Shown here in pieces: positions 1 to 64,000 of a DNA stretch of 64,000 nt. Origin of the DNA: a virus (taxonomy: Duplodnaviria; Caudoviricetes); the IMG/VR virus record IMGVR_UViG_3300037420_001796, positions 21,255 through 85,254 of that record, one strand, 5' to 3'. Below the pieces are notes generated by a model, which ran no database searches, was not told where the DNA came from, and saw nothing but the letters and a program-made list of their open reading frames with translations. The position numbers and the translations under genes were made by a program. Within the stretch, counting starts at the first letter, position 1. Every line of letters begins with the position of its first letter.

Positions 1-3000
1 GCGCTCTCGGCCGACTTGACTGCGTTCGTCACCGCCGCGCACGACGCAGGCAAGGATGTCACCACCGAATTCCAGCGCATCCAACAGGAGCTGGAGGACG
101 CGCCGGGCTTCGTCGCGCTGGCCGCGGCCGGCATGATGACCACGACCTCCGCGCAGATGAAGTCGGTGGGCGCCGCGCTCGAGGCCGCGCTTGTCAGGTC
201 GTTCAACAGCGTCAACAGCCAGGCGCAGATCACGGCGCAAAAGTTGAAGGAGATCTTCAACTCCGACCAGTTCCAGCAGCTGCTGCAAAACATCATCTCC
301 TCACTGGGCCGTCTCGTGGAGGCGCTCGCAGAGAATGCGACGAGCGTTGCCGCCGTGGCCTCGGGCTACGTGCTCGGCAAGGCGGCGCTCATAGGCTACG
401 AAGCGGCCGCGGGACTTGCGGCCACCGCCAGCGCCGTCCTCGGTGAATCCGCGCTCGGCGCAAGCGTGGGCGTGCGTGCTCTCATGGCATCACTCGGCCC
501 CATCGGCGCGCTCCTCGCGCTGGGCGCGACGGCCTGGATCATCTTCGGCAATTCCAGTGAGAGCGCGCTTGAGAAGGCGCAAAAAGCTGCCGACGCGCAC
601 AGCAAGTCGATCACCGAAGGCATCGACAAAGAGATCGAGCGCCTGCAAGCGCAGATCGCAGCCCGCAAGGAAGGCCTTGACGGTGCGATCGCGCAGCGCA
701 AGGCCGAGGCCGACCTTCAGGTCTCCCGCTTGATGGAGCTCGATGAGGAGCAGCTCAAGATCGAAGAGGCGCGCCACGCGCAGGTCCTGTTCAATCGCGA
801 GAAGCTCGCGGGCTCGGAATACGCGAAGACCGTCGACGGCGAGAAGGCCCTGAAGGCAGCCGACGTCCAGGTCGAGCAGTCGCGCCTTCGCATCGCCGAG
901 CTGGTGGTGAACAACGTCGAGAAGGAAAACGCGCTGCGCGAAAAGCAGCGTCAGCTGATCAACCTCGCGAAGCAAGACGCGCAGGAAGCCGAGCAGGCCG
1001 CGGAGAAAGCCCGCAGCGTGATGACGGGCAACCTGAAGTACACGCCGCCCGATTACACGGGCGCGGGCTCGGCGTATGCCAACGAGCTCAAGCAGATCAA
1101 CCTGATCATCTCCGCCGCGCGCGAGAAGGCGCAGGCGATCGATGAATCGTCTCGCGTGCAAGAGGCGTTCCTCAAGCAAAGCTACGACCGCGGAGTCATC
1201 TCGTATTCGGAGTATCAGCAGCAGCTGAGCACGCTGCAGTCGGATCACGAGTCTCAGCGCCTTGCGCTGCTGGACGACGAGAAGTCCAAGGTCGAAGCGA
1301 AGATCAAGGACCTGCAAACCAAGATCGAAGGCATGAACCCGAAGACGGGTCCTGCCGACCGCCTTCGCAATGATCTCGAGCAGCTTCGCCAGGAGCTCGC
1401 GCGCGTCAACGGCGAGATCACGAAGATCACCGACGACGGGCAGATTCGTGCGGAGCAGGCTCTGACGAAACTGCTTGCGCCGGCCGCCGAGATGGTGCGC
1501 AACGCCGAGAAGGAAGGAGCGCAGATCCAGAACAACTACCAGCAGGAGCTTGCCCGGCTGGCGGTGAAGAACAACATCGTGCAGCTCTCCGAGCGCGAGC
1601 AGTTCGTGCAGGCGGAGATCGGCAAGGCGGTGAACAGGCAGGAAGACGAGCTGGCCAAGTACATGGCCACGCTCAAGGACCTGCTGGCCAACGTCAGCGA
1701 CGCGGACTTGATGACCAACCCCGACGTGGCCGGGGCGATCGCCAACCTGATGAAGGTCATCGCCGATGCTTCGCAGCGCCTCACCGACATGAAGGCCAAC
1801 GTCGCGAAGGCGGCGAGCGAAGCATTCGACGCGCAAAAGATCAACGAGATGGCCAAGAGCCTGGACACCGGCATCGCCGATGCGATCGTCCAGGGTGGCC
1901 GCGACGGCCGGCAAAAGCTGCGCGACGTGCTCGAGGAGGAGCTGCTGCGCAAGCCGTTCAAGATGGTCATCGAGGCCATGCTGCAGCCCGTCACCAACGG
2001 ACTTGCGAGCGCGGCCTACGGCATGTTCGGCCTGAACCAGTCCGGCACGGGCCCGGCCAACAGCGCAGGGGCAGGCGGCGGCGGCGCGAACGGCCTTGGA
2101 ATGGCCACTCAGCTGTTTGGCAGCTCCTTCGGGGCCAGCAGCATCGGCTTGAACAGCACCCTCACGCAGGCCACGATCTCCAACGGCTTGGTTTCGGGCT
2201 TCGGCGCGAACATGGCCAACATCGGCACCGCGATCGGATCGGGTGCATTCGCTGATGCAGCGGCCATGGCGATCCCGTACATCGGCTGGGCGATCGCGGC
2301 CTACGAACTCTTGAAGGGCTCGTTCAAGGGCGAGACCCGCTCGGGCGGCCAGTACGGCTACAGCTTCGATGGCACCTCCGTATTTAACCCGCGTCGCGAC
2401 ATCACGCAAAGCGCCAATGGCATCGGCGCGACGTTCCTCGAGGGGCCGAGCGGTGGCGACCAGAATCAGGAAGCCGCGAAGGCCGCGCTGAACGGCACGT
2501 ACGGCATCATCAACAACATCTTCGAGGGGCTGGGCACCAACATTCGTGTGACCGCTCTGCAGGGCGGCTACGAAAGCTCCGACAAGGGCCGCGGCGGTGT
2601 GTTCACCGGCGGCACGCTCACGGGCGGCATCAACTTCGGCGAATCCGGCAAGGGTGACAACTACGCCGGCACGCTATACGAAAAGACCAGCCCCCAGAGC
2701 CTGAGCGTCGAGCAGGCCTTCCAGAACTTCCTGACCGACCAGAAGCAGTCGGTCATCGAGGCGCTGCAGGCGTACGCGCAAAGCGTCGGCGCGCAGCTGC
2801 CCAACGCGATCCGCAAGCTCATCTCCGGCGTGGACGCCGAGTCGCTGTCGGACACCGACGCGCAGGCGCTGGTCGACAAGATCAACGCGACGATCCAAGG
2901 CGTCAAGGGCTTTTGGGATGCGGTGAACGGCGCGCCGGTGCAGCAGCTGAAGAACCTTGCGTTCGACGTTGCTGATGCCCTCGTGCAGGCCAGCGGCGGC

Positions 3001-4293
3001 CTCGAGCAGTTCAAGTCGAACCTGCAGTCGTTCGTGCAGAACTTCTACTCGCCGGCCGAACAGCGCGCGGGCATCGTGTCTTCGATTACGAAGACCCTGC
3101 AGAACGCGGGCTTCAACGTCACCGAGAATCAGATCGCCTCGGCAACGCGCGACCAGTTCCGCCAGCTTGCCGAATCGATCGACGTCACCACCGATTCCGG
3201 TGCTAAGGCGTACGCAACCCTCCTCAGCGTCGCCGGTGCGTTCGCTTCGATCACTACGTCCTCGCAAGATGCGACGCAGCAGCTGCAGGACCAGACGAAG
3301 AACCTGCAGGACCAGATCAAGACGCTGCAGGACTCGCAGGACACGTGGAAGTCGACCGAGCAGCGCTTGACCGACTTCATGAAGAGCCTTACGGACTTCC
3401 GTGACTCGCTGCTTCAGGGTGACCTGTCGCCGCTCACGCCGGTGCAAAAGTACCAGCAGGCGGGCAGTGACCTGCAGCAGCTGTTCGCGAAGGCGATGTC
3501 CGGCGATGCCGATGCGCAAAGCCAGTTCCAAGCGAAGGCACAGGAGTTCCTCAAGGACAGCCAGGCCGTCAACGCCAGCAGCGACACGTACACGTCTGAC
3601 TTCAACATGGTCATGTCCATGTTGAGCCAGCTGAGCACCTCCGCGACCTCGCAGCTGACGGACGCGCAGCAGCACGAAGCGGACTTCCAGCAGCAGATCA
3701 CGATCCTGCAACAGCAGCTTGATGCGACGCAGACGCAGATCGACGCGATCCATAACGCGTCCGACACGATCACCACCGCCGTGCAGGGCTCCGGCATCGA
3801 CATCGTGTCGGCGCTGCAGACCATCAACTCCACAGCGCAGTCCATCGTGGCGGCGGTGCAGCAGGTTGTGATTCCGTCGACGACGCCTAGCAGTACGAGT
3901 GGCGGCGGCAGCACGACGCCGGACAACAGCGGCGGCGGCCTTTACTACGACGGTGTCACCCCCGACGGCCAGGGCGGCGCGTTTGCCGCGGGCGGCCTTG
4001 CCTCCGGCTGGTCGCTCGTGGGTGAAGAAGGCCCCGAGCTCGTGAACTTCTCGAACCCGGGTCGCGTGTACACGGCCGCGCAGACGCGCGCCGCGCTTGG
4101 CGGCGGGATGAGCGATCAACTGCTTGCGCAGCTGCTCGATGCCGTGAACCGTCTCGTCGAGCAGCACGGCGCGGGCACCAACGCTTCGATCACCGCGACG
4201 CTGCAGGCCGCCGACAAGATTTCTGACGCGGTGGGCAGCGGCGCCAGCCGCACCCGCTGGTCGCAAAACGCCTCTTCGAGCATTGCCCAATGA
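1..4293 (+). CDS. Tail tape measure protein, 5'-truncated at the window edge
   Basis: The frame is open from base 1 and encodes more than 1400 aa of Ala/Gln/Leu-rich helical sequence. The C-terminal FAAGG...LVGEEGPELV motif is typical of tape measure proteins, and tail genes follow. Confidence 0.88.
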   Translation, partial: ALSADLTAFVTAAHDAGKDVTTEFQRIQQELEDAPGFVALAAAGMMTTTSAQMKSVGAALEAALVRSFNSVNSQAQITAQKLKEIFNSDQFQQLLQNIISSLGRLVEALAENATSVAAVASGYVLGKAALIGYEAAAGLAATASAVLGESALGASVGVRALMASLGPIGALLALGATAWIIFGNSSESALEKAQKAADAHSKSITEGIDKEIERLQAQIAARKEGLDGAIAQRKAEADLQVSRLMELDEEQLKIEEARHAQVLFNREKLAGSEYAKTVDGEKALKAADVQVEQSRLRIAELVVNNVEKENALREKQRQLINLAKQDAQEAEQAAEKARSVMTGNLKYTPPDYTGAGSAYANELKQINLIISAAREKAQAIDESSRVQEAFLKQSYDRGVISYSEYQQQLSTLQSDHESQRLALLDDEKSKVEAKIKDLQTKIEGMNPKTGPADRLRNDLEQLRQELARVNGEITKITDDGQIRAEQALTKLLAPAAEMVRNAEKEGAQIQNNYQQELARLAVKNNIVQLSEREQFVQAEIGKAVNRQEDELAKYMATLKDLLANVSDADLMTNPDVAGAIANLMKVIADASQRLTDMKANVAKAASEAFDAQKINEMAKSLDTGIADAIVQGGRDGRQKLRDVLEEELLRKPFKMVIEAMLQPVTNGLASAAYGMFGLNQSGTGPANSAGAGGGGANGLGMATQLFGSSFGASSIGLNSTLTQATISNGLVSGFGANMANIGTAIGSGAFADAAAMAIPYIGWAIAAYELLKGSFKGETRSGGQYGYSFDGTSVFNPRRDITQSANGIGATFLEGPSGGDQNQEAAKAALNGTYGIINNIFEGLGTNIRVTALQGGYESSDKGRGGVFTGGTLTGGINFGESGKGDNYAGTLYEKTSPQSLSVEQAFQNFLTDQKQSVIEALQAYAQSVGAQLPNAIRKLISGVDAESLSDTDAQALVDKINATIQGVKGFWDAVNGAPVQQLKNLAFDVADALVQASGGLEQFKSNLQSFVQNFYSPAEQRAGIVSSITKTLQNAGFNVTENQIASATRDQFRQLAESIDVTTDSGAKAYATLLSVAGAFASITTSSQDATQQLQDQTKNLQDQIKTLQDSQDTWKSTEQRLTDFMKSLTDFRDSLLQGDLSPLTPVQKYQQAGSDLQQLFAKAMSGDADAQSQFQAKAQEFLKDSQAVNASSDTYTSDFNMVMSMLSQLSTSATSQLTDAQQHEADFQQQITILQQQLDATQTQIDAIHNASDTITTAVQGSGIDIVSALQTINSTAQSIVAAVQQVVIPSTTPSSTSGGGSTTPDNSGGGLYYDGVTPDGQGGAFAAGGLASGWSLVGEEGPELVNFSNPGRVYTAAQTRAALGGGMSDQLLAQLLDAVNRLVEQHGAGTNASITATLQAADKISDAVGSGASRTRWSQNASSSIAQ

Positions 4294-5894
4294 CGGACGC
4301 ACAGTTCCTTGCATGGTTTCAAACACCCGCCTCGCTGCGCGTGGTGCTGGTGGAAGCCGTCGCCAACGTGAGCGGCGTTGAGACGACGTTTTACATGTCG
4401 AATCGCCCGTATGTCACAGGTTCGACGGACACGCCAGCCAGCACGGCGTACGTGACCTGCATCACCGGCGGGCTGGGGTTCAGCGAAAGCCTCGACCTTG
4501 GAGGCGGCGCCGCTTCCATGAGCTGGGGTGACATCGAGATCGAGAACAACGGAGGCGTGCGCGACACGTGGCTCAACTACGTGTGGGCCAACCGGCAAGT
4601 GCAGGTCTTCGTCGGCGACGTGCGTTGGGCGCGCTCTGATTTCCGCAAGGTCTTCGACGGCGTCATCGGCGACATGGGAAGCCGCGATCAGGACGTGTTG
4701 AACCTCAAGCTGCTGGACAAGCTGCAGCGGCTGAACAACCCGCTCACCGAGACAACGCTTGGCGGCACGACAAACAACAAGGACCGACTGCTTCCGCTCA
4801 CGTTCGGCGAGGTGTTCAACGTCACGCCGCTGCTGACTAACCCCGCGACGCTGGAGTACCAGGTCCACAACGGCTCGATCGAAGACATCATCGAGGTGCG
4901 AAGCAACGGCGCCGTGCCGGTGTCGATCACGAAGAGCGTGGGCACGGGCAAGTTCACGCTCAGCGCCGCTCCCAACGGCGCGATGATCACTTGCAGCGTG
5001 CAGGGCGACAAGCTGGGCGGCACGTACACGAACAACATCAGCACGCTGGTTCAGCGCATCGTGCAGAACTACGGGCCGGCGTACGCGCGCTTCACCGCGG
5101 GCGACCTTGACTCGACCAACCTGAGCGCGTTCGCCACCGCGAACACGCAGCCTGTGGGCCTGTACGTGCCCGATCGCATGACGGTGCTCGAGGCTTGCCA
5201 GACGCTGGCGGGCAGCGTCGGCGCACAGGTCGTGATGACCTCGACGGGCCTGCTGCGCCTGATCAAGGTCGACCTGCCCGCGAGCGGCACGCCGACGGTC
5301 GTCACGCAGAACGACCTCGAATACCACGGCATCAGCATTGACTCGCGCCCGCCGGTTGTCGCGACGGTAAAGCTCGGGTACTGCAAGAACTGGACGCCGC
5401 AGGAAGCGCTTGCCGGCGGCGTCGCGATGAGCTCCATTCCGCTGTACCAGCAGGAGTGGCTCACGGTCACGGCCAACGACTCGACTACCGAGACCACGTA
5501 CAAGAGTCCGCGTCGAATTCGCGACCAGAACAAGGGCCGAAACCACGGCTCTCACGCGCCGGCTCCGCCTCCGCCTGTTGCACCGCCGCCCGCGTCGGTG
5601 GGCTCGTCGGTGTCGCAGCTGTACAAGCTGCACGGCGAGCCCGAGCAGCAAAACACGATGCTGCTAGTTGCCTCCGACGCGACGACGGAAGCGAACAGGC
5701 GCCTGACGTTGTGGAAGACGCCGCGCACCGTGTTCCGGCTTGACTGCCGCCCGCATCTGCTGCTTACGGAGCTGGGCGACGCGATCACGATCCAGCACCC
5801 TCGCTACGGTCTTTCCGCGGGCAAGACCGGCATCGTCGTGAGCATCGAGCGTGACTGGGTGAACGGCAAGGTCAGCCTCGGAGTGCTCGTCTAA
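4290..5894 (+). CDS. Tail tip/hub-region structural protein
   Basis: 534 aa, with an ATGA overlap with the tape measure stop. Position and beta-rich composition fit a tail protein. It contains a Pro-rich in-frame insertion (see findings). Confidence 0.7.
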   Translation: MTDAQFLAWFQTPASLRVVLVEAVANVSGVETTFYMSNRPYVTGSTDTPASTAYVTCITGGLGFSESLDLGGGAASMSWGDIEIENNGGVRDTWLNYVWANRQVQVFVGDVRWARSDFRKVFDGVIGDMGSRDQDVLNLKLLDKLQRLNNPLTETTLGGTTNNKDRLLPLTFGEVFNVTPLLTNPATLEYQVHNGSIEDIIEVRSNGAVPVSITKSVGTGKFTLSAAPNGAMITCSVQGDKLGGTYTNNISTLVQRIVQNYGPAYARFTAGDLDSTNLSAFATANTQPVGLYVPDRMTVLEACQTLAGSVGAQVVMTSTGLLRLIKVDLPASGTPTVVTQNDLEYHGISIDSRPPVVATVKLGYCKNWTPQEALAGGVAMSSIPLYQQEWLTVTANDSTTETTYKSPRRIRDQNKGRNHGSHAPAPPPPVAPPPASVGSSVSQLYKLHGEPEQQNTMLLVASDATTEANRRLTLWKTPRTVFRLDCRPHLLLTELGDAITIQHPRYGLSAGKTGIVVSIERDWVNGKVSLGVLV

Positions 5895-7264
5895 TGGCCA
5901 CGATCGTCAACGCACGGGACGTGCAGCTGCAGGCGACGAGTCCGCGCATGCAGACGGTCTCTCTCGGCTCGAACACGACCGTCGATTTTTCCAACGTCAA
6001 CGGATCCACGAAGCCGTCCGACAACGCCGACGTCACCGTCACCGTGGTCAACGGTGGCCTGGTGCTGACCAGCGGAGGCATCACGATGTCCGGCGGCGGC
6101 TCGGTCAAGGGCGGCCAGACGGCCTTCGACACCGGCACGGGGTTCTTCCTCGGCTACTCGAGCACGACCTACAAGTTCAGCATCGGCAACAGCTCCGGCA
6201 ACAAGCTCACGTGGGACGGCTCCAACCTTGCCATCGTCGGCAACATTTCCGGAGCATCCAATCTGGATGTCACCGGCACGGGCCGCTTCAACGGTAGCAG
6301 CGGAACGATCGGCGGCAGCTCGTGGACGGTCACGGTCAACGACGCGGGCAACATCCGCGGCGGCTTGTACGCGCGCGGCGGGTCCTCGATCGCGGGCGTC
6401 TACGGCACAAGCGATTCCGGCATTGGGGTGATGGGAGAGACCACGTCCACCAGTTCGTCCAACGCGGTGTACGGCCACAACCAAGGAACGGGCGGCGCCG
6501 CAGGCAGCTTCGTCGCGGAGAACTCCAACGCGCGTGCGGTTGACGCGTTCCACAACGTCAACTCAGGGACCAACTCCGGCTATGCCCTGCGCGCGCAGGG
6601 GCGCTACACGCAGACTTGCTCGGGCACCAGCGACATCGGCATGTACGTCGAGACGCGTGGCTCTTCGTCGGGCGCTGCGCAGTTCTTCAACTACCTGGGC
6701 GGCTCCAGTACGAGCAAGGAATTCTGGGCGGCGCCGGGCTCGTATGCGGCGTATTCGCCCAGCGGCAAGGGCAAGTACTACTTCCCCGACGGCGCGGGCC
6801 CGTTCACGGGCTTTCACCCGGCATTCGTCGCGCGCGATTGCCCCGACAACTTCGAAGTTGGCGACATCGTCGTCGACGAGAAGATGGTCATGAAAGAAGA
6901 CATCAGCAACGTCGTGGGCACGGCGCGGCTTTCCTCCAAGCCGAACCAGCGCGGCGTGCTTGGCGTCGTGAACGAGATCAAGGACATCACGATCGAGTTC
7001 ACCTACGAGCAGTTCTGGACGTTCGCTCCGGACTACAAGCTGATGGACGTCAACGCCTTGGGCGAGGGCCAGATCAATGTTTGTGGGGAGGGGGGTGACA
7101 TAGAGCTGGGTGACTTGCTAGTGTCTTCCTCCATTCCCGGAAAAGGGATGAAGCAACAGGACGACATCGTGCGCTCCTACACCGTGGCCAAGGCCCGGGA
7201 GCCGGTGACGTTCAGCAGTCCGAGCGAGGTCAAACAGATCGCCTGCATCTACCTTGCCGGATGA
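5894..7264 (+). CDS. Tail fibre/spike with a C-terminal intramolecular-chaperone (Peptidase_G2-like) domain
   Basis: Gly/Ser/Thr-rich beta-repeat body. The C-terminus FTGFH...VGDIVV...VNALGEGQINVCGEGGDIELGDLLVSSSIPGKGMKQ..D..RSYTVAKA resembles auto-cleaved chaperone domains. Confidence 0.72.
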   Translation: MATIVNARDVQLQATSPRMQTVSLGSNTTVDFSNVNGSTKPSDNADVTVTVVNGGLVLTSGGITMSGGGSVKGGQTAFDTGTGFFLGYSSTTYKFSIGNSSGNKLTWDGSNLAIVGNISGASNLDVTGTGRFNGSSGTIGGSSWTVTVNDAGNIRGGLYARGGSSIAGVYGTSDSGIGVMGETTSTSSSNAVYGHNQGTGGAAGSFVAENSNARAVDAFHNVNSGTNSGYALRAQGRYTQTCSGTSDIGMYVETRGSSSGAAQFFNYLGGSSTSKEFWAAPGSYAAYSPSGKGKYYFPDGAGPFTGFHPAFVARDCPDNFEVGDIVVDEKMVMKEDISNVVGTARLSSKPNQRGVLGVVNEIKDITIEFTYEQFWTFAPDYKLMDVNALGEGQINVCGEGGDIELGDLLVSSSIPGKGMKQQDDIVRSYTVAKAREPVTFSSPSEVKQIACIYLAG

Positions 7265-7291
7265 CCGGTTGGCAGAAAAGAAGAACAAGAA

Positions 7292-8122
7292 ATGCCGAAC
7301 CTTCGAATCATTTACGACAACGCCGCCGATCGGGCGACCTCGATCGCTGCCGACTCGACGTCGGGCAGCCTCGTTGCGTCCAATATGCAGACCGACTTGA
7401 AGGGCCAGGTGCATCGATCCACGGCCACGAGCGTGAAGTACACGCTGACGTGGACCAACGGAGAGTCCATCGGGGGCGCCGCACTTCCCGCGGTCAATCT
7501 CACCGCGTCCGCGACCATCCAGGTCAAGGCATACAGCGATACCGCGGGTATCACGCTGATCGGTGACACCGGCGTTGTGAACGCCTGCCCAGGCGCGGAC
7601 CTTGGATCGTGGGACTGGTCGATGCCGCTGAACGCCAACGCCTTCGCGTTCGGCGGCGCCGCGAAGACGGCCGTGTGGTTCGACAGCCAGCTGTTCGTCA
7701 AACGTCTGGAGATCTACCTCGTCGACACGAGCAACGCCGCGGGCTACATCGACTGCGCACGCATCGTCGCTGGCCCTTACTGGGAGCCGAGCGTGCAGGC
7801 CGATTACGGCGTGACGCCGCAGACCGTCGACACGACCGACTCGCGCCGCAACGACGCGGGCGACTTGATCCCCGACGCAGGCACGCTGCACGACCATCTC
7901 GAGCTTGACTTGAAGATGATGGACGAGACCGATCGTGCGGGTCTCATGCGCATCATGCGCTCCGTCGGCACGCGGGGAAACATCTTCCTCAGCGTCCTGC
8001 CCGGCAACGGCCTGTCCGTCCAGGAGCAGGACCACATGATCTACGGCAAGCGGCAAAACGCCGGCGTGCCGTTCGACTTCTACAACTCTTTCTCGAACAA
8101 GCTCGTAGTGGAGGGCTGGTAA
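7292..8122 (+). CDS. Minor tail structural protein
   Basis: 276 aa ORF with an A-rich leader, lying between fibre genes and showing the genome's normal codon usage. Confidence 0.6.
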   Translation: MPNLRIIYDNAADRATSIAADSTSGSLVASNMQTDLKGQVHRSTATSVKYTLTWTNGESIGGAALPAVNLTASATIQVKAYSDTAGITLIGDTGVVNACPGADLGSWDWSMPLNANAFAFGGAAKTAVWFDSQLFVKRLEIYLVDTSNAAGYIDCARIVAGPYWEPSVQADYGVTPQTVDTTDSRRNDAGDLIPDAGTLHDHLELDLKMMDETDRAGLMRIMRSVGTRGNIFLSVLPGNGLSVQEQDHMIYGKRQNAGVPFDFYNSFSNKLVVEGW

Positions 8123-10105
8123 ATGACCGCGCCGTTTGCGACCAACACACCCGGCCCTCAGGCTGTCCAATACCTCAATGACCTGTGGGACCGAGTTACC
8201 ACTGGCTTTCAGGGAACGAGCACGACCAGCAACACCATCGGGCTGGGCACGCTGAATTTCACCATCGAGGTCGACAAGTCTTTCGCGACGGGCAATGACG
8301 TTCGCCTTGCTGTCACTGCCGATCCTACGAAGTACGTGCAAGGCACGGTGCTGTCGTACAACTCGACGACCGGCGCGCTGAGCGTCAACGTGACTTCCAC
8401 TTCCGGCACCGGCACGTTCGCGGCGTGGAGCATCACGCTCGAGGGCGGCGCGGGACCGCAGGGCGACCCCGGCCCCGGCTACAAGGCCACCAGCACGACG
8501 AGCCTTGCAACAGCGGGCACCGGCTCGAAGGTGTTCACGACGCAGTCCGGCCTTGCGTACTCCACTGGCGCGCGCGTGCGCGCGACGTCGGCGGGCACTG
8601 GCGAGTGGATGGAAGGTGTCGTGTCTGCGTACAGCGGCACGACCCTGACCGTCACCATGGACTCGAACTCGGGCACGGGCACGCACGCGGACTGGAACCT
8701 GAACGTCAGTGGCCAGCAGGGCGCGCCGGGAACCAACGGCACGAACGGCACCAACGGGACGAATGGCACGAACGGCACCGACGGTGTCAACGCAGGCGTG
8801 GGCTTCGTGTTCAGCACGACGACCACGGACACGGACCCGGGCAACGGCAACGTGCAGGCGAACAACGCGACGTTCGCCTCGATCACGCAGTTGTTCTTCG
8901 ACAACCTCGATTCCGGCGGCAACGATGTCACGGCCTGGCTTGACTCGTTCGACGACAGCACCAGCCCCACCATCAAAGGCAACATCGTTGTTCGGGGCGC
9001 CTCGCCCTCGTCGACGGCCCTTGCGCTATTCAGCGTCAACGGCACGGTCGTGAACGGCACGGGATATCGCAAGGTTCCTGTCACACCTGTCAGCGGTGCG
9101 CTTCCCGCCAACGGCACGGCTCTTCGTGTCACGTTCTCGCGCGCAGGCGACAAGGGCGCTGACGGCGCGGGTTCCGGCGACGTCGTCGGCCCTTCCGCTT
9201 CCGTTGACGGGGAACTCGTTCAGTTCAGCGGCACGACCGGCAAGTTGATCAAGCGGGCGACGGGCACAGGCCTTGTGAATATCACGTCGGGCGTTGTCTC
9301 GACGATCACTCTCGACACGGACAGCACTCTCGCGGCAAACAGTGACACCGCGGTTGCTACTCAGAAGGCGGTGAAGACGTACGCCAACTCGCTGTTTGGG
9401 GCCAACGACGCGATGGTGTACAAGGGTGTCATCAGTTGCTCGGCGAATCCGAATTATCCGGCCGCGGATGCGGGTCACACGTACCGCGTGAGCAGCGCCG
9501 GCAAGATCGGCGGCGCGTCTGGCATCAACGTCGAAGTGGGCGACATTCTGCTGTGCGCGGTCGACGGCACTGCTTCGGGTACGCAAGCTGCGGTGGGTGC
9601 GAACTGGGACATCATCCAGACGAACATCGATGGCGCAGTGACGCTCACGGGCGCGCAGACGCTGCAAAGCAAGACGCTCGGCACAGGCACGACCCTCGGC
9701 GACAACGTCACCGGCGGCGACTTCCAGCTTACGCGCACTATGTTCAAGGACTGCGCCGTCGCTTACTACGACAGCGGCAGCACGAGCGCGCTTGACTACA
9801 CGAACGGGTCCCACCAGCGATGGGCACCGACGGCGTCGAGCAACCCGACGTTGAGCATCTCCAACTGGCCGCCGACAGGCAACCTCGGCGCGCTGTTGAT
9901 CGAAGGCATCAACCTCGGCGCCGCTGGCACGATCACGATGCCTACGATCAACTGGGTCAAGCCCGACGGCACGACGACCACGAGCTTCAGCACGTGGCTG
10001 GCAGCCATGACGGGCCGCACTTCGCTTCAGTCGTCGGGAACTGACTGGATCAAGGTCTGGACGCGCGACGGAGGTACCACACTTTACGGGACGTTCGCAG
10101 CATGA
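8123..10105 (+). CDS. Second tail fibre with collagen-like Gly-X-Y segments
   Basis: 660 aa, Thr/Gly/Ser-rich. Two related ~80-aa domains (TSTTS...SGTGT..W.....G) are separated by GPQGDPGPG, followed by a (GTN)n run. Confidence 0.75.
   Translation: MTAPFATNTPGPQAVQYLNDLWDRVTTGFQGTSTTSNTIGLGTLNFTIEVDKSFATGNDVRLAVTADPTKYVQGTVLSYNSTTGALSVNVTSTSGTGTFAAWSITLEGGAGPQGDPGPGYKATSTTSLATAGTGSKVFTTQSGLAYSTGARVRATSAGTGEWMEGVVSAYSGTTLTVTMDSNSGTGTHADWNLNVSGQQGAPGTNGTNGTNGTNGTNGTDGVNAGVGFVFSTTTTDTDPGNGNVQANNATFASITQLFFDNLDSGGNDVTAWLDSFDDSTSPTIKGNIVVRGASPSSTALALFSVNGTVVNGTGYRKVPVTPVSGALPANGTALRVTFSRAGDKGADGAGSGDVVGPSASVDGELVQFSGTTGKLIKRATGTGLVNITSGVVSTITLDTDSTLAANSDTAVATQKAVKTYANSLFGANDAMVYKGVISCSANPNYPAADAGHTYRVSSAGKIGGASGINVEVGDILLCAVDGTASGTQAAVGANWDIIQTNIDGAVTLTGAQTLQSKTLGTGTTLGDNVTGGDFQLTRTMFKDCAVAYYDSGSTSALDYTNGSHQRWAPTASSNPTLSISNWPPTGNLGALLIEGINLGAAGTITMPTINWVKPDGTTTTSFSTWLAAMTGRTSLQSSGTDWIKVWTRDGGTTLYGTFAA
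8729..8785 (+). repeat. 9-bp coding tandem repeat GGN-ACN-AAY (GTN x5 plus GTD)
   Basis: Read directly from the sequence; it encodes a collagen-like triplet run. Confidence 0.9.
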
Positions 10106-10722
10106 ACCTCCTCGACATCATGATGATGAAGAGGCCGGCGATCAAATCTGGGCCCACATTCCGGTCGGTTGGTACGGCAGTAGCCGGATCGAATCCAACA
10201 GTCGGCACTCCCCCCGGGTTTCAGGCCGGCGACTTGCTCGTGCTCGCGGGAACAGGCGGGCAGAATGCGTACTCGCTGCCAGCAGGTTGGTCCAACGGAG
10301 AATCCGCAGGCAACGCGCCACGTGAAGCCTTGTTCTATAAGTTTGCGACGGGCTCTGAAACTTCGGTATCCGTTAGCAATGGAGGCGGAAGTGGGCAGAT
10401 AGTGATGCTCGCGTACAGCGGCGTTACCGCTCTGGATGTGCTGGGTACTCGCAAGACAGCATCGACCGCGACCGCGTCGACTAATTCGCTCACCACGAGC
10501 GTTCCCAATGCGCTCGTCATCAGCCTGTTCTCGGAAGACACCACGGGCACCGTACCGGGCACTGTCACTGGCACGACTATCCGCTACGCAGACAACACGA
10601 CTGGCCGTTCGCTCGTGGTAGTCGATGAGATCCAGGCTGTTGCTGGAGCTAGCACTTCCCGCTCGTGCACCTTTGGTTTAGCCGCCAGTAACGCAGGATT
10701 TTCAGCCGCCTTCAAGCCATGA
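10102..10722 (+). CDS. Putative fibre-associated/receptor-binding accessory protein
   Basis: 206 aa, beta-rich, overlapping the fibre stop codon. It has visibly more A/T-ending codons than its neighbours. Confidence 0.5.
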   Translation: MNLLDIMMMKRPAIKSGPTFRSVGTAVAGSNPTVGTPPGFQAGDLLVLAGTGGQNAYSLPAGWSNGESAGNAPREALFYKFATGSETSVSVSNGGGSGQIVMLAYSGVTALDVLGTRKTASTATASTNSLTTSVPNALVISLFSEDTTGTVPGTVTGTTIRYADNTTGRSLVVVDEIQAVAGASTSRSCTFGLAASNAGFSAAFKP

Positions 10723-11285
10723 AGTACATCAACACACAGACACTCGAATACCCGTTTACCGAGTTGCAAATCAAAGTGCTGCCGCAATTCGACAACTGCG
10801 CGTTCGGAGATCCGTTCGTACCTCCGCCGCCGTTCGAAAAAGTAGTCGACACGGAGCCCCCGACGTACGACCCCGTCACGCAACTGCTCGTCGAGGTGAC
10901 GCCTGTCGCAGACGCCTCTGGGGTGTGGTCTCAGCAGTGGTCGGTGCAGGCGCGGCCGCTCGCCGACGTACAGGCTGCAGTGTCGAACGACATCGTCGAC
11001 AAGGTGCAGCAACGGCTTGACGACTTCGCGCGCACGCGCGACTACGACGGAATCGCGAGCCTTGCGGGCTACGCAGGAGACGACGATCCTGTCTTCAACG
11101 TCGAAGGCACATACGGCAAGAAGATGCGCAGCCAAACGTGGCGCAAGGTCTATCAGATCCAGTCCGATGCGAACGCGGGCAACTGGCCGACGGCCGGCGC
11201 CGGGCAGATGCCGATGTCCTACGCAGACATCGAGTCGTCGCTTCCGGCACTCGCCTGGCCGAATCAAGTGGGGCAGACGACATGA
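10719..11285 (+). CDS. Putative tail fibre assembly/chaperone-like protein
   Basis: 188 aa following the fibre genes. The PPTYDPVTQ...W.QQW.V and C-terminal LPALAWP pattern is common in fibre assembly proteins. Confidence 0.5.
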   Translation: MKYINTQTLEYPFTELQIKVLPQFDNCAFGDPFVPPPPFEKVVDTEPPTYDPVTQLLVEVTPVADASGVWSQQWSVQARPLADVQAAVSNDIVDKVQQRLDDFARTRDYDGIASLAGYAGDDDPVFNVEGTYGKKMRSQTWRKVYQIQSDANAGNWPTAGAGQMPMSYADIESSLPALAWPNQVGQTT

Positions 11286-11617
11286 CGTGGGAACCCGCGC
11301 TCATCCTCGCGTACCTGTGGGTCTTCTGGGGCATGTACGTGCTCGTCATGGGACTGTATCGCGCCTACCTCGACAACCGCTTGAGCCGGGCCGCCAAGGT
11401 CCTCGGCTTTCCGTACCTAGCCTTCGGCTACGTGATGGACGTCAGCTGCAATCTCACGATCGCCACGGTGGTGTTTCTGGAGCTGCCGCGCGAGGGGCTC
11501 GTGACACAGCGCCTCACGCGCCTGCAGCGCAGCTCCGGCTGGCGCCAGAAGGTCGCTTTCTGGGTGTGCACGAAGCTGCTTGACCCCTTCGATCCGAGCG
11601 GAAAGCACTGCTCGTAG
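11282..11617 (+). CDS. Small membrane protein upstream of the lysis cassette
   Basis: 111 aa with two hydrophobic segments and a C-terminal LLDPFDPSGKHC. The ATG at 11282 overlaps the upstream stop. Confidence 0.65.
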   Translation: MTWEPALILAYLWVFWGMYVLVMGLYRAYLDNRLSRAAKVLGFPYLAFGYVMDVSCNLTIATVVFLELPREGLVTQRLTRLQRSSGWRQKVAFWVCTKLLDPFDPSGKHCS

Positions 11618-11622
11618 GAGTC

Positions 11623-11652
11623 AATCCCCGACAACGACGGGGATTCCATTTT
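11623..11652 (+). terminator. Possible intrinsic terminator
   Basis: AATCCCCG-acaacga-CGGGGATT 8-bp stem followed by CCATTTT, just after a stop codon. Confidence 0.45.
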
Positions 11653-11701
11653 GCCCAGCGTTCCCCCAAGTATGGGGGCCTGTCCGACAAGGAAAAGAAC
11701 A

Positions 11702-11917
11702 ATGGACCAGGGTAACGTGTCGGCCGCAGGCCTGAAGTTGTGTGTGGCGTGGTTGGGGGTGTGTGCCAGCTACGTGATCTCGTGGCAGGACATCGCGGGC
11801 ATGCTCGCTTCCCTGTACACGGCTCTCCTGATCGGAGAGTGGCTGTGGAAGCACGGCGTTCGGTATCTTCTTGAGCGCACCGGCTGGCTCAAGCCGAAGG
11901 CTCCGAAGTCCCCATGA
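11702..11917 (+). CDS. Holin (putative)
   Basis: 71 aa with two hydrophobic segments and a basic C-terminal tail, immediately upstream of the endolysin. Confidence 0.65.
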   Translation: MDQGNVSAAGLKLCVAWLGVCASYVISWQDIAGMLASLYTALLIGEWLWKHGVRYLLERTGWLKPKAPKSP

Positions 11918-12468
11918 GCTACGTTCCTGACGCGATCCGCAAGCGGGTTGTCGTCGGCCTGCTTTCGTTCTCCGCCGCGGGCCTGGTAGGCCTTGCCGGC
12001 CACGAGTACTACACCGATGACGCCGTGATCCCCGTCAAGGGCGACGTGCCCACGTACGGCTTTGGCATGACGCATCACCCCGATGGCACGCCGGTCAAGG
12101 TCGGTGAGAAGACGACGCCACCGAAGGCCCTGAGAGAGACACTGGACCACATCAAGACAAGCGAGACGGAGCTGAAGAAGTGCGTCACCGCGCCCTTGTT
12201 TCAGGAGGAGTACGACGAGCTCGTCGACCATTCCTACCAGTACGGCGCGCGCGTGACTTGCAACTCCAGCATGGTCTCGCGCGCGAATGCCGGTGACTAC
12301 GCCGGCTCGTGCAAGGCTTACCTAGAGTACCGCTACATCCACAAGGGCAAGCCCAACGAATACGACTGCTCGACGACCGTGAACGGGCAGCGCAATCACG
12401 TGTGCTGGGGGGTGTGGGAACGCTCCAAGCAGCACTACGACAACTGCATGGCCGCTCAGAGTAAGTAG
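11914..12468 (+). CDS. SAR endolysin (GH24 / phage 21 R-like lysozyme)
   Basis: A weakly hydrophobic Gly/Ala/Ser-rich N-terminal anchor (RKRVVVGLLSFSAAGLVGLAG) is followed directly by Glu (HE) and DVPTYGFGMT catalytic-type motifs. Confidence 0.85.
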   Translation: MSYVPDAIRKRVVVGLLSFSAAGLVGLAGHEYYTDDAVIPVKGDVPTYGFGMTHHPDGTPVKVGEKTTPPKALRETLDHIKTSETELKKCVTAPLFQEEYDELVDHSYQYGARVTCNSSMVSRANAGDYAGSCKAYLEYRYIHKGKPNEYDCSTTVNGQRNHVCWGVWERSKQHYDNCMAAQSK

Positions 12469-12498
12469 GCCGAGAACAACAAGAAAGGCCCGCATGCC

Positions 12499-13065
12499 AT
12501 GGAAGCAATCGTCCTCGCCCTGCGGGGCGTCTGGGGACTCATCCCAAAAGGCCTGATCGCCGCGGCACTCGTCGCGGCTCTTGCCCTGAGCGCATACACC
12601 GGCGTGAAGCTGGTGCACACCGAACACGAGCTGTCGAAGCAAACGACGGCACTTGCCACTGAACGCGCCGACCGTGCGCGAGAAAACGCGCAGCGCGCGG
12701 AAGTCGCCGCAGCTGCTCAAGACAACTTCCGAAAAGCGGAAATCTTGGCCTTCAACAAGGCCCAGGAGAACGACCTTGCCCTCAAGAAAGCCCTCGCTGC
12801 TCGCGACGCTGCTCATCGCCGCGAGCTTGCCGATCATGACGAGCTGCTCCACAACGTCGAAGCTTTCCTCGCCGCCGGTGGTGGTGACGTGCCCTCGACC
12901 TGCGCCGCTGACCTCCGAGCTGAGCGCAATCGATCTGCCACCCTCGGGAAGCTATTCCTTGAAGCTGACACAGCTGCGGGAGAAATGGAAGACGCAGCTG
13001 AGCGCCACCTCGAGCAAGCCCGCGGCCTCAAGCGCCAACTCGAGCTCGATCGCGAGGTGAAATGA
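12499..13065 (+). CDS. Rz: Inner-membrane spanin (Rz-like)
   Basis: N-terminal transmembrane helix followed by an Ala-rich coiled coil, located directly after the endolysin. Confidence 0.8.
   Translation: MEAIVLALRGVWGLIPKGLIAAALVAALALSAYTGVKLVHTEHELSKQTTALATERADRARENAQRAEVAAAAQDNFRKAEILAFNKAQENDLALKKALAARDAAHRRELADHDELLHNVEAFLAAGGGDVPSTCAADLRAERNRSATLGKLFLEADTAAGEMEDAAERHLEQARGLKRQLELDREVK
12776..13060 (+). CDS. Rz1: Outer-membrane spanin lipoprotein (Rz1-like), fully embedded in Rz in the +1 frame
   Basis: AGGAG plus a 7-nt spacer precedes the TTG at 12776. The signal peptide LPSRKPSLLATLLIAASLPIMTS-C ends in a lipobox Cys, followed by a Pro-rich periplasmic part with a second Cys. Confidence 0.8.
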   Translation: MPSRKPSLLATLLIAASLPIMTSCSTTSKLSSPPVVVTCPRPAPLTSELSAIDLPPSGSYSLKLTQLREKWKTQLSATSSKPAASSANSSSIAR

Positions 13066-13238
13066 TGGACAAGGTCGCGATGTACCTCGGGTACGGGCTG
13101 ATGGCGGCTTCTGGAGTCGCCGCGTTCGCCGGCATTGTGTATCTCGTCACTGAGGTCGCATGGCTTCAAGTGCGCCGCGTGAACGGCTTGAAGAACATCG
13201 TCAGCGCGCTGCGAGCACACGCGGACGGAGGCGAGTGA
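13062..13238 (+). CDS. Small membrane protein (58 aa)
   Basis: MMDKVAMYLGYGLMAASGVAAFAGIVYLVTEVAW...; overlaps both neighbours; absent from the ORF track. Confidence 0.55.
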   Translation: MMDKVAMYLGYGLMAASGVAAFAGIVYLVTEVAWLQVRRVNGLKNIVSALRAHADGGE

Positions 13239-13642
13239 TGGCCTCGAAGAAGACGGCGGAAAAGAGCGTCGAGAAGGCGCCGAACGACATCTTCAAGGGC
13301 CTGCCTCGTCGCGTCCACATCGGCCCCCGCACGTACCGCATCAAGATCGAGAACCCCGACACGGATCCCGACATGATCGAGAACTACGGCATGACCCATC
13401 ACGAGGACTTTCGCATCGTCCTCGCTGACAACATGCCGGCAATGCTTGCGGCGGAGATCGTGCAGCACGAAGTCAGCCACTGCATCAACGCCGTCTACAA
13501 CGTGGAGGACGGCGCCGATGAGGAATTCGCGGTGACGCAGCACTCCCGCGGCTTGACCGAAGTGTGGTTACGCAATCCGCGCTTTCACAACTGGATGATC
13601 AAAACGATTCGCCGCGCTCGCAAGGAAGCGGCTCAAGACTGA
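13238..13642 (+). CDS. HExxH zinc-metallopeptidase-like protein
   Basis: Contains EIVQHEVSHCI. The start MASKK at 13238 overlaps the upstream TGA. Confidence 0.55.
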   Translation: MASKKTAEKSVEKAPNDIFKGLPRRVHIGPRTYRIKIENPDTDPDMIENYGMTHHEDFRIVLADNMPAMLAAEIVQHEVSHCINAVYNVEDGADEEFAVTQHSRGLTEVWLRNPRFHNWMIKTIRRARKEAAQD

Positions 13643-13651
13643 AAGGACGAA

Positions 13652-13849
13652 ATGACTCTGGTGGATCTGGTGCGCAAGCTTGGCAAGGTGGAGTTGAGCC
13701 TGGAGTTCGACGATCCGGAAAAGCCGGTGCTGAAGGTGGCACGCGGCGGTCGCGAAGCGCTTGTGCAAGCGGACGTGGTGCAGTTTGCAACCGGCGGGTC
13801 CGTCGTGCTGGTGCACGCGGTGCCGGAGAACCCGACAACGTCGGTGTGA
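13652..13849 (+). CDS. Hypothetical protein
   Basis: 65 aa, preceded by AAGGA. Confidence 0.5.
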   Translation: MTLVDLVRKLGKVELSLEFDDPEKPVLKVARGGREALVQADVVQFATGGSVVLVHAVPENPTTSV

Positions 13850-13860
13850 AGGAGAGGGCG

Positions 13861-14160
13861 ATGGATTGTGTTTTCGCGTTTACCGAGATGGGCGTCTCAT
13901 CGTTCCCGGGCTACGTGAACCTGAGCGATCGAGACGGGGTAGCGGAGCTGACTGTCCGCACGCGCGGGCACGATGGTATGCAGTGCGCTGTGATGCCTGT
14001 GCCAGATGACCAGCTGTGGGTGCTGGTCGAGAGTGTGAAGTCGTACCTGCAGAAGAAGGGGTTCAGGCCGCACGTGGGCCTCGCGGCGGAGGACTTCGAG
14101 CTGCCGCCCGCTTGCCCGCTGCGTAACGAGGGCGACGACACTTGCGAGGCCTGCCAATGA
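13861..14160 (+). CDS. Hypothetical protein with a C-terminal ACPLRNEGDDTCEACQ tail
   Basis: GGAGAGG ribosome-binding site before the ATG at 13861; 99 aa. Confidence 0.6.
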   Translation: MDCVFAFTEMGVSSFPGYVNLSDRDGVAELTVRTRGHDGMQCAVMPVPDDQLWVLVESVKSYLQKKGFRPHVGLAAEDFELPPACPLRNEGDDTCEACQ

Positions 14161-14420
14161 GCGTGCACACGGCCCTGCTGTGGTTCGGCACGTTCTGCGC
14201 GACCTTCGCGCTGGACCTGTGCTGGGTCTACTACATCCGCCAGGTCGAGCGCGGCAATCCGGTCGCCGCGGCGAGCTGGGCTGGCTTCCTTTACCTCACC
14301 GCGGCCGGCGCGACGGTGGGCTACGTCGAGAATCCGTGGCTGCTGGTGCCATCGACGGCCGGTGCGATCCTTGGCACGTTCACGGCGGTCACCTACGCGA
14401 AAAGGGTCGTGGAGGATTGA
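14157..14420 (+). CDS. Small multi-pass membrane protein
   Basis: 87 aa with three hydrophobic segments and an ATGA overlap. Confidence 0.6.
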   Translation: MSVHTALLWFGTFCATFALDLCWVYYIRQVERGNPVAAASWAGFLYLTAAGATVGYVENPWLLVPSTAGAILGTFTAVTYAKRVVED

Positions 14421-14423
14421 CCT

Positions 14424-14534
14424 ATGATGGCCTTCACGTTGTGGTGTTTGACGCAGCTCTTCTGGCTTGCATTGCTTGCCGTCGGTGTGGCTTTGTTCGG
14501 GGCCTTCGTCGGCGCGCTACTGGGCTACGAGTAG
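14424..14534 (+). CDS. 36-aa hydrophobic peptide
   Basis: GGAGG lies 8 nt before the ATG. It encodes MMAFTLWCLTQLFWLALLAVGVALFGAFVGALLGYE and is below the ORF-track cutoff. Confidence 0.55.
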   Translation: MMAFTLWCLTQLFWLALLAVGVALFGAFVGALLGYE

Positions 14535-14549
14535 CAGAACCAGTAGCGC
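14514..14549. repeat. Left att-arm inverted repeat GCGCTACTGG...CCAGTAGCGC (candidate integrase arm sites)
   Basis: Perfect 10-bp inverted repeat with an internal GCTACGAGTAGC; it shares the GCTACTG motif with the right arm. Confidence 0.55.
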
Positions 14550-14581
14550 ACCCCGGAGAGCGAACATTGGCGCGGGTTCCG

Positions 14582-14630
14582 ACGCATTGCAAATCCGTTT
14601 AGCTCGGTTCGACTCCGGGACGCGCCTCCA
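14582..14630 (+). mobile_element. attP core: 3' half of tRNA-Cys(GCA)
   Basis: ACGCA-TTGCAAA-TCCGT anticodon arm, CTCGG-TTCGACT-CCGGG T-arm, ACGCGCC-T-CCA end and no D-arm. It lies about 150 bp upstream of the integrase with phage genes on both sides. Confidence 0.82.
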
Positions 14631-14710
14631 AGAATCCCACTGAAATCAGACAATTAACATGGCACCGAGAGGTGCCCGTTCCGTCGTTTTCTGCTCAAAT
14701 TCCGTGCATT

Positions 14711-14741
14711 GCTACTGAAAATCAGTAGCAGCTGCTACTGA
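14711..14741. repeat. Right att-arm repeats GCTACTGA / TCAGTAGC / GCTACTGA
   Basis: Three copies of one 8-mer in alternating orientation between the att core and the integrase. Confidence 0.6.
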
Positions 14742-14783
14742 TTTCGGATGGGGTTGTGCGTTGATGTGGGTATGATGCCCGCC

Positions 14784-15947
14784 ATGAGTGTCAATGTTCA
14801 ACAGCGCGGCGCTGAGCGGCACCAGCTGCGCGTGATCCACAAGCTGCTGCCGAAGCCCTTCTTTTTCACGTTCAAGAGCGAGCCCGAGGCACGAGAATAC
14901 GGCGACCGGCTGCACGCGCTGCTCGAGCGCGGCATCGTGCCGCAGGAGCTTCTCGCGAAGCCGGCGAAGGGCGACGACCCGATGGTGCCGGACTTGATCG
15001 AGGCGTACCGCAATGCGCAACCCGTGGCGCCGAGTGACGAGTCGGTGCTTGACCTGCTGGAGCTGGAGACCGCAGGCTTGCGAGTGAGTGGTCTGACGTT
15101 CGCGTGGGTGGAAGCGTGGGTGAGGGGGATGAAGGTGAAGCAGAACCTGGCGCCGTCGACGATCCGAAAGCGCGTCGGATCGCTGGCCAGGGTGCTCGAT
15201 TGGCACCTTGCGCACATGGCGGAGAAGGACCCCGACAACGTCAGGGCCAACCCGCTGCGGCTGCTGCGCGTGGGCTACAGCCAGTACAGCAAGGCGGAGG
15301 GGAAGGCGGCCGAGGCCGCTGGTGGCGCTGCGAAGGAAGACGTAGAGCGCGATCGACGCTTGAGCCCCGACGAGGAGACGAGGCTGCAGCTGTCGTTGTC
15401 GGGTTTCAAGAGGCCCGACCGCGAGCGCCCGCTCGAGCGGGATCCGGACTTCGAGACTCTCGTGTATCTGATCCTGGACACCGGCATGCGTTTGCGCGAG
15501 GCGTACCGCTTGCGCGTCGCACAGTTCGATTTCGAGCGCGGCATCATCAACGTCGAAGGCACGAACAAACGCGGCGGAGCTCGCAAGCGGCGCGTCGTTC
15601 CGATGAAGCCCGCGGTGCGCGAGCGGATGAAGAAGTTCGTGAAGGGGAAGAAGCCCGAAGAACTCGTCTTCTCGTTTTGGAACGGAAACGATGAGACCCT
15701 TGCGAAGACCACCACTCGGCTGTCGCAGCGCTTTAAAACGCTGTTCGAATATGCACAGGTGGAGGACTTCACCGAACACGACCTGCGTCATGAGGCAACG
15801 TGTCGGTGGTTCGAGCTGAAGAATGCGAAAGGCGCGTGGACGTTCAGCGACCTGGAGATCTGCAAGATCATGGGCTGGACGTCCACGAAGATGGCGCTGC
15901 GGTACCTCTCCCTGCGGGGAGAGGACCTTGCGTCACGACTTCTTTAG
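14784..15947 (+). CDS. int: Tyrosine integrase
   Basis: LILDTGMRLRE (catalytic Arg), HDLRHEA (HxxR) and IMGW...MALRY (Trp/Tyr), adjacent to the tRNA-type att core. The start at 14784 is a best guess; upstream starts exist. Confidence 0.92.
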   Translation: MSVNVQQRGAERHQLRVIHKLLPKPFFFTFKSEPEAREYGDRLHALLERGIVPQELLAKPAKGDDPMVPDLIEAYRNAQPVAPSDESVLDLLELETAGLRVSGLTFAWVEAWVRGMKVKQNLAPSTIRKRVGSLARVLDWHLAHMAEKDPDNVRANPLRLLRVGYSQYSKAEGKAAEAAGGAAKEDVERDRRLSPDEETRLQLSLSGFKRPDRERPLERDPDFETLVYLILDTGMRLREAYRLRVAQFDFERGIINVEGTNKRGGARKRRVVPMKPAVRERMKKFVKGKKPEELVFSFWNGNDETLAKTTTRLSQRFKTLFEYAQVEDFTEHDLRHEATCRWFELKNAKGAWTFSDLEICKIMGWTSTKMALRYLSLRGEDLASRLL

Positions 15948-16129
15948 GGTTTGGCCACGCGGGCCTGAATGCACTGCAATGCCTGACTCCTGCGTGAAGC
16001 CAGCATCACCTCCTGAACACGCACGCACTCTTCGCGAGTCGCGAAGCGTTCGATCAGTGTCGCTGGCACGGAGCTGTTTCCGGCGTCCCAGCCAAGGCTG
16101 ACCAGCATCCAAATGAGCACTGTGTTCAT
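15944..16129 (-). CDS. Small secreted/membrane protein with two Cys
   Basis: 61 aa with a hydrophobic N-terminus; its stop overlaps the integrase stop. Confidence 0.55.
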   Translation of the reverse strand: MNTVLIWMLVSLGWDAGNSSVPATLIERFATREECVRVQEVMLASRRSQALQCIQARVAKP

Positions 16130-16428
16130 GTCGGCAGCTCCGGGAGCTGCGGTGCCACACGCTTGCCGAACGGCACGTTCACGACGGATGCAAGCGGGCT
16201 GCCCGACTTGCGCTGCTGCAGGCGCTCGGCGGCGTTGATCATTGCGACCTCGTTGACGCGTTGAAGGAAGGCCCCGGTCGGAATGATCCAGCCCGTGCCG
16301 AACTTCTCACCGGGCAACGTGCCCGCGCGCAGATGGTCTTCGACAGTCTTGGGCTCGCACTCGAGCATGAGCGCTGCGTACTCGGGGTTGATGATCGGCG
16401 GAAGTTCCGCTGTCGCAAGGTCGATCAC
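16126..16428 (-). CDS. Excisionase-like winged-HTH protein
   Basis: INPEYAALMLECEPKTVEDHLRAGTLPGEKFGTGWIIP matches the Xis/HTH_17 pattern, and the gene is next to the integrase. Confidence 0.72.
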   Translation of the reverse strand: MIDLATAELPPIINPEYAALMLECEPKTVEDHLRAGTLPGEKFGTGWIIPTGAFLQRVNEVAMINAAERLQQRKSGSPLASVVNVPFGKRVAPQLPELPT

Positions 16429-16619
16429 GGCCGACCTCCTTGCGTTGCCGGCGGGTTCACGCGCGGCCGGTGATAGATCGGCTCGCGCGCGCTGCCGTCG
16501 TCATCGCCGTCGGCGGGGCCGTTGTGGAAGATCCATGCGATCGCCAGCAGGCAGCAACCGATGTCCGGCTCGCCGCAGAACCATGCGATGAGACCTGTGA
16601 TGAAAAGGCCTGTACTCAA
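16425..16619 (-). CDS. Small membrane protein
   Basis: TTG start after an AAC-rich leader with AAAGAGG; hydrophobic N-terminal half. Confidence 0.5.
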   Translation of the reverse strand: MSTGLFITGLIAWFCGEPDIGCCLLAIAWIFHNGPADGDDDGSAREPIYHRPRVNPPATQGGRP

Positions 16620-16662
16620 TGCTCACCTCTTTGTTTTTGTTGTTGTCGGTGAAGGCTGAACT

Positions 16663-17016
16663 TTACTTCTTCTCGGTCAGGCTTGCCCAGAACGCTGCGG
16701 GGTCCGTGCCGGCCGGCGTGAACTTTTCTGCGGGTTCGTCGCTTTCTTCCGGCTCCTCACCCAGCTCTCGCATGCCGCCGCGTGGCGTGCCGCGCCACGA
16801 GCGCAGCACCTGCATCGGAACGCTCATCCATCTGCCGTTGAAGGCATCGACGAAGTTGTCGACGTTCGCTTTGACTTCGCACAGGTCGACCTGAATCGAC
16901 GTCCGAGCACTCTGGTCGCTCACACGCTTGATGCACTTGCCGGCATCGCCCGCGGTCTTCGTAAATTCGACAGGCCACTCGCCATTGTCTGGGTCGTAGA
17001 CTTTGTAAATCCTCAT
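16663..17016 (-). CDS. Hypothetical protein
   Basis: 117 aa with an AGGAGTCC ribosome-binding site. Confidence 0.6.
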   Translation of the reverse strand: MRIYKVYDPDNGEWPVEFTKTAGDAGKCIKRVSDQSARTSIQVDLCEVKANVDNFVDAFNGRWMSVPMQVLRSWRGTPRGGMRELGEEPEESDEPAEKFTPAGTDPAAFWASLTEKK

Positions 17017-17234
17017 GCAGGACTCCTAGATTCCCCGCGCTGATCAGGGAAGAAGATGAAGTAAAGAAGGACGGTCAGCGCGTCGCATACCGCGTCCTTG
17101 GCGTGCTGATGCCACTCGGTGCCGCGACTGAGCGCGAGACCGAGTTGTATGGAGTCGATGAGCAGGTAGCACACCGACATGCCGAAGATGATCGCGACTA
17201 GCGCGACAACGATGTTGGTGAGACTTCTCTTCAT
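17013..17234 (-). CDS. Small two-helix membrane protein
   Basis: MKRSLTNIVVALVAIIFG..., with ATGA-type overlaps on both sides. Confidence 0.55.
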   Translation of the reverse strand: MKRSLTNIVVALVAIIFGMSVCYLLIDSIQLGLALSRGTEWHQHAKDAVCDALTVLLYFIFFPDQRGESRSPA

Positions 17235-17593
17235 CTCGTTTCCTCGAAGTGTTGGTCCACCAGCTCGGAGAGGGTGATTTCGCCGCGCAGTAGCGGCCCC
17301 TTGTGCACGTGGCCAAGCATCAGACCGCGCCTCAGCCCGTATAAATCGTCTCGACTGATTTCGACTGCTTTTCCCTCCAGGACGATGTATCCGCAGCCCC
17401 ACCCGATTTCGCTCATGCCGCAGCTTCGACAAACGCGCATGGGCTCAAGCGCGCCGCCGAAGTTGAGTGACTGGTAGTCACACTCCGCGAGATCGAGATG
17501 CTTGCAGGTCTTCTGAGCTCGCCGTACTGCGGCGTTGAGGCGACGCTGTGCGTCGGAGACATCGCTGAGCGCTTTTTGGATGCTTGCACGCAT
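17231..17593 (-). CDS. Hypothetical Cys-containing protein
   Basis: 120 aa with CKH...C and CRSC motifs. Confidence 0.55.
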   Translation of the reverse strand: MRASIQKALSDVSDAQRRLNAAVRRAQKTCKHLDLAECDYQSLNFGGALEPMRVCRSCGMSEIGWGCGYIVLEGKAVEISRDDLYGLRRGLMLGHVHKGPLLRGEITLSELVDQHFEETR

Positions 17594-17601
17594 GTGGCCT
17601 C

Positions 17602-19755
17602 CTACAGTGTGATCATGTTGTCAGCCACCGCCTGCGAGATGTCCTCGTGCGTGACCAGCAGGACCTGCTTGAACCCGGCCGTCGCGAGGAAGCCGAGCAT
17701 GTTGTTCGTGCGTCCGTCGTCGCACGCCGCGGCGGGCTCGTCCAGGATCAGGAACGGCGACATCGGCATGAACGTGCGAACGAGAGCAACTCGAATCGCA
17801 AGGCCGAGGATGTCAAGCGTCGAACCGGAAATCGTCTCGCCTGTGACGGGGTGACCGTCGACGGTGAAGGCGTCCGTCGTCTTGCGCACCTTCGAGGGCA
17901 CGCCGCGCATGTCGCTGAAGTACGTCGACACGGCGTTGAGCACGAGGTTCCAGAGTTGGTCCGCGATGAGAGGACGGCACTGGCGCACACGCTTGAGAAG
18001 CGCATTGTTGAACTCGAGTTCGTCGAGCTCCTCACGGCGCTCGCGCAACGCGGCTTCTGCGGCCTTGACTGAAGCCTTCGCACGCTCGTAGTTGGCGATC
18101 GCATCGGTCTTGGCTCGCACGGCTTGGTCGTACTCGCGCTGCGCGGCAGTCAGGGCGTCCTGAAGTGGTCTCAGTGCATCACGAGCAGCTTCCGCAGCGG
18201 CGCGAAGTGCATCGATGTCGACTCGGTTCGGCCCACGTGCGCGCCGGCCGTACGCGTCCTCGCGCTCGGTGTACAGGCGAGCTCGCTCCGCGGTAAGCGT
18301 TTCGATCTTCGCGCTCGCGCGCTCGAATGCACGCTGCTGGTCTTCTGCATCCTTGATCTTCAGCTTCAAGTCGAGGATGGTGTCCTCAACGTCGTCCTCC
18401 TGATCGGTGATTTCCGGACCAGTCCACACGAGGAACGGCGGGAGAACGTCGTCCTCGAGTCGCGCCACGTCGCCGACAACGTCAAGGACCTTGAGAACCG
18501 GGCGGGACGCGGCAAGGATTCCCTGCAAGCGTTTGATCTCTGCATCAGCGAGCGAGATCTGCTGCTCGGCGAGCCGCGCCTTACCGTCGGCCTCCTCGGC
18601 CTGGCGAGTCAGGTGCGCGTTCTTTTCCTTTACCTCAGGCACGTTGCTGAAGTCCTGACCGCAGAAGCTGCAGCTGCCGTCGGCGATCTGCTGACGCAGA
18701 AGACGAGCGTCGGTAGAGGCCTTCTCACGCACTTTGACATGCACCTCGCGAGCGGCGCGAACATTCTCGATGTCCTGCTCTAGGGCCTCGATCGTGCCCT
18801 TGAACTCGTTGGCAGCGAACTTGTCGTGGCTCTTGGTGCGGATGTAAGGCTCTACCTTCTCAAACTTCTTCCGCAACTCGCCTATGCGCTTGGCATCGTC
18901 GATCTGCTGGCGCAGAGCTGCGATGTCGACGTTGTCGGGCGCGGGCGTTGCCTTCAACTCCTTCAACTCAGTTTCGACGTCGATGATCCGGTCGCTCAGC
19001 CCGTTCACTTCGCGATCGAGTGCGGCGACTTCCGCCGCTGCCACCTTGCCATCGTTGTAGGCCTTGTTCGCGGCGTCGGCCTTCTCCTGCGCTTCCTGCT
19101 GCAGCTTGGTGGCGATGTCGATGTCTTCCGTCGCGCGTTCGATGTCCGCGTTCAGGTCCTCGAGGTCCGGCTCGACCGCAGCCGTGCGAGCTTCATCGAG
19201 CTGGCGCTCCGCCGCAGCGATCGCAGCTTCTACCGTCGCCGTGCTGCCAAGCGTGAGCTCCTCCTGCATCTGCTCGATGAGGTTGTCGATCTGGTCGAAC
19301 TCCGCGAGGCGCTCGATCAGCTTCGTCGTCTCCGCCGCGCCGGCTTCCAGCGCCCCGCGGATGCCGCCTTGCTTGGCCAGGATCAGGCGAGTCGCGGCAA
19401 CAGGGTCTGCCTTGAGCAAGCGGCACACGAAAGCGGTGACTTCGTTCTGGCCGGTCACGGTGCCGCCGTCGTAGTTCACTTCGGCGCCCGACTTGCCCCG
19501 CTTGATCGTGTAGACGACGCCGTCGACACCGAGCTCGAGCTCGACCTTCAGGCTCTTGGGCTCTTCGCCCCACGTCACGAGGTCTTCGAGCGTGGCGCCA
19601 AGTCCTTTCACGCCGAACAGGGCGTAGCAGATGGCGCGAAGGAGGGTGGACTTGCCTGCCTCGTTCGCGCCGCGCAGGGCTGTGAGCCCTCCGTTGAACA
19701 CAACTTCCAGATGCCGATGGCGTTGGAAGTTGGTGAGTCGGATCTTATTCAGCAA
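17602..19755 (-). CDS. SbcC/Rad50 (T4 gp46-like) SMC ATPase
   Basis: Walker A GANEAGKSTLL, long coiled coils, a CSFC zinc hook and Walker B FLILDEP. Probable TTG start after GGAGAG. Confidence 0.88.
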   Translation of the reverse strand: MLNKIRLTNFQRHRHLEVVFNGGLTALRGANEAGKSTLLRAICYALFGVKGLGATLEDLVTWGEEPKSLKVELELGVDGVVYTIKRGKSGAEVNYDGGTVTGQNEVTAFVCRLLKADPVAATRLILAKQGGIRGALEAGAAETTKLIERLAEFDQIDNLIEQMQEELTLGSTATVEAAIAAAERQLDEARTAAVEPDLEDLNADIERATEDIDIATKLQQEAQEKADAANKAYNDGKVAAAEVAALDREVNGLSDRIIDVETELKELKATPAPDNVDIAALRQQIDDAKRIGELRKKFEKVEPYIRTKSHDKFAANEFKGTIEALEQDIENVRAAREVHVKVREKASTDARLLRQQIADGSCSFCGQDFSNVPEVKEKNAHLTRQAEEADGKARLAEQQISLADAEIKRLQGILAASRPVLKVLDVVGDVARLEDDVLPPFLVWTGPEITDQEDDVEDTILDLKLKIKDAEDQQRAFERASAKIETLTAERARLYTEREDAYGRRARGPNRVDIDALRAAAEAARDALRPLQDALTAAQREYDQAVRAKTDAIANYERAKASVKAAEAALRERREELDELEFNNALLKRVRQCRPLIADQLWNLVLNAVSTYFSDMRGVPSKVRKTTDAFTVDGHPVTGETISGSTLDILGLAIRVALVRTFMPMSPFLILDEPAAACDDGRTNNMLGFLATAGFKQVLLVTHEDISQAVADNMITL

Positions 19756-20623
19756 AGTCTTTCTCTCCGAAAACAGGAACAGGTTGTCTCTCGAGGAGCC
19801 AGCGGAACTGCACCCACCCCACGAAGTTGTTGAAGGGCACCTCTGGCTTTCCAGAAGGGAACGCCTGATGCTCAAGCGGTGACGCGTGCATCGGCTTGGC
19901 CGTCGCCAAACGCTTGAACAGCTCGATGTCCTTCACCGCGTCGGGGATCGTGCCGTCGTGGTTCAGGTAGCTCACGCGAGCGCAGCGCGCCGCCGACAGG
20001 CGAGCGAGGAACAAGCCGCCGTCCTGGCCCTTGTCAGCGACGACCTCGCGTTCGAAGTCGCGCACGTAGGGAAGGTGCCAGTTGTAGACGTTGTTGGAGT
20101 CGGTGCCTCGCTTGGTCGGCGTCGCGTTCGCGATGGCTTCACGAATTGCTTTTGCCAATCGTTGGAAGTGCGGCTCCGCCGCGGGGTGATCGCGCAGCCC
20201 GAAGAAGTTCTCCCACTCGGTCGCAGTGACGATCGTGCGCATCCACTGGAACGGCTCCAGCAAACGGTTGACGATCTGCTTGTGCAGGCCGAGATCGTGA
20301 AGGCTTTGTGCGAAGTACGCAGCGTGCTGCGCGGCGCGCCGCCACTCGTGCTCGGCTTCCGCGCGCTTGCCGATTGGAATCTCGGCGCCGGACTGCATGC
20401 CCGGCTGGTTCGATCCCCACTCCAGCGGCACGAACGGATCGCTCTTGACCTGCTCGATCATCTTCATGACCGGAACAGCGCGCGATGACATCGCGTTGCG
20501 CGAGAAGACGCGGTGCGTCATCAGTTCGCCGTGAATGCAGCGCGGATATTCCAGAGCGAGCGTGGGCAGCGGAGGGTGACCGTCGCACACGCTGTACTCG
20601 ATAACTTCTGCCTTGATTGCCAT
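19745..20623 (-). CDS. thyX: Flavin-dependent thymidylate synthase (ThyX/Thy1-like)
   Basis: YPRCIHGELMTHRVFSRNAMSSRAVP and LSAARCARVSY motifs of phage Thy1 proteins. Confidence 0.8.
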   Translation of the reverse strand: MAIKAEVIEYSVCDGHPPLPTLALEYPRCIHGELMTHRVFSRNAMSSRAVPVMKMIEQVKSDPFVPLEWGSNQPGMQSGAEIPIGKRAEAEHEWRRAAQHAAYFAQSLHDLGLHKQIVNRLLEPFQWMRTIVTATEWENFFGLRDHPAAEPHFQRLAKAIREAIANATPTKRGTDSNNVYNWHLPYVRDFEREVVADKGQDGGLFLARLSAARCARVSYLNHDGTIPDAVKDIELFKRLATAKPMHASPLEHQAFPSGKPEVPFNNFVGWVQFRWLLERQPVPVFGEKDFAE

Positions 20624-20633
20624 GTTGTTCTTC

Positions 20634-21257
20634 TTATTCGGCGGGGGTGTTCAGGACACGGTGCAGGAACTTGTGGTACTTGCGCTGGTCCATGAGTTGG
20701 TTGAAACGATCGAGGAATCGCTCGCGCGCTTCTCTCGGCGTCATGCGCACGATCTGGATGCGTGCGGGCTCGCCCTTGATCAACCACGGCGCGGGACTTT
20801 CTCCGACGATCTGCTCCTTCTCGGCAAGCAGCACCGCGTTGTCGGCGTGCGTGATCAGCTCGGGCAGCTCGCGCGCCAAGTCGAACTTCTCGGCGACGGC
20901 GCCCCACACGGCGTCCTCGATCGGGCCGTATTCCTTCAGGTGACGCTTGAGCGGCCGGTGAATGTCCTTGAGGTACGCTTCCGGCGCGTCGTGCAGCAGG
21001 CCCTCGAGCGCCCATTCCGCGGGCACTTCGTACGACACGTACACGCTGTGCTGCGCGACGCTGTAGTGGTCCTCGATCTGGCCGGCGTAGCGGCACTCGT
21101 TGCTCAGGCCCACGGCGATGTCGTAGATGTCGACCTCGTCGGCGCGCGGGTCCAGCGGCCAGAACATCCTGCCGCTCACGGTCTGCATCCAGTCACCCTT
21201 GCGCCCGCGCTCTTGAGCGAAAGCTGCTCGTGCGGGTTGCTCGAAGTCGTGGCTCAT
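20634..21257 (-). CDS. HD-domain 5'-deoxynucleotidase-like protein
   Basis: CRYAGQ...HYSVAQHSV...GLLHDAPEAYLKD, the YfbR-like HD signature. Confidence 0.82.
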   Translation of the reverse strand: MSHDFEQPARAAFAQERGRKGDWMQTVSGRMFWPLDPRADEVDIYDIAVGLSNECRYAGQIEDHYSVAQHSVYVSYEVPAEWALEGLLHDAPEAYLKDIHRPLKRHLKEYGPIEDAVWGAVAEKFDLARELPELITHADNAVLLAEKEQIVGESPAPWLIKGEPARIQIVRMTPREARERFLDRFNQLMDQRKYHKFLHRVLNTPAE

Positions 21258-21478
21258 TGCTGGGCCTCCTCGGCGGGGGCCTTCGACGAAGGCGTGACGA
21301 TCCATTGCACGAGCTTCTGCCCGACGTTGCCGCCGTAGTACAGGCCTACGATCCACTTGATCAGGGACGCGAGGTCCGGGTCGATCTTCAAGTGGGTGAA
21401 GACCATGACCTCGATCGACGTCAGGACCGCCACAGCGATCAGGAATTTGCGGGACTCGAACGAACGGGGGATGCGCAT
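21254..21478 (-). CDS. Small two-helix membrane protein (holin-like)
   Basis: SRKFLIAVAVL first helix and LIKWIVGLYYGGNVG second helix. Confidence 0.5.
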   Translation of the reverse strand: MRIPRSFESRKFLIAVAVLTSIEVMVFTHLKIDPDLASLIKWIVGLYYGGNVGQKLVQWIVTPSSKAPAEEAQQ

Positions 21479-21479
21479 G

Positions 21480-21776
21480 TCAGGCCTCCACCCGGCCTTC
21501 GGCCTGTGCGCGTTTGAGATACCTCTGGATCTTCTCGCGGCGTGCCGCTCGATGAACCTCAAGGTCCGCGGGCAGCTTGATGTAGCCGCCTTCGAGCAGC
21601 TCGTCGACCGACTCGTACAAGTCGATGATCTCGCCGACGAGTCGTTCCGCGTTGCTGTATGGATTGCCGGGCTGGCGCTCGTCCAGACCGAATCGAATCG
21701 CCTTGGAGGCGCGCTGCGACACTTCGTCGCATTCCTCCATGACTAGCGTCAGGAGGTATTGATCCTTGGTCAACAT
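21480..21776 (-). CDS. MazG-like nucleotide pyrophosphohydrolase
   Basis: LVMEECDEV...LVGEIIDL matches the all-alpha EExxE...ExxD pattern. Confidence 0.68.
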   Translation of the reverse strand: MLTKDQYLLTLVMEECDEVSQRASKAIRFGLDERQPGNPYSNAERLVGEIIDLYESVDELLEGGYIKLPADLEVHRAARREKIQRYLKRAQAEGRVEA

Positions 21777-21860
21777 CTTTCTCTTTCTTCTTATCGTGTT
21801 GATCTGCGCGCCGGCCCTCGCCGGTCGCGGATGGTTTAGATCAGGTCGTGGCCTGAAAAG

Positions 21861-22151
21861 TCAATGGATTCCTCCGCGCAGGTTCTTCGGGATCTCGTAC
21901 ACGGTGATGAGCACGTTGCCCTTGAAAAAGTACAGGTGCTCGCCGTAGATCTTCGGCACCGAGCCAGGGTGGTCCTTCCACTGCCCGTCCAGATACCGCT
22001 TCAGGCGTCCACGCGCGTCAGCGTGGCCCTTGCCAAGCTCGTACGCGCGCTGCGCTGCCGCCTCGTGCGCTTTCTTCGGCAGCCCAAGGCGCTCTTTCAT
22101 TCGGTCGTGCGCGTGCGCGGTGAGGGAGACGACGTCTTCAACTTGCGACAT
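21861..22151 (-). CDS. Hypothetical protein
   Basis: 96 aa with an AGGAGG ribosome-binding site; HAHDRMKER motif. Confidence 0.6.
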   Translation of the reverse strand: MSQVEDVVSLTAHAHDRMKERLGLPKKAHEAAAQRAYELGKGHADARGRLKRYLDGQWKDHPGSVPKIYGEHLYFFKGNVLITVYEIPKNLRGGIH

Positions 22152-23262
22152 CTGCTTCCTCCTCCGGTTGCGCCTCCGTGCGTCCAGTCAGTTCCCTGAT
22201 CTTTGCGGCCTGGCGCTCGTCAAGCATGCCAAGCAGCAGCCCGATCACGTCGATGCGCCGGATGTCTTCCTGCGTCACGATCTCGTCGTCGGTTGTGTCC
22301 AGTCCCTCGACCTGCACCGCGTTGGTCACGACGAAGGAGTGGCTGCGCTGGCGGAACTGCGCGATCGCCTTCACGACGTCGGCGGCTTGCGTGGCCGCTG
22401 CTTCCCCGACAACACGTACGAAACCGCGTCCGTCTTCGCTCAGCTCTCCGAGCTCTTGCCAGTCGGCTTCTGCGAACCAGCCGTCGTCATCGTCCTTGGA
22501 CCACGTCTGGATGTGATCGAACGAGCCGTCCTCGTTGACGATCAGCGCGTACTTCTTGCCGTCCTTTTGTGCGTCGCCGTGCGCAAGGCAATCGACGACC
22601 GACGTCGGGAACTGGTTGCCCACGATCACGAGGTGGCCGTTCATCAGCGTGCGGGCCAGGTGCTCGTGGCCGAGCACGACGGTCATGCCGCGATCGCGCA
22701 GCTTTCGGACCTGCTCGCGCGAGACGTTCAGGCTGTGGTCGAGTGCGCCTGCGAACGTGTTCTCGTAGTTGCAGTGAAGCAGCACGGTCTTGGCTTCGTC
22801 GGGCACTTGCGACAGGGCCAGATCGAACTGCTCCTGATTCACGAGGTGCGGAATCATGTACACGCCCGCAGAGAGCAGCGTGGGCTTTCGGATCAGGCGG
22901 AAGCGCCCGGGAAACCATCCTTCGAGGATCACGCCGAGGAACGCGACGATGCCCAGCTTGCTGGAGTCCTTCGCAAGGTCGTGGTTGCCCAGACCCCACT
23001 CGAGCTCTTTGTCGGGGTTGCCCTCGAGGAACAGCTTCGCTGTCGCAAGGATCTCGATGCCCTCGGACAGTGGGATGTCGTACTGGTCGGCGAGGTCCCC
23101 GTTGACCGTCACGACGTCGCAGTTGTGCTTCACAGCCAGCTGCAGCAAGGCGGCGTGCTTGTCGTGCGCGAACTTGCGCAGGGCTTCGGCGCTGGAAATC
23201 GTCGTGCCGCCGGAGCGTTGCACGCCCAGGTGCAAGTCGTTGATGATCAGTCGTCGAGTCAC
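22138..23262 (-). CDS. SbcD/Mre11 (gp47-like) metallophosphoesterase nuclease
   Basis: NDLHLG, NGDL, GNHD, LLH and LGHEH calcineurin-like motifs. Confidence 0.82.
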   Translation of the reverse strand: MTRRLIINDLHLGVQRSGGTTISSAEALRKFAHDKHAALLQLAVKHNCDVVTVNGDLADQYDIPLSEGIEILATAKLFLEGNPDKELEWGLGNHDLAKDSSKLGIVAFLGVILEGWFPGRFRLIRKPTLLSAGVYMIPHLVNQEQFDLALSQVPDEAKTVLLHCNYENTFAGALDHSLNVSREQVRKLRDRGMTVVLGHEHLARTLMNGHLVIVGNQFPTSVVDCLAHGDAQKDGKKYALIVNEDGSFDHIQTWSKDDDDGWFAEADWQELGELSEDGRGFVRVVGEAAATQAADVVKAIAQFRQRSHSFVVTNAVQVEGLDTTDDEIVTQEDIRRIDVIGLLLGMLDERQAAKIRELTGRTEAQPEEEADVAS

Positions 23263-23501
23263 GCTTCTTCCTTTCGTTTCTCAAGGGCCGCGCGCGAGGC
23301 CGCGTGGCGCGCCGCACGGCGCTGCGCGTTCTCTTCGGCGGTCAGCTTGTCGATCTGCTCTCTCGACATGCGACGCTTGGGCGCGCACGTCACGCAGATC
23401 CATGTAGGCGGCGAGCCCGGGGGCTTCGGGACTCGCCGTGCCCGTTCAAGCGGCACGAAGTGCCGCCCGTACGAGCAGTACTTTTCTTTTGCAGCGCTCA
23501 A
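23259..23501 (-). CDS. Small putative Zn-binding protein
   Basis: Probable TTG start overlapping the upstream stop; CSYGRH...CVTC. Confidence 0.45.
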   Translation of the reverse strand: MSAAKEKYCSYGRHFVPLERARRVPKPPGSPPTWICVTCAPKRRMSREQIDKLTAEENAQRRAARHAASRAALEKRKEEA

Positions 23502-23992
23502 GGTTTCACCTCGAACACGTACGGGTGTGCGTCGTTCAGCGCTTCGTCCGCGCCGTCGAACGTAGGAAATCCACGCAGGTCCCACGAACCCTTGTCGCCG
23601 AACTCCATCAGCATCGAGGCGCGCGGAATCACGCGCCACTTCTCAATGGTCGAGTGGTAAACGAGGATGGGGCACACGCCGCCGCACTTCTCCCGCTTGC
23701 GCAGCCGAGGCAGCTGGCTGATCTTGTCGCGTGAGAGCCGATATTCGTGCTCGGTCTCCTTTGCTTCGATCAAACCGAAGGCGGGCGGGTTGCCCGCCAA
23801 CGAGCCCATGTAGTAATCGAAGTCCGCAGGAGCGGCCTTGATGATTCGACCCGCTGCCTTCGTGTCCGGCAGCCGGTTGAACTCGCGATACACGCTGCGC
23901 TCCTGCCACCACCCGAGGTAGTCCTGGACCGCGTTTTCTGTCTCTTTGCCTCGATCGGCGAAGCGATTTGTCTTCTTGAACTTCATTTGCAC
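23498..23992 (-). CDS. RecU-like Holliday junction resolvase (PD-(D/E)xK)
   Basis: RGKETE...PADF...FGLIEAK...Q motifs. Confidence 0.7.
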   Translation of the reverse strand: MQMKFKKTNRFADRGKETENAVQDYLGWWQERSVYREFNRLPDTKAAGRIIKAAPADFDYYMGSLAGNPPAFGLIEAKETEHEYRLSRDKISQLPRLRKREKCGGVCPILVYHSTIEKWRVIPRASMLMEFGDKGSWDLRGFPTFDGADEALNDAHPYVFEVKP

Positions 23993-24029
23993 CCTTTGTT
24001 TTTGTTGTTGGTGGGTTGCAGGGGAAAGG

Positions 24030-24317
24030 TCAGGCCGTCATGAGCCTCGCTCTTCGCTGTTCGTCACGAGCCGTCGAAGTTGCGGCCGCCGCAGGAGATG
24101 GCGACTTCGCGAAGACGCGCTCCATCGCCTGCGAGTGCCGTTTCTTCAGTTCGTGACCGCACGAGCGGCTCATGCCGCTGGTGATGTTGGTGCCTCGCAC
24201 TTCCCGCGTCACGCCGCAGGAGCACCGGCACTTGAAGTACCGTGAACCCTTGCCGCGCTTTTCAGTTTCCTCGAGGATCGTCCATTGACCGATGGTGTTG
24301 CCCGGTTCAAGCGTCAT
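24030..24317 (-). CDS. Stand-alone Cys-rich domain of the type found N-terminal to phage HNH/AP2 endonucleases
   Basis: GQWTIL...YFKCRCSCG...V.G.NI.SG.SRSCG, with no nuclease domain following. Confidence 0.6.
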   Translation of the reverse strand: MTLEPGNTIGQWTILEETEKRGKGSRYFKCRCSCGVTREVRGTNITSGMSRSCGHELKKRHSQAMERVFAKSPSPAAAATSTARDEQRRARLMTA

Positions 24318-27300
24318 GCAGCGACCGCCTCCCCGGTGATCTCTTCGATCGCTTTGCTGATCACTTCGGCGTCGAATTCTTCGCCGCACTCCGTCTGCTC
24401 GCCGTAGGACGGGCCGATGGAGATGGAGCCAACGATCGGGATCTGCATGTTCGCGTAAGGCCCGGTCATGCACTGGTGCACGATCCGTGTGACATCGACC
24501 AGATGCTCCGGCACAGCGGAGAAGACCAATTCATCGTGGACCGGGAAGTAGAACTGGCAGTCGAAGCGGCCGTCCCAGAACACACCGGAGTCCCACACGC
24601 GAGACATGGCCAGCTTCGTCATCTCACCGGCGGAGCCTTGGATGTAGAAGTTCGGACCTTGACGCGCGGCCTTGTCGGCCTCCCAGCGGTTCTCGGACGA
24701 GAGCGCCTCGGCAAGGTGGCGCCGCGCGCCCATCATCGTGACGGCGTAGCCAGTCTCTTCGACGGCCTGTCGAACCTCGTCCTTCCATGGGGCGATGCCC
24801 GGGAATGCAGCTTCCTTCGCGTCGATGAACAGCTGCGCGGTCTCAGGCTCGACCAGAAGCGACTTGCTCACGGTCTCGGCCTGCGCGTCGTACTGCGTCG
24901 CGAAGTTCGTCGTCTTCGCGTCCTCGCGCAACTTCTTCGCCTTCAGCGCCGCCTCGGGGTCCGGGGACTTGCGCATGGCTTGGAACTCCTCGTACGTGAT
25001 CGTCTGGCCGTTCCACATGAGCGGCGCGGCCTGCACTGCGGTGAGGCTGTGAACGTCACGCAGGTTGTCGCCTACGTAGCAAGCGGTCAGCGCCTCGTCG
25101 CCGGACATTTCGGCCATCAGGCGCAGCTCCTGGCCGGCGAAGTCGATAGAGCCCACCAACGCGCGGATGACGTGCGCCAGCACGATTTCTCGGAACTCCT
25201 TGCCTTCGCCGCGCTTGGGCAGCTGCTGCACGTTCGGGTTGCTCGCGCTGTATCGGCGCGTGACCGCACGGGACTGGTTCAGGTGGGCGTGCACGCGCCC
25301 GTCTTTCCAGTGCGGGATGACGCGATACGTTTTGTAGAAGAGCTTTCGGCGCGTCATCACCGTCTTGACGGTCTGCAGCGCCTTGAGCACCTTGCGCTGC
25401 TCGTCGGTCAGGTCCTTGTCCAAGGCGAGGGCCAGATCGATCGCCGTGTCGTCGCCGGCAGCCTTGGCCTTCAGAGCGGCGCGCTCCTCGTCGGTGTACG
25501 TCACCGACTTGCCTTGCTTTTCCTTTCGGCGCTTGCGGAAGGCTTCGGCCTTGACGGGATCGTTGCGCTCCTTGTCGGTCAGCTTGATCAGGATGCGCGG
25601 CGTGATGCCGATCACGTCGTACAGCAGGCGCTTGATCTGCACCGGGCTGTCGAAGTTAATGACGGGATCGCCGGTGAAGTTCGCCGCGACTATGCTGTTG
25701 ACGAAGCCGACCTGGTTCTTCTCTACTTCGTCAGCCAGAAGCAGTGCGCTTTGGTAATCGGGGAACTGCTCACGGATGTCGTGGGCAAGCGCGTCCAGCT
25801 TCTTCTTGCGCGTATCGAGGTTGCAGCCCCCGGTGACAATCTCCACAGCCTCCTTGACGTTGGCGGGAGTCAGCTCGGTGTACTCGGGGCAGACGGTGCC
25901 CGCCCAGCCGTGACCCATCAGGAACTCACGCAGCGTCTTCCACGCCTCGTCGTACCGCTCGTCGTCCTTCTTCTCCATGCCGACGAGCTTTTCCATCGAG
26001 ATCGGGAAGCCCTTCACGAACGCGAGGCTTGTCAGGTACTCAGGCTTTTGCTCCACGGCGAGATACACGTCCCACGTGTTCTCGATTTCCATGATCACCT
26101 GGTGATAGGTGAAGAGAGCAGCCGTGCAGATCGGGTCGTCGCAACCGTAGTTGAACGCACGCTCGGCGGTGAGCTCGTTCATCTTGTATTGCTTGCCGTC
26201 GATCGTCGTGACGTGCTCGTACGTTTCCTGCTCGTAATCGAGCTCGAGCTTGCTGCGGTCCTTCAAGCCGAGCGGCAGGTTCTCGTTGGTGTAGCTGGAA
26301 GACTGAAGAGTGTCGATCGCGTTCGGCCACATGCCCGCCCAGCCGTTGTCCTTCCACACTTCGCCCCAGTGCTGATAGAGCACCGGAAATTCGTACGCGC
26401 GGTTGTGGATCACCGTGTACAGGCGCTTGCTCGGGATCTGCTCGCACAGCTGGCGGCACTGGTCCAGCGTGATGTTCTTGACCTTGTCCGTCTCCTTGTG
26501 GTCGACGGTCATGTAGATCGTGTGCTGAGTGTTGTCGCCGAATGTGATGCCCATGCCGGTGAGCTCGGCACCCAACACGTCGATCTTCTCGGTGGTGGAC
26601 TTCTCCGAGATCGCCATCAGCTTTTCGAGCCACTCGTCTGACTCATCAGGAGTGGAAGCTTCGATGTCCATCGCGACGAAGGGCGAGGTCTGCACCGCGC
26701 CCTTGAACCGACGCAAGATCTCTTCGTAGTTGCCGGCGTGCACCAGCGTCTTCGTGCCGTAAAAGCGGCGCAAGTCGTGCACGCGGTTCTCCGGAGCAAG
26801 GCTTTCCCACTGCTTGACCATGCCCGCTTTGATCGTGAGCGGGCGGCGACGCGTGTTCACCTCGTCGGCCATCAAGCGCGCAACGCGCCAGCTGGTCGCG
26901 ACCTGGTCCTTGCTGTCGATGATGCGTTGCAGCTTGGGCATCTGATCGATGTCCTCCCGCAGGCGGTGCAGCTTGTCGGTCTCGATCAGCTCCTGCATCA
27001 CTTCGAGGCCCTCGAGCCCGAAGGTGCGCACCAGCTCCACGAAGGCGGCGTCACCGAAGTTCTTGGCGCCGGGAATCTTGTCGGAGTTGTCGCCGACGAG
27101 CGCCTTGTACAGCGTGATGTACTTGTGCGGGAACATGCCGAACGGGTTCTTGTTAAGGTCGGACCCGTTCCACACGTCTGTGTTGTCGTCGACAAGGACG
27201 GACATGTCGCCGTCGCCGGAGCGCACGACGTTGCGGCTCTTGCGAAGGTGCTTGGCGAAGTAGGCCAGCACGTCGTCGGCTTCCATGCCGTCTTGCCACG

Positions 27301-27652
27301 CGACTGTCATGCCCAGATCGCGCGCCTGCTGCGTGATCCGATCGCGCGCGATGTTCAGCTGTTCGCTGACGGCTTCGTGCTTGTCGCGGCCTGCCTTGTA
27401 CGTCTCGAGGAACGTGCGACGGCGCGCCTTGGCGTTGCGACCGTCCCACACCAGAATGCACTGGCGCGGGGCAAGGTCGAAATGGTCGAGGTCAAGTGCG
27501 ACCTTCTCCCAGAAATTGTCGATGCCGTACTGGGCACCGTTGACCTGTACGTCCTTGCCGTTCTCGTCCTGGACGACACGGCCTTCATCGTGATCAACGC
27601 CGCGCAGAAGCGCGGCGTTCAGAATCGAGTTGCCGTCGATCAGCAATCTCAT
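24314..27652 (-). CDS. polA: Family A DNA polymerase with fused 5'-3' nuclease and 3'-5' exonuclease domains
   Basis: 5' nuclease motifs IDGNS, EADD and GDNSDKIPG; exonuclease motifs DIE, HNRAYE and YGCDD; polymerase motifs A DFAGQELR, B KTTNFATQY and C VHDEL. ATG at 27652 follows AGGAGTCC. Confidence 0.93.
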   Translation of the reverse strand: MRLLIDGNSILNAALLRGVDHDEGRVVQDENGKDVQVNGAQYGIDNFWEKVALDLDHFDLAPRQCILVWDGRNAKARRRTFLETYKAGRDKHEAVSEQLNIARDRITQQARDLGMTVAWQDGMEADDVLAYFAKHLRKSRNVVRSGDGDMSVLVDDNTDVWNGSDLNKNPFGMFPHKYITLYKALVGDNSDKIPGAKNFGDAAFVELVRTFGLEGLEVMQELIETDKLHRLREDIDQMPKLQRIIDSKDQVATSWRVARLMADEVNTRRRPLTIKAGMVKQWESLAPENRVHDLRRFYGTKTLVHAGNYEEILRRFKGAVQTSPFVAMDIEASTPDESDEWLEKLMAISEKSTTEKIDVLGAELTGMGITFGDNTQHTIYMTVDHKETDKVKNITLDQCRQLCEQIPSKRLYTVIHNRAYEFPVLYQHWGEVWKDNGWAGMWPNAIDTLQSSSYTNENLPLGLKDRSKLELDYEQETYEHVTTIDGKQYKMNELTAERAFNYGCDDPICTAALFTYHQVIMEIENTWDVYLAVEQKPEYLTSLAFVKGFPISMEKLVGMEKKDDERYDEAWKTLREFLMGHGWAGTVCPEYTELTPANVKEAVEIVTGGCNLDTRKKKLDALAHDIREQFPDYQSALLLADEVEKNQVGFVNSIVAANFTGDPVINFDSPVQIKRLLYDVIGITPRILIKLTDKERNDPVKAEAFRKRRKEKQGKSVTYTDEERAALKAKAAGDDTAIDLALALDKDLTDEQRKVLKALQTVKTVMTRRKLFYKTYRVIPHWKDGRVHAHLNQSRAVTRRYSASNPNVQQLPKRGEGKEFREIVLAHVIRALVGSIDFAGQELRLMAEMSGDEALTACYVGDNLRDVHSLTAVQAAPLMWNGQTITYEEFQAMRKSPDPEAALKAKKLREDAKTTNFATQYDAQAETVSKSLLVEPETAQLFIDAKEAAFPGIAPWKDEVRQAVEETGYAVTMMGARRHLAEALSSENRWEADKAARQGPNFYIQGSAGEMTKLAMSRVWDSGVFWDGRFDCQFYFPVHDELVFSAVPEHLVDVTRIVHQCMTGPYANMQIPIVGSISIGPSYGEQTECGEEFDAEVISKAIEEITGEAVAA

Positions 27653-27662
27653 TGTTGGACTC

Positions 27663-28010
27663 CTAGTTGTAGACGGACCTGCCGTCGATGTAGGTGTGGC
27701 GGCCGCACGCTTGCGGCAGCACACGTGGCTCGAGCCACGACGGGAAGCCGAGACCCTCGGAAGGCTTCTCGACGACGATCGCGTCGGTGGCTTGGTACTG
27801 CACCGGGTTCGTGCTGCGCAGCATCGTCACGACGCCTTCGCGTTGCTGCTGCGAGAGGAACCCGTAGACGAAGTTCTTCGTGACGCCGCTGGACGCCGCG
27901 GCGGCGATCAGGCCGGCGCGGGTCTTGGGCGTGCGAAGGAGGGCGAGAAGCATCTTCTCGGCAGCCTCCCTGCGCTCTTGGCGTGTAGGTTGTCCAGCGC
28001 GCCGTCTCAC
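27663..28010 (-). CDS. Hypothetical, possibly winged-helix protein
   Basis: 115 aa in an overlapping gene chain; the helical N-terminal half resembles a wHTH. Confidence 0.5.
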   Translation of the reverse strand: MRRRAGQPTRQERREAAEKMLLALLRTPKTRAGLIAAAASSGVTKNFVYGFLSQQQREGVVTMLRSTNPVQYQATDAIVVEKPSEGLGFPSWLEPRVLPQACGRHTYIDGRSVYN

Positions 28011-28240
28011 AGCAAGCCTCGCTCACGGTCTTGCTGGCAAGCCACGCAGCGTATCTTCCCGAGCGCCAGGCGGCCCGCGGGGATCGGGTCCCCACAGTCG
28101 CACTGCGTCTTCGGCCAGGTGCCGTCGGCGTTCTGTACCTGCTCGGGCTTGGCCTTGGCGCGTGCGTTGTTCACGTACGCGTCATTCAGCTGCTGCGTGA
28201 GCTCGCTCGCGGCGTCGAGTTCATCTGCCTCTCGCGTCAT
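28007..28240 (-). CDS. DksA/TraR C4 zinc-finger protein
   Basis: ADELDAASE...CDCGDPIPAGRL....RCVACQ. Confidence 0.82.
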   Translation of the reverse strand: MTREADELDAASELTQQLNDAYVNNARAKAKPEQVQNADGTWPKTQCDCGDPIPAGRLALGKIRCVACQQDRERGLL

Positions 28241-28467
28241 GCGGGAAGCTCCTCCGCGGGCACCAGCTTGTAGCGCGACACCTCTGTGAGCACCGGCTCG
28301 AGATCACCATTCGTGACCTCGCGGTGCACCGTGACTTCCACCAAATTGGTGCCCTTCACGTCGATGACGACGCGTGAGACAAGCTGTCCTTTGAGGCCGA
28401 GAACATCGAGCAGGCGTTCGCCGATGGACGCGCCAGTGGCCAGAGCCATAGGATCGTCGTAGCTCAT
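28237..28467 (-). CDS. Hypothetical protein
   Basis: 76 aa with ATGA overlaps. Confidence 0.5.
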   Translation of the reverse strand: MSYDDPMALATGASIGERLLDVLGLKGQLVSRVVIDVKGTNLVEVTVHREVTNGDLEPVLTEVSRYKLVPAEELPA

Positions 28468-28676
28468 GCCGCGCCCCACTTCTTGTATGCCCAGTCGGTC
28501 GCGATTCGACCCACCAGTACGATCAGCGCCGCTGCGAGCGCGCCCGAAAGCGTGGAGGATTCGTAGTTCGCCACCGCAGCGGAGACGTTGGCTGCTATGA
28601 AGATCAGTATTACGTCGAGGGTCGAGAAGTCCCTCTCCGAAAGGAACTTCAAGACGAGGTTCAGGGGTGCGTTCAT
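28464..28676 (-). CDS. Small membrane protein
   Basis: 70 aa with two hydrophobic segments. Confidence 0.55.
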   Translation of the reverse strand: MNAPLNLVLKFLSERDFSTLDVILIFIAANVSAAVANYESSTLSGALAAALIVLVGRIATDWAYKKWGAA

Positions 28677-29221
28677 GCGGCACCTCCGAGTGCCTCGAGA
28701 ACCTTGAGAGCTTCCGCGTGCAGATCCCCGACAGAGCCGTTGTTCGTGATCTCGACGTCGATCAAGTCGTCGGACACGCCCCGCTCGGACGCATGCACCG
28801 CAGCTTCGCCGGTCAGGCCGGTGTTGTCGGGGCGAATGATTCTGACCACGATGCCACCGGCTTCGCGGATCAGGCGCGCTTCGTTGTCGAAGCGGCAGTC
28901 GGCGCTGACCAGCGGCGGTCGACCTTCACGCACCCAGCGCCGCAGCACGCGATTGACCCACACGTCGGGGCCGAACACCGCGCGCACGCCTTCGGTGCCG
29001 AGCTTTTGCAGCGCCTGCCGGCGCGTCATGCCGAGCGCCTCGCAGTACTCTTCCTTCGAGACGTCGTCGTAATACAGATGAACAGGTTCATCTGCGATGA
29101 GCGCCGTCACTTCCTTGAGCGCATCGGCGAATGAAACTCGCCTGAATCCCTTCTGCACGAGGGCCTGCGCAAATGTGTCTTTACCGGCTCTAGCCTTGCC
29201 GGTGATTGCAACCAATCTCAT
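28673..29221 (-). CDS. Deoxynucleoside monophosphate kinase
   Basis: ITGKARAGKDT P-loop, SFADALKE, RQALQKLGTEGVR, DCRFDNE and HASE. Confidence 0.88.
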   Translation of the reverse strand: MRLVAITGKARAGKDTFAQALVQKGFRRVSFADALKEVTALIADEPVHLYYDDVSKEEYCEALGMTRRQALQKLGTEGVRAVFGPDVWVNRVLRRWVREGRPPLVSADCRFDNEARLIREAGGIVVRIIRPDNTGLTGEAAVHASERGVSDDLIDVEITNNGSVGDLHAEALKVLEALGGAA

Positions 29222-29270
29222 GTTGACCTCTTTGTTTTTGTTGTTGTCGGGTCGGTTTGAAATCTCTACA

Positions 29271-30221
29271 TCACTTGTGCTGCAGGTCCTCCACGATCTG
29301 GTCGATGCGTTCGGCCCACTCGCGACGCGTCTCTGGACGCACGAACCTGTTCGACTTGGGGCCGAACGGGTTGCCGAAGTGGGACTTGAAGTAGCGCGAT
29401 GTCATCAGCGTTGGCACCGCGGCTTGGTACAGCGCAAGGACCAGCCCGTCGGGCGGGCCCTGCAGAAGCTCTTGGCAAGTCAGGCCCGCGCCGAGGACGT
29501 CCACCGCAAGGGCGCGGCGCCGTTTCGGCAGAGGGTGCGGGGCTGGCTGGTTGAAGTGCAACCGAGGGATCAATTTGAATCGTTCACCCTGGATTGCTAC
29601 GTTCGCGAGCCAAAGCACGTCGTCCCCGACGCGGCCTGACAGGTAGGAGGCAAGCGGGTGCGACGTCTTGATCGGCGCCACGCTCACCTCGTCGTATCCG
29701 AGGTCGACGGCGGGCTTCTTCGCCTCCACCGTTCGACCGTGCAGGTTGCTCCATGCGCCTCGCGGCGAAACTTCGAGCAGCGCGTCCTCGAGCTGCACGC
29801 GCACGCGATCGCGGCGCACGTCTACTTCCACTGGCGAGCAGTGAAGGCCGACGGCCGCCAGCTTGACCAGTGGGATGCGCCAGCGCGTTGCCGATCGCTT
29901 CGTGCCGAAGTAGGCGATGCCGGAGCCTCTTCCAACCGCGCTGCGTGCGACCTTGCCGGGGTTGGGTACGAGGCCGAGGTTTCGATCCACGTACTCTTCC
30001 CACGTATTGATCACATCCGCCTCGTCGAATCGAGGCCGGGGCACGCACCACTGGTAGGGCGACACCGTGTCTCCTCGATCGAAGATCGAGAAGCCCGGCA
30101 AGTGCGTGACTGCGCCCTTGCCGTTCATCGCGGCATTCACTTCATCCAGCATTTTGTGTCTGGCCAAGATTCTCTCGAGACGGTGTACAGCGCGGTGTGG
30201 ATCGATCCACTCAGGCAGCAT
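29271..30221 (-). CDS. Hypothetical protein
   Basis: Long ORF in the coding direction of the operon; no motif recognised. Confidence 0.6.
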   Translation of the reverse strand: MLPEWIDPHRAVHRLERILARHKMLDEVNAAMNGKGAVTHLPGFSIFDRGDTVSPYQWCVPRPRFDEADVINTWEEYVDRNLGLVPNPGKVARSAVGRGSGIAYFGTKRSATRWRIPLVKLAAVGLHCSPVEVDVRRDRVRVQLEDALLEVSPRGAWSNLHGRTVEAKKPAVDLGYDEVSVAPIKTSHPLASYLSGRVGDDVLWLANVAIQGERFKLIPRLHFNQPAPHPLPKRRRALAVDVLGAGLTCQELLQGPPDGLVLALYQAAVPTLMTSRYFKSHFGNPFGPKSNRFVRPETRREWAERIDQIVEDLQHK

Positions 30222-30834
30222 GCTGCTCGAGCAAGGTACGCTCGGCCGCTGTGTCGCGGTTGATCGCACGCTCAGCGTCGAACTTCAGGCCCTTGTATCG
30301 ATCGATCAGCTTCGCGACGTTCGCCAGCAGGATCAGAGGATCCTCGTGATCCCACGGGGTTTGCTCGACGGCGAACGAGATCAGGCCGAGGGCTTCCCGC
30401 GTCGTTTGCACGAAGTCTTCCGGTTTGCGGCCGTAGCCTACCCACCGCTTGGCTTGGTCCAGCAAATGCGTGACTGCGTCGTCGATGAAGTCGAACGGGT
30501 CGATTTCGTTGATCGCGCACTGCTCGTGGATCTCGTCGACGTACGAGGTGAAGCTCTCCCACTGGTCGTCGGAGAATGCGAGGCCGATGATGTCTTGCAC
30601 GACAACTGCCAGCGCGATGCCGTAGAAGACAAGGTCTCCCTTTTCCTCGAGGGCATTCACGTCGTCCGTTGCGTTGCGCAGCTCGCGCACTTCGGTTGCG
30701 ATGCCGAGTACGGCATGCGTGAAGTCTTTGGAGAGATCGCCGCCCTTGTCCCTGCTGAACAGACCGGCGACGAATTGGGGATAGCCGATTTCGGCTAGGA
30801 CGCGCTCAGGCGTCAGATCCTGCTGTGTGCTCAT
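30211..30834 (-). CDS. Second MazG-like pyrophosphohydrolase
   Basis: HAVLGIATEVREL...NALEEKGDLVFY, with a degenerate second half. Confidence 0.72.
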   Translation of the reverse strand: MSTQQDLTPERVLAEIGYPQFVAGLFSRDKGGDLSKDFTHAVLGIATEVRELRNATDDVNALEEKGDLVFYGIALAVVVQDIIGLAFSDDQWESFTSYVDEIHEQCAINEIDPFDFIDDAVTHLLDQAKRWVGYGRKPEDFVQTTREALGLISFAVEQTPWDHEDPLILLANVAKLIDRYKGLKFDAERAINRDTAAERTLLEQHAA

Positions 30835-31570
30835 TGTTTTTCTTTTTGTACAGAGCGGTTTCGAGAGAGTACTTCAGATCCTGATCCAGATCCATGTTGT
30901 TCAACATCCACACGACATAACGACGGTCTTCGCGGATGACGTCGACGATCTTTTTGTCTTTGTGTTTGCCGAACGGAATGGTGTGAACGAGGAACGGCTC
31001 GGCAGAGGCCTCAGCAAGCTGCTGAAGGTTCATGCCTGTGCGGTCGCTGATGTGGCGAACGAGGTGGTAGGCGGTCATCACGTCTGCCATGGCTCGGTGG
31101 GCGCCTTCGGAAATCGGCAGGCCCAGCGCGTAGATCATGGTGGACAGCTGGTGGTTCTCGCTGTCGGGGTACATGCGACGGACCCAGCGCAGCGTATCGA
31201 TCTCACCCACCACGTTGGTGATGAATGGCTCAAGGCGCTTGCGATCGAACCCGATCCGGTGCCCCACGAGAACCACCGGCTCAGTGATCTTGCGCCCGTA
31301 GCAAGCTTCGTGCTCCATCGAGAAGAACTCCTCGATGGTTGGAGCCCCTTCAACGTCGGCGTTCGTGAGACCGTGAACGCCCGACGCGGCCGCGGAGATC
31401 AGCTGCTCAGGGTCGATCAACGCCTGCACTCGCTCAGTGATCGAGAAATCCTCGATCAACGGAGAGCCGCAGGACACACGCACCCAGGCCACTTCGCAGA
31501 TCTTGTTGTGATCGTCCTTGCCGGTTGTCTCCGTGTCGGCAACGATGAAACTGACGTTGTCGGGGATCAT
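30806..31570 (-). CDS. DnaQ-like 3'-5' exonuclease (ExoX-like)
   Basis: DTETTG, HRIGFD and AHRAMADV, plus a C-terminal IPFGKHK...Y..W domain. Confidence 0.85.
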   Translation of the reverse strand: MIPDNVSFIVADTETTGKDDHNKICEVAWVRVSCGSPLIEDFSITERVQALIDPEQLISAAASGVHGLTNADVEGAPTIEEFFSMEHEACYGRKITEPVVLVGHRIGFDRKRLEPFITNVVGEIDTLRWVRRMYPDSENHQLSTMIYALGLPISEGAHRAMADVMTAYHLVRHISDRTGMNLQQLAEASAEPFLVHTIPFGKHKDKKIVDVIREDRRYVVWMLNNMDLDQDLKYSLETALYKKKNNEHTAGSDA

Positions 31571-31577
31571 CGGCCTG

Positions 31578-31832
31578 TCAGGAAACGAGCGACTGCAGCT
31601 TCTGGCCGACGGAGGCCGCCTTGGCAGCTTCTGAGTCCGCTTTGTCAGCGGCCGCCTGCGAAGCCGCCGCAGCGTTCAGGTGTGCCTGAGCCTCTTCGGT
31701 CTTGCGCTGCTCGAGCGCCTTCAAGCGCGCGATCGACGCGTGCACGGCGCCCATCACGGAGTCCACGTCCCTGTGGACCACGACGCCCAGGTTGGCGAAG
31801 AAGTTGCGGATGGAGTTGAAGAAATTCGACAT
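31578..31832 (-). CDS. Small coiled-coil protein
   Basis: 84 aa, Ala-rich. Confidence 0.55.
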   Translation of the reverse strand: MSNFFNSIRNFFANLGVVVHRDVDSVMGAVHASIARLKALEQRKTEEAQAHLNAAAASQAAADKADSEAAKAASVGQKLQSLVS

Positions 31833-31834
31833 GT

Positions 31835-32041
31835 TCAGGCCTCGATGAGATAGTTCCACAGGGTCGCTGCGGAGGTTTCCGCGGAGCGTTCGGCGGTCTT
31901 CTCGCCGGGGTTGTACGGCTTCATCTCTCCAAGCCGGTACGCGGTCTCCCACTTCAGGAAGGCCGCTTTCAGGTCGTTGGGGTCGATGACGATCGTCGGG
32001 ACCTGTACGACGACGTCTTTATTTGTGATCTCTCTTGCCAT
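31835..32041 (-). CDS. Hypothetical protein
   Basis: 68 aa after an AAC-rich leader. Confidence 0.55.
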   Translation of the reverse strand: MAREITNKDVVVQVPTIVIDPNDLKAAFLKWETAYRLGEMKPYNPGEKTAERSAETSAATLWNYLIEA

Positions 32042-32070
32042 GTTGTTCTCGTTGTTGTTGGCAGGGATGG

Positions 32071-32097
32071 GGAAAGGGCGGGCCCTCAGGCCCGCCC
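32071..32097 (-). terminator. Putative intrinsic terminator after the 278-aa gene
   Basis: On the - strand, GGGCGGGCC-TGAG-GGCCCGCCC (9-bp stem) is followed by a short TTT. Confidence 0.55.
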
Positions 32098-32108
32098 CTC
32101 GGCGCCGA

Positions 32109-32945
32109 TTACAGCTTGTTCGGCAGGGTCTGCTCGATGCGCAGCTTGGTCCACTTGTCGGTGCCCTTCGTCGCCACTTCGCGAACGAAGTAGAACGTGA
32201 AGGGATCCTCGGGAACCGTGAAGCCAGGCAGGCCCATCTCGACGCACCGTGCGGTGGTCTTGAGTTGCTCCTGGTACTTGCTGAACGCGGGGATGCTCGA
32301 CTGCGACAGGGTGATCTGCACCACCTTGCCGACGCCGGCCGCATCTTCCGTGTCCGCACCGAGCACCGCGCAAGCGATGTCGATGAAGCGGCGGCTGCCG
32401 GCCTTCTCGAACTCCTCGTCCTCGCGCAGGTACGTCACGTACTCGTCGATCGTCTTGCCGACGAAGCCGCGTTGCTCCTCGCCGATGACATGATCGATGG
32501 TCTTGCCGTCCTTCGAGTAGGCCACGTAGTCCTTGGACTTCTGGTCCTTCTCGCCGGGGGAGACCTCGTAGTGCTCGTCCCAGCCGAGCATGCGCACCTT
32601 GACCCAGCGGCCGAACGAATCGTCGCCGCCTCCGGTCTGTGCGATCTCGCCGTTGTTGCCCTTGTAGGCGTCGAAGTTTCCGTAGTCGAAGCTGAAGGCG
32701 CCCTTCATGGCTTCGACTTCCTTCTGGAAACCCTTGGCCTTCGCGGCCGCATCCGCGACGCTCACCGCGCTGGCTTGCGCCGTTGCGATGGCAGTCGTGG
32801 CCGTGGTCTTCGCGGCGGCATCGGGGGCTTGGGTCGAGGCGCCGCTGGCGGCTTCACCGCCTGCGGTCTGGGTGGCTGCACCACCCTCGACGCCCGTCTC
32901 TTCGAATGCCGGCTTCTGTTCACCCTTGTGCTTATTCAGTGCCAT
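32109..32945 (-). CDS. Hypothetical replication-module protein (possible ssDNA-binding/annealing protein)
   Basis: 278 aa directly downstream of the primase, with a low-complexity N-terminus. The function is inferred from position only. Confidence 0.45.
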   Translation of the reverse strand: MALNKHKGEQKPAFEETGVEGGAATQTAGGEAASGASTQAPDAAAKTTATTAIATAQASAVSVADAAAKAKGFQKEVEAMKGAFSFDYGNFDAYKGNNGEIAQTGGGDDSFGRWVKVRMLGWDEHYEVSPGEKDQKSKDYVAYSKDGKTIDHVIGEEQRGFVGKTIDEYVTYLREDEEFEKAGSRRFIDIACAVLGADTEDAAGVGKVVQITLSQSSIPAFSKYQEQLKTTARCVEMGLPGFTVPEDPFTFYFVREVATKGTDKWTKLRIEQTLPNKL

Positions 32946-33000
32946 TTTTCTTGTTCCTTTTCGAAATCAGGCTTCACTATCACGTTTCAAAATGCCGTCC

Positions 33001-35898
33001 CTACTGCCAGGCTTCGTCCTTGTTTCGGAACGGCTCCACTCCTTCGGTCGTCATCTTTTGAATGGCGAACCGAAAGACCCTTGACTGCCCGCTTTTCTTC
33101 AGCGGGCTTTGCATGCCGAGCTTGTCCACGATCGGGGGAAACTTTCCCATCGCGCTCATGAACGCATCGGCACTTGAATACAGCGGTGTAAAGCCCTTGG
33201 CTTTACACCAGCTCGAATACTTCACGTACGTCTCGCGCATCAACAGGTGCAGCTCGTTGTTGATGACTGCGTACTCGATGCCCTCTCTCATCGCGTAGGG
33301 GCTCTCGGGGTCTTCTGTCCTGGACATCAGCGACAGATCGTTCATCAGCTTGGCCGCCTCGCTCATAGCCGCCACGTTCACTTCAAGCCGTGCGCCGTAG
33401 AGCTCTCCCTTCAGTCGATCGAGGTCCGCTTTGAACTCCGAGTCGAATACCGATGTGAGGGCCATGTCGAGGAAGTTCAAGCCTTCCAAAATCACCGCGA
33501 GGTTATAGACCTGACGGTCGTGTACGTGCACGTCGACGTACTCGGCTCGCAGCGTATCCACTAGCGGGCGAATCGATGCGGCACGCGACTCCACTGTCTC
33601 CATCATGGAAAAGCGTAGAAGCAGGGAGCCAAGTTGCGGCATGAAGTCCGACCCAGCTTTAGCGAGGTTGAAACTATCGGTGTGCTGCCGTGCGAAGTCA
33701 GGATTGAACGACACCGGGATCGAGCGCTGCACGATCGCGGTCTGCATCTCCTGCGACTCGGCGAGGAACGCCGTCGGCGCGGAGAAGGTGTAGTCGGTCA
33801 CGTCTCGGAACGAGCTCTCCGCGGCGCCCTTGCTCATGCCGCCGGAAGCGCCAGCGCCCTGGTTGTAGAGCATGCGGAAGTGCTGCAGCAAGAACTCGGT
33901 GCGCATCGGCCCCATTTCCGCTGGCTTGTACTCGTCCAGCAGCAACGGAACCGAGGCCGAGCCCGCCCACGCAGCCTTCAACGAGAAGTTGGTGGACGAG
34001 CCCGGGGAGCACCCTCGGATGATCGGTTGCGTCGTGTTGTGGAACATACGACCGAGCAGCGTTGTCGTCAGCGTCTTGCCGCAGCCGGCAGGCCCGTTCG
34101 GGTGCAGCAGCGGGAACTGGTCGAACGACGCGTGATAGAACTGCCGGTGAAAGCAGGACACGAACCAGCCGAGCATCTGCGCGACGGTTACTGGATGGTT
34201 GATGTCAAGCAGTGCATGCAGCCAGCGCCTCGTGTCCTCTGTGTTTTCGATCGGTTGGCAGTTGTGGATGTCGGTGTTGAACACCGGCTGCGTGGACACG
34301 ATCGGCTGGAACTTGTACTTGCCAGCCATCGCCTCGTTGTGCGTGAGCACTGAGTCCGGCGCGGACCAGATCACGTCCTTGCTCACACGATCCCTGATCT
34401 CCGGGTTCTGGATAACGTCCAGCCCCTCCTTGCGCACGATGTACAGCACCCTTCCGCCTTTCTTTGCGCTGCGCGAGAGCATCACCTGGATGACCCCGGC
34501 CTGCGTATCGCTTCCAGAAAACACAGCGCCGAAGCCCGCGCAATAGTTGCTCAGGGCGCTGCGTGATGTGAAGTTCTTCAGGGCGACCATGTGTCTGCCC
34601 TTGGCCTCGTTGTCGGCGCGAATGTCGCACTCGAACCCGACGACGAGGCCCTCATCAGCCTCGATCAGGACGCTCGGCTTGCGAAACGCCATGTTCGAAA
34701 GCGACTTTGCGCCATCGGCTGTTCGTTTGTAAATCCCCGAGTTCGTGATCATCATCCCCTCGAGCAGTGAGTTCTGCGCCGCGGAGACTTCAGCCTCTAC
34801 CTCCGAGGGGAGGTTGTCGTTTTCATCGTCGCTGTCGGGGACGTGCCCGATGCCGACGGATTCCGACACGCCGTCAAGGTCGCTCGTGGGAACGTCGACG
34901 TCGCACAGCGAACGGATCGCGCCTCGCGAGTACACGTAGCACGGGTTGTCGTGCGTGTAGTCCCACATGCGGCGCAGCTCCTCCTTGCGCTTGCGCGGGG
35001 AGTTGTAGCGGCTGCCGTCGCTCTGGTGGTTCTTGACCAGACCTTCGCTGGCTTCGACGAGCTCGTCGGCTGTTTTGCCGAGCGCGTTCGCCGCGATCGC
35101 CAGCTGCATCGAGATCTTCTGGAATCCAACGCCTGGCGCAAGGCCTTCGCCGGCCATGATGCGTTTGATGGTCGGCGGGAACTCGCCTTTGTAGCGAGCG
35201 AGCAGCTCTTCGTCCTTGCCCGCCTTGGCGCGGCGCTTGACCGCCTCCTCAAGCCTGCCTTGCGCCTTGATGAACGTGGCGGCAAGTTGAGGGCACAGCT
35301 CCGGAAGCTCGCGCTGGATCTCTGCGCGCGGCTCGGAGCAGATGCGGTTGTACTCCTCGGGCGTCATCGTGAACGCTTCGTCCACGGTGATCGGCACCTT
35401 GTACTTGCCGTTGCTGCGCTGCACGTTCGGCACGCGCCACATGCGCCCGCGTCGTCCCGTGTACACGCGCATGTCCATCGTGTCGACCACGAGGTCCATC
35501 GCCATTTCACGATAGATGTACGGCAGCTGCGCCACGCCGCCCTTCATTGCCTTGGGCATGAAGATCGGCTCGGGCACCTCGCAGTGGAAGCCGCGGCCGC
35601 CCGTTGCATACAGGCGCACGCTATTAAGGTTGACTCCGAGGTCCTGCAGCTTCGTCAGAAACTGCTGGAACTTCGGAATGGTCTCGCTGACGTCTTCCGC
35701 GTCCCAATCGAAATACAGCGGGCCGCTGTATTTCATCTTCGCGTAGTCGTCGCGAGTCCAGCTGTCGTCGGGGGAGGAGTAAGCGTCAAGGACGGTAACG
35801 AAGGCCGGCTTGACTTCCTCAATGATTCGCGCTCGGTGCGAGGCAATGGCTTCAACCCATTGGTCCTCACCTCCGGTACGCTGGTACCAGAAAAACAC
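33001..35898 (-). CDS. AEP-type primase fused to a P-loop helicase
   Basis: YFDWD (DxD), ATGGRGFH and RMWRVPN are AEP motifs. The C-terminal part has Walker A GPAGCGKT and Walker B LLLDE. Confidence 0.8.
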   Translation of the reverse strand: MFFWYQRTGGEDQWVEAIASHRARIIEEVKPAFVTVLDAYSSPDDSWTRDDYAKMKYSGPLYFDWDAEDVSETIPKFQQFLTKLQDLGVNLNSVRLYATGGRGFHCEVPEPIFMPKAMKGGVAQLPYIYREMAMDLVVDTMDMRVYTGRRGRMWRVPNVQRSNGKYKVPITVDEAFTMTPEEYNRICSEPRAEIQRELPELCPQLAATFIKAQGRLEEAVKRRAKAGKDEELLARYKGEFPPTIKRIMAGEGLAPGVGFQKISMQLAIAANALGKTADELVEASEGLVKNHQSDGSRYNSPRKRKEELRRMWDYTHDNPCYVYSRGAIRSLCDVDVPTSDLDGVSESVGIGHVPDSDDENDNLPSEVEAEVSAAQNSLLEGMMITNSGIYKRTADGAKSLSNMAFRKPSVLIEADEGLVVGFECDIRADNEAKGRHMVALKNFTSRSALSNYCAGFGAVFSGSDTQAGVIQVMLSRSAKKGGRVLYIVRKEGLDVIQNPEIRDRVSKDVIWSAPDSVLTHNEAMAGKYKFQPIVSTQPVFNTDIHNCQPIENTEDTRRWLHALLDINHPVTVAQMLGWFVSCFHRQFYHASFDQFPLLHPNGPAGCGKTLTTTLLGRMFHNTTQPIIRGCSPGSSTNFSLKAAWAGSASVPLLLDEYKPAEMGPMRTEFLLQHFRMLYNQGAGASGGMSKGAAESSFRDVTDYTFSAPTAFLAESQEMQTAIVQRSIPVSFNPDFARQHTDSFNLAKAGSDFMPQLGSLLLRFSMMETVESRAASIRPLVDTLRAEYVDVHVHDRQVYNLAVILEGLNFLDMALTSVFDSEFKADLDRLKGELYGARLEVNVAAMSEAAKLMNDLSLMSRTEDPESPYAMREGIEYAVINNELHLLMRETYVKYSSWCKAKGFTPLYSSADAFMSAMGKFPPIVDKLGMQSPLKKSGQSRVFRFAIQKMTTEGVEPFRNKDEAWQ

Positions 35899-35943
35899 TA
35901 AGCCCTCTTTTTTGTTTTTGTTTTCGGGGCCCAGTTACGGGAC

Positions 35944-36420
35944 TCAGTATCTCAATTTGAGATCTGGGAACCGCTCCTGGAATTTATTGAAGGTCACGCA
36001 ATACGTGTGTCCTTCAACCTGGTGGATCTCTTTGCTGCGAGTCTTCACCAGTACTGCATAGTGGGGTACGAATTGTACCTTGCCATCGGGAGTTTGTTTA
36101 CCCTTCCAGTGAAATGCAAAATTCTGCGGGACATGCAAAAACAAGTCCCGACCCCGATAGCGTGTCGGAGTCATTCCAATGGAAAATTCCCCGTGCTGGT
36201 CGCTCACCAGCACCGCGGGCCCTCCGATTCGCTCCATCACGAGATCCCCGAAGTTGAGAATCTCAATGTTCTCCGGTCGGCCCCCGCGCAGCGTGTAGAC
36301 CACCATCTTTCGATTCGGAAAAGCAGCCTCCACGTTCAAGGCGCCGTACGACTTGTACGCTTCCTTTTCCACCCTCGGCATTTGCTCCACCAGAGCCATT
36401 AAGCTCTCGCGGTCGTCCAT
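35944..36420 (-). CDS. Hypothetical protein
   Basis: 158 aa with lower-GC codon usage, between helicase and primase. Confidence 0.6.
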   Translation of the reverse strand: MDDRESLMALVEQMPRVEKEAYKSYGALNVEAAFPNRKMVVYTLRGGRPENIEILNFGDLVMERIGGPAVLVSDQHGEFSIGMTPTRYRGRDLFLHVPQNFAFHWKGKQTPDGKVQFVPHYAVLVKTRSKEIHQVEGHTYCVTFNKFQERFPDLKLRY

Positions 36421-36469
36421 GAACTGACCGCCCCTCCGTGAGCCTTCAGAGGTGCCGGAACCTCTCATT

Positions 36470-37888
36470 TCAGCGGCCATAGATTGCATCTCTTAGATCC
36501 TCGAACCCGCCTTGAATTGAATTGACCATCGCGTCGTTGTTAAGCAGATCTCGGAATAGCCGGACCTGAATAGTTTGCTGAGCGATCGCAATACGACACA
36601 CCACCGGGTTCTCCTGTCCATCCCGGTCGAGTCGCGCAATCGTCTGGTGAAAGTGCAACGCTAGGGGAGGGGCCTCCACAACTAGCGCGTCGGAGCAGAC
36701 ATGTTGCAAGCCGTCCACTCCCATCCCCGCTGCCTGTGGCTGTACTAGGATACACTGACAACGGTCGTCTTCGACGAACTTTGCAATGGCTTCCTGCTTG
36801 TCCTTGGGGGACACTTCGCCGTAGATGGCCACAGCGCCATAAGGCTTCAACCTCTCCAAGAGGTAGCGGTTGGTCATCTGGAAGTTGGCGACGATCATCA
36901 GCTTCTTACCCGGCCCGATTTCCTCAAAGGTGTTCTCCACTACCTTGAGGACGGCCGGGCGCCGGTCTGGGTTCTGTTCAAAGTGGGCCCAGTTGCAGAC
37001 GATCTGCTGCAGCATCGCACGAAGGCGCTGCTCGCTCAGGGCGTTGATTTCCCCGCCGTGCTCAAGCTCCACCAACTTCTCTTCGGCTAGCCTCTTATAG
37101 AGCTTTAGGTGAGCGGGCTCGAGCTCGTACGGAATAGGTACGTACGTCAGCGCCGGCAGCTCACTGCGGACTTGGCGGCGAATGATACGAGAAGTCTGGA
37201 CCTTCATGTTCTGCGCAAGCAGGTCCAGGTTCGCCCACTTCTTCACGTTGCCGTAGTCGTCCACATCGAGTACGTGCAGCTGATCGAAGTGCCGCTGATT
37301 GCGGTATATCTTGTTACCGGTCAGAAGGCGTATGTATGCATATCCATCCCCCGGCTTCGCGAGCGGCGAGCCGGTGAGTAGCAGCAGAGGGCGGTTCTCG
37401 AAGAAGAGCTTGATCGCCTTGTGGTTGTCCGACTTCGTGTTCTTCACCGAAGTGGCTTCGTCCACCGCGCCGCCGACCTTGCGGTCTTTGAACGTCTCGT
37501 ACAGCGAGTCGAAGTCGTTCTTGAATACCCCCATCGTCGTGAGGATGAATTCGCTGTCGAGACTGACTTCCTTGCGCTGCTTGGGCGTGCCGTAGTAGAC
37601 AGAAACGCTCACCGGTTGATCATCGGATGTGCGTTTGACTTTCTCAAGCCAGCGCTTCCATTGCAGAAGCAGGATCTCGTTGGGAAGAACGAACACCCAC
37701 TGCTCGATGCCCGCAGTGAGCTTCCAGTACAGCGCGTGGTGCGTCGAGCCCGCTGTCTTGCCGGTGCCCGGGTCCCAGTAGTACCCGGCCCTGTCGTACT
37801 GAGCGAGGAAGTTGAACTCCTCGATCTGGTAATGCCGAAATTCGAACGGGAAAGCGTACTGCTCCCGGACTGTCTCGTAAGGGGTCAT
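36470..37888 (-). CDS. SNF2-like SF2 helicase
   Basis: PGTGKT, VDEATSVK, LLTGSP, QAAGMGVDGLQ and QTIARLDRDGQ. Confidence 0.85.
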   Translation of the reverse strand: MTPYETVREQYAFPFEFRHYQIEEFNFLAQYDRAGYYWDPGTGKTAGSTHHALYWKLTAGIEQWVFVLPNEILLLQWKRWLEKVKRTSDDQPVSVSVYYGTPKQRKEVSLDSEFILTTMGVFKNDFDSLYETFKDRKVGGAVDEATSVKNTKSDNHKAIKLFFENRPLLLLTGSPLAKPGDGYAYIRLLTGNKIYRNQRHFDQLHVLDVDDYGNVKKWANLDLLAQNMKVQTSRIIRRQVRSELPALTYVPIPYELEPAHLKLYKRLAEEKLVELEHGGEINALSEQRLRAMLQQIVCNWAHFEQNPDRRPAVLKVVENTFEEIGPGKKLMIVANFQMTNRYLLERLKPYGAVAIYGEVSPKDKQEAIAKFVEDDRCQCILVQPQAAGMGVDGLQHVCSDALVVEAPPLALHFHQTIARLDRDGQENPVVCRIAIAQQTIQVRLFRDLLNNDAMVNSIQGGFEDLRDAIYGR

Positions 37889-37960
37889 TCAAATGGGGGC
37901 GGCAAGCCGCAGCCCGCTCAGTGCGAGACCGAGTGGCTAGGGCCTGCCGCCCAAACTGGT

Positions 37961-38404
37961 TTAGGAAAGCTGCTTGAGCAGCGCCGAATACACCTCTGCC
38001 GTGAACGGGCTGTTGCCCACGGCATGCATGGAGCCGCGCCAACGCGTGCGCAGGATGCGGCCGTGCAGGAGGTCCACCATCTGCTTGATGATGACGTTGT
38101 CGTGTGCGTGATCGACGAGCCACTCAGGCACATCGCTCACGCGGATGTCTTTGGGAAGCGCCTGCAGTCGCAGCGCTTCGTCGATGCTCAGCATGCGCGG
38201 GATCGCGTTCTCCGCGGCCTCGAGGTCGTACTTAACCTCGGAGTTGAACTTGAGAAGTTCGTTGAGCGACTCGAGCGGATCGTTCACATCGGGCGTGCCT
38301 TCGACGCCCTCTTGTTTCAGGATCCAGGACGCGCAGTCGTAAAGGGTGCCGAATACGCCGTTGTCGAAGTCTCCGCGCTTGGAGACGTAGAAGATATTTT
38401 CCAT
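37961..38404 (-). CDS. Hypothetical protein
   Basis: 147 aa after an AAC-rich AAAGAGG leader. Confidence 0.6.
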   Translation of the reverse strand: MENIFYVSKRGDFDNGVFGTLYDCASWILKQEGVEGTPDVNDPLESLNELLKFNSEVKYDLEAAENAIPRMLSIDEALRLQALPKDIRVSDVPEWLVDHAHDNVIIKQMVDLLHGRILRTRWRGSMHAVGNSPFTAEVYSALLKQLS

Positions 38405-38446
38405 GTGACCTCTTTGTTGTTTTTGTTTTCGGTCTGGAGCCGCCGG

Positions 38447-38716
38447 CTACTTCCAGCGGTCTCGGTTCGCGCTCTTTTCTCGGAACGCTACACGCCTGCC
38501 TCGCGTGACTTCGCCTTTCGGAGGCTTGGTTTTCACTGGCTCGCGAAGACTCAGATAACCCAGCGAGCCCACCTCTATCTCGTGCCCAGCTTGCAGGCCC
38601 ATGTCCATGACGAAGTCGAGATCGTCAAGCACCTTGCGCACGTCGGCCGTCTTCATGGAAAGCCGTCGTGCGACGAGTTCGGCGAGCATCGCCGTGGTCA
38701 TCTTAGATGTGGGCAT
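38447..38716 (-). CDS. HU/IHF-like DNA-binding protein
   Basis: LAELVARRLSMKTADVRKVLDDL...L..G.EIEVGSLGYL...RRVAFR matches the HU fold pattern. Confidence 0.7.
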   Translation of the reverse strand: MPTSKMTTAMLAELVARRLSMKTADVRKVLDDLDFVMDMGLQAGHEIEVGSLGYLSLREPVKTKPPKGEVTRGRRVAFREKSANRDRWK

Positions 38717-39191
38717 CGCTGTATTTTCGCAAGAGCTCTGAGGCCTGGTCGATGTTCAGACCGCTCTCATGGTAAGCCTGTTGCCACGGAGCCTGCGAGC
38801 GCACCATCACCGTGTTCAGCCACTTCTCGCCGTAATAGCGATAAAGCGGCGTGCGACGCGCGATGTCGCCGTTGATCGCGAACCAGAATTCCTTCGGCGG
38901 CAGGCGCAGCAGGCCCCTCACGGTGAGCCCGGGCAGCCGCTTTTCCTGCACGTCGATCTCTCCGCTGTTTCGGATCATGTTGACCGTGTGGCCCACCAGG
39001 ACGGTGAACTTCTCGTCGTCATGCTCGGGATGTCTCTCGTAAGGGTGCGACACCCATGCGAGATTCCACGCCTCTGCATCCGATCGAAGGATTCTCGAGT
39101 ACGCGGGGCCGACCCAGCTGTGGCCGGCCTTGACGCTGTAGTCCTCGATGGGCTTCGGTGAATAACGCGGAATGAAAAGTTGATCGCTCAT
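38703..39191 (-). CDS. Hypothetical protein
   Basis: 162 aa, Trp-rich. Confidence 0.6.
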   Translation of the reverse strand: MSDQLFIPRYSPKPIEDYSVKAGHSWVGPAYSRILRSDAEAWNLAWVSHPYERHPEHDDEKFTVLVGHTVNMIRNSGEIDVQEKRLPGLTVRGLLRLPPKEFWFAINGDIARRTPLYRYYGEKWLNTVMVRSQAPWQQAYHESGLNIDQASELLRKYSDAHI

Positions 39192-39210
39192 CTGAAAGTG
39201 CTTTGGTTGA

Positions 39211-39831
39211 TCAAGGGACAGAAACTGCTTTCCTCACCTCCTCGCGAATGACGTCATTGCCCTTCGCTGTGAAGTGCAAGCCGTCCGTGAGGTCGCTGTT
39301 GTCGGGGACTGCCTTTTCGACGTCGATGAGTTCGTCGTACAAGGCGGGCGAGGACCTGATGAATGCGTTGAGCTGCTCACGCCGGTCCCTGACCGGCTCC
39401 TGAACGGGGCCAACGGTCGTTGCCACCACGCGAAAGCCGTCGGCGCGGGCCTTGGCCCACAGCGCAGACAGCGCCGCTTCCGCATCGAGCAGTGGGACGC
39501 CTCGCACGACGTCGTTCGTGCCGGCGAACAGCACATACGAGCCGCGCCGTCCGGCAAGCGGGTGCACGTCTGCCGGATAGCGCTGGATCACTTCGACGGC
39601 AGCGCGGGAGGACGCCACAGCGACGAGGGCGAAGTCGTCGGTGGGCATCTCCTGCTCGAGACTTGTGGGCCAAGTCGTCGCGGGGAAGGCCGGGTCGGCT
39701 AGCGAGTCGCCATCGACGACCACCACCGGACGCGTATCCAGAGTTGCTTGTTGGGCGGGAGCGCTTGCGCCTCCACCGCCGCCGCAACCGACAAGAACCG
39801 TTGCAGCCAGGATCGTGAGCAGCTTGTTCAT
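39211..39831 (-). CDS. SGNH/GDSL hydrolase lipoprotein
   Basis: Lipoprotein signal MNKLLTILAATVLVG-C, block I DGDSL, block III AGTND and block V DGLH. Confidence 0.85.
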   Translation of the reverse strand: MNKLLTILAATVLVGCGGGGGASAPAQQATLDTRPVVVVDGDSLADPAFPATTWPTSLEQEMPTDDFALVAVASSRAAVEVIQRYPADVHPLAGRRGSYVLFAGTNDVVRGVPLLDAEAALSALWAKARADGFRVVATTVGPVQEPVRDRREQLNAFIRSSPALYDELIDVEKAVPDNSDLTDGLHFTAKGNDVIREEVRKAVSVP

Positions 39832-41186
39832 GCTGACACCGCCTGTTCGAACTGCGCCTGCACCTCCTCGAGCGTGTCGGCCTTGATCTTGTCTCGTCGC
39901 AGCTCCGCGAAGCGTGGCGAGAAGAGCGAGAAGATCTTGTCTTCGCCGGTGGGCTCCATCACGCCGTTCGCCTTCACGGCAATGACGGTGTCCAGCAGCT
40001 CGTCGCGATGCTCGTGGATGTATTGCTCGATGTCACGCTTGAAGCCGGACACTCCGACCTCGAGCCTGTCGTCCAGCGTGCGCGCAACCACCGCGCCGAA
40101 CGTCTTCTCGGTACGCTTGCCCGGCGTGCCGGGTCGGTAGCCGACGATCTTCAAGTCGACCGTCACCTCCAGCTTGAACTTGACCTGGTCTCGGCTGTCG
40201 CCGTCGCGCCAGATGGTCGACGGGTGCTTGCAGATGACGCCCTCGAGCCCGCGAGCGAGGTAGGACTTGTAGATCGCAAGAGCCTCGGCGCGCGAGTGGA
40301 CGACCTTGGTGTCTATCACGCGCACGGCTGCCTGCTGGCCGGCGCGCGTGATCTGGTCTTGGAGCTGCTCGAATCGCTCGTCATAGCGCGCTGCGTAGGT
40401 GCCCTTGGCGACCCACGCGTGAATCGGAATCTGATCCCACGCGTCGAAGTGCACCCAGTGCCCTTCAGGAAGGGCGCCGCCTTGCGCGAGGCTGTTGAGG
40501 ATGCCGTTGCCGATCTGTCTCTCGCACAACTCGCCGCGGTTGTAGACGGTGAGTTCGCCCATCGTGACGGTGCCGGGCTTGAGGATCGATGCCAGCTGCT
40601 GCTCGAGATGATCGAGCGCGCCATGCGGGAAGGGCGAGCCTTGCCTGCTCGTGATCAGCACCTCACGCGCGTCGTTGACCTGCACGTTGGCGAACATGCC
40701 GTCGGCCTTGAGCTGCACGAAGATGCCGTCGCTCCACGCCCACTTGTCCATGTGGCTGTCCTTCGGAAGCGAGCAGCGCATGTAGGGCGGATCGAACACG
40801 AGGTCGGGGAACGCCGTGTTCACGATCGTCACGCCCACGCCGCAGCGCAGGTCCTTGAGCAGGATGCGCCGCAGCACTTCCTGCGACTTGGGTGTGAGGA
40901 CTTTCAGGCGCTGCAGCACGGCGTCGATAGCCAGGTCTCCGGTGACGTGCCGATCGGACAGCGCGTGAATCAGATCCCGATCGGCATCGCCGAGTACCTC
41001 GATGCCGCTGTAGCCGGCGTTGTCGGGGAACGTGTCTTCGCTCAAGAAGTAGACGAAGCTTGCGTCGAGAGCGAATCGCAACCACTCGCGCACGTCGCCT
41101 AACGTCTGCACGATGGCAAGCTTGTCCTTCTTGCTGTTGGTTGCAGCTGCGCGCTGCAGGGCGTCGAAGAGATCGTCAGATGTCAT
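39828..41186 (-). CDS. ATP-dependent DNA ligase
   Basis: QLKADG adenylation motif, MGEL, FD, EGVICK, KFK and FSPRF. ATG at 41186 follows TTTGGAGTCC. Confidence 0.9.
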   Translation of the reverse strand: MTSDDLFDALQRAAATNSKKDKLAIVQTLGDVREWLRFALDASFVYFLSEDTFPDNAGYSGIEVLGDADRDLIHALSDRHVTGDLAIDAVLQRLKVLTPKSQEVLRRILLKDLRCGVGVTIVNTAFPDLVFDPPYMRCSLPKDSHMDKWAWSDGIFVQLKADGMFANVQVNDAREVLITSRQGSPFPHGALDHLEQQLASILKPGTVTMGELTVYNRGELCERQIGNGILNSLAQGGALPEGHWVHFDAWDQIPIHAWVAKGTYAARYDERFEQLQDQITRAGQQAAVRVIDTKVVHSRAEALAIYKSYLARGLEGVICKHPSTIWRDGDSRDQVKFKLEVTVDLKIVGYRPGTPGKRTEKTFGAVVARTLDDRLEVGVSGFKRDIEQYIHEHRDELLDTVIAVKANGVMEPTGEDKIFSLFSPRFAELRRDKIKADTLEEVQAQFEQAVSA

Positions 41187-41209
41187 GTGGACTCCAAAGT
41201 TTTCGTTGG

Positions 41210-41605
41210 TCAATGAAGCTCGTTGTTCAAGCGAGCGGAAAGGTGTTCGAGGAAATCCTCGAAGTCGAGGTCTTCCACTTCTCGACGTGGCCAGTTGAAG
41301 CGACTCAGGTACTCATCGCTTTCTGCGCACAGGCTCTCAGCCATGCGAAGGGCCTCCTCTTTCGAGGTCCAGTGGTATCGCCAAAGCTGCGGAGGTGATG
41401 GCGGCGTGGTCAGGTGCGAATACAACAGCACCGCACCCGGATACATCGCATAGCCGAGCGACACCGTAATCGGACCCACCGCGGACTTGAACCCGAACAC
41501 GTTCGCGATGGGAGGTTCTGACTCCCACGGCAATTCGTTGGGCGCCTTCACGGCCACGTTCGATGCGTGACTCAATTGAGTTCCTTTCTGTTTGTTGTTA
41601 TTCAC
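41210..41605 (-). CDS. Hypothetical protein
   Basis: 131 aa ORF in the operon direction. Confidence 0.5.
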   Translation of the reverse strand: MNNNKQKGTQLSHASNVAVKAPNELPWESEPPIANVFGFKSAVGPITVSLGYAMYPGAVLLYSHLTTPPSPPQLWRYHWTSKEEALRMAESLCAESDEYLSRFNWPRREVEDLDFEDFLEHLSARLNNELH

Positions 41606-41925
41606 GTCGCAGAGACGCGTCCACCTTCGACAAGGCGAACGCGACTCAGGCCGGAGCTGCGGCGTGGCGGGGGCGGCAGCGAACGAAGATTCGCCGCGAC
41701 ACCCAGTTGGTTGAGGACCGTACGATCGAGCAACTGCGCGACCTCGAAATCAAGGCCGTGCACAGCGAGGATGTAGCCCTCGACGGTTTTCTTATCCCTC
41801 GACACGTGCGTCGCATCGACCACTGCTTGATCGATTGACACGCGAACGCTCGCATCTTTCGGATCCACGATGAACCATCGTTGATCCACTGTCTCCATCC
41901 GGAACTTCATTGAGTTCTTACTCAC
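41602..41925 (-). CDS. Hypothetical protein
   Basis: GTG start after GGAGTCC. Confidence 0.55.
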   Translation of the reverse strand: MSKNSMKFRMETVDQRWFIVDPKDASVRVSIDQAVVDATHVSRDKKTVEGYILAVHGLDFEVAQLLDRTVLNQLGVAANLRSLPPPPRRSSGLSRVRLVEGGRVSAT

Positions 41926-42007
41926 AATAGGACTCCAAAATTTGTTTCACAAAGAGTCCTCCCTAATGCCTGTTGATTCCGGCGTTTCGCCGGTTGCGCG
42001 AATCGCG

Positions 42008-42265
42008 TTATGCGGTCGCTAGTTGTTCTGCGCGCGCGAGCAAGTCGGCCTGGCGCCACGCGCGCATTTCATCTGGGTCGTACCAGTCGCCACTCGAGTT
42101 CGCATGAAGCCGCGGCTTGGGCGGAGGCACGGGGCTGCGCAGCATGTACTGCGCCAGAGACTGTGCGTTCTTGAAGCCGAACTCCTCGGCGAGCTCGCGC
42201 TTGTTGCGCAGTGGCTTGCGTGGCTTATGCGGCTTGAAAGGCCTCGGCAATGCGTAGTGGTTCAT
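42008..42265 (-). CDS. AlpA/Xis-like small HTH protein
   Basis: KRELAEEFGF....L...M.R...P.P......WY...E..AW pattern. Confidence 0.55.
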   Translation of the reverse strand: MNHYALPRPFKPHKPRKPLRNKRELAEEFGFKNAQSLAQYMLRSPVPPPKPRLHANSSGDWYDPDEMRAWRQADLLARAEQLATA

Positions 42266-42336
42266 GGTTGGACTCCAAAGTTGTGAACGCAGTCCTAGAT
42301 GGACGAGCGCTCGACGTCAAAGGTCGAGGGGTTTTG

Positions 42337-43047
42337 TCACGCAGGCTCCGCGATGCGTTCTCCGCGCGCGACGATGGACACCTTCTTGAATCCGGAGCCG
42401 TGCGCAGGGAAGCCGACGATCGTGTCTCGGTATCCGCGCTGGCAGAGCTGGCAGGTCGCACAGCTCACATCGTCATGCGTGGTTGCTGGGCATACGACGA
42501 CGGTTCGGCCTTCGGGTGTCTTGGTGTTTTGGGTCTGGTCTGAAGGAAGCACGACGACCACGGGCGCGATGCCGAGGCTCGCGAACGCGTCGGCCTCCTC
42601 CAGGTTGTTCGCAGACAAATTGGTGGTCAGGCCTCGGATGTTCGCCCACGCGATTGCCGCGCGGTTGTGCTCAGAGTTCGGGCGGTAGTGGGTGTAGGTG
42701 AACCCACGCTTGCCGAAATTCGCGTCCAGGAGCTTCTCGAGCGCCGGCCGATCAATGTTCGTGCCGTCGCCCGGCAAGTCGCCGGCCGCGTTATGACGCC
42801 ACAGCTGCATCTCAGGCAACGTGGCAACAGCATCGCAGAACATGTCCCAGCCCATGCCGCGATCTCCTCGCGACACAGCGTTCCAGTGCATGCCCAGCGG
42901 GCCACCTTCGGCGTAGCACCCGTTGCCGCGGAACGCGCAGTCCGTCGGACACGCGTCACGCGTCGTGATGCTCACAGGAATCGGACCCGTCTTACGGTTG
43001 TCCGACTTCAACGTCAGGTGGGCGTAGTACTGCCTCTTCTTATTCAT
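42337..43047 (-). CDS. Cys-rich conserved phage protein, possibly Fe-S / radical-SAM-related
   Basis: CPTDCAFRGNGCYA, RHNAAGD, FTYTH and C-terminal CP...CATCQLC...FPAH. Confidence 0.55.
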   Translation of the reverse strand: MNKKRQYYAHLTLKSDNRKTGPIPVSITTRDACPTDCAFRGNGCYAEGGPLGMHWNAVSRGDRGMGWDMFCDAVATLPEMQLWRHNAAGDLPGDGTNIDRPALEKLLDANFGKRGFTYTHYRPNSEHNRAAIAWANIRGLTTNLSANNLEEADAFASLGIAPVVVVLPSDQTQNTKTPEGRTVVVCPATTHDDVSCATCQLCQRGYRDTIVGFPAHGSGFKKVSIVARGERIAEPA

Positions 43048-43142
43048 CGTGGACTCCAAACACTGCGGCAAATTGCCGCTACACGTCGCTCGTCTTTCCT
43101 CTCCCTCCGCGCGCCCGGTGCGAGCAATCGGGCGGGGCTTCG

Positions 43143-43343
43143 TTAATTCAAAATATCCTTGAGGCCCTTGGTCGATTTCCTGTATCGATTCTCAAGTTCC
43201 TCGGTCGTCGGGGTGTCGTCGTCGCCTACGTCGTTATCGAAGTCGATCACTTCGAGATCGACGTTCTCCAGCAACGGAGAGACGAAGACAGATTGCAGAA
43301 CGCCGCCGTTGACGACGCAAACGATTCGTGCCTTGTTCACCAT
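43143..43343 (-). CDS. Small hypothetical protein
   Basis: MVNKARIVCVVNGGVLQSV..., with a GGAG ribosome-binding site. Confidence 0.55.
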   Translation of the reverse strand: MVNKARIVCVVNGGVLQSVFVSPLLENVDLEVIDFDNDVGDDDTPTTEELENRYRKSTKGLKDILN

Positions 43344-43344
43344 G

Positions 43345-43650
43345 TCAACTCTCCAGCGCCTCGATCGGGACCCACAACCAACCTTGAACCCACACGCCTT
43401 CGTCGGAGCGGCTCGCGGCCGCGGGTCGATCGATCTCGATCTCGTCGCTGCCGTGAATGTCCGTCGCGGCTTCGAGCTCGTCTTCGGTTGCGTCGTCGAG
43501 CGCTTCGATCCGCACGTCTTGCAGGTACACGATGTCGCCGTTTTCCATCTGGATGGAACCCGAGCCGATGCGGTCATTCAAGCCGCGCGCGAACTCTTCG
43601 ACGTCGACTTCGCCTTCGGGGTTGTCGGGGATTTCGACAATGAATCTCAT
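43345..43650 (-). CDS. Acidic hypothetical protein
   Basis: 101 aa, strongly Asp/Glu-rich, with an AAGGAG ribosome-binding site. Confidence 0.55.
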   Translation of the reverse strand: MRFIVEIPDNPEGEVDVEEFARGLNDRIGSGSIQMENGDIVYLQDVRIEALDDATEDELEAATDIHGSDEIEIDRPAAASRSDEGVWVQGWLWVPIEALES

Positions 43651-43661
43651 GTTGTTCTCCT

Positions 43662-43889
43662 TTATCCGTGGTCGTACAAACGCAGGTCGGGATGCGTGTC
43701 GTAGTCGGTGCTGCTGATCACCGCCGTGAGAGTGGCCGAGTAGGTCAACTCGTCATCTCGCACGCGCTCGTATTCGGCGCGCGCCACTTCGAAATCCTCG
43801 TGCACCGACCAGTCGTCACGCAACAGGTCCAGGTTGTCTGGGTCGTCGGCGTCGCGCACCGACGAAACCACGATGTATTCGAATGCCAT
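43662..43889 (-). CDS. Acidic hypothetical protein
   Basis: 75 aa. Confidence 0.5.
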   Translation of the reverse strand: MAFEYIVVSSVRDADDPDNLDLLRDDWSVHEDFEVARAEYERVRDDELTYSATLTAVISSTDYDTHPDLRLYDHG

Positions 43890-43892
43890 GTC

Positions 43893-45299
43893 TTACCCCA
43901 CTGCCCGCGCAAGGCTGTAGCCGGCCGTCGTGGCAACCCCGTCGGAGTTACCGGTAACGGACCTCTTGATGCATTCGGCGATGCGCCGCGCGAGCGCGAT
44001 CACCGGGCCGGGCACCACGCCCTGGCCGAGAACGACGTGCTTGACCGTGTTGGACAAGCCCGCCACGAGTGACGGATCGACGCCCTTCAAGCGGGCGTGC
44101 TCGTCGCCTGTGAACAGGCGAAGCAGATTCGGTTCCGTCGGGTGCTGCAGCTTCGGCTCGGTGCTGCGGTTCTTCGCGTAGCCCTTGCCGATCGTGCCGA
44201 CGGTCGTTGCGTGCTCGTCGACGATCTGCATGGCGAAGCCCTTGCCCGCGGCCTTGTCGCGCACTTCCTTGGCGCGCAGGCCCTCCATCGGCGACCAGCT
44301 TGACGGGTCGACATCCGGATCTAGGATTTCGCCGACGGTTCGGATGTACGGCTCTTCGGCCCTCAGGCCTTCGAGATCGAGCTGCACGCCGCGCGTAGCG
44401 CCCACCATGAACCAGCGCTGCCGTGCTTCGATCGCGCCGAAGTCCTTGCCGTTGAGCGTGACCTCATCGATCGAGTAGCCCATGTCACGCATGAACTGCC
44501 GGATGATCTGCGCGCTCGCGGTGTTGGCGTAGTCGGGCACGTTCTCCAGCACGAACACAGCTGGCTGCAGACGCACCATCAGCATCAGGAACGGCGCCAC
44601 AAGGTGTCCCACCTCGGGGTGTGCCTCCATCATGGAGATTCCGTTCTTGGACTTGCCCGACTTCGACGCGCCGGAGCAGGGGATGCCCGCGATAACGACA
44701 TCAGTCTTGCGCAAGCGGCCCATCGCCGCCGGGTCTTGAACGAACTCCTGCATGGGCGCGGCGATGAGCTGCGTGCCGTCGGTGATGACGGGGTTCGCTC
44801 CGCAGGCGTGCTCGACCAGGTCGGGATAGATCTCGTTCACGGCGGTCGTGCGCAATTGCACACCGGCTTCCTCGAAGCCATCGTGCACGGCCTTGTCGAT
44901 GATGCCGCCGCCGAACGCGATACCCGCCGCGGTGAGCGAGCCCTCCGCGACGTGCTCCTTCAGACGCTCGAATCGTTCTCGAACTGCAACCTCGGAGGCA
45001 AGCGGGCTGATACGGATCTCGTTCTCTCCGAACTCGACTTTCACAGCCTGCATGCCAGCGATGCCGGACAAGTCATTGGCCGCGTTAATGTCGATTACGG
45101 GAATAGTGTGGCCATTGATGTCCTTGCCGGACACGACCCGCGTGCCGTTGGGGTCGACCTGAAGCGTAATGATGGCGTCTTTCGCTTCAAGATTGAAGCG
45201 TGTTCCGCGCGTCATCCCGCACCGCTCGAGCATCCGGGATTGGAAGTACAGGCGCGGCGCGCCGCGGTGCACGCCCACGTTCTTGACGAGGTAGTCCAT
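43893..45299 (-). CDS. C5-cytosine DNA methyltransferase with an extra N-terminal AbrB-like domain
   Basis: Motif I variant AFGGG, motif IV AGIPC, motif VI LENV and motif VIII ARQRWF. No cognate endonuclease lies nearby. Confidence 0.85.
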   Translation of the reverse strand: MDYLVKNVGVHRGAPRLYFQSRMLERCGMTRGTRFNLEAKDAIITLQVDPNGTRVVSGKDINGHTIPVIDINAANDLSGIAGMQAVKVEFGENEIRISPLASEVAVRERFERLKEHVAEGSLTAAGIAFGGGIIDKAVHDGFEEAGVQLRTTAVNEIYPDLVEHACGANPVITDGTQLIAAPMQEFVQDPAAMGRLRKTDVVIAGIPCSGASKSGKSKNGISMMEAHPEVGHLVAPFLMLMVRLQPAVFVLENVPDYANTASAQIIRQFMRDMGYSIDEVTLNGKDFGAIEARQRWFMVGATRGVQLDLEGLRAEEPYIRTVGEILDPDVDPSSWSPMEGLRAKEVRDKAAGKGFAMQIVDEHATTVGTIGKGYAKNRSTEPKLQHPTEPNLLRLFTGDEHARLKGVDPSLVAGLSNTVKHVVLGQGVVPGPVIALARRIAECIKRSVTGNSDGVATTAGYSLARAVG

Positions 45300-45796
45300 C
45301 AGACCTCCTCGGGATCACCGACGGGTGCGAAGCGCATTTCCTGCACGAAGACCTTGTTGTCTTTCACGATGAGGTCCCAGCGATCTTCGCTTTCCTCGCC
45401 CTGCGCCTCTATGGTGCCGTTGACGGTGTGGTTAGCCTGCAGGAACGGCAGCTGCTTCTTCGCGAGCGCATCGGGCTGGAGGAAGTGCGTGATGATGTAT
45501 TTCATCCAGGCCGCGGCCTCATAGAACTTCTCGCCGTCGTCCCACACTATTTCCGCTCCATCATCGGTCGGCATCCAGTGGCACCACAGGCCGGGCTGCC
45601 CGTCGGGCGGCGCGTTGAAGTTCTCGATGTCCGGATCGCTGCCTTGACCCGCGAATCCTGACCCGTCGACGAAGTAGGGGCCGTTCGCTCGCTGCATGCG
45701 ACGGGTTTCGTTGAACTTCTTGAGGAACGCGATCTCTCCAGTGTTCAGCGGCGGGTCGATCGTGACCGAGCCAGAGAAATAGGTGGTGTACCCCAT
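45299..45796 (-). CDS. Conserved-looking hypothetical phage protein
   Basis: MGYTTYFSG...QPGLWCHW...EKFY; preceded by a class I element. Confidence 0.65.
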   Translation of the reverse strand: MGYTTYFSGSVTIDPPLNTGEIAFLKKFNETRRMQRANGPYFVDGSGFAGQGSDPDIENFNAPPDGQPGLWCHWMPTDDGAEIVWDDGEKFYEAAAWMKYIITHFLQPDALAKKQLPFLQANHTVNGTIEAQGEESEDRWDLIVKDNKVFVQEMRFAPVGDPEEV

Positions 45797-45843
45797 GCTG
45801 ATGGACTCCAAGTTGTGCGCCAAAGCGGCGCGGTGGTTGATGA

Positions 45844-46023
45844 TCAGTGGTTCAGTCGTTCGCAGAGCTCGTCGATCTCGTCAGGATCAAGCCCCTCGTG
45901 ATCGCCGCCATTCGTGAAGACGTCTTCGTCCATTGCTGGAGCATTGCCCTCGATCGCTTGTTGGACCATCCGCAAGCCGGCAAGGATTGCGTCACGTTCA
46001 CGGTCGTCGATGTCGTGATTCAT
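45844..46023 (-). CDS. Small hypothetical protein
   Basis: 59 aa ending DEIDELCERLN. Confidence 0.55.
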   Translation of the reverse strand: MNHDIDDRERDAILAGLRMVQQAIEGNAPAMDEDVFTNGGDHEGLDPDEIDELCERLNH

Positions 46024-46250
46024 GCCGACACCTCGTCGAGGATTCGAACCGGAGCCTGCGTCTCGATCCAGCAATGCGCGCCGCAGTCAAGCGGCTTTTC
46101 ACTGTGCACGAGCGTTGCAGGGCCGTCGATCGCCACTCGATGCGCGTTCTTGCGCCCCTTGTAGTTGCGAACGATGAGCGGAGGGTCGTTCCGACCCTCC
46201 TTTCGGTTCTTTCGGATCACGTGTTGATTCACGTGAAGGATTGTCTTCAT
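46020..46250 (-). CDS. Small hypothetical protein
   Basis: MKTILHVNQHVIRKN...LDCGAHCWIET. Confidence 0.6.
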   Translation of the reverse strand: MKTILHVNQHVIRKNRKEGRNDPPLIVRNYKGRKNAHRVAIDGPATLVHSEKPLDCGAHCWIETQAPVRILDEVSA

Positions 46251-46837
46251 GCGTGTGCTCCTGCTTCGAGTTGTTCATTGACGGTTTCCTCTCGCGAGGC
46301 GAGTGCGTTGACAAGCATCGACTCGAGTTCTTCCCTCGCGTATTCGAGCCCATACATGCCCCAGACCGAGTCGATGACGCGGCCGGCTTCGTCCTCGATC
46401 ACGACGCCGTAGACGTCGCCCCTGAGGTACATGTCAAAGGTCTCCACCTCGGCCTTCAGGGTCTCGAGGGCGCGCTTGCGAAGTGCGACGCTCATGCGGC
46501 TCTTGCCGAATTCCTTGAGCACCTTCTCGCGATCGGCGTAGACGAAACCGGACTGGCCGCTGTCCCACGGATCGTGGAACGGGTTCGATTCCGCAGCGCG
46601 GATCGTCGCGCCGCTGTGCACGTACGAGAACACAGGCATGCCGACCAGCTCGCCGGACCTGATGTCGGCGGCGATTTCGTCCATGCGAGCCTTGCTCACG
46701 TTCTTCGTGCCAAGCTTGTATCGCGCGCTGCTGTACGCGATCTCGCCCAGGTTGTCCCACTCGGAGGGACTCGTCGGGTCGCTGTCGTATTCGATGCGGG
46801 CAGTCAAGCCGCCGCGCTCGGTGCTGTATATGCTCAT
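46247..46837 (-). CDS. Hypothetical protein
   Basis: 196 aa; YVHSGATI...WDSGQSGFVY...YLRGDVYG...DSVWGMYG. Confidence 0.65.
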   Translation of the reverse strand: MSIYSTERGGLTARIEYDSDPTSPSEWDNLGEIAYSSARYKLGTKNVSKARMDEIAADIRSGELVGMPVFSYVHSGATIRAAESNPFHDPWDSGQSGFVYADREKVLKEFGKSRMSVALRKRALETLKAEVETFDMYLRGDVYGVVIEDEAGRVIDSVWGMYGLEYAREELESMLVNALASREETVNEQLEAGAHA

Positions 46838-47334
46838 GGCGCTTTCTCCTCGGGCGCGCGGTCCTCACGCGCCAGATCGATGACGGCAGGGTCGGGCTCC
46901 CACTCGTCGGGCATGGCAGGCGGCACGTTCTCGGCCTCCTTGCGAAGCAAGTTTGTCGCCGCGTCCAGATCACCCTTGTCGATGAGCTCCAGAACACTCT
47001 TGGCAAAGAGCGCTGACTCCTCCTGAACTTCGCTGAGCTCGATGCTCGTGTCGTCGAACCTGACGTATTCCGTCCAAGGAATGCTGCGACTGCCTTCGCT
47101 TTCGGAGTGGTACACGTTGTGCGGCACCTCGAACTCGTTCAGGACGTCGGTGATGTCGGACATGTTCCCGTAGTTGGCCTCGCCGTCGGACACGACGACG
47201 GTGCCCGAAGCGGCGCCGTCGTCTTCGATCGAGCGAGACCAGGTGTCTTTGAACCCGGCGGCGGCCTGCTTCACCTCGTCGATCTGCATCGCAGCGACAG
47301 GGAAGGTGACCGTGGTGTAGTAGCGAAAGCCCAT
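46834..47334 (-). CDS. Hypothetical protein
   Basis: 166 aa, acidic. Confidence 0.55.
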   Translation of the reverse strand: MGFRYYTTVTFPVAAMQIDEVKQAAAGFKDTWSRSIEDDGAASGTVVVSDGEANYGNMSDITDVLNEFEVPHNVYHSESEGSRSIPWTEYVRFDDTSIELSEVQEESALFAKSVLELIDKGDLDAATNLLRKEAENVPPAMPDEWEPDPAVIDLAREDRAPEEKAP

Positions 47335-47335
47335 G

Positions 47336-47605
47336 TCAGGCCTCCTCGGGGCCGATGAAGACGTGCCACACGAACGGCGGCTGCTGCACGGTGGCCACGT
47401 ATCTGACGTTGTCGGGGAAGGGGCTCGTCCAGCCCGTGCCGATGACGTGCACCTGACGCTTCACCTTCGGTGCGTCCGTATCGACGATGGCCCAGATCAT
47501 CAAGGTGCCGCCCTGCGGCTGCGCGGTAAGGATCTGGGCGCCGGAGGGCATCTCGATCTTGGCCCCCAATTCGCCGCTGGTTGGGAATTTCCAGATCGTG
47601 AGCAT
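47336..47605 (-). CDS. Small hypothetical protein
   Basis: MLTIWKF...IWAIVD...IGTG...VWHVF, with an AGGAGG ribosome-binding site. Confidence 0.6.
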   Translation of the reverse strand: MLTIWKFPTSGELGAKIEMPSGAQILTAQPQGGTLMIWAIVDTDAPKVKRQVHVIGTGWTSPFPDNVRYVATVQQPPFVWHVFIGPEEA

Positions 47606-47606
47606 G

Positions 47607-48212
47607 TCAGACCTCCGCCTCTTCCTCGCTGGCTTGCTCCTCGATTTGCTCGGCCAGCTTTTCCGCGTCGATGTCGGACTTGTACAGTTCCGACAGCGCA
47701 AGCGTTCGGAACAGGCGCACGCCGTAGTAGCCGCTGTTGCCGGGCTCGGACAACGCGGCATAGCGGCCGGGTGCCTTCGGGTTCTTGTTGAAGCCCTTGT
47801 AGATCTCGAGCGTCTTGTCGTCGATGTTGATGATGTACGCCCACTCGCAGAACAGCGAATCCTTCAGGAAGCCGGCGCTGTTGTCCAAGAATGGGACCTT
47901 GCCTTGGACGTAGGAGTCGATGTCACCCTGCGCGTTGCGCAGCAAGCAGTACCAGTCGTCCTCGGACTGGTTGCTCACACCCAGGTTCACGGTGCCGGCC
48001 TCGCGGCACTTCTGCTTCTGCTCTTCGGTCGGCGGCTTGCTGCTGTCGATGACTTCGAGTGAATCCGCGGCCGCGAGCAGCTGCTCGAACGGATACGTCT
48101 TGCACGCGACGATCATCGACAGGCCAAGGCCGGTCGGATAGCTGTCGTACTGGTTGTAGGCGAGCTTGTCCTCGCCATCGATGCGAAATCCGAATGCTCC
48201 ACGGGTTCCCAT
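47607..48212 (-). CDS. Hypothetical protein, MGTR family paralog 1
   Basis: MGTRG...YNQYDSYPTGLG...FCEWAYIINID; preceded by a class I element. Confidence 0.7.
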   Translation of the reverse strand: MGTRGAFGFRIDGEDKLAYNQYDSYPTGLGLSMIVACKTYPFEQLLAAADSLEVIDSSKPPTEEQKQKCREAGTVNLGVSNQSEDDWYCLLRNAQGDIDSYVQGKVPFLDNSAGFLKDSLFCEWAYIINIDDKTLEIYKGFNKNPKAPGRYAALSEPGNSGYYGVRLFRTLALSELYKSDIDAEKLAEQIEEQASEEEAEV

Positions 48213-48259
48213 GTTGAACTCCAAAGTTGTGCGCCAAATCGGCGCGGGTTGAAAACGTC

Positions 48260-48445
48260 TCAGTCCTGGTGAACTTCGACTCTTGCTTCGCGGCACTCGA
48301 TGTCTACGACTTCGTTGCCGCATGGTTCGCACAGGTTCTTGTGCTCCTCGTGATGCTCGTGCTCCGGGTAGTAGAACCCGCAGCCGGGACACTCAACGAG
48401 AAAGCCCATGAACCAGACCTTGCGCTGTTCGATGCGCTGGATCAC
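48260..48445 (-). CDS. Small Zn-ribbon protein
   Basis: CPGC...CEPC. Confidence 0.55.
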   Translation of the reverse strand: MIQRIEQRKVWFMGFLVECPGCGFYYPEHEHHEEHKNLCEPCGNEVVDIECREARVEVHQD

Positions 48446-48639
48446 GCTGCTCTCCTCGCGGCGCGCCGATCACGCTTGGCTTGCGCAGCGCGCATGCGCT
48501 CGAGGTCTTCAGGCGTCGTGTTCTTCTTCTCGAGCTCACGAAGGAGCTGACGAGAAGCCTTGCTCATCGCATTCCTCGTGCCGCCGAGGGTGAGCGCCGC
48601 GCCGTAAATCTGCGCGACGATGGACGGGGTCTTTTTCAT
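48442..48639 (-). CDS. Small basic protein
   Basis: MKKTPS..., with an Arg/Ala-rich end. Confidence 0.45.
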   Translation of the reverse strand: MKKTPSIVAQIYGAALTLGGTRNAMSKASRQLLRELEKKNTTPEDLERMRAAQAKRDRRAARRAA

Positions 48640-48706
48640 TTCGAGTTCCTTGTAGTTATTGCCCTCGCCCGCGCGTTGCACGCGGCTGCTCAAGCTGCCG
48701 TGTTGA

Positions 48707-49057
48707 TCAGGCCTTGGCCGGCTCCGCTTTGAAGAACTCCGCGGCGATGCTCTTCTTCGTGACCTTGATCACCATCTTGTCGATGGTGGGATCACGTTGC
48801 ACGCGCCGCAGCCAGTCGACTGGAAGCATTTCGCCGAAGTCGTCGCCTCCAAACTTCTCCGAAGAGTTTTCCCAGAAGTCCTTGTCCTTTCTGGGATCGC
48901 AGCCGGCGAAGTAGAAGATGCAGTTGCCTTTGTCTCCGGCCGAAGCCCCGACGTATGCGCCGTGGTCCTTGGCCATGAAGAAGTCGTTCAGGTTGTGCTT
49001 CTCGGTGAAACTCAGAAGCTCCAACACTTCTTTTCGGGAGAGGGTGATTTGCGGCAT
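48707..49057 (-). CDS. DUF3085-like protein
   Basis: KDHGAY...GCDP..D.DFW.....FGGDDFGE resembles the DUF3085 family as recalled; not verified by search. Confidence 0.6.
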   Translation of the reverse strand: MPQITLSRKEVLELLSFTEKHNLNDFFMAKDHGAYVGASAGDKGNCIFYFAGCDPRKDKDFWENSSEKFGGDDFGEMLPVDWLRRVQRDPTIDKMVIKVTKKSIAAEFFKAEPAKA

Positions 49058-49058
49058 G

Positions 49059-49436
49059 TCAGACTCCTTTCCTGCTGCTGCCGAAGATCGGGTTCTTGCT
49101 GCGCTCTACGTACTGCTTCACGTCCTCCAGTCGGAGGCCGCGACGCACGATGTCGGGGATGTTCCATGCGTCGCCGATCGGGAGATGGATCAGCTCGAGC
49201 GGCTTCTCCTTGAGCACCACGTATTGCGCGTAGCCGTCGGCCACGCCGTAGCGCCAGATTTCGCCCGCGAGCTCGCCCTTGCCGTGCAGCTTTGCCCAGG
49301 CCTGCACCTTCTTGACGAAGGCATCCTCGGCTTCGTCGTAGCCGGACTCTTGGTAGTTGACCCCCGGCTTCAGGAAGTCGATCAGGTTGGGCGGCTCGCC
49401 GACCTCGTCGGGCGCGCCCCAAATTTTGGCTGCCAT
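49059..49436 (-). CDS. Hypothetical protein
   Basis: 125 aa; YGVADGYAQYVV...IGDAW. Confidence 0.6.
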   Translation of the reverse strand: MAAKIWGAPDEVGEPPNLIDFLKPGVNYQESGYDEAEDAFVKKVQAWAKLHGKGELAGEIWRYGVADGYAQYVVLKEKPLELIHLPIGDAWNIPDIVRRGLRLEDVKQYVERSKNPIFGSSRKGV

Positions 49437-49650
49437 GTCAGTTCTCCTTCAAGCGTTTGGGACGATCTCAAGATCGCCAACGGTTTCGTAACTCTCGATC
49501 CGAATCCCGGGAAGTCGTGGTTCGATCTTCAGCTCTCCAAAGTGACCCACGGCTAGTTCGTCATGGGTCAATCCGTCGAAGCCGAGGATTCGCTCGTAGA
49601 CGTTGTCGGGGACGTCGAGTTCTATTTCGACAGTGGCGGAGAGCTTCACT

Positions 49651-50013
49651 TCAGGTCTCCTGCCTCTCGCGATCTCGCAAGTGGAAGAACACCTCGGTGC
49701 GACCTGGCGACTCGGCATCGCCCATGTTTTCGATGAACCACCAGAGCGCGTCGCTTATAGGAAGCGTGTCGGTGTATTCGATCGCGACCTTGGCAGCGAC
49801 CTTCGCACGCAAGTCCTCCAACTCCTTGATCGCGTTGTGGAGCATGTGGTCGTACTCGCCAGCGTTCTCGGCCTCGTTCGCCTCGTACATGCAAAACGCA
49901 AAGAGGGTGTCGCCGCAGGACTTCAATTCCGAGGGCTTCTCGACGTGGTTCATGTCACCGTCGGCATACGACTGGCGCACGAGCTCCTGCAGCGGTGTGA
50001 ACTGCTGCTTCAT
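49651..50013 (-). CDS. Hypothetical protein
   Basis: 120 aa in an overlapping gene chain. Confidence 0.55.
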   Translation of the reverse strand: MKQQFTPLQELVRQSYADGDMNHVEKPSELKSCGDTLFAFCMYEANEAENAGEYDHMLHNAIKELEDLRAKVAAKVAIEYTDTLPISDALWWFIENMGDAESPGRTEVFFHLRDRERQET

Positions 50014-50014
50014 G

Positions 50015-50533
50015 TCAGGCCTCCGAATCCGGCTGCTCGTCGAGCAGCTTGATCAGCTCGTTCAGACCCGCCTGGCGCCGCTCGATTTCCGCGCTCAGGC
50101 GCTTGGGCCGGTGCTGGATCGTGGACAGGCGCTCGATGATTTCTTCCTGTCTCGAGATCAGCGCGAAGATTTCGTTGTTGGTCATCTCCTTGATGGAGCG
50201 ACCGTTGACGAGCGTCTGGTTCTCGATGACGATGGGTTCGTTGCTGGTTGCGTTCACGGTGTCTTCCTTTTCGGTGGGGATGGTTGTGAAGGTGGCGACT
50301 CGGTAATACCTGTCGTCGGGGCCACGAAAGATCAGTCTCAAAAGCGAGAGCTTCGGGATGACTCCTGCTGCGGGGCGCTCGAGAGCTACGCACATCTCCT
50401 CGAGAGTCTTGCCCTCTCGGAAGAGATCGCGAAGACGACGGAGCTCCCCGCGCTCCCACGTATGCCCGTGCTTTGCACGGTGCTCACGGTCTCGCGCGGC
50501 AAAGGAGGTGTCAAACGGTTCAGCGCCTCTCAT
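50015..50533 (-). CDS. Putative HTH protein
   Basis: WERGELRRLRDLFREGKTLEEMCVALERPAAGVIPKL resembles a Myb/GcrA-like HTH, followed by a C-terminal coiled coil. Confidence 0.5.
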   Translation of the reverse strand: MRGAEPFDTSFAARDREHRAKHGHTWERGELRRLRDLFREGKTLEEMCVALERPAAGVIPKLSLLRLIFRGPDDRYYRVATFTTIPTEKEDTVNATSNEPIVIENQTLVNGRSIKEMTNNEIFALISRQEEIIERLSTIQHRPKRLSAEIERRQAGLNELIKLLDEQPDSEA

Positions 50534-50534
50534 G

Positions 50535-50909
50535 TCAGTTCTCCGTCATGAGGATCAGCGCGAAGCGATCGCCCTCGTCGGCGAGGTACAAGTCGTATTC
50601 GCCGTCGGGTGTGTCGGTCCAGTCAATGTGCCGTGTCCAGATCGGCGGCTTGTCGTCATCGATCGTGAGATCGATATCGGCCCGGCCGTCCTTGGCCACG
50701 ATGTGCACGATGCCCGGCGTGTCGCCGCTCTTGCGCAGCGCGTCTGCGGCTTCGGTCGCAAGGATGTCGATCAACCACATCCAGCCGGCCTTGCCGAGCT
50801 CTTCGACGCCGTCGCTGTATTGGAAGTTGCGCCGGTACCAGTGGCGCACGAAGTAGTTCGCGCCGTTGCGGCTTTCCGCAAGGGCGTTCTTGAAGGCGAC
50901 TTCATCCAT
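50535..50909 (-). CDS. Hypothetical protein (DUF6876-like)
   Basis: YSDGV...WLID...IDWTD...LILMTEN; family recalled, not verified. Confidence 0.55.
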   Translation of the reverse strand: MDEVAFKNALAESRNGANYFVRHWYRRNFQYSDGVEELGKAGWMWLIDILATEAADALRKSGDTPGIVHIVAKDGRADIDLTIDDDKPPIWTRHIDWTDTPDGEYDLYLADEGDRFALILMTEN

Positions 50910-51486
50910 GTTGTTCTTCCTCCTGGCGCTCGAGGGCCTTGAGAAACTGCTCCTCGGTGGGTAGCGCGTCGAGGGCCCATCGACCAACGAAGCGCAGCTT
51001 TGAAAAGCGACCGTCACCCACGAACCCGGGGATGTCGCTCCAGTCCGTGTAGGCCTCGAGCACCCTCGAGTCGAGATCGACCACGTAGGCCCACTCGCAT
51101 CCGAAGAATCCGGGATCGTCGGCGAACGCGAGCTGGTTGAACAACTCGATGCCGGGTTCGCGGTCGTACACCAGCTGCAGAATTTCGCCGCCGGTATCAC
51201 GGTGAAGCTCCGGGAACTGCTCCTTGAACTTGTCGGAGATGTCGAACGACACCCACTGTCCTTCGGCGCCCACCGACTTCCATCGGTTGTCGACCTCGTC
51301 CTCGTCGATGAACTTGGCAGCGCGGACGTTCTCCACGAACCGTGCCGTCTTGGGCAACGTGTCGAGAGATCGCAGGAAGTTGAGGATCGTCCTGCCCTGA
51401 CCTTTGGGGTAGCCGTCCCACTGGCCGTATTGCGCAACCTTCGTCTGGCCGTCGACGAAAACGGCCGTCAGGTTTCTGGTTCCCAT
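50902..51486 (-). CDS. Hypothetical protein, MGTR family paralog 2
   Basis: MGTRN...YGQWDGYPKGQG...GCEWAYVVDLD; preceded by a class I element. Confidence 0.7.
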   Translation of the reverse strand: MGTRNLTAVFVDGQTKVAQYGQWDGYPKGQGRTILNFLRSLDTLPKTARFVENVRAAKFIDEDEVDNRWKSVGAEGQWVSFDISDKFKEQFPELHRDTGGEILQLVYDREPGIELFNQLAFADDPGFFGCEWAYVVDLDSRVLEAYTDWSDIPGFVGDGRFSKLRFVGRWALDALPTEEQFLKALERQEEEQHG

Positions 51487-51523
51487 GTTGGACTCCAAGT
51501 TGTGCGGCAAAGCGCCGCGGGTT

Positions 51524-52240
51524 TCAGATGTGGCAGTCGACGACCGTCACGAGCGTGCCTTCAGGAAGCGACCGCACGACTTCCCAGAACTTCTTGTTGT
51601 AGTCGCGATCGGTGGCCGGCGTTTTGGTGCTGACGCCAAACCAACCCATCTCACCCGGCTCGATCCACTCGCCCTTGTACAAAAGGGCGTACGTCGCGGC
51701 GCCGCGCTCGCCCTTGTACTGGGCGTATGCATCCGCGGAATCGAACGCAAGCACGTCCGTCATCAGATCTTCGGCGTTGAAGAAGAACGCGTCCTTGGCA
51801 CCGGCCGCTTCGCGAATCTGCTCCAGCAGCGGCTGCGAGTGATACTGATCACGCGCCGCATCCCAGGTCAGTTCTTCCTTCTGCACGCGATCGACGAACG
51901 AGCTCCACGGCGTGATGGATTTGCCCTCGACCAGCGGACGCACTTTCAGGTATACGTCTCGATGCTGATCCTTCTTCTCGTCGATCATCGCGTCCCAATC
52001 GATGTCCTCGACCAACGCGGAGTCGGCGTGCGTCTGGCTGTCCGGCGGAGGGCCGTCGTCGAGAAGGCTCATCTCTCCGAGCTCTCCGCTCATCGCGCCT
52101 TCCTTGAGTTTGAGCTTGCCCGTCCAGCGGCCGCCGATTTGGTACCAGTCCCATTTCGGGTTGTCGCCCAGCTGCTCCTCGAAAGGTGCAAGGGCTTTGT
52201 CGACGTCGTTGCTGACGACGAGTACGGTGAAGTGACTCAT
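51524..52240 (-). CDS. Hypothetical protein
   Basis: MSHFTVLV...NPKWDWYQIGGRW...W.EPGEMGWFG...VVDCHI; preceded by a class I element. Confidence 0.68.
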   Translation of the reverse strand: MSHFTVLVVSNDVDKALAPFEEQLGDNPKWDWYQIGGRWTGKLKLKEGAMSGELGEMSLLDDGPPPDSQTHADSALVEDIDWDAMIDEKKDQHRDVYLKVRPLVEGKSITPWSSFVDRVQKEELTWDAARDQYHSQPLLEQIREAAGAKDAFFFNAEDLMTDVLAFDSADAYAQYKGERGAATYALLYKGEWIEPGEMGWFGVSTKTPATDRDYNKKFWEVVRSLPEGTLVTVVDCHI

Positions 52241-52283
52241 TTGATGGACTCCAAAGAAGCGGCAACGCGCCGCGGGTTGATGA

Positions 52284-52745
52284 TCAGCGCCAGACCAGCG
52301 AGTCAATGCTGAAGTGGCCGGGACCAGCGAAAATGCTCACCGCAAGCAAGGCGAGATAGAGCACTTCCGGCAGATACAGGTAGTCGTCGATGCGATCGCC
52401 GATGTCGATAGGCTTGTAGCTGTCGACCTTCTCTCGCGCCTCGCACGCACACGCGACGAGACAGACGATGGCCAGCACCGCAGCAGCGAACGCGGTGAAC
52501 AGGCCCACGATCAGAAGCAGGCCGCCGGTGAACTCCCAGGACGGAACCCACCATTGGTTGAACTTCGGGAAGGGCACGTGATCGCGCATCAGCGTTTGCA
52601 CGAGGCCCGAATGCCGATCCTTGTTGAACAGCTTGTGGTAGCCACTCAGGAAGAAAAAGGCGCCGACGGTAACGCGAGCCACCGCCAGCGCGAAGTCAAA
52701 CGTCCCGAAACCGAACGCTGACGTATGGAGAATCTGATCGACCAT
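52284..52745 (-). CDS. DoxX-family membrane protein
   Basis: LAVARVTVGAFFFLSGYHKL...EFTGGLLLIVGLFT..AA...GPGHFSID. Confidence 0.85.
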   Translation of the reverse strand: MVDQILHTSAFGFGTFDFALAVARVTVGAFFFLSGYHKLFNKDRHSGLVQTLMRDHVPFPKFNQWWVPSWEFTGGLLLIVGLFTAFAAAVLAIVCLVACACEAREKVDSYKPIDIGDRIDDYLYLPEVLYLALLAVSIFAGPGHFSIDSLVWR

Positions 52746-52753
52746 GGCGCACC

Positions 52754-53269
52754 TCACATCATCGGGTTGAGATACGCGAGCTGCATCACTTCGTCGCGCG
52801 CCGCGGCCAGCCGCTCTTCGTCGAGCTGAGACTGCGGTGTCCAAGCGCCATCGATGAATTCGCCGCGCTCGCGCGCCAGGATCCGGCGCGAGGTCGCGAC
52901 AGGAACCGGGACCGAACTCGCGCTGTTCGTGTGAGGCTGCGCGTCTTCCCACCACGACACGGAAACCGTGCCCACGTACAAGTGGCGCGGCTCGATGTCG
53001 GCAAGGGCGGCTTCGCGGGTAGGGTACAGATCTCCGGGGTGTCGGTCGTACACGCCGGGCTTGCCGGCGCGGTGATAAAAGCCTGCTCGGTAGATGTTCA
53101 TCCATCCGGTGACGCGGGCTTTACCGCTCACCAATCTGATGAAATTGGCCAGCAGGTCTCGTAGACCTGCGGGCCAAAAAGAACGACTCGGCGATGTTCC
53201 GAACTCCGACGTGGAGAGCGTCTTTGGGCTCTTCCACAAAAGGCTGATGTCCGGGGCGGACCTGTTCAT
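52754..53269 (-). CDS. Hypothetical protein
   Basis: ATG directly after a class I element. Confidence 0.55.
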   Translation of the reverse strand: MNRSAPDISLLWKSPKTLSTSEFGTSPSRSFWPAGLRDLLANFIRLVSGKARVTGWMNIYRAGFYHRAGKPGVYDRHPGDLYPTREAALADIEPRHLYVGTVSVSWWEDAQPHTNSASSVPVPVATSRRILARERGEFIDGAWTPQSQLDEERLAAARDEVMQLAYLNPMM

Positions 53270-53782
53270 GTTGGACTCCAAAGTTGTAGGACAAAGCGTC
53301 CTGGGTGGTGTAGGAATTAACTTACGCAAATTCGCACGCGGGCTATTGTGCACGCGTGCCTGACCAGATGGTGACTTGTTGCAAATGGAAATTCACCACG
53401 ATGGTGAACTTCACACCATTGGTTAACCGTGCACGGAAAATTTAAAACGTCCGGGTTTGGGAATATCGCTACAGGCGTGACAGATTCACACATTCCCGAC
53501 AAAAGCATTTGGACAAACATATCGTCCACGGACTCCAAGGGTTGGGCCAAAGCGGCCCGGGTTTGCGCAGTGGCTATCTGACCCGTGTCAGGCTTTGTCG
53601 CCGCGCTCTCGACGGTCTGAATCGTCGAGGTTTTATTCTACTGGATGCGTGCACAGTGGTGGCAGGAGACCCGGCCGGTCACTGGGTTTTGAAAGTGCGC
53701 GCCAACTCGACGAGCGCCAGCAAGCGGGCTGTCGAGCGTCCCGGGAAACGCGCAACGAATGCGCGCAATTCTCGTGCGTTCA

Positions 53783-53992
53783 TCATGTCCTCCAAAGCCA
53801 CAGAAGGTTGCCCGCCGCGTTCGCCCACACCGCGTGCTGCGGCGGAAGCAGCCACGACAGAACGAAGAAAAGCATCACGGAGGCCTTCACCACCATGACG
53901 TTGTGCCAGAACCTTTTTCGCTCGGCAGCGTCACGCTCTTCGCGCTCTTGTAGCTCGCGATCGATCTCGTGTTGACGACGGCGCCGGCGCAT
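53783..53992 (-). CDS. Small membrane protein
   Basis: Basic N-terminus followed by a hydrophobic segment. Confidence 0.5.
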   Translation of the reverse strand: MRRRRRQHEIDRELQEREERDAAERKRFWHNVMVVKASVMLFFVLSWLLPPQHAVWANAAGNLLWLWRT

Positions 53993-53993
53993 G

Positions 53994-54227
53994 TCACATC
54001 TCCTGCGTGATCTGCTCGATCACGTGCTCGTCACGCACGAACAGTGACACGATGGCAAGCACGAAGCCGACGGCCGCGAACTTGCCGTAAAGGCCGTGAG
54101 CTTCGAAGCTGACGGCACCGAGGTAGCTCATGTGCACGTAGTGCTCTGCGTGCACCAGATGGTGCTTGCTCGGTAGACACCAACGGCGACGCTTCGTGAG
54201 CGTCGCCCAAATTCGACTGCAATTCAT
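53994..54227 (-). CDS. Small membrane protein
   Basis: ATG after TTTTTGGAGTCCAAC; C-terminal transmembrane segment. Confidence 0.55.
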   Translation of the reverse strand: MNCSRIWATLTKRRRWCLPSKHHLVHAEHYVHMSYLGAVSFEAHGLYGKFAAVGFVLAIVSLFVRDEHVIEQITQEM

Positions 54228-54286
54228 GTTGGACTCCAAAAATAGTTGTTGTAAGTGAGGGTCCGCACGATGCTCTGTCGCGCGGC

Positions 54287-54517
54287 CTATTCAGCAATGA
54301 AGGCACGGTCGATGACGCACGCCTCGTGAGCGTTCGGCATTACCACGGCTCTGGCCTCTTTGACTTTCATGTCACGGCGGTAGCCGTGTTCGAGAATCCA
54401 TTCATCGGCAACGCCGACGGCGTGCTGAGCATCGTTCGCGTGAACGAGCAAGGCGCCTCCGGTGAGAAGGCCGATGTCGGTGCGATGCGGGCCGATCTCG
54501 ACAAAGTACAGCTGCAT
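54287..54517 (-). CDS. Hypothetical protein
   Basis: 76 aa with a GGAGAG ribosome-binding site. Confidence 0.5.
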   Translation of the reverse strand: MQLYFVEIGPHRTDIGLLTGGALLVHANDAQHAVGVADEWILEHGYRRDMKVKEARAVVMPNAHEACVIDRAFIAE

Positions 54518-54662
54518 CAGCTCTCTCCGTTCATGCGAATGATCGCAATCACAATGAAGACGACGATCACCAGGCCAGCAGCTCCGAGCGGAAGCATGGC
54601 CAGGATGAACTCGGGTTCGATGTCAGGCAGGTCTGCGAGCATCGAGCTGAACTCTGCCCAGT

Positions 54663-54944
54663 TCACAGCACGCTCCACTTCAGGTTCGTGGCCTCGTTCA
54701 GCGCGGCGACGATTTCCTGGTTCGCGCGCTCGTAGGCTTCGAAGGAGCCTACAGAACCGTACCGAAGCGAGTACGCATACGCACTGTCGTACACCTTGAA
54801 CGACAGCGCCGCTGCGTCGGCGGCGATCAGGTTAAGCGGAATCTTGTCGTTGGCAGTGTTGCGCAATTCCAAGTCGCCGCCCAGGCCGACCACTGCGTAG
54901 AGAACAGTCGAGGAGTCATCGACTCCCTTGAATCGAAGCTTCAT
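54663..54944 (-). CDS. Hypothetical protein
   Basis: MKLRFKGVDD..., with an AAGGA ribosome-binding site. Confidence 0.5.
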   Translation of the reverse strand: MKLRFKGVDDSSTVLYAVVGLGGDLELRNTANDKIPLNLIAADAAALSFKVYDSAYAYSLRYGSVGSFEAYERANQEIVAALNEATNLKWSVL

Positions 54945-55086
54945 GCGAACATCCTTCGTGCCTTGTCTTCGAGTTCCCGCTGGCGTTTCATGATCCGAGG
55001 CACATCCGGATGCAGCGGGTCGATCTCGCGCATCGCCCACCTGTAGAAGGCCTGCGCAACCATCACGTGAATCAGGTTGAGGATCT

Positions 55087-55401
55087 TCACCAGAGATCCT
55101 CCGAGAACAGTTCCTCGCCGCGCCGCGCCGACTCCTTGAGCAGATGCTGGCCGCAGTCAAGCACGTGCTTCAGCGCCTGGCCGCGGTTGAGGAACTCGCC
55201 GGTGTCGGTGAGGAATCCCTGCACCTCGCCCTTGTAGCTGTCGTCGGTGCGAGACAGGTTCGGGTTCTCGTAGAACTGCTCGTGCATCGCGTGCAGCACG
55301 TTGTGATGGCGGCCGGGGTGTGGCACGAAGCAGATCAGGTCCTTGACTTCCGCGTGATGCGGGTCTTGGTACGGAAATTTGATTGCAGCAGCGACGATCA
55401 T
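55087..55401 (-). CDS. Hypothetical phage protein
   Basis: MIVAAAIK...RHHNVL...QGFLTDTGEFLNR...ELFSEDLW. Confidence 0.6.
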   Translation of the reverse strand: MIVAAAIKFPYQDPHHAEVKDLICFVPHPGRHHNVLHAMHEQFYENPNLSRTDDSYKGEVQGFLTDTGEFLNRGQALKHVLDCGQHLLKESARRGEELFSEDLW

Positions 55402-55537
55402 TTGCGTTTCACCACCCAGATTCGGTTCGAGTAGCCGTCGTGCTTGATTAAGCTGTCGCGAACGTAGTCCGCATCGCAGCCGTGATCGAAGAAGACGGTG
55501 TTGATATGTCGTGCGCCGACGAGAACGAGCCATGCGG

Positions 55538-55843
55538 TCATGATTCGTACCCCGGGCGCTCGTTACTGGTAACGCGCGGACGCGTGTCCCACTGGCCGCC
55601 GTCGCCTGTTGCGAAGCGCAGTCGGCCGCCAATGGTCGCGGGCTTGCCCTCGCGCACGGATCGCGATGCCGGCGGTGAAGGGCGCTGCAGCGGCGGCTTG
55701 CCAGCCAGCAGGTTTTCGATCTGCTTCGCCTGCCGCTCGTTCATCGCGCGCAGCTGCTGGTTCTTGTTCACCAGGATCAGGATGGTCGGCACCATCACGA
55801 TCACGATCAGGCTGAGGCCAAGGATGACGTTGTCGGGGGTCAT
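55538..55843 (-). CDS. Membrane-anchored hypothetical protein
   Basis: N-terminal transmembrane helix; AAGGAG ribosome-binding site. Confidence 0.55.
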   Translation of the reverse strand: MTPDNVILGLSLIVIVMVPTILILVNKNQQLRAMNERQAKQIENLLAGKPPLQRPSPPASRSVREGKPATIGGRLRFATGDGGQWDTRPRVTSNERPGYES

Positions 55844-56427
55844 GGTGTCTCCTTCGAATTCGTGTCCTGGTCAGACGTTGTCACGCCAAAGGCGGCTTTC
55901 AGAATCTCGCGCGCGAAGTAGCGGTGATCGTTCGGCCAGAAGCTGCCCATGCGATGCCAGATCGCATCAATTTGCGCGTCGGTCAGGCTCGGCGCTTCAA
56001 CCGTCTGCACGCCAAGAGCGGCTCGCCGCTTCAATTCCTCGGCATAGTTGCTGAGTGCGTGGCCGCCATATTCCGGCTCACGAGCTGCGGACCATTGCAG
56101 GGCCAACATGACGGCGTCATTGAAGGCTTGTTCGCGACCAGCGTCGAAACCGTCCGCGTAGTCGCTGTGCGTGTGCTCTTCGCTGATGGTTCCGATTCGA
56201 AACAGGTGGAGCGGCGGATCGCCCTCGAAGCGCATCAATCCGTCTTCCAGCAGGGTCGCGACGACGCCCTTGCACTTATTCACGTCGTCGTCGTCCTCGG
56301 GGCCGTCCTCATCGAACGCCGCGCCGAACATCGCACGCTGCACAGCCGCCAGCACTCCCGCCTCGTCGGTCGCGTACTCGATGTGGGCTTTGTTCTCGTC
56401 GTCCATCGCGATGAAAAGGAACTGCAT
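55840..56427 (-). CDS. Hypothetical protein
   Basis: MQFLFIAMDD..., with a GGAGG ribosome-binding site. Confidence 0.55.
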   Translation of the reverse strand: MQFLFIAMDDENKAHIEYATDEAGVLAAVQRAMFGAAFDEDGPEDDDDVNKCKGVVATLLEDGLMRFEGDPPLHLFRIGTISEEHTHSDYADGFDAGREQAFNDAVMLALQWSAAREPEYGGHALSNYAEELKRRAALGVQTVEAPSLTDAQIDAIWHRMGSFWPNDHRYFAREILKAAFGVTTSDQDTNSKETP

Positions 56428-56900
56428 CACACGCCTCCGTTTCGAGTTACATCGGCCCGTGAGCCGTTTTGCGATTCGCCCACGCCAGCGGGCACTGACG
56501 GCTTGAACAGGGCGCACGCCCACTCGGCCTCAATGGAGTTGAGCCATTGGCGGCTGTATCCGGCCTGCAGGTCCATCGCGCCGTCCTGGTAGTGCCTTTC
56601 GGCTTTCGGGCGCGCTCGATCCTCCCAAACCTCCAGCAGCGCGCTGAAGTGGCCGTGCATGTTCTCGACCGCCTCGCGGTCGCGTTCGGTCAGGTGGCTC
56701 TGTGCGCGGGCGTCGCTGGTTCCACGAGAGTGCCACCCTGACTCGAAGCCCATGCGATATACGCACGCGAGCAGGCTGCGCATCGGCCCGGCGAACCTCT
56801 CTTTCTGCACGCTGTCATCGAACCCCCGGAACGTCGCTTCCTGCGCGTTGGCGAGGTAGGAATCCATCACGGCGCGCTCGCGTTCGTAGTCGCTCATCAT
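56427..56900 (-). CDS. Hypothetical protein
   Basis: 157 aa with a GGAGG ribosome-binding site. Confidence 0.55.
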   Translation of the reverse strand: MMSDYERERAVMDSYLANAQEATFRGFDDSVQKERFAGPMRSLLACVYRMGFESGWHSRGTSDARAQSHLTERDREAVENMHGHFSALLEVWEDRARPKAERHYQDGAMDLQAGYSRQWLNSIEAEWACALFKPSVPAGVGESQNGSRADVTRNGGV

Positions 56901-57337
56901 TTGCCTCCGTTACCCTGCGGCCGAGCCGCGTCAGACGTTTCGCCCACGCCATAGGCGTCGAGGTAGTGCCGAGCTTCTTCCACGGTGCCGTGGAACGACA
57001 CGAGCGGGTGCTTGATCCACGATCCGATGGGTGCGCAGTTCCGCGTGTCCGGGATGAAGTCGAGGACAACGGCGACTGGCTTGCCCATTCCGAGCGCCAT
57101 GCCACATTCGACGTAGGCGCCCTTCAACGGGAAGTCGTCGCACTCAGCGAAGAGGATCACGTAGTCGGCTGCACGAATCTCAGCCTCAATGCGCGCCCAC
57201 AACTCCGTCAGGTCGGCGGTTTCACCCGGACCGGCCTCATCAATCCATGTGCTGTTGATCGGCCATCCAGCGGCGCGCAACCGCTTCCACATAGCCGGGC
57301 GCTCGGGCACGCTGGCCCTTGATGCGACGTAGATCAT
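56897..57337 (-). CDS. Nucleoside 2-deoxyribosyltransferase-like protein
   Basis: IYVAS...IRAADYVIL...GAYVECGMALGMGKPV matches the NDT/RCL flavodoxin-like pattern. Confidence 0.68.
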   Translation of the reverse strand: MIYVASRASVPERPAMWKRLRAAGWPINSTWIDEAGPGETADLTELWARIEAEIRAADYVILFAECDDFPLKGAYVECGMALGMGKPVAVVLDFIPDTRNCAPIGSWIKHPLVSFHGTVEEARHYLDAYGVGETSDAARPQGNGGK

Positions 57338-58350
57338 TGCTGACCTCCGGAGGGCGTTTGCACGCCAGCAAGGTGTTGCCGCAGTGCTTCGCGCTTCATG
57401 TCGGGGTTGATGTCCTCGCCGTCCGTGTAGCAGGCCCGCACGCGCTCATCGCCCCACTGAGCGGCAAGCTCTATCGCCCTGTCCACCCAGCTCTGCGCTT
57501 CAACCGGACGCACGCCATAGGTGGCGAGCGCACGCTCGACAACGACCTTGATCTGGCCGAAGGTCAGTATCGGCTCGTGCGGGTTGCTGGCGAATGGGAA
57601 GTCCCTGTGAATCAGCGCCCACAAGTCGCCGTCGCTGAACGTGCGACGAGTCGGTTCCACGCCAAGGGAGTGCTTGGCCGCTCTGGCAGCCCGCTGCACT
57701 GTTTCCTCGCAAGTGGGCTTGACTCGTGCAGAGGGCTCCACGCCAAGAGCGGTCGCCTTCATCGGACAGTCCGCGTGAGGCCCTGGGCACGGCACCTTGA
57801 AGCGGTCCACCCTGCATTTCGGACAGATGTAACTCGGGGCTCGCGACGTATCCACGCCAGCCTTACGTCGCGGCACCAACGTGTCGCTGGGCTTTGCAAG
57901 CGGGCACCCTTCGCAGCGCGTGCCGATCAGCATCGTTTGATGGCAGCACTCGGCGATCGCATCCGGCATGTCAGCGGCGGTCTGTGCTTCTCGTAGCAGC
58001 AGGGAACCAGGCGAGTTGTCGGCATACAGCACAGAGCCTGACATGCCAGCATCGGGTGACCGGTGAGTCATGTCATAGTCGCCACCGTTGTGCTCGCCCA
58101 CGCGAACTACCGGCGAGCCGAAGACGCGTTCCACCGCTGCACGCAGCTTGGAGCGCCACCAGTAGCGCGGCTTGCCCACGGGGTGCTCTCCGAACATCAC
58201 GCCATCGAGTTCGTCGGCACCGTAGAGGAATTGCAGGATCGAATTGAGCTCCTGCGTCATGGTCGGAGTTTGAGCACTCATCTCAATTCCGAAGGTGTTG
58301 TTCAAGGGTCTCTTGCGCTTCGCGCGCGCAGGCCCTCCACGACGCGACAT
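57334..58350 (-). CDS. Hypothetical mosaic protein (true start probably near 58280)
   Basis: Long ORF in the operon direction with Cys clusters CEGC and CPKC. Confidence 0.5.
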   Translation of the reverse strand: MSRRGGPARAKRKRPLNNTFGIEMSAQTPTMTQELNSILQFLYGADELDGVMFGEHPVGKPRYWWRSKLRAAVERVFGSPVVRVGEHNGGDYDMTHRSPDAGMSGSVLYADNSPGSLLLREAQTAADMPDAIAECCHQTMLIGTRCEGCPLAKPSDTLVPRRKAGVDTSRAPSYICPKCRVDRFKVPCPGPHADCPMKATALGVEPSARVKPTCEETVQRAARAAKHSLGVEPTRRTFSDGDLWALIHRDFPFASNPHEPILTFGQIKVVVERALATYGVRPVEAQSWVDRAIELAAQWGDERVRACYTDGEDINPDMKREALRQHLAGVQTPSGGQQ

Positions 58351-58699
58351 CGATGAGGGCGTTCGGGCCCCCGAGCTCTTCCTCGGTTGCGGAAAGGACC
58401 TGGCCTGCGTACTTGGAAAGGGCCTCGATGACGAAGCCCTGCATCAACGGACCCGACTTCGCGAACTCCATCAGGCGATAGACGAACTCGGTGTTGGTGA
58501 GGTGCCCGTCGACGAACGCCTCGGCCTCGGCGATCGCGTCAGCTTGCGCCGTCTCGCCGTCCGAGAGCCAGAACACTTCGTTGCCCATGCGCAAGTCGCC
58601 GTTGTACTTGCGAACCTCGTAGACGCCTTCGTTCTTGTCGAAGAAGACATCAGCGGCCCTGCCGGTCTCGAGATTCTTGCGTCCGACGAAGTACTTCAT
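58283..58699 (-). CDS. Hypothetical protein
   Basis: 138 aa with an ATGA-type overlap. Confidence 0.55.
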   Translation of the reverse strand: MKYFVGRKNLETGRAADVFFDKNEGVYEVRKYNGDLRMGNEVFWLSDGETAQADAIAEAEAFVDGHLTNTEFVYRLMEFAKSGPLMQGFVIEALSKYAGQVLSATEEELGGPNALIDVASWRACAREAQETLEQHLRN

Positions 58700-59127
58700 G
58701 CCGGCACCTTCTTGGGCTTGCGATACTCGAGGTCGTAGGACGCGGCCACTCTTTGCATTCGCTCCTCGAATTCGAGAATGCCGTCCGAGTTGTCATGCGC
58801 GCCTTGGATTCTCGAGAGAAGTCTGGCCGTTTCCAGGTTGAGCACATCGATCCCTGCGATCACGAGCATGTCCGCGAGCAGGTTCACTTTCGAGTTGTCC
58901 GAAAGGCCACCGCGTATGGCGAGGTCGATGAGACGCGCAGCAGATGCGTTCTCCACGGCGCCGTCATAGACGTTGTCGGGGATCAGCTGGCCGACGCCGC
59001 ATGCAAGGGTCTTGCCGTCCTTCTCGAGTCGGTAGCGGCAACCCATGTGGACGCTCTGTTGCGCGAGGGCGCCCTGCGCGCGAATGCCATTCAGGGCTTG
59101 ATCGAAAATCTGCTGGTGTGTCAGCAT
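58696..59127 (-). CDS. Hypothetical protein
   Basis: CRYR....LACGVGQLI...Q.AHD; preceded by a class I element. Confidence 0.62.
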   Translation of the reverse strand: MLTHQQIFDQALNGIRAQGALAQQSVHMGCRYRLEKDGKTLACGVGQLIPDNVYDGAVENASAARLIDLAIRGGLSDNSKVNLLADMLVIAGIDVLNLETARLLSRIQGAHDNSDGILEFEERMQRVAASYDLEYRKPKKVPA

Positions 59128-59166
59128 GGTTGGACTCCAAAGTTGTGCGCCGAATGCGGCGCGGGT

Positions 59167-59505
59167 TCAGGCTGTAGCCTCTTCCTTCTGCAGCGTGCGG
59201 GGTTCGAACACCAACCTCGGCGCCTTGCCCACAAGTCGCACCATCTCGTCGACGGCGTCGTCGCCGAGGTCTCGGATCGGCTTCAGGACCGCATCAGGTG
59301 CCCAGCCCGTAGTGCCAGCTGGTACCAGGCGGTGGTCTAGGCCCATGACACCGCTTTGCAGCATCTCGATTTCCCAACACGGCCCCTGCGGACCACAGAA
59401 TGCCGTCATGAGCGGGCTCACCTCGTACGGGCCAATGATTCGGCACAGTCGATCTCGATTCGGTCCCTCGATGAAGCGGGCGGTGTCGTCGGGCTTGCAG
59501 TTCAT
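59167..59505 (-). CDS. Hypothetical protein
   Basis: MNCKPDD...PDAVLKPIRD. Confidence 0.55.
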   Translation of the reverse strand: MNCKPDDTARFIEGPNRDRLCRIIGPYEVSPLMTAFCGPQGPCWEIEMLQSGVMGLDHRLVPAGTTGWAPDAVLKPIRDLGDDAVDEMVRLVGKAPRLVFEPRTLQKEEATA

Positions 59506-59936
59506 GACGTCAGCTCCTCGAAACGACGCTCCAACCTGTTCGCCACCACTTGGTAGTCGGTGAGGTTGTAATAGTCCGGCATGCTGAAATCGCAGTTGGC
59601 GCCGCGAGACGCGAACATGTTGGGGTCTCCGAACAAATAGTTGGCGACATCCCAATCGACGAGTAGTTTCCCGTCCGACTCAAGGCACGGCGATCCGGGC
59701 TTTCCATCGAAAGAGCAGGACCCACCGGGGTTCGTGAACGCCGCAAAACGACCCACACCCTTCGCGGCAAACTCCGGCCAGCTCACAAGCCAGCCGCCGA
59801 AGCATGCGATCGTGCCGCAGCCCGTCGGATAGCTCCACGAGCCCAGGTCCACCGACTTCGGCTTCACCTTGTGCCAGAGCATCGCCGCGAGAAGGACGTT
59901 CTCGATCTGTTCATCTTTCGAAAGTTGATTCATCAC
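59502..59936 (-). CDS. Hypothetical protein
   Basis: CGTIACFGGW...YLFG. Confidence 0.55.
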   Translation of the reverse strand: MMNQLSKDEQIENVLLAAMLWHKVKPKSVDLGSWSYPTGCGTIACFGGWLVSWPEFAAKGVGRFAAFTNPGGSCSFDGKPGSPCLESDGKLLVDWDVANYLFGDPNMFASRGANCDFSMPDYYNLTDYQVVANRLERRFEELTS

Positions 59937-60748
59937 ACCATCTCCAATTCGGGGACGTTCTTGAACTGGCCCGACTCACGTGTGCCCCTGAGCACGTTAG
60001 CCAGACGTTTTTCGATCTCCTCACCGCCTGCCGGCCGCTTCACCTCGGACACCAAGTGCGCGAGATAGATCTCGAGCGGCAGCAGCGTCTCGTTGAAGAT
60101 GTTCGGGATCTGCAGCGGGCCCTCGCTCGTTGCGACCTGCTCTCCGTTACCGGTAACGAGCGGCTCCCACTCCATCCAGTCGAACGGATCGAAGGCGACG
60201 ATCAAGCCGTCGGCCAGGTGCCCGCGAACCCAGTTCGCCCACACTTCCGAGCCCAGCGACTCCGTGTCGCCGTTCAAGCGGTGCGCGATGAACTCGCCGC
60301 CCTTGAGCTCGCCCAGATACGGCATGCCGTCGTCTCCGAACAGGCCGTCACGCGCACGCACGTATCGCGGCGGCCGCTCGTCTTCAGGATCACTTCGGTG
60401 CAACTGCTGCACGCGGGCTCGGTACAGGGCGAAGTTCGTGTTGATCCACTCGTCTTTGGCGGGAAACGGCAGCTCAGTCGTGATGAACTGCGGCGCGCCG
60501 AACGGACCTGAAATGACCGCGGTCCACGCGCTCACGTCATCGGAGTCGAATTCGACCCAGTCGCCGGTGCCCACGAACATGTGCGCGGACGGCTGAGGGC
60601 CGCCGGCATTCGGATACTCGACGCCGTCGACGCCGCAACGAATCATGTTGCCGGTGTGCGAGTAACGCACCCAATGCGGCACCGGGCAGAAGTCGTACGC
60701 GGTACGAATCGGCGGGAACAAGCCGAAGCGGTGGCGGTAGCCTTTCAT
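59933..60748 (-). CDS. Hypothetical protein
   Basis: 271 aa in an overlapping gene chain. Confidence 0.55.
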   Translation of the reverse strand: MKGYRHRFGLFPPIRTAYDFCPVPHWVRYSHTGNMIRCGVDGVEYPNAGGPQPSAHMFVGTGDWVEFDSDDVSAWTAVISGPFGAPQFITTELPFPAKDEWINTNFALYRARVQQLHRSDPEDERPPRYVRARDGLFGDDGMPYLGELKGGEFIAHRLNGDTESLGSEVWANWVRGHLADGLIVAFDPFDWMEWEPLVTGNGEQVATSEGPLQIPNIFNETLLPLEIYLAHLVSEVKRPAGGEEIEKRLANVLRGTRESGQFKNVPELEMV

Positions 60749-61137
60749 GCGGACACCTCTTCGACAAGTTCATTGAGGACGCTCACGATGTCTTCGTGCG
60801 TCGTATGCATGCCGATTCCGTCGTTGAATCGGTACAGCTGTTCGGATGCCGTGCGATAGAAATCCGACTCAGACATTCGGCGGTTGACGACCTGCGCGAG
60901 CCGCTTGGCCAGGTCGCTGGCGTTGACCGCGCGGTAGACGTCGTCGATATCTTCGGCGTCGCATGCGAGTCGCTCCACATGGGCGACTGCGCCGCCGAGG
61001 CAGAAGCAGATTGCACCCTGCGAGCACGGGTTCACCGCGATGCGGTAGTCGTCTCGCGCCATCGTCCCGCGCGTCCAGCGCGTTGGATCAGAAAGCAGAT
61101 CGCGCAGCGCGACGGCCTGCGACTTCAGGTTTGACAT
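60745..61137 (-). CDS. Hypothetical protein (DUF6197-like)
   Basis: WTRG..AR...CFCLGGA...FND; preceded by a class I element. Confidence 0.6.
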   Translation of the reverse strand: MSNLKSQAVALRDLLSDPTRWTRGTMARDDYRIAVNPCSQGAICFCLGGAVAHVERLACDAEDIDDVYRAVNASDLAKRLAQVVNRRMSESDFYRTASEQLYRFNDGIGMHTTHEDIVSVLNELVEEVSA

Positions 61138-61182
61138 TTGAGGACTCCTCAGTTGTGCGGCAAAGTGCCGCGGGGTTTGTGT

Positions 61183-61938
61183 TCAGCCCTTGAACGCCGG
61201 CACAGTGTCAAGCCACTTCGAGCCCTTCGAGCGAAGCTTGATCAGGGCCTGCACCGCTGCTTCGGCTGCGTAGCGGCGAATCTTGTCGCGGTCCTTCGGG
61301 GACTCGTACGACTTGGCGAGATAGTCGATGGCCACTCCGAGCCGATCTGAGCTCGGAGATTCGCTGTTGAACAGCGACTGAAGCTGCTCGGCAGCCTCTG
61401 CTATGTAGAAGAGGCCGCCCGTCGAGTGGACTGGAAACGAATCACGGATGTCCCACACTCGCTCAGGGAAGCCTTCGAGGGCTTTCTCCGCTTGGGCCTG
61501 AGTCTTCACGCGCTCGAATTTGTCGGCGTACGAGATCAGTTCAGCGCGTATGTCCTTGCTGATCTCCGTATTGCGTGCAGCCTTGCGCAGCGCCAGAGGC
61601 AGCGCGCCATTCACAACACCCACCGCAGTGAAGCGCAGGAACTTGAGGCCGTCGATGTGCTCGCTTCCAAGCTGCGCGATGGCAACGCGAATCAAGCCGC
61701 GCGCACGCGCCTTGGGGCTCTCCCAGTGCTGGTCGTTCAGGTTGATCTTGAACAGGCGCACGTCACCATCGACGCACGGCGGATAATCGTCGTGCGGCAG
61801 GCCCATCGCGAAGCACACTGCAGCTTCGACGCACATGTGGCCAGGTGTGGGGTTGCCAAGGCCGTGGCTCAGGCCCTTGCGAACGACGCTTGCGACTTTC
61901 ACGGCGGTGTCGCGCGTGACTTCGGGAATCGATTCCAT
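61183..61938 (-). CDS. Hypothetical protein
   Basis: MCVEAAV...PPCV...LND; preceded by a class I element. Confidence 0.6.
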   Translation of the reverse strand: MESIPEVTRDTAVKVASVVRKGLSHGLGNPTPGHMCVEAAVCFAMGLPHDDYPPCVDGDVRLFKINLNDQHWESPKARARGLIRVAIAQLGSEHIDGLKFLRFTAVGVVNGALPLALRKAARNTEISKDIRAELISYADKFERVKTQAQAEKALEGFPERVWDIRDSFPVHSTGGLFYIAEAAEQLQSLFNSESPSSDRLGVAIDYLAKSYESPKDRDKIRRYAAEAAVQALIKLRSKGSKWLDTVPAFKG

Positions 61939-62191
61939 CTCTGGACTCCTAATCAAGTGCGGCAAAGCGCCGCGGGGTTGGTACCGTTACTGGTAACGGC
62001 GGATGATCATTCGAATTCGGCTCAGACCCAGAACGAGCGTCCGCAGCCTTCGACGCACTGGTACTCGTCGAGACGCTCCGTGGGCGGGAATTGGGCGAGG
62101 CATTGTTCCTCGGCTACCCACTCCACGTTGACATCGCGGGGCATGACAGTTCCGCAGAACGGGCAGACCTGCGGTCGCGCTTCGGGCTCGC

Positions 62192-62344
62192 TCACGACTT
62201 CACTCCGAGCTTCTTGAGCTGCTTCTTGCTGAAAAAGCCCATGTCGCTGTTGACCGGGTCGGTCACCACGTACGAGCCCTTGTCCTGGCCCTTCTTGTTG
62301 TCGTGGTGTTTGACGGGCTTGTCAGATTTCTTCTTCGACTTCAT
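62192..62344 (-). CDS. Small Lys-rich protein
   Basis: MKSKKKSDKPVKHHDNKK..., with a GGAGG ribosome-binding site. Confidence 0.45.
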   Translation of the reverse strand: MKSKKKSDKPVKHHDNKKGQDKGSYVVTDPVNSDMGFFSKKQLKKLGVKS

Positions 62345-62594
62345 CGCCGTCCTCCACCAGTTCGACATTCGACTCGAGCACGGACTCGCCATCTTCGTCG
62401 ACGAACGTGCGCTCTCGGTTGGGGCCAAGCACTGTCTCCTGGCTGTCCCAGTTGACGTTGGTGCCGCCGTCGTACCAGACGTCGATCGAGCCGTCGGGCT
62501 TGCGCTCGCCGCCTGAGATGCCCGCCACACCCAGCACACTTTCGAGCGTGCCGATGATGGCGATGTCGTGATTGTCTTTGCGTACGAGTTTCAT
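62322..62594 (-). CDS. Small acidic protein
   Basis: 90 aa with a GGAG ribosome-binding site. Confidence 0.55.
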   Translation of the reverse strand: MKLVRKDNHDIAIIGTLESVLGVAGISGGERKPDGSIDVWYDGGTNVNWDSQETVLGPNRERTFVDEDGESVLESNVELVEDGDEVEEEI

Positions 62595-62788
62595 TGCGAT
62601 GTCTCCAGTTCTCGAACGAGCTCGTCACGCGACTCCTGCGTCATCTCCTCGTTCAGAATCTTTGCCAGCAGCTTCGGGTCTTCGTGGCGCACTCGGTGCG
62701 CAATCTCCCAACAGCCGTCACACTGCTTCGTGCCAAGCATGCGCGTGGGAACGCCGCAGAACTTGCACGGCATGGTCTCTTCGGTCAT
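62591..62788 (-). CDS. Small Zn-finger protein
   Basis: CKFC...CDGC. Confidence 0.6.
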   Translation of the reverse strand: MTEETMPCKFCGVPTRMLGTKQCDGCWEIAHRVRHEDPKLLAKILNEEMTQESRDELVRELETSQ

Positions 62789-63003
62789 GACTTCTCCTCG
62801 GACATTGCGCGTTGAAGCTTGCCTGCAAGTCTGGTCACCCTCTCGTCGCGGGCGACGGCGTCTCCAAGGCGGTGGTTCGCATCGTGCAACTCTTCGAGCA
62901 TCAGCTCGAATCTCGTTGCGACCTCACCGTCACGAGTGCCCTCAGGCAATTCGTTTCGAAGTCGCGCCCACGCGGCACCGAAAACATCAAAGGCGTAGCT
63001 CAT
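62785..63003 (-). CDS. Hypothetical protein
   Basis: MSYAFDVFG.... Confidence 0.5.
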   Translation of the reverse strand: MSYAFDVFGAAWARLRNELPEGTRDGEVATRFELMLEELHDANHRLGDAVARDERVTRLAGKLQRAMSEEKS

Positions 63004-63262
63004 TGCTTTTCCTTTCCTCGCGCTTGCGATAGATCTCCAAGCCTCGGTTCCACCTCGCGTACGCACCGTAATGTGTTCGGAAACCGTATTCGCGCGCGAA
63101 GTCGACGCTGCTGCTGTGAAGCAGCTCGGCTTCATCGACGCCACCGGCATCGCGCAGGGCGTCTGCGACTTGGTACGGCGTGCGGCACGCGTACTCCTTG
63201 CCGCCGATGATCTCTGTGCTCAGGATCAGCGCGCCGTCTTCGGCGCTCATGTACTTGATCAC
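62987..63262 (-). CDS. Hypothetical protein
   Basis: GTG start overlapping the upstream TGA, with a GGAGG ribosome-binding site. Confidence 0.5.
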   Translation of the reverse strand: MIKYMSAEDGALILSTEIIGGKEYACRTPYQVADALRDAGGVDEAELLHSSSVDFAREYGFRTHYGAYARWNRGLEIYRKREERKSNELRL

Positions 63263-63585
63263 GCTTGTGCCTCCGCAGCCGCACGAGCGGCCGCAAGGAC
63301 GCGGCGCCACGACGTCATGTCGATGCCGTGGAAGCTCTGGTCGATCGCACCGCGTTCGGCTGCGGCTTCTTCGCCGCGCTTCCAGCGCATCAGCGCGTAC
63401 TCGATCACCATTCGAGTTTGCAGCGGCGCATCCGGCCAGAACTTGGCGAGCTCGGCCAGGCCCGCAGCAACATCGATTCGATCCACGTTCACACCCGGTG
63501 TGGGTCGAGGGTTGCCGCCGCTCGTCGGCCAAATCAGCGGACGATCGCAAAGCACTCTGCCGTTGTCGGGGTCGTGGATCATCAT
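63259..63585 (-). CDS. Hypothetical protein
   Basis: MMIHDPDNGRVLC..., with an AAAGG ribosome-binding site. Confidence 0.5.
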   Translation of the reverse strand: MMIHDPDNGRVLCDRPLIWPTSGGNPRPTPGVNVDRIDVAAGLAELAKFWPDAPLQTRMVIEYALMRWKRGEEAAAERGAIDQSFHGIDMTSWRRVLAAARAAAEAQA

Positions 63586-63818
63586 GGTTGCTGCGCCTTT
63601 CTGTTGTCGACCTGGACTTCGAACATGGCGTCGTTCGCGCATCGAACTTCGAGTTCCGAATGAAACCCGTCTGCTACGTAGGTGTCAGATTCCACCCAGC
63701 GCACGCCGCCGTTGCTGGCGCACACCTCTTCGGCTTTCTGCCACGCCTTGCCGCTGACCGCGTGAGTGCACGCAGCAAGCGTGATCGCCATTGCGATCGC
63801 AAGCATCGCTGTCTTCAT
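63582..63818 (-). CDS. Small lipoprotein
   Basis: MKTAMLAIAMAITLAA-C lipobox, two further Cys and an AAAGGAG ribosome-binding site. Confidence 0.7.
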   Translation of the reverse strand: MKTAMLAIAMAITLAACTHAVSGKAWQKAEEVCASNGGVRWVESDTYVADGFHSELEVRCANDAMFEVQVDNRKAQQP

Positions 63819-64000
63819 CTAGAATCTCCTTTCAACACCAGTGAATGCGCACCTTGCCGATGCGCACCCACCAATAGAAACGATTGCGGCAGCGGATCCC
63901 GATCGCCCACGTGATCCAACCGCGAAGCTTCACGAGCGGCTTCATGGCTCGCGCGGAAGCTGAGGCTTGGGCGCGAAGAACACCGCAAGCACTCCCACTA

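Follow-up and report, generated by a model that had tools for sequence, protein, structure and literature searches.

A covarying hairpin fused to a fixed ribosome-binding word marks early gene blocks of a temperate siphovirus from soil

Results

A recurring unit at the head of early gene blocks

In an uncultured temperate siphovirus from soil metagenomes (G000, 85 kb), nearly every early accessory gene block starts with a unit of about 40 nt, composed of a hairpin, a spacer and a ribosome-binding word that is followed by the start codon. The hairpin is conserved in structure and not in sequence, it is read in the sense of the genes, the units occupy the gaps between blocks, and promoters of the host type are absent from them. 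The unit most likely acts on messenger RNA, and we favour, with a probability of roughly 45%, the interpretation that it serves as a cis-acting punctuation module of the polycistronic early mRNA, in which a barrier hairpin is combined with a standard start site.

The largest protein of the phage is the tape measure protein. Its DNA polymerase is only ~27% identical to those of the nearest cultured relatives, and its host is probably a proteobacterium and not an actinobacterium. The window referred to below is the stretch of 64,000 nucleotides that was analysed; positions are those of the window unless given as genome positions, and all units and words located in it are on the minus strand.

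Architecture and inventory

The first part of the unit is a small G+C-rich hairpin of 15–16 nt with a stem of 5–6 bp, a pyrimidine-rich loop ending in UU and an A/C-rich 5' flank; the two conserved flanks are held at a fixed distance of 15–16 nt. The second part is an unpaired, G-poor spacer of 6–9 nt, and the third is a fixed 13-nt ribosome-binding word. Hairpin energies range from -5 to -10 kcal/mol, and formation in context is predicted with P 0.9–1.0. The predicted accessibility of the Shine-Dalgarno (SD) sequence differs widely among the copies (0.04–0.74) and therefore lends no support to a uniform insulation effect. A sequence-only reading had described the word as an extended SD, a description that we did not find justified, as the letters after GGAG add no pairing with 16S rRNA and instead complete an 11-nt dyad. 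The conservation of the word exceeds what 16S pairing explains.

All ten copies claimed in that reading are real, each ending 0–6 nt before an ATG or GTG, and they score E 3e-13 to 9e-7 with a covariance model, whose G000 matches at E<1e-4 are all on the gene strand. The set is larger, however, since the genome contains 13 full copies, every one on the gene strand. The three additional ones are located at 27654–27692, a divergent unit before the DNA polymerase gene (E 5e-5) whose hairpin is contained in the last part of the preceding ORF, and, outside the window, at genome 3445–3485 and genome 1738–1776. Five further copies in the window have the word and no hairpin: 54228–54240, 42267–42279 (with an ACAAC spacer), 41927–41939, 41186–41198 (before the DNA ligase gene) and 17017–17029 (a variant word without a hairpin of this family). 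This brings the word to 18 copies, all on the gene strand and 0–6 nt before starts. With at most one mismatch allowed, the window contains it 31 times, compared with 12.4 +/- 3 times in shuffled sequences.

Units in the gaps between translationally coupled blocks

In the accessory arm, nine of the 14 intergenic gaps of at least 30 nt hold full units (10 units, one gap holding two) and three more hold the word alone, while no unit was found at any overlapping or 1-nt junction. The units at 51487–51524 (before gene 50902–51486) and 59129–59168 directly follow the upstream TGA and fill the whole gaps of 37 and 39 nt, respectively, as had been proposed. The blocks contain 1–13 genes. Among those headed in this way are a 251-aa gene (61183–61938), preceded by a unit at 61940–61979 (E 1.8e-9) in which flank, 5-bp stem, pentaloop, spacer and word are all present; the DUF6197 gene (60745–61137), preceded by a unit at 61139–61177 whose word is altered on both sides of the dyad; and the DUF7227 gene (42337–43047), preceded by a unit at 43048–43085 with diverged flanks. 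The proteins encoded downstream of the units are unrelated, except for one pair with 28% identity, and one and the same gene can be headed by a unit in one phage and coupled to its neighbour in another. The early blocks share this word, whereas the replication genes are preceded by another leader, which is AAC-rich and has a different SD.

The hairpin covaries and is read on the sense strand

The four stem sequences previously noted in the window, GCGGC (61940–61979), GCGCC (59129–59168, with a 6-nt loop), GGGCC (53527–53564, before a 70-aa GTG ORF) and AGGAC (53270–53308, before gene 52754–53269), are indeed perfectly paired. Stem positions 3 (G) and 5 (C) had been taken as invariant; position 5 is, but position 3 varies in the wider family, and position 1 (G) takes its place. 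The three middle pairs vary freely, whereas the G-C pair at the outer end of the stem (34/36), the C-G pair at its inner end (31/32), and likewise the 5' flank and the end of the loop, hardly change across lineages. A sixth pair is G-U (n=20), A-U (n=10) or G-C (n=1), confirming its reported alternation, and since it is mostly G-U or A-U, pairing is possible on the sense strand only.

Over the alignment, pairing holds in 95.5% of the stem cells, four of the six stem pairs show changes on both sides, and the covariation score of the whole counted structure is 0.384 compared to 0.153 in shuffles (reached in 0/500). Sites in all compared genomes were also anchored on the unstructured 3' part alone (ACAAC, 2–3 nt, GGAGTYC). 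A perfect 5-bp stem in fixed register was found at 14 of 30 such sites, against 2% of random positions, and a 4-bp stem plus a wobble pair at another seven. At the orthologous loci of two contigs, L047:9464–9502 and L053:1288–1324, the flanks are identical, and the stems differ by the deletion of one whole base pair. These results support the view that selection acts on the structure of the hairpin in its sense-strand reading, as the sequence-only reading had suggested.

Fixed outer G-C and inner C-G pairs, a purine-U closing pair, a constant loop end and A/C-rich 5' flank around a variable mid-stem are also the pattern of a protein-bound hairpin. It is conceivable, although we consider it clearly less probable than punctuation, that the units are a multi-copy RNA operator, in which a protein of the phage or the host, or else an endoribonuclease, reads the hairpin and/or the word and switches all early blocks off or on together, in the manner of T4 RegA/RegB, Mu Com or N-boxB. 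The conservation of the word beyond 16S pairing would fit such an operator, as would its restriction to the early blocks, which recalls the early-specific GGAG targets of RegB (PMC3014915), and the joint gain and loss of hairpin and word described below. On the other hand, the search for a candidate factor was negative: the immediate-early proteins have no family matches, and neither P0126 nor a 131-aa protein, both of which co-occur with the unit, gave an RNA-binding lead. The relative G004, moreover, keeps the hairpin with a completely different word. Of the post-transcriptional regulon proposed earlier, the structure-selected, sense-strand, non-promoter element stands, while the trans-acting factor that it requires was not identified among the proteins examined.

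Promoter, terminator and Rfam searches

As claimed before, the units lack sigma-70 promoters; three sigma-70-like sites were found in 20 kb against 3.4 expected, none of them at a unit. A canonical promoter of its own precedes the copy at genome 1738–1776 by ~30 nt, so that the hairpin of this copy lies in a 5' leader. A non-canonical promoter, used by a phage factor or an alternative sigma factor and carrying the hairpin in its spacer, as in many T4-type PeSLs, appears improbable to us. The fixed distance between the conserved flanks would suit it, the PeSL stem-loop often lies between -35 and -10 (PMC2839356), and the upstream ESAS of cluster K contains a SigA-like promoter (PMC11373665). 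However, gaps of 37–47 nt are too short for -35, -10, start and a leader with SD, compensatory pairing and sense-strand G-U pairs are needless in a promoter spacer, G004 has a U-tract in place of the 3' flank, and one copy has the separate upstream promoter just mentioned. Nor did the phage yield a sigma region-2 domain, in a search with a valid control, or a T7-type RNA polymerase, in a family search that was equally silent in the control genomes.

The units had also been said to lack a U-tract. This is mostly the case, although U-rich tails occur at 52243–52279 (a terminator-like unit before gene 51524–52240) and genome 3445–3485; a U-tract directly after the stem is seen in these two copies and at genome 4032–4073. 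In ten of the 13 G000 copies a five-base A/C spacer separates the stem from a run of only 2–3 U, and the G000 array has no excess of terminator-like sites (17 versus 16.2 expected), which together rule against a typical intrinsic terminator in this phage. In G004, the same flank and hairpin are followed by a U-tract, as in an intrinsic terminator, and then by the different word, and terminator-like sites number 20 against 8.1 +/- 2.6 expected. The G004 copies and the three U-tract copies of G000 could speak for weak terminators or attenuators that impose graded expression on the early operon and are overridden by a phage antiterminator, but given the A/C spacer, the lack of enrichment and stems of 5–6 bp, which are short for termination, this seems highly unlikely. 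The unit probably originated as a terminator-plus-RBS cassette, a form that persists in G004 and in these three copies.

A search of Rfam 15 gave no match at the gathering threshold, and with E up to 1 only a weak match to an unrelated lncRNA. The family is a candidate new RNA motif.

Distribution among relatives

The 71-kb relative G001 likewise carries hairpin and word, though with other stems, as do several metagenome contigs, and the terminator-like version is found in G004, a third relative. Two relatives that are equally close lack the unit entirely. Between lineages, hairpin and word have come and gone together, a lineage-specific co-inheritance. The gene preceded by the unit at 45800–45837 (45299–45796) has an ortholog in G001 whose unit has an identical stem, and around the unit at 48213–48251 (before gene 47607–48212), which has the top model score, the unit itself is the sole similarity to G001 at the DNA level.

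The gene content of the accessory arm is nearly all different among G000, G001, G004 and L047, and still the unit is common to them. Contig L042 differs from L047 by an insert of ~377 nt with two small ORFs, located exactly behind the word, with the far junction at another GGAG. The idea that the units are homology anchors, kept mainly for swapping cassettes between relatives through short homology, draws on these observations and on the G001 similarity limited to the unit, and this one cassette gain or loss does break exactly at the word. Yet it is a single breakpoint case whose second junction is an ordinary coupled SD and not a unit, and repeats of any kind might lead to swapping incidentally. 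If homology were selected for, identical stems would be expected, whereas the compensatory changes in the stems reduce the identity between copies; anchoring is for this reason not the primary function, and as a main explanation we rate it slightly below even the promoter.

It is similarly hard to regard the hairpins as sites of structure-specific recombination on single strands, comparable to integron attC in miniature, and we attach very little probability to this reading, under which the early arm would be an array of cassettes. Several features fit: the genes are co-oriented and promoterless, the hairpins at the boundaries are conserved in structure and not in sequence, pairing works on one strand only, gene turnover is near-complete, and the insertion is located exactly behind a unit. 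An attC site, however, is an imperfect palindrome of 57–141 nt with R/L boxes and extrahelical bases, and it delimits single promoterless cassettes with IntI, attI and Pc at the head of the array. The present hairpin has only 15–16 nt, the blocks contain up to 13 genes, and the sole integrase lies 27 kb away beside the presumed attP.

Discussion

Proposed function

According to the punctuation model, the unit would head each translationally coupled block on the early mRNA. The fast-folding hairpin would act as a structural full stop ending the upstream block, where it could shield the 3' end of that block from exonucleases or, alternatively, the 5' end of the downstream block after cleavage in the spacer; it might also keep the start site free of pairing with coding RNA from upstream. 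Spacer and word would then provide the same strong, independent initiation site at every block head, whichever gene follows. What the unit does to decay, processing and initiation is inferred. A structural barrier would not obviously need near-invariant outer and inner pairs, loop end and 5' flank, which hint at a specific reader, possibly a dedicated binding protein. As a counterpoint to the model, the two equally close relatives do without the unit.

Start-associated repeats have been known in actinobacteriophages since 2011 without a mechanism, and the present family offers a cleaner handle. Its upstream element is a hairpin of minimal size whose covariation is unambiguous, making an RNA-level role testable by compensatory mutants, and nature provides variants that have or lack a U-tract (G004 versus G000) and others that have or lack the hairpin. 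The unit further suggests how phages keep acquired genes expressed, namely by insertion behind a portable block header.

Comparison with known systems

Among the analogies drawn earlier, the start-associated sequences (SAS) of cluster K proved the best match in kind, followed by the PeSLs, while stoperators, boxB and RegB are analogies only. Intercistronic hairpins are known as T7 RNase III sites, REP-type 3' stabilisers and ompA-type 5' stem-loop stabilisers, RNase III requiring stems of ~20 bp. As with these, a long phage transcript is interrupted between its genes by some ten structured sites, and the hairpin would protect the neighbouring message after processing, but the tight fusion to a fixed word is a feature of the unit and not of theirs.

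In the T4 RegB/RegA system (PMC3014915), too, a GGAG-type initiation region is common to many early genes, sets them apart from later ones and could be read by one factor; those sites, however, are unstructured and A-rich and have no hairpin, and no RegA or RegB homologue was detected in the phage. A lambda-type nut site occurs once or twice per operon near the promoter and has a 5-bp stem, a purine-rich GNRA-like pentaloop and boxA upstream; it was rejected here in view of 13 sites over 25 kb with pyrimidine-rich, UU-ended loops. For N4-type promoters, where a phage RNA polymerase reads a DNA hairpin (5–7-bp stem, 3-nt loop), the form of the hairpin fits, with the polymerase search as silent as in the control genomes.

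The PeSLs of T4-type phages (PMC2839356) resemble the unit in lying between the stop codon and the next SD of small accessory genes in hypervariable early regions, in containing a G+C-rich stem-loop and in marking sites of gene insertion and deletion, as one indel junction does here (L042/L047). They differ in being ~100 bp long with a strong sigma-70 promoter and an A+T-rich upstream region, neither of which is present in the unit, and in that terminator activity has been shown for the PeSL stem-loops.

SAS and the extended ESAS are found in cluster K mycobacteriophages and cluster EF Microbacterium phages (PMC3203893, PMC7302621, PMC11373665), SAS being searched for as consensus matches with at most 2 mismatches (PMC3203893, PMC12699233). 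Both SAS and the present word are asymmetric 13-nt words in one orientation, with symmetric outer parts and an SD core inside, conserved beyond 16S pairing, and both precede unrelated genes, 3–9 nt before the start codons of 10–19 non-structural genes of a temperate siphovirus, with a second element just upstream in about half to two thirds of the copies. There is, however, no sequence similarity, since nothing beyond the GGAG core of the word agrees with the SAS consensus in the literature. The ESAS is built of two 17-bp inverted repeats, imperfect and variably spaced, together with SigA-like -35/-10 elements, and its departures do not keep RNA pairing, whereas the unit has a 5–6-bp hairpin with true compensatory change and no promoter hexamers. 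As the host of the unit-bearing phage is probably a proteobacterium and not an actinobacterium, the SAS-like phenomenon would now extend to phages of a different host phylum.

Composition and copies of the unit

All ten copies listed in the sequence-only reading were found where it had placed them. From 5' to 3', the unit of about 40 nt consists of an A/C-rich flank, a G+C-rich stem of 5 bp whose loop (5–6 nt) ends in TT, a short and G-poor spacer (usually ACAAC plus 2–3 T), and GGAGTCC, which is followed after 0–6 nt by the start codon. Additional full units lie at window positions 27654–27692, preceding the polymerase gene, and at 3445–3485 and 1738–1776 of the whole record (genome positions), the last one heading a 485-aa gene (genome 277–1734). 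The 13-nt ribosome-site word at the 3' end of the unit (RBS word) also occurs in five copies without the hairpin.

A covariance model trained on 24 copies recovered all copies of the genome, on the gene strand only and with E-values from 3e-13 to 5e-5. Moreover, when the unstructured 3' part alone served as anchor in all sequences collected, a fully paired stem of 5 bp stood in fixed register at 14 of the 30 anchored sites, compared to 2% at random, and a 4-bp stem with a wobble pair at 7 further sites. The genes behind the units are mostly of unknown function, and the encoded proteins are unrelated except for one pair at 28% identity, which rules out gene duplication as the origin of the repeat. 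The Rfam search that had been proposed gave no relevant match, either at gathering or at E up to 1.

Covariation and predicted folding of the hairpin

Among 36 model-aligned copies, 95.5% of the stem cells were paired and both-sided changes occurred at four stem pairs. The covariation score of the whole counted structure was 0.384 compared to 0.153 in shuffles, a value reached by none of 500, and pairing fell to about 40–50% when the partner was shifted by one column. The earlier claim of true compensatory change is thus borne out. Two other covariation analyses agree, but it should be noted that their sets consisted of copies picked for intact stems. Two pairs are nearly fixed, the outer one as G-C (34 of 36 copies) and the inner one as C-G (31 of 32), while the three middle pairs vary freely between G-C, C-G, A-U and U-A. 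A sixth pair, said to be workable on the sense strand only, indeed proved to be so (G-U in 20 copies, A-U in 10, G-C in 1). In two orthologous copies with flanks 84.5% identical (L047:9464–9502 and L053:1288–1324, both on related contigs), the stems differ by the loss of one complete base pair.

Predicted hairpin energies ranged from -5 to -10 kcal/mol, with a probability of formation in context of 0.9–1.0, and the copies showed no consistent pattern of SD accessibility in partition-function folding. With regard to the "extended SD" described previously, the letters past GGAG are present, but they do not lengthen the pairing with 16S rRNA; instead they make up the remainder of an 11-nt dyad, whose covariation was only weak. 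A second small helix in the RBS word (4 bp, 3-nt loop) was rejected as too weak, with one double compensatory change and nine G-U cases. A GANTC (CcrM-type) methylation site in this word was likewise dismissed, as the 296 GANTC sites present indicate no avoidance of this sequence, and the methylase encoded by the phage is of the C5 cytosine type. We consider that the unit probably acts at the RNA level, with a probability of roughly three in four.

Position in the gene array, promoters and terminators

In the accessory arm, genes inside blocks overlap or sit 1 nt apart and have ordinary embedded SDs, and the blocks are separated by gaps of 37–95 nt and a few larger ones. Full units occupy 9 of the 14 gaps of at least 30 nt (ten units in all, one gap having two); the RBS word stands alone in three and neither element is found in two. 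None of the tight junctions of the arm has a unit.

The replication genes are preceded by a second, distinct leader family, rich in AAC triplets, in which a run of AAN triplets ends in an AGAGG-type SD that differs from that of the unit (window 16620–16649, 23990–24010, 29226–29250, 35903–35925 and 38408–38430, minus strand). AAN runs are of the type that Hfq binds through its distal face.

That the unit itself is a promoter appears improbable. A sigma-70 promoter it is not: promoter-like sites numbered 3 compared to 3.4 expected, none of them at a unit, and the gaps are too short, as had been stated originally for the units at 51490 and 59132. A near-consensus sigma-70 promoter (10/12, spacer 16; L007:1802–1829, minus strand) does precede the unit at genome 1738–1776 by about 30 nt, and the hairpin there is therefore in a 5' leader. 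A search of the encoded proteins for sigma domains found none, with a valid control; one for a T7-type RNA polymerase gave no match, its control being silent as well. Typical terminator identity was also rejected for this genome, where terminator-like sites numbered 17 against 16.2 expected.

The phage and its relatives

The IMG/VR record comprises 85,254 bp with a 127-bp terminal overlap, the window being its bases 21255–85254. The window encodes a 2018-aa tape-measure protein, large terminase, family-A DNA polymerase, primase, helicase, ligase and an SbcC-like nuclease. Together with the tyrosine integrase, which is also encoded, the tape measure, terminase and replication genes indicate a temperate siphovirus. 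By codon usage, the late genes are on the plus strand (genome 5.8–37.2 kb) and all remaining genes on the minus strand, which they occupy from 5.4 kb down across the ends of the record to 37.2 kb. No GenBank phage compared by DNA matched, and cultured phages are very distant (~27% identity in the DNA polymerase comparison). The runs listed as containing the phage were DNA from soil and rhizosphere metagenomes, with no RNA run among them; the four examined contained the phage in identical form, together with noise derived from other organisms, and showed no informative variants or joints. An early gene (L007:2726–3022, minus strand) has a DUF3567 domain, and DUF7227 homologues are encoded on many long contigs, one from an Aquabacterium MAG; these are weak hints of a host in Burkholderiales.

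Scanning for the pattern and searching with the portal protein brought in several metagenome contigs and, among viral records, five relatives. In the exact-pattern scan, G001 (71 kb, syntenic, protein identity 45–65%) was the only true relative among viral contigs, and metagenome contigs supplied useful extra ones; a single match in a low-GC Paludibacter MAG was attributed to chance. Units number about ten in G001, where the stems are new, six or seven in the 45.7-kb contig from which L047 derives, and one to three each in L041, L042, L046, L050, L052 and L053. Neither hairpin nor RBS word was found in G002 and G003 (portal 65% identical). It follows that the two elements are restricted to certain lineages and move as a pair.

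In the related record G004 (portal 55% identical), about 12 copies (L085:367–2192 and L088:9500–15720) have the flank and hairpin of the unit, with a U-tract directly after the covarying 5-bp stem and then a different RBS word, and terminator-like sites number 20 compared to 8.1 ± 2.6 expected. That the unit is an attenuation element is very improbable in our judgement. The contig ends of G004 carry 18-bp tandem repeat arrays of about 20 copies (L085:1–210, L088:16500–16756), which may be terminal repeats or assembly wrap-around.

Cassette turnover

G000 (the present record), G001, G004 and L047 have hardly any accessory genes in common. Breakpoints of gene gain and loss, a check suggested earlier, could be placed in one case: L042 and L047 are collinear at 78–84% identity except for ~377 nt with two small ORFs in L042 only, the left junction falling within the RBS word of a unit and the right one coinciding with the GGAG of the gene that follows. 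In L042, the gene that has a unit at its head in L047 shows translational coupling with the newcomer, and the gene at window 49651–50013 is mid-block in G000 and unit-headed in L042. This fits a portable header with genes added behind it, in one case only. A role of the unit as recombination anchor is distinctly improbable.

Other repeats in the genome

An oriented 9–13-nt motif, with sense reading CCCGACAAC and often GTC next to it, occurs genome-wide. Its 8-nt core has 35 occurrences (24 genic in sense, 3 antisense, 8 intergenic); all 24 sense copies are in one frame (Pro-Asp-Asn), and orientation flips with the direction of transcription. Examples in plus-strand reading are window 55829–55837, 63562–63570, 43621–43629 and 49602–49610, those of the other orientation 6842, 11627, 13831 and 15231, and a cluster lies at genome 3623–3855. 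Among repeated 10-mers it ranks first in G002 and G003, and in G001 it occurs as tandem clusters between genes. The hairpin unit resembles this motif split by a hairpin, and the AAC-rich leaders start with it. It may be a Chi-like site, a priming site or an RNA signal.

The 12-bp dyad GTTAC-NN-GTAAC occurs 4 times in the window compared to 0.01 expected (43947–43958, 55562–55573, 60146–60157 and 61986–61997), and at genome 1206, 4583 and 5415. The dyads are mostly within early genes, one being just upstream of the unit at 61940–61979, and look like a putative multi-site repressor or stoperator-type operator.

Mode of action and candidate factors

What speaks most for recognition by a specific reader, with the unit as a putative operator for a protein or nuclease, is the near-invariance of the closing pairs, the loop end and the flank. 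Phyletic profiling for a trans factor yielded ThyX, an endonuclease VII/HNH-like protein and two unknown proteins, P0126 and one of 131 aa. P0126 (window 35944–36480, minus strand) is encoded between the helicase and primase genes and belongs to a widespread family (128 homologues, 160–180 aa) with a confident, mostly beta predicted fold (pLDDT 92). Searches of the PDB with this fold brought up nothing meaningful (Foldseek E at least 0.01, best VIA-align Z 6.4), and comparison of both unknown proteins with the Atlas gave no usable lead. Since no candidate factor was found, the operator reading stays second, and we regard it as unlikely. Tentatively, at somewhat less than even odds, we favour a factor-independent punctuation module. 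RNase E prefers to cut after a purine and any base and before A/U, U, U; the spacer of the unit fits this preference and is a candidate RNase E site.

Comparison with known systems

The closest known kind of element is the SAS/ESAS of phages, which is alike in logic and copy number (PMC3203893, PMC7302621, PMC11373665). However, the unit has no sequence relation to it and the upstream parts differ, ESAS being a promoter-bearing dyad without RNA covariation (PMC3203893, PMC7302621, PMC11373665). PeSL cassettes resemble the unit in position and in their link to gene shuffling (PMC2839356), but they are defined by a strong promoter (PMC2839356), which the unit does not have.
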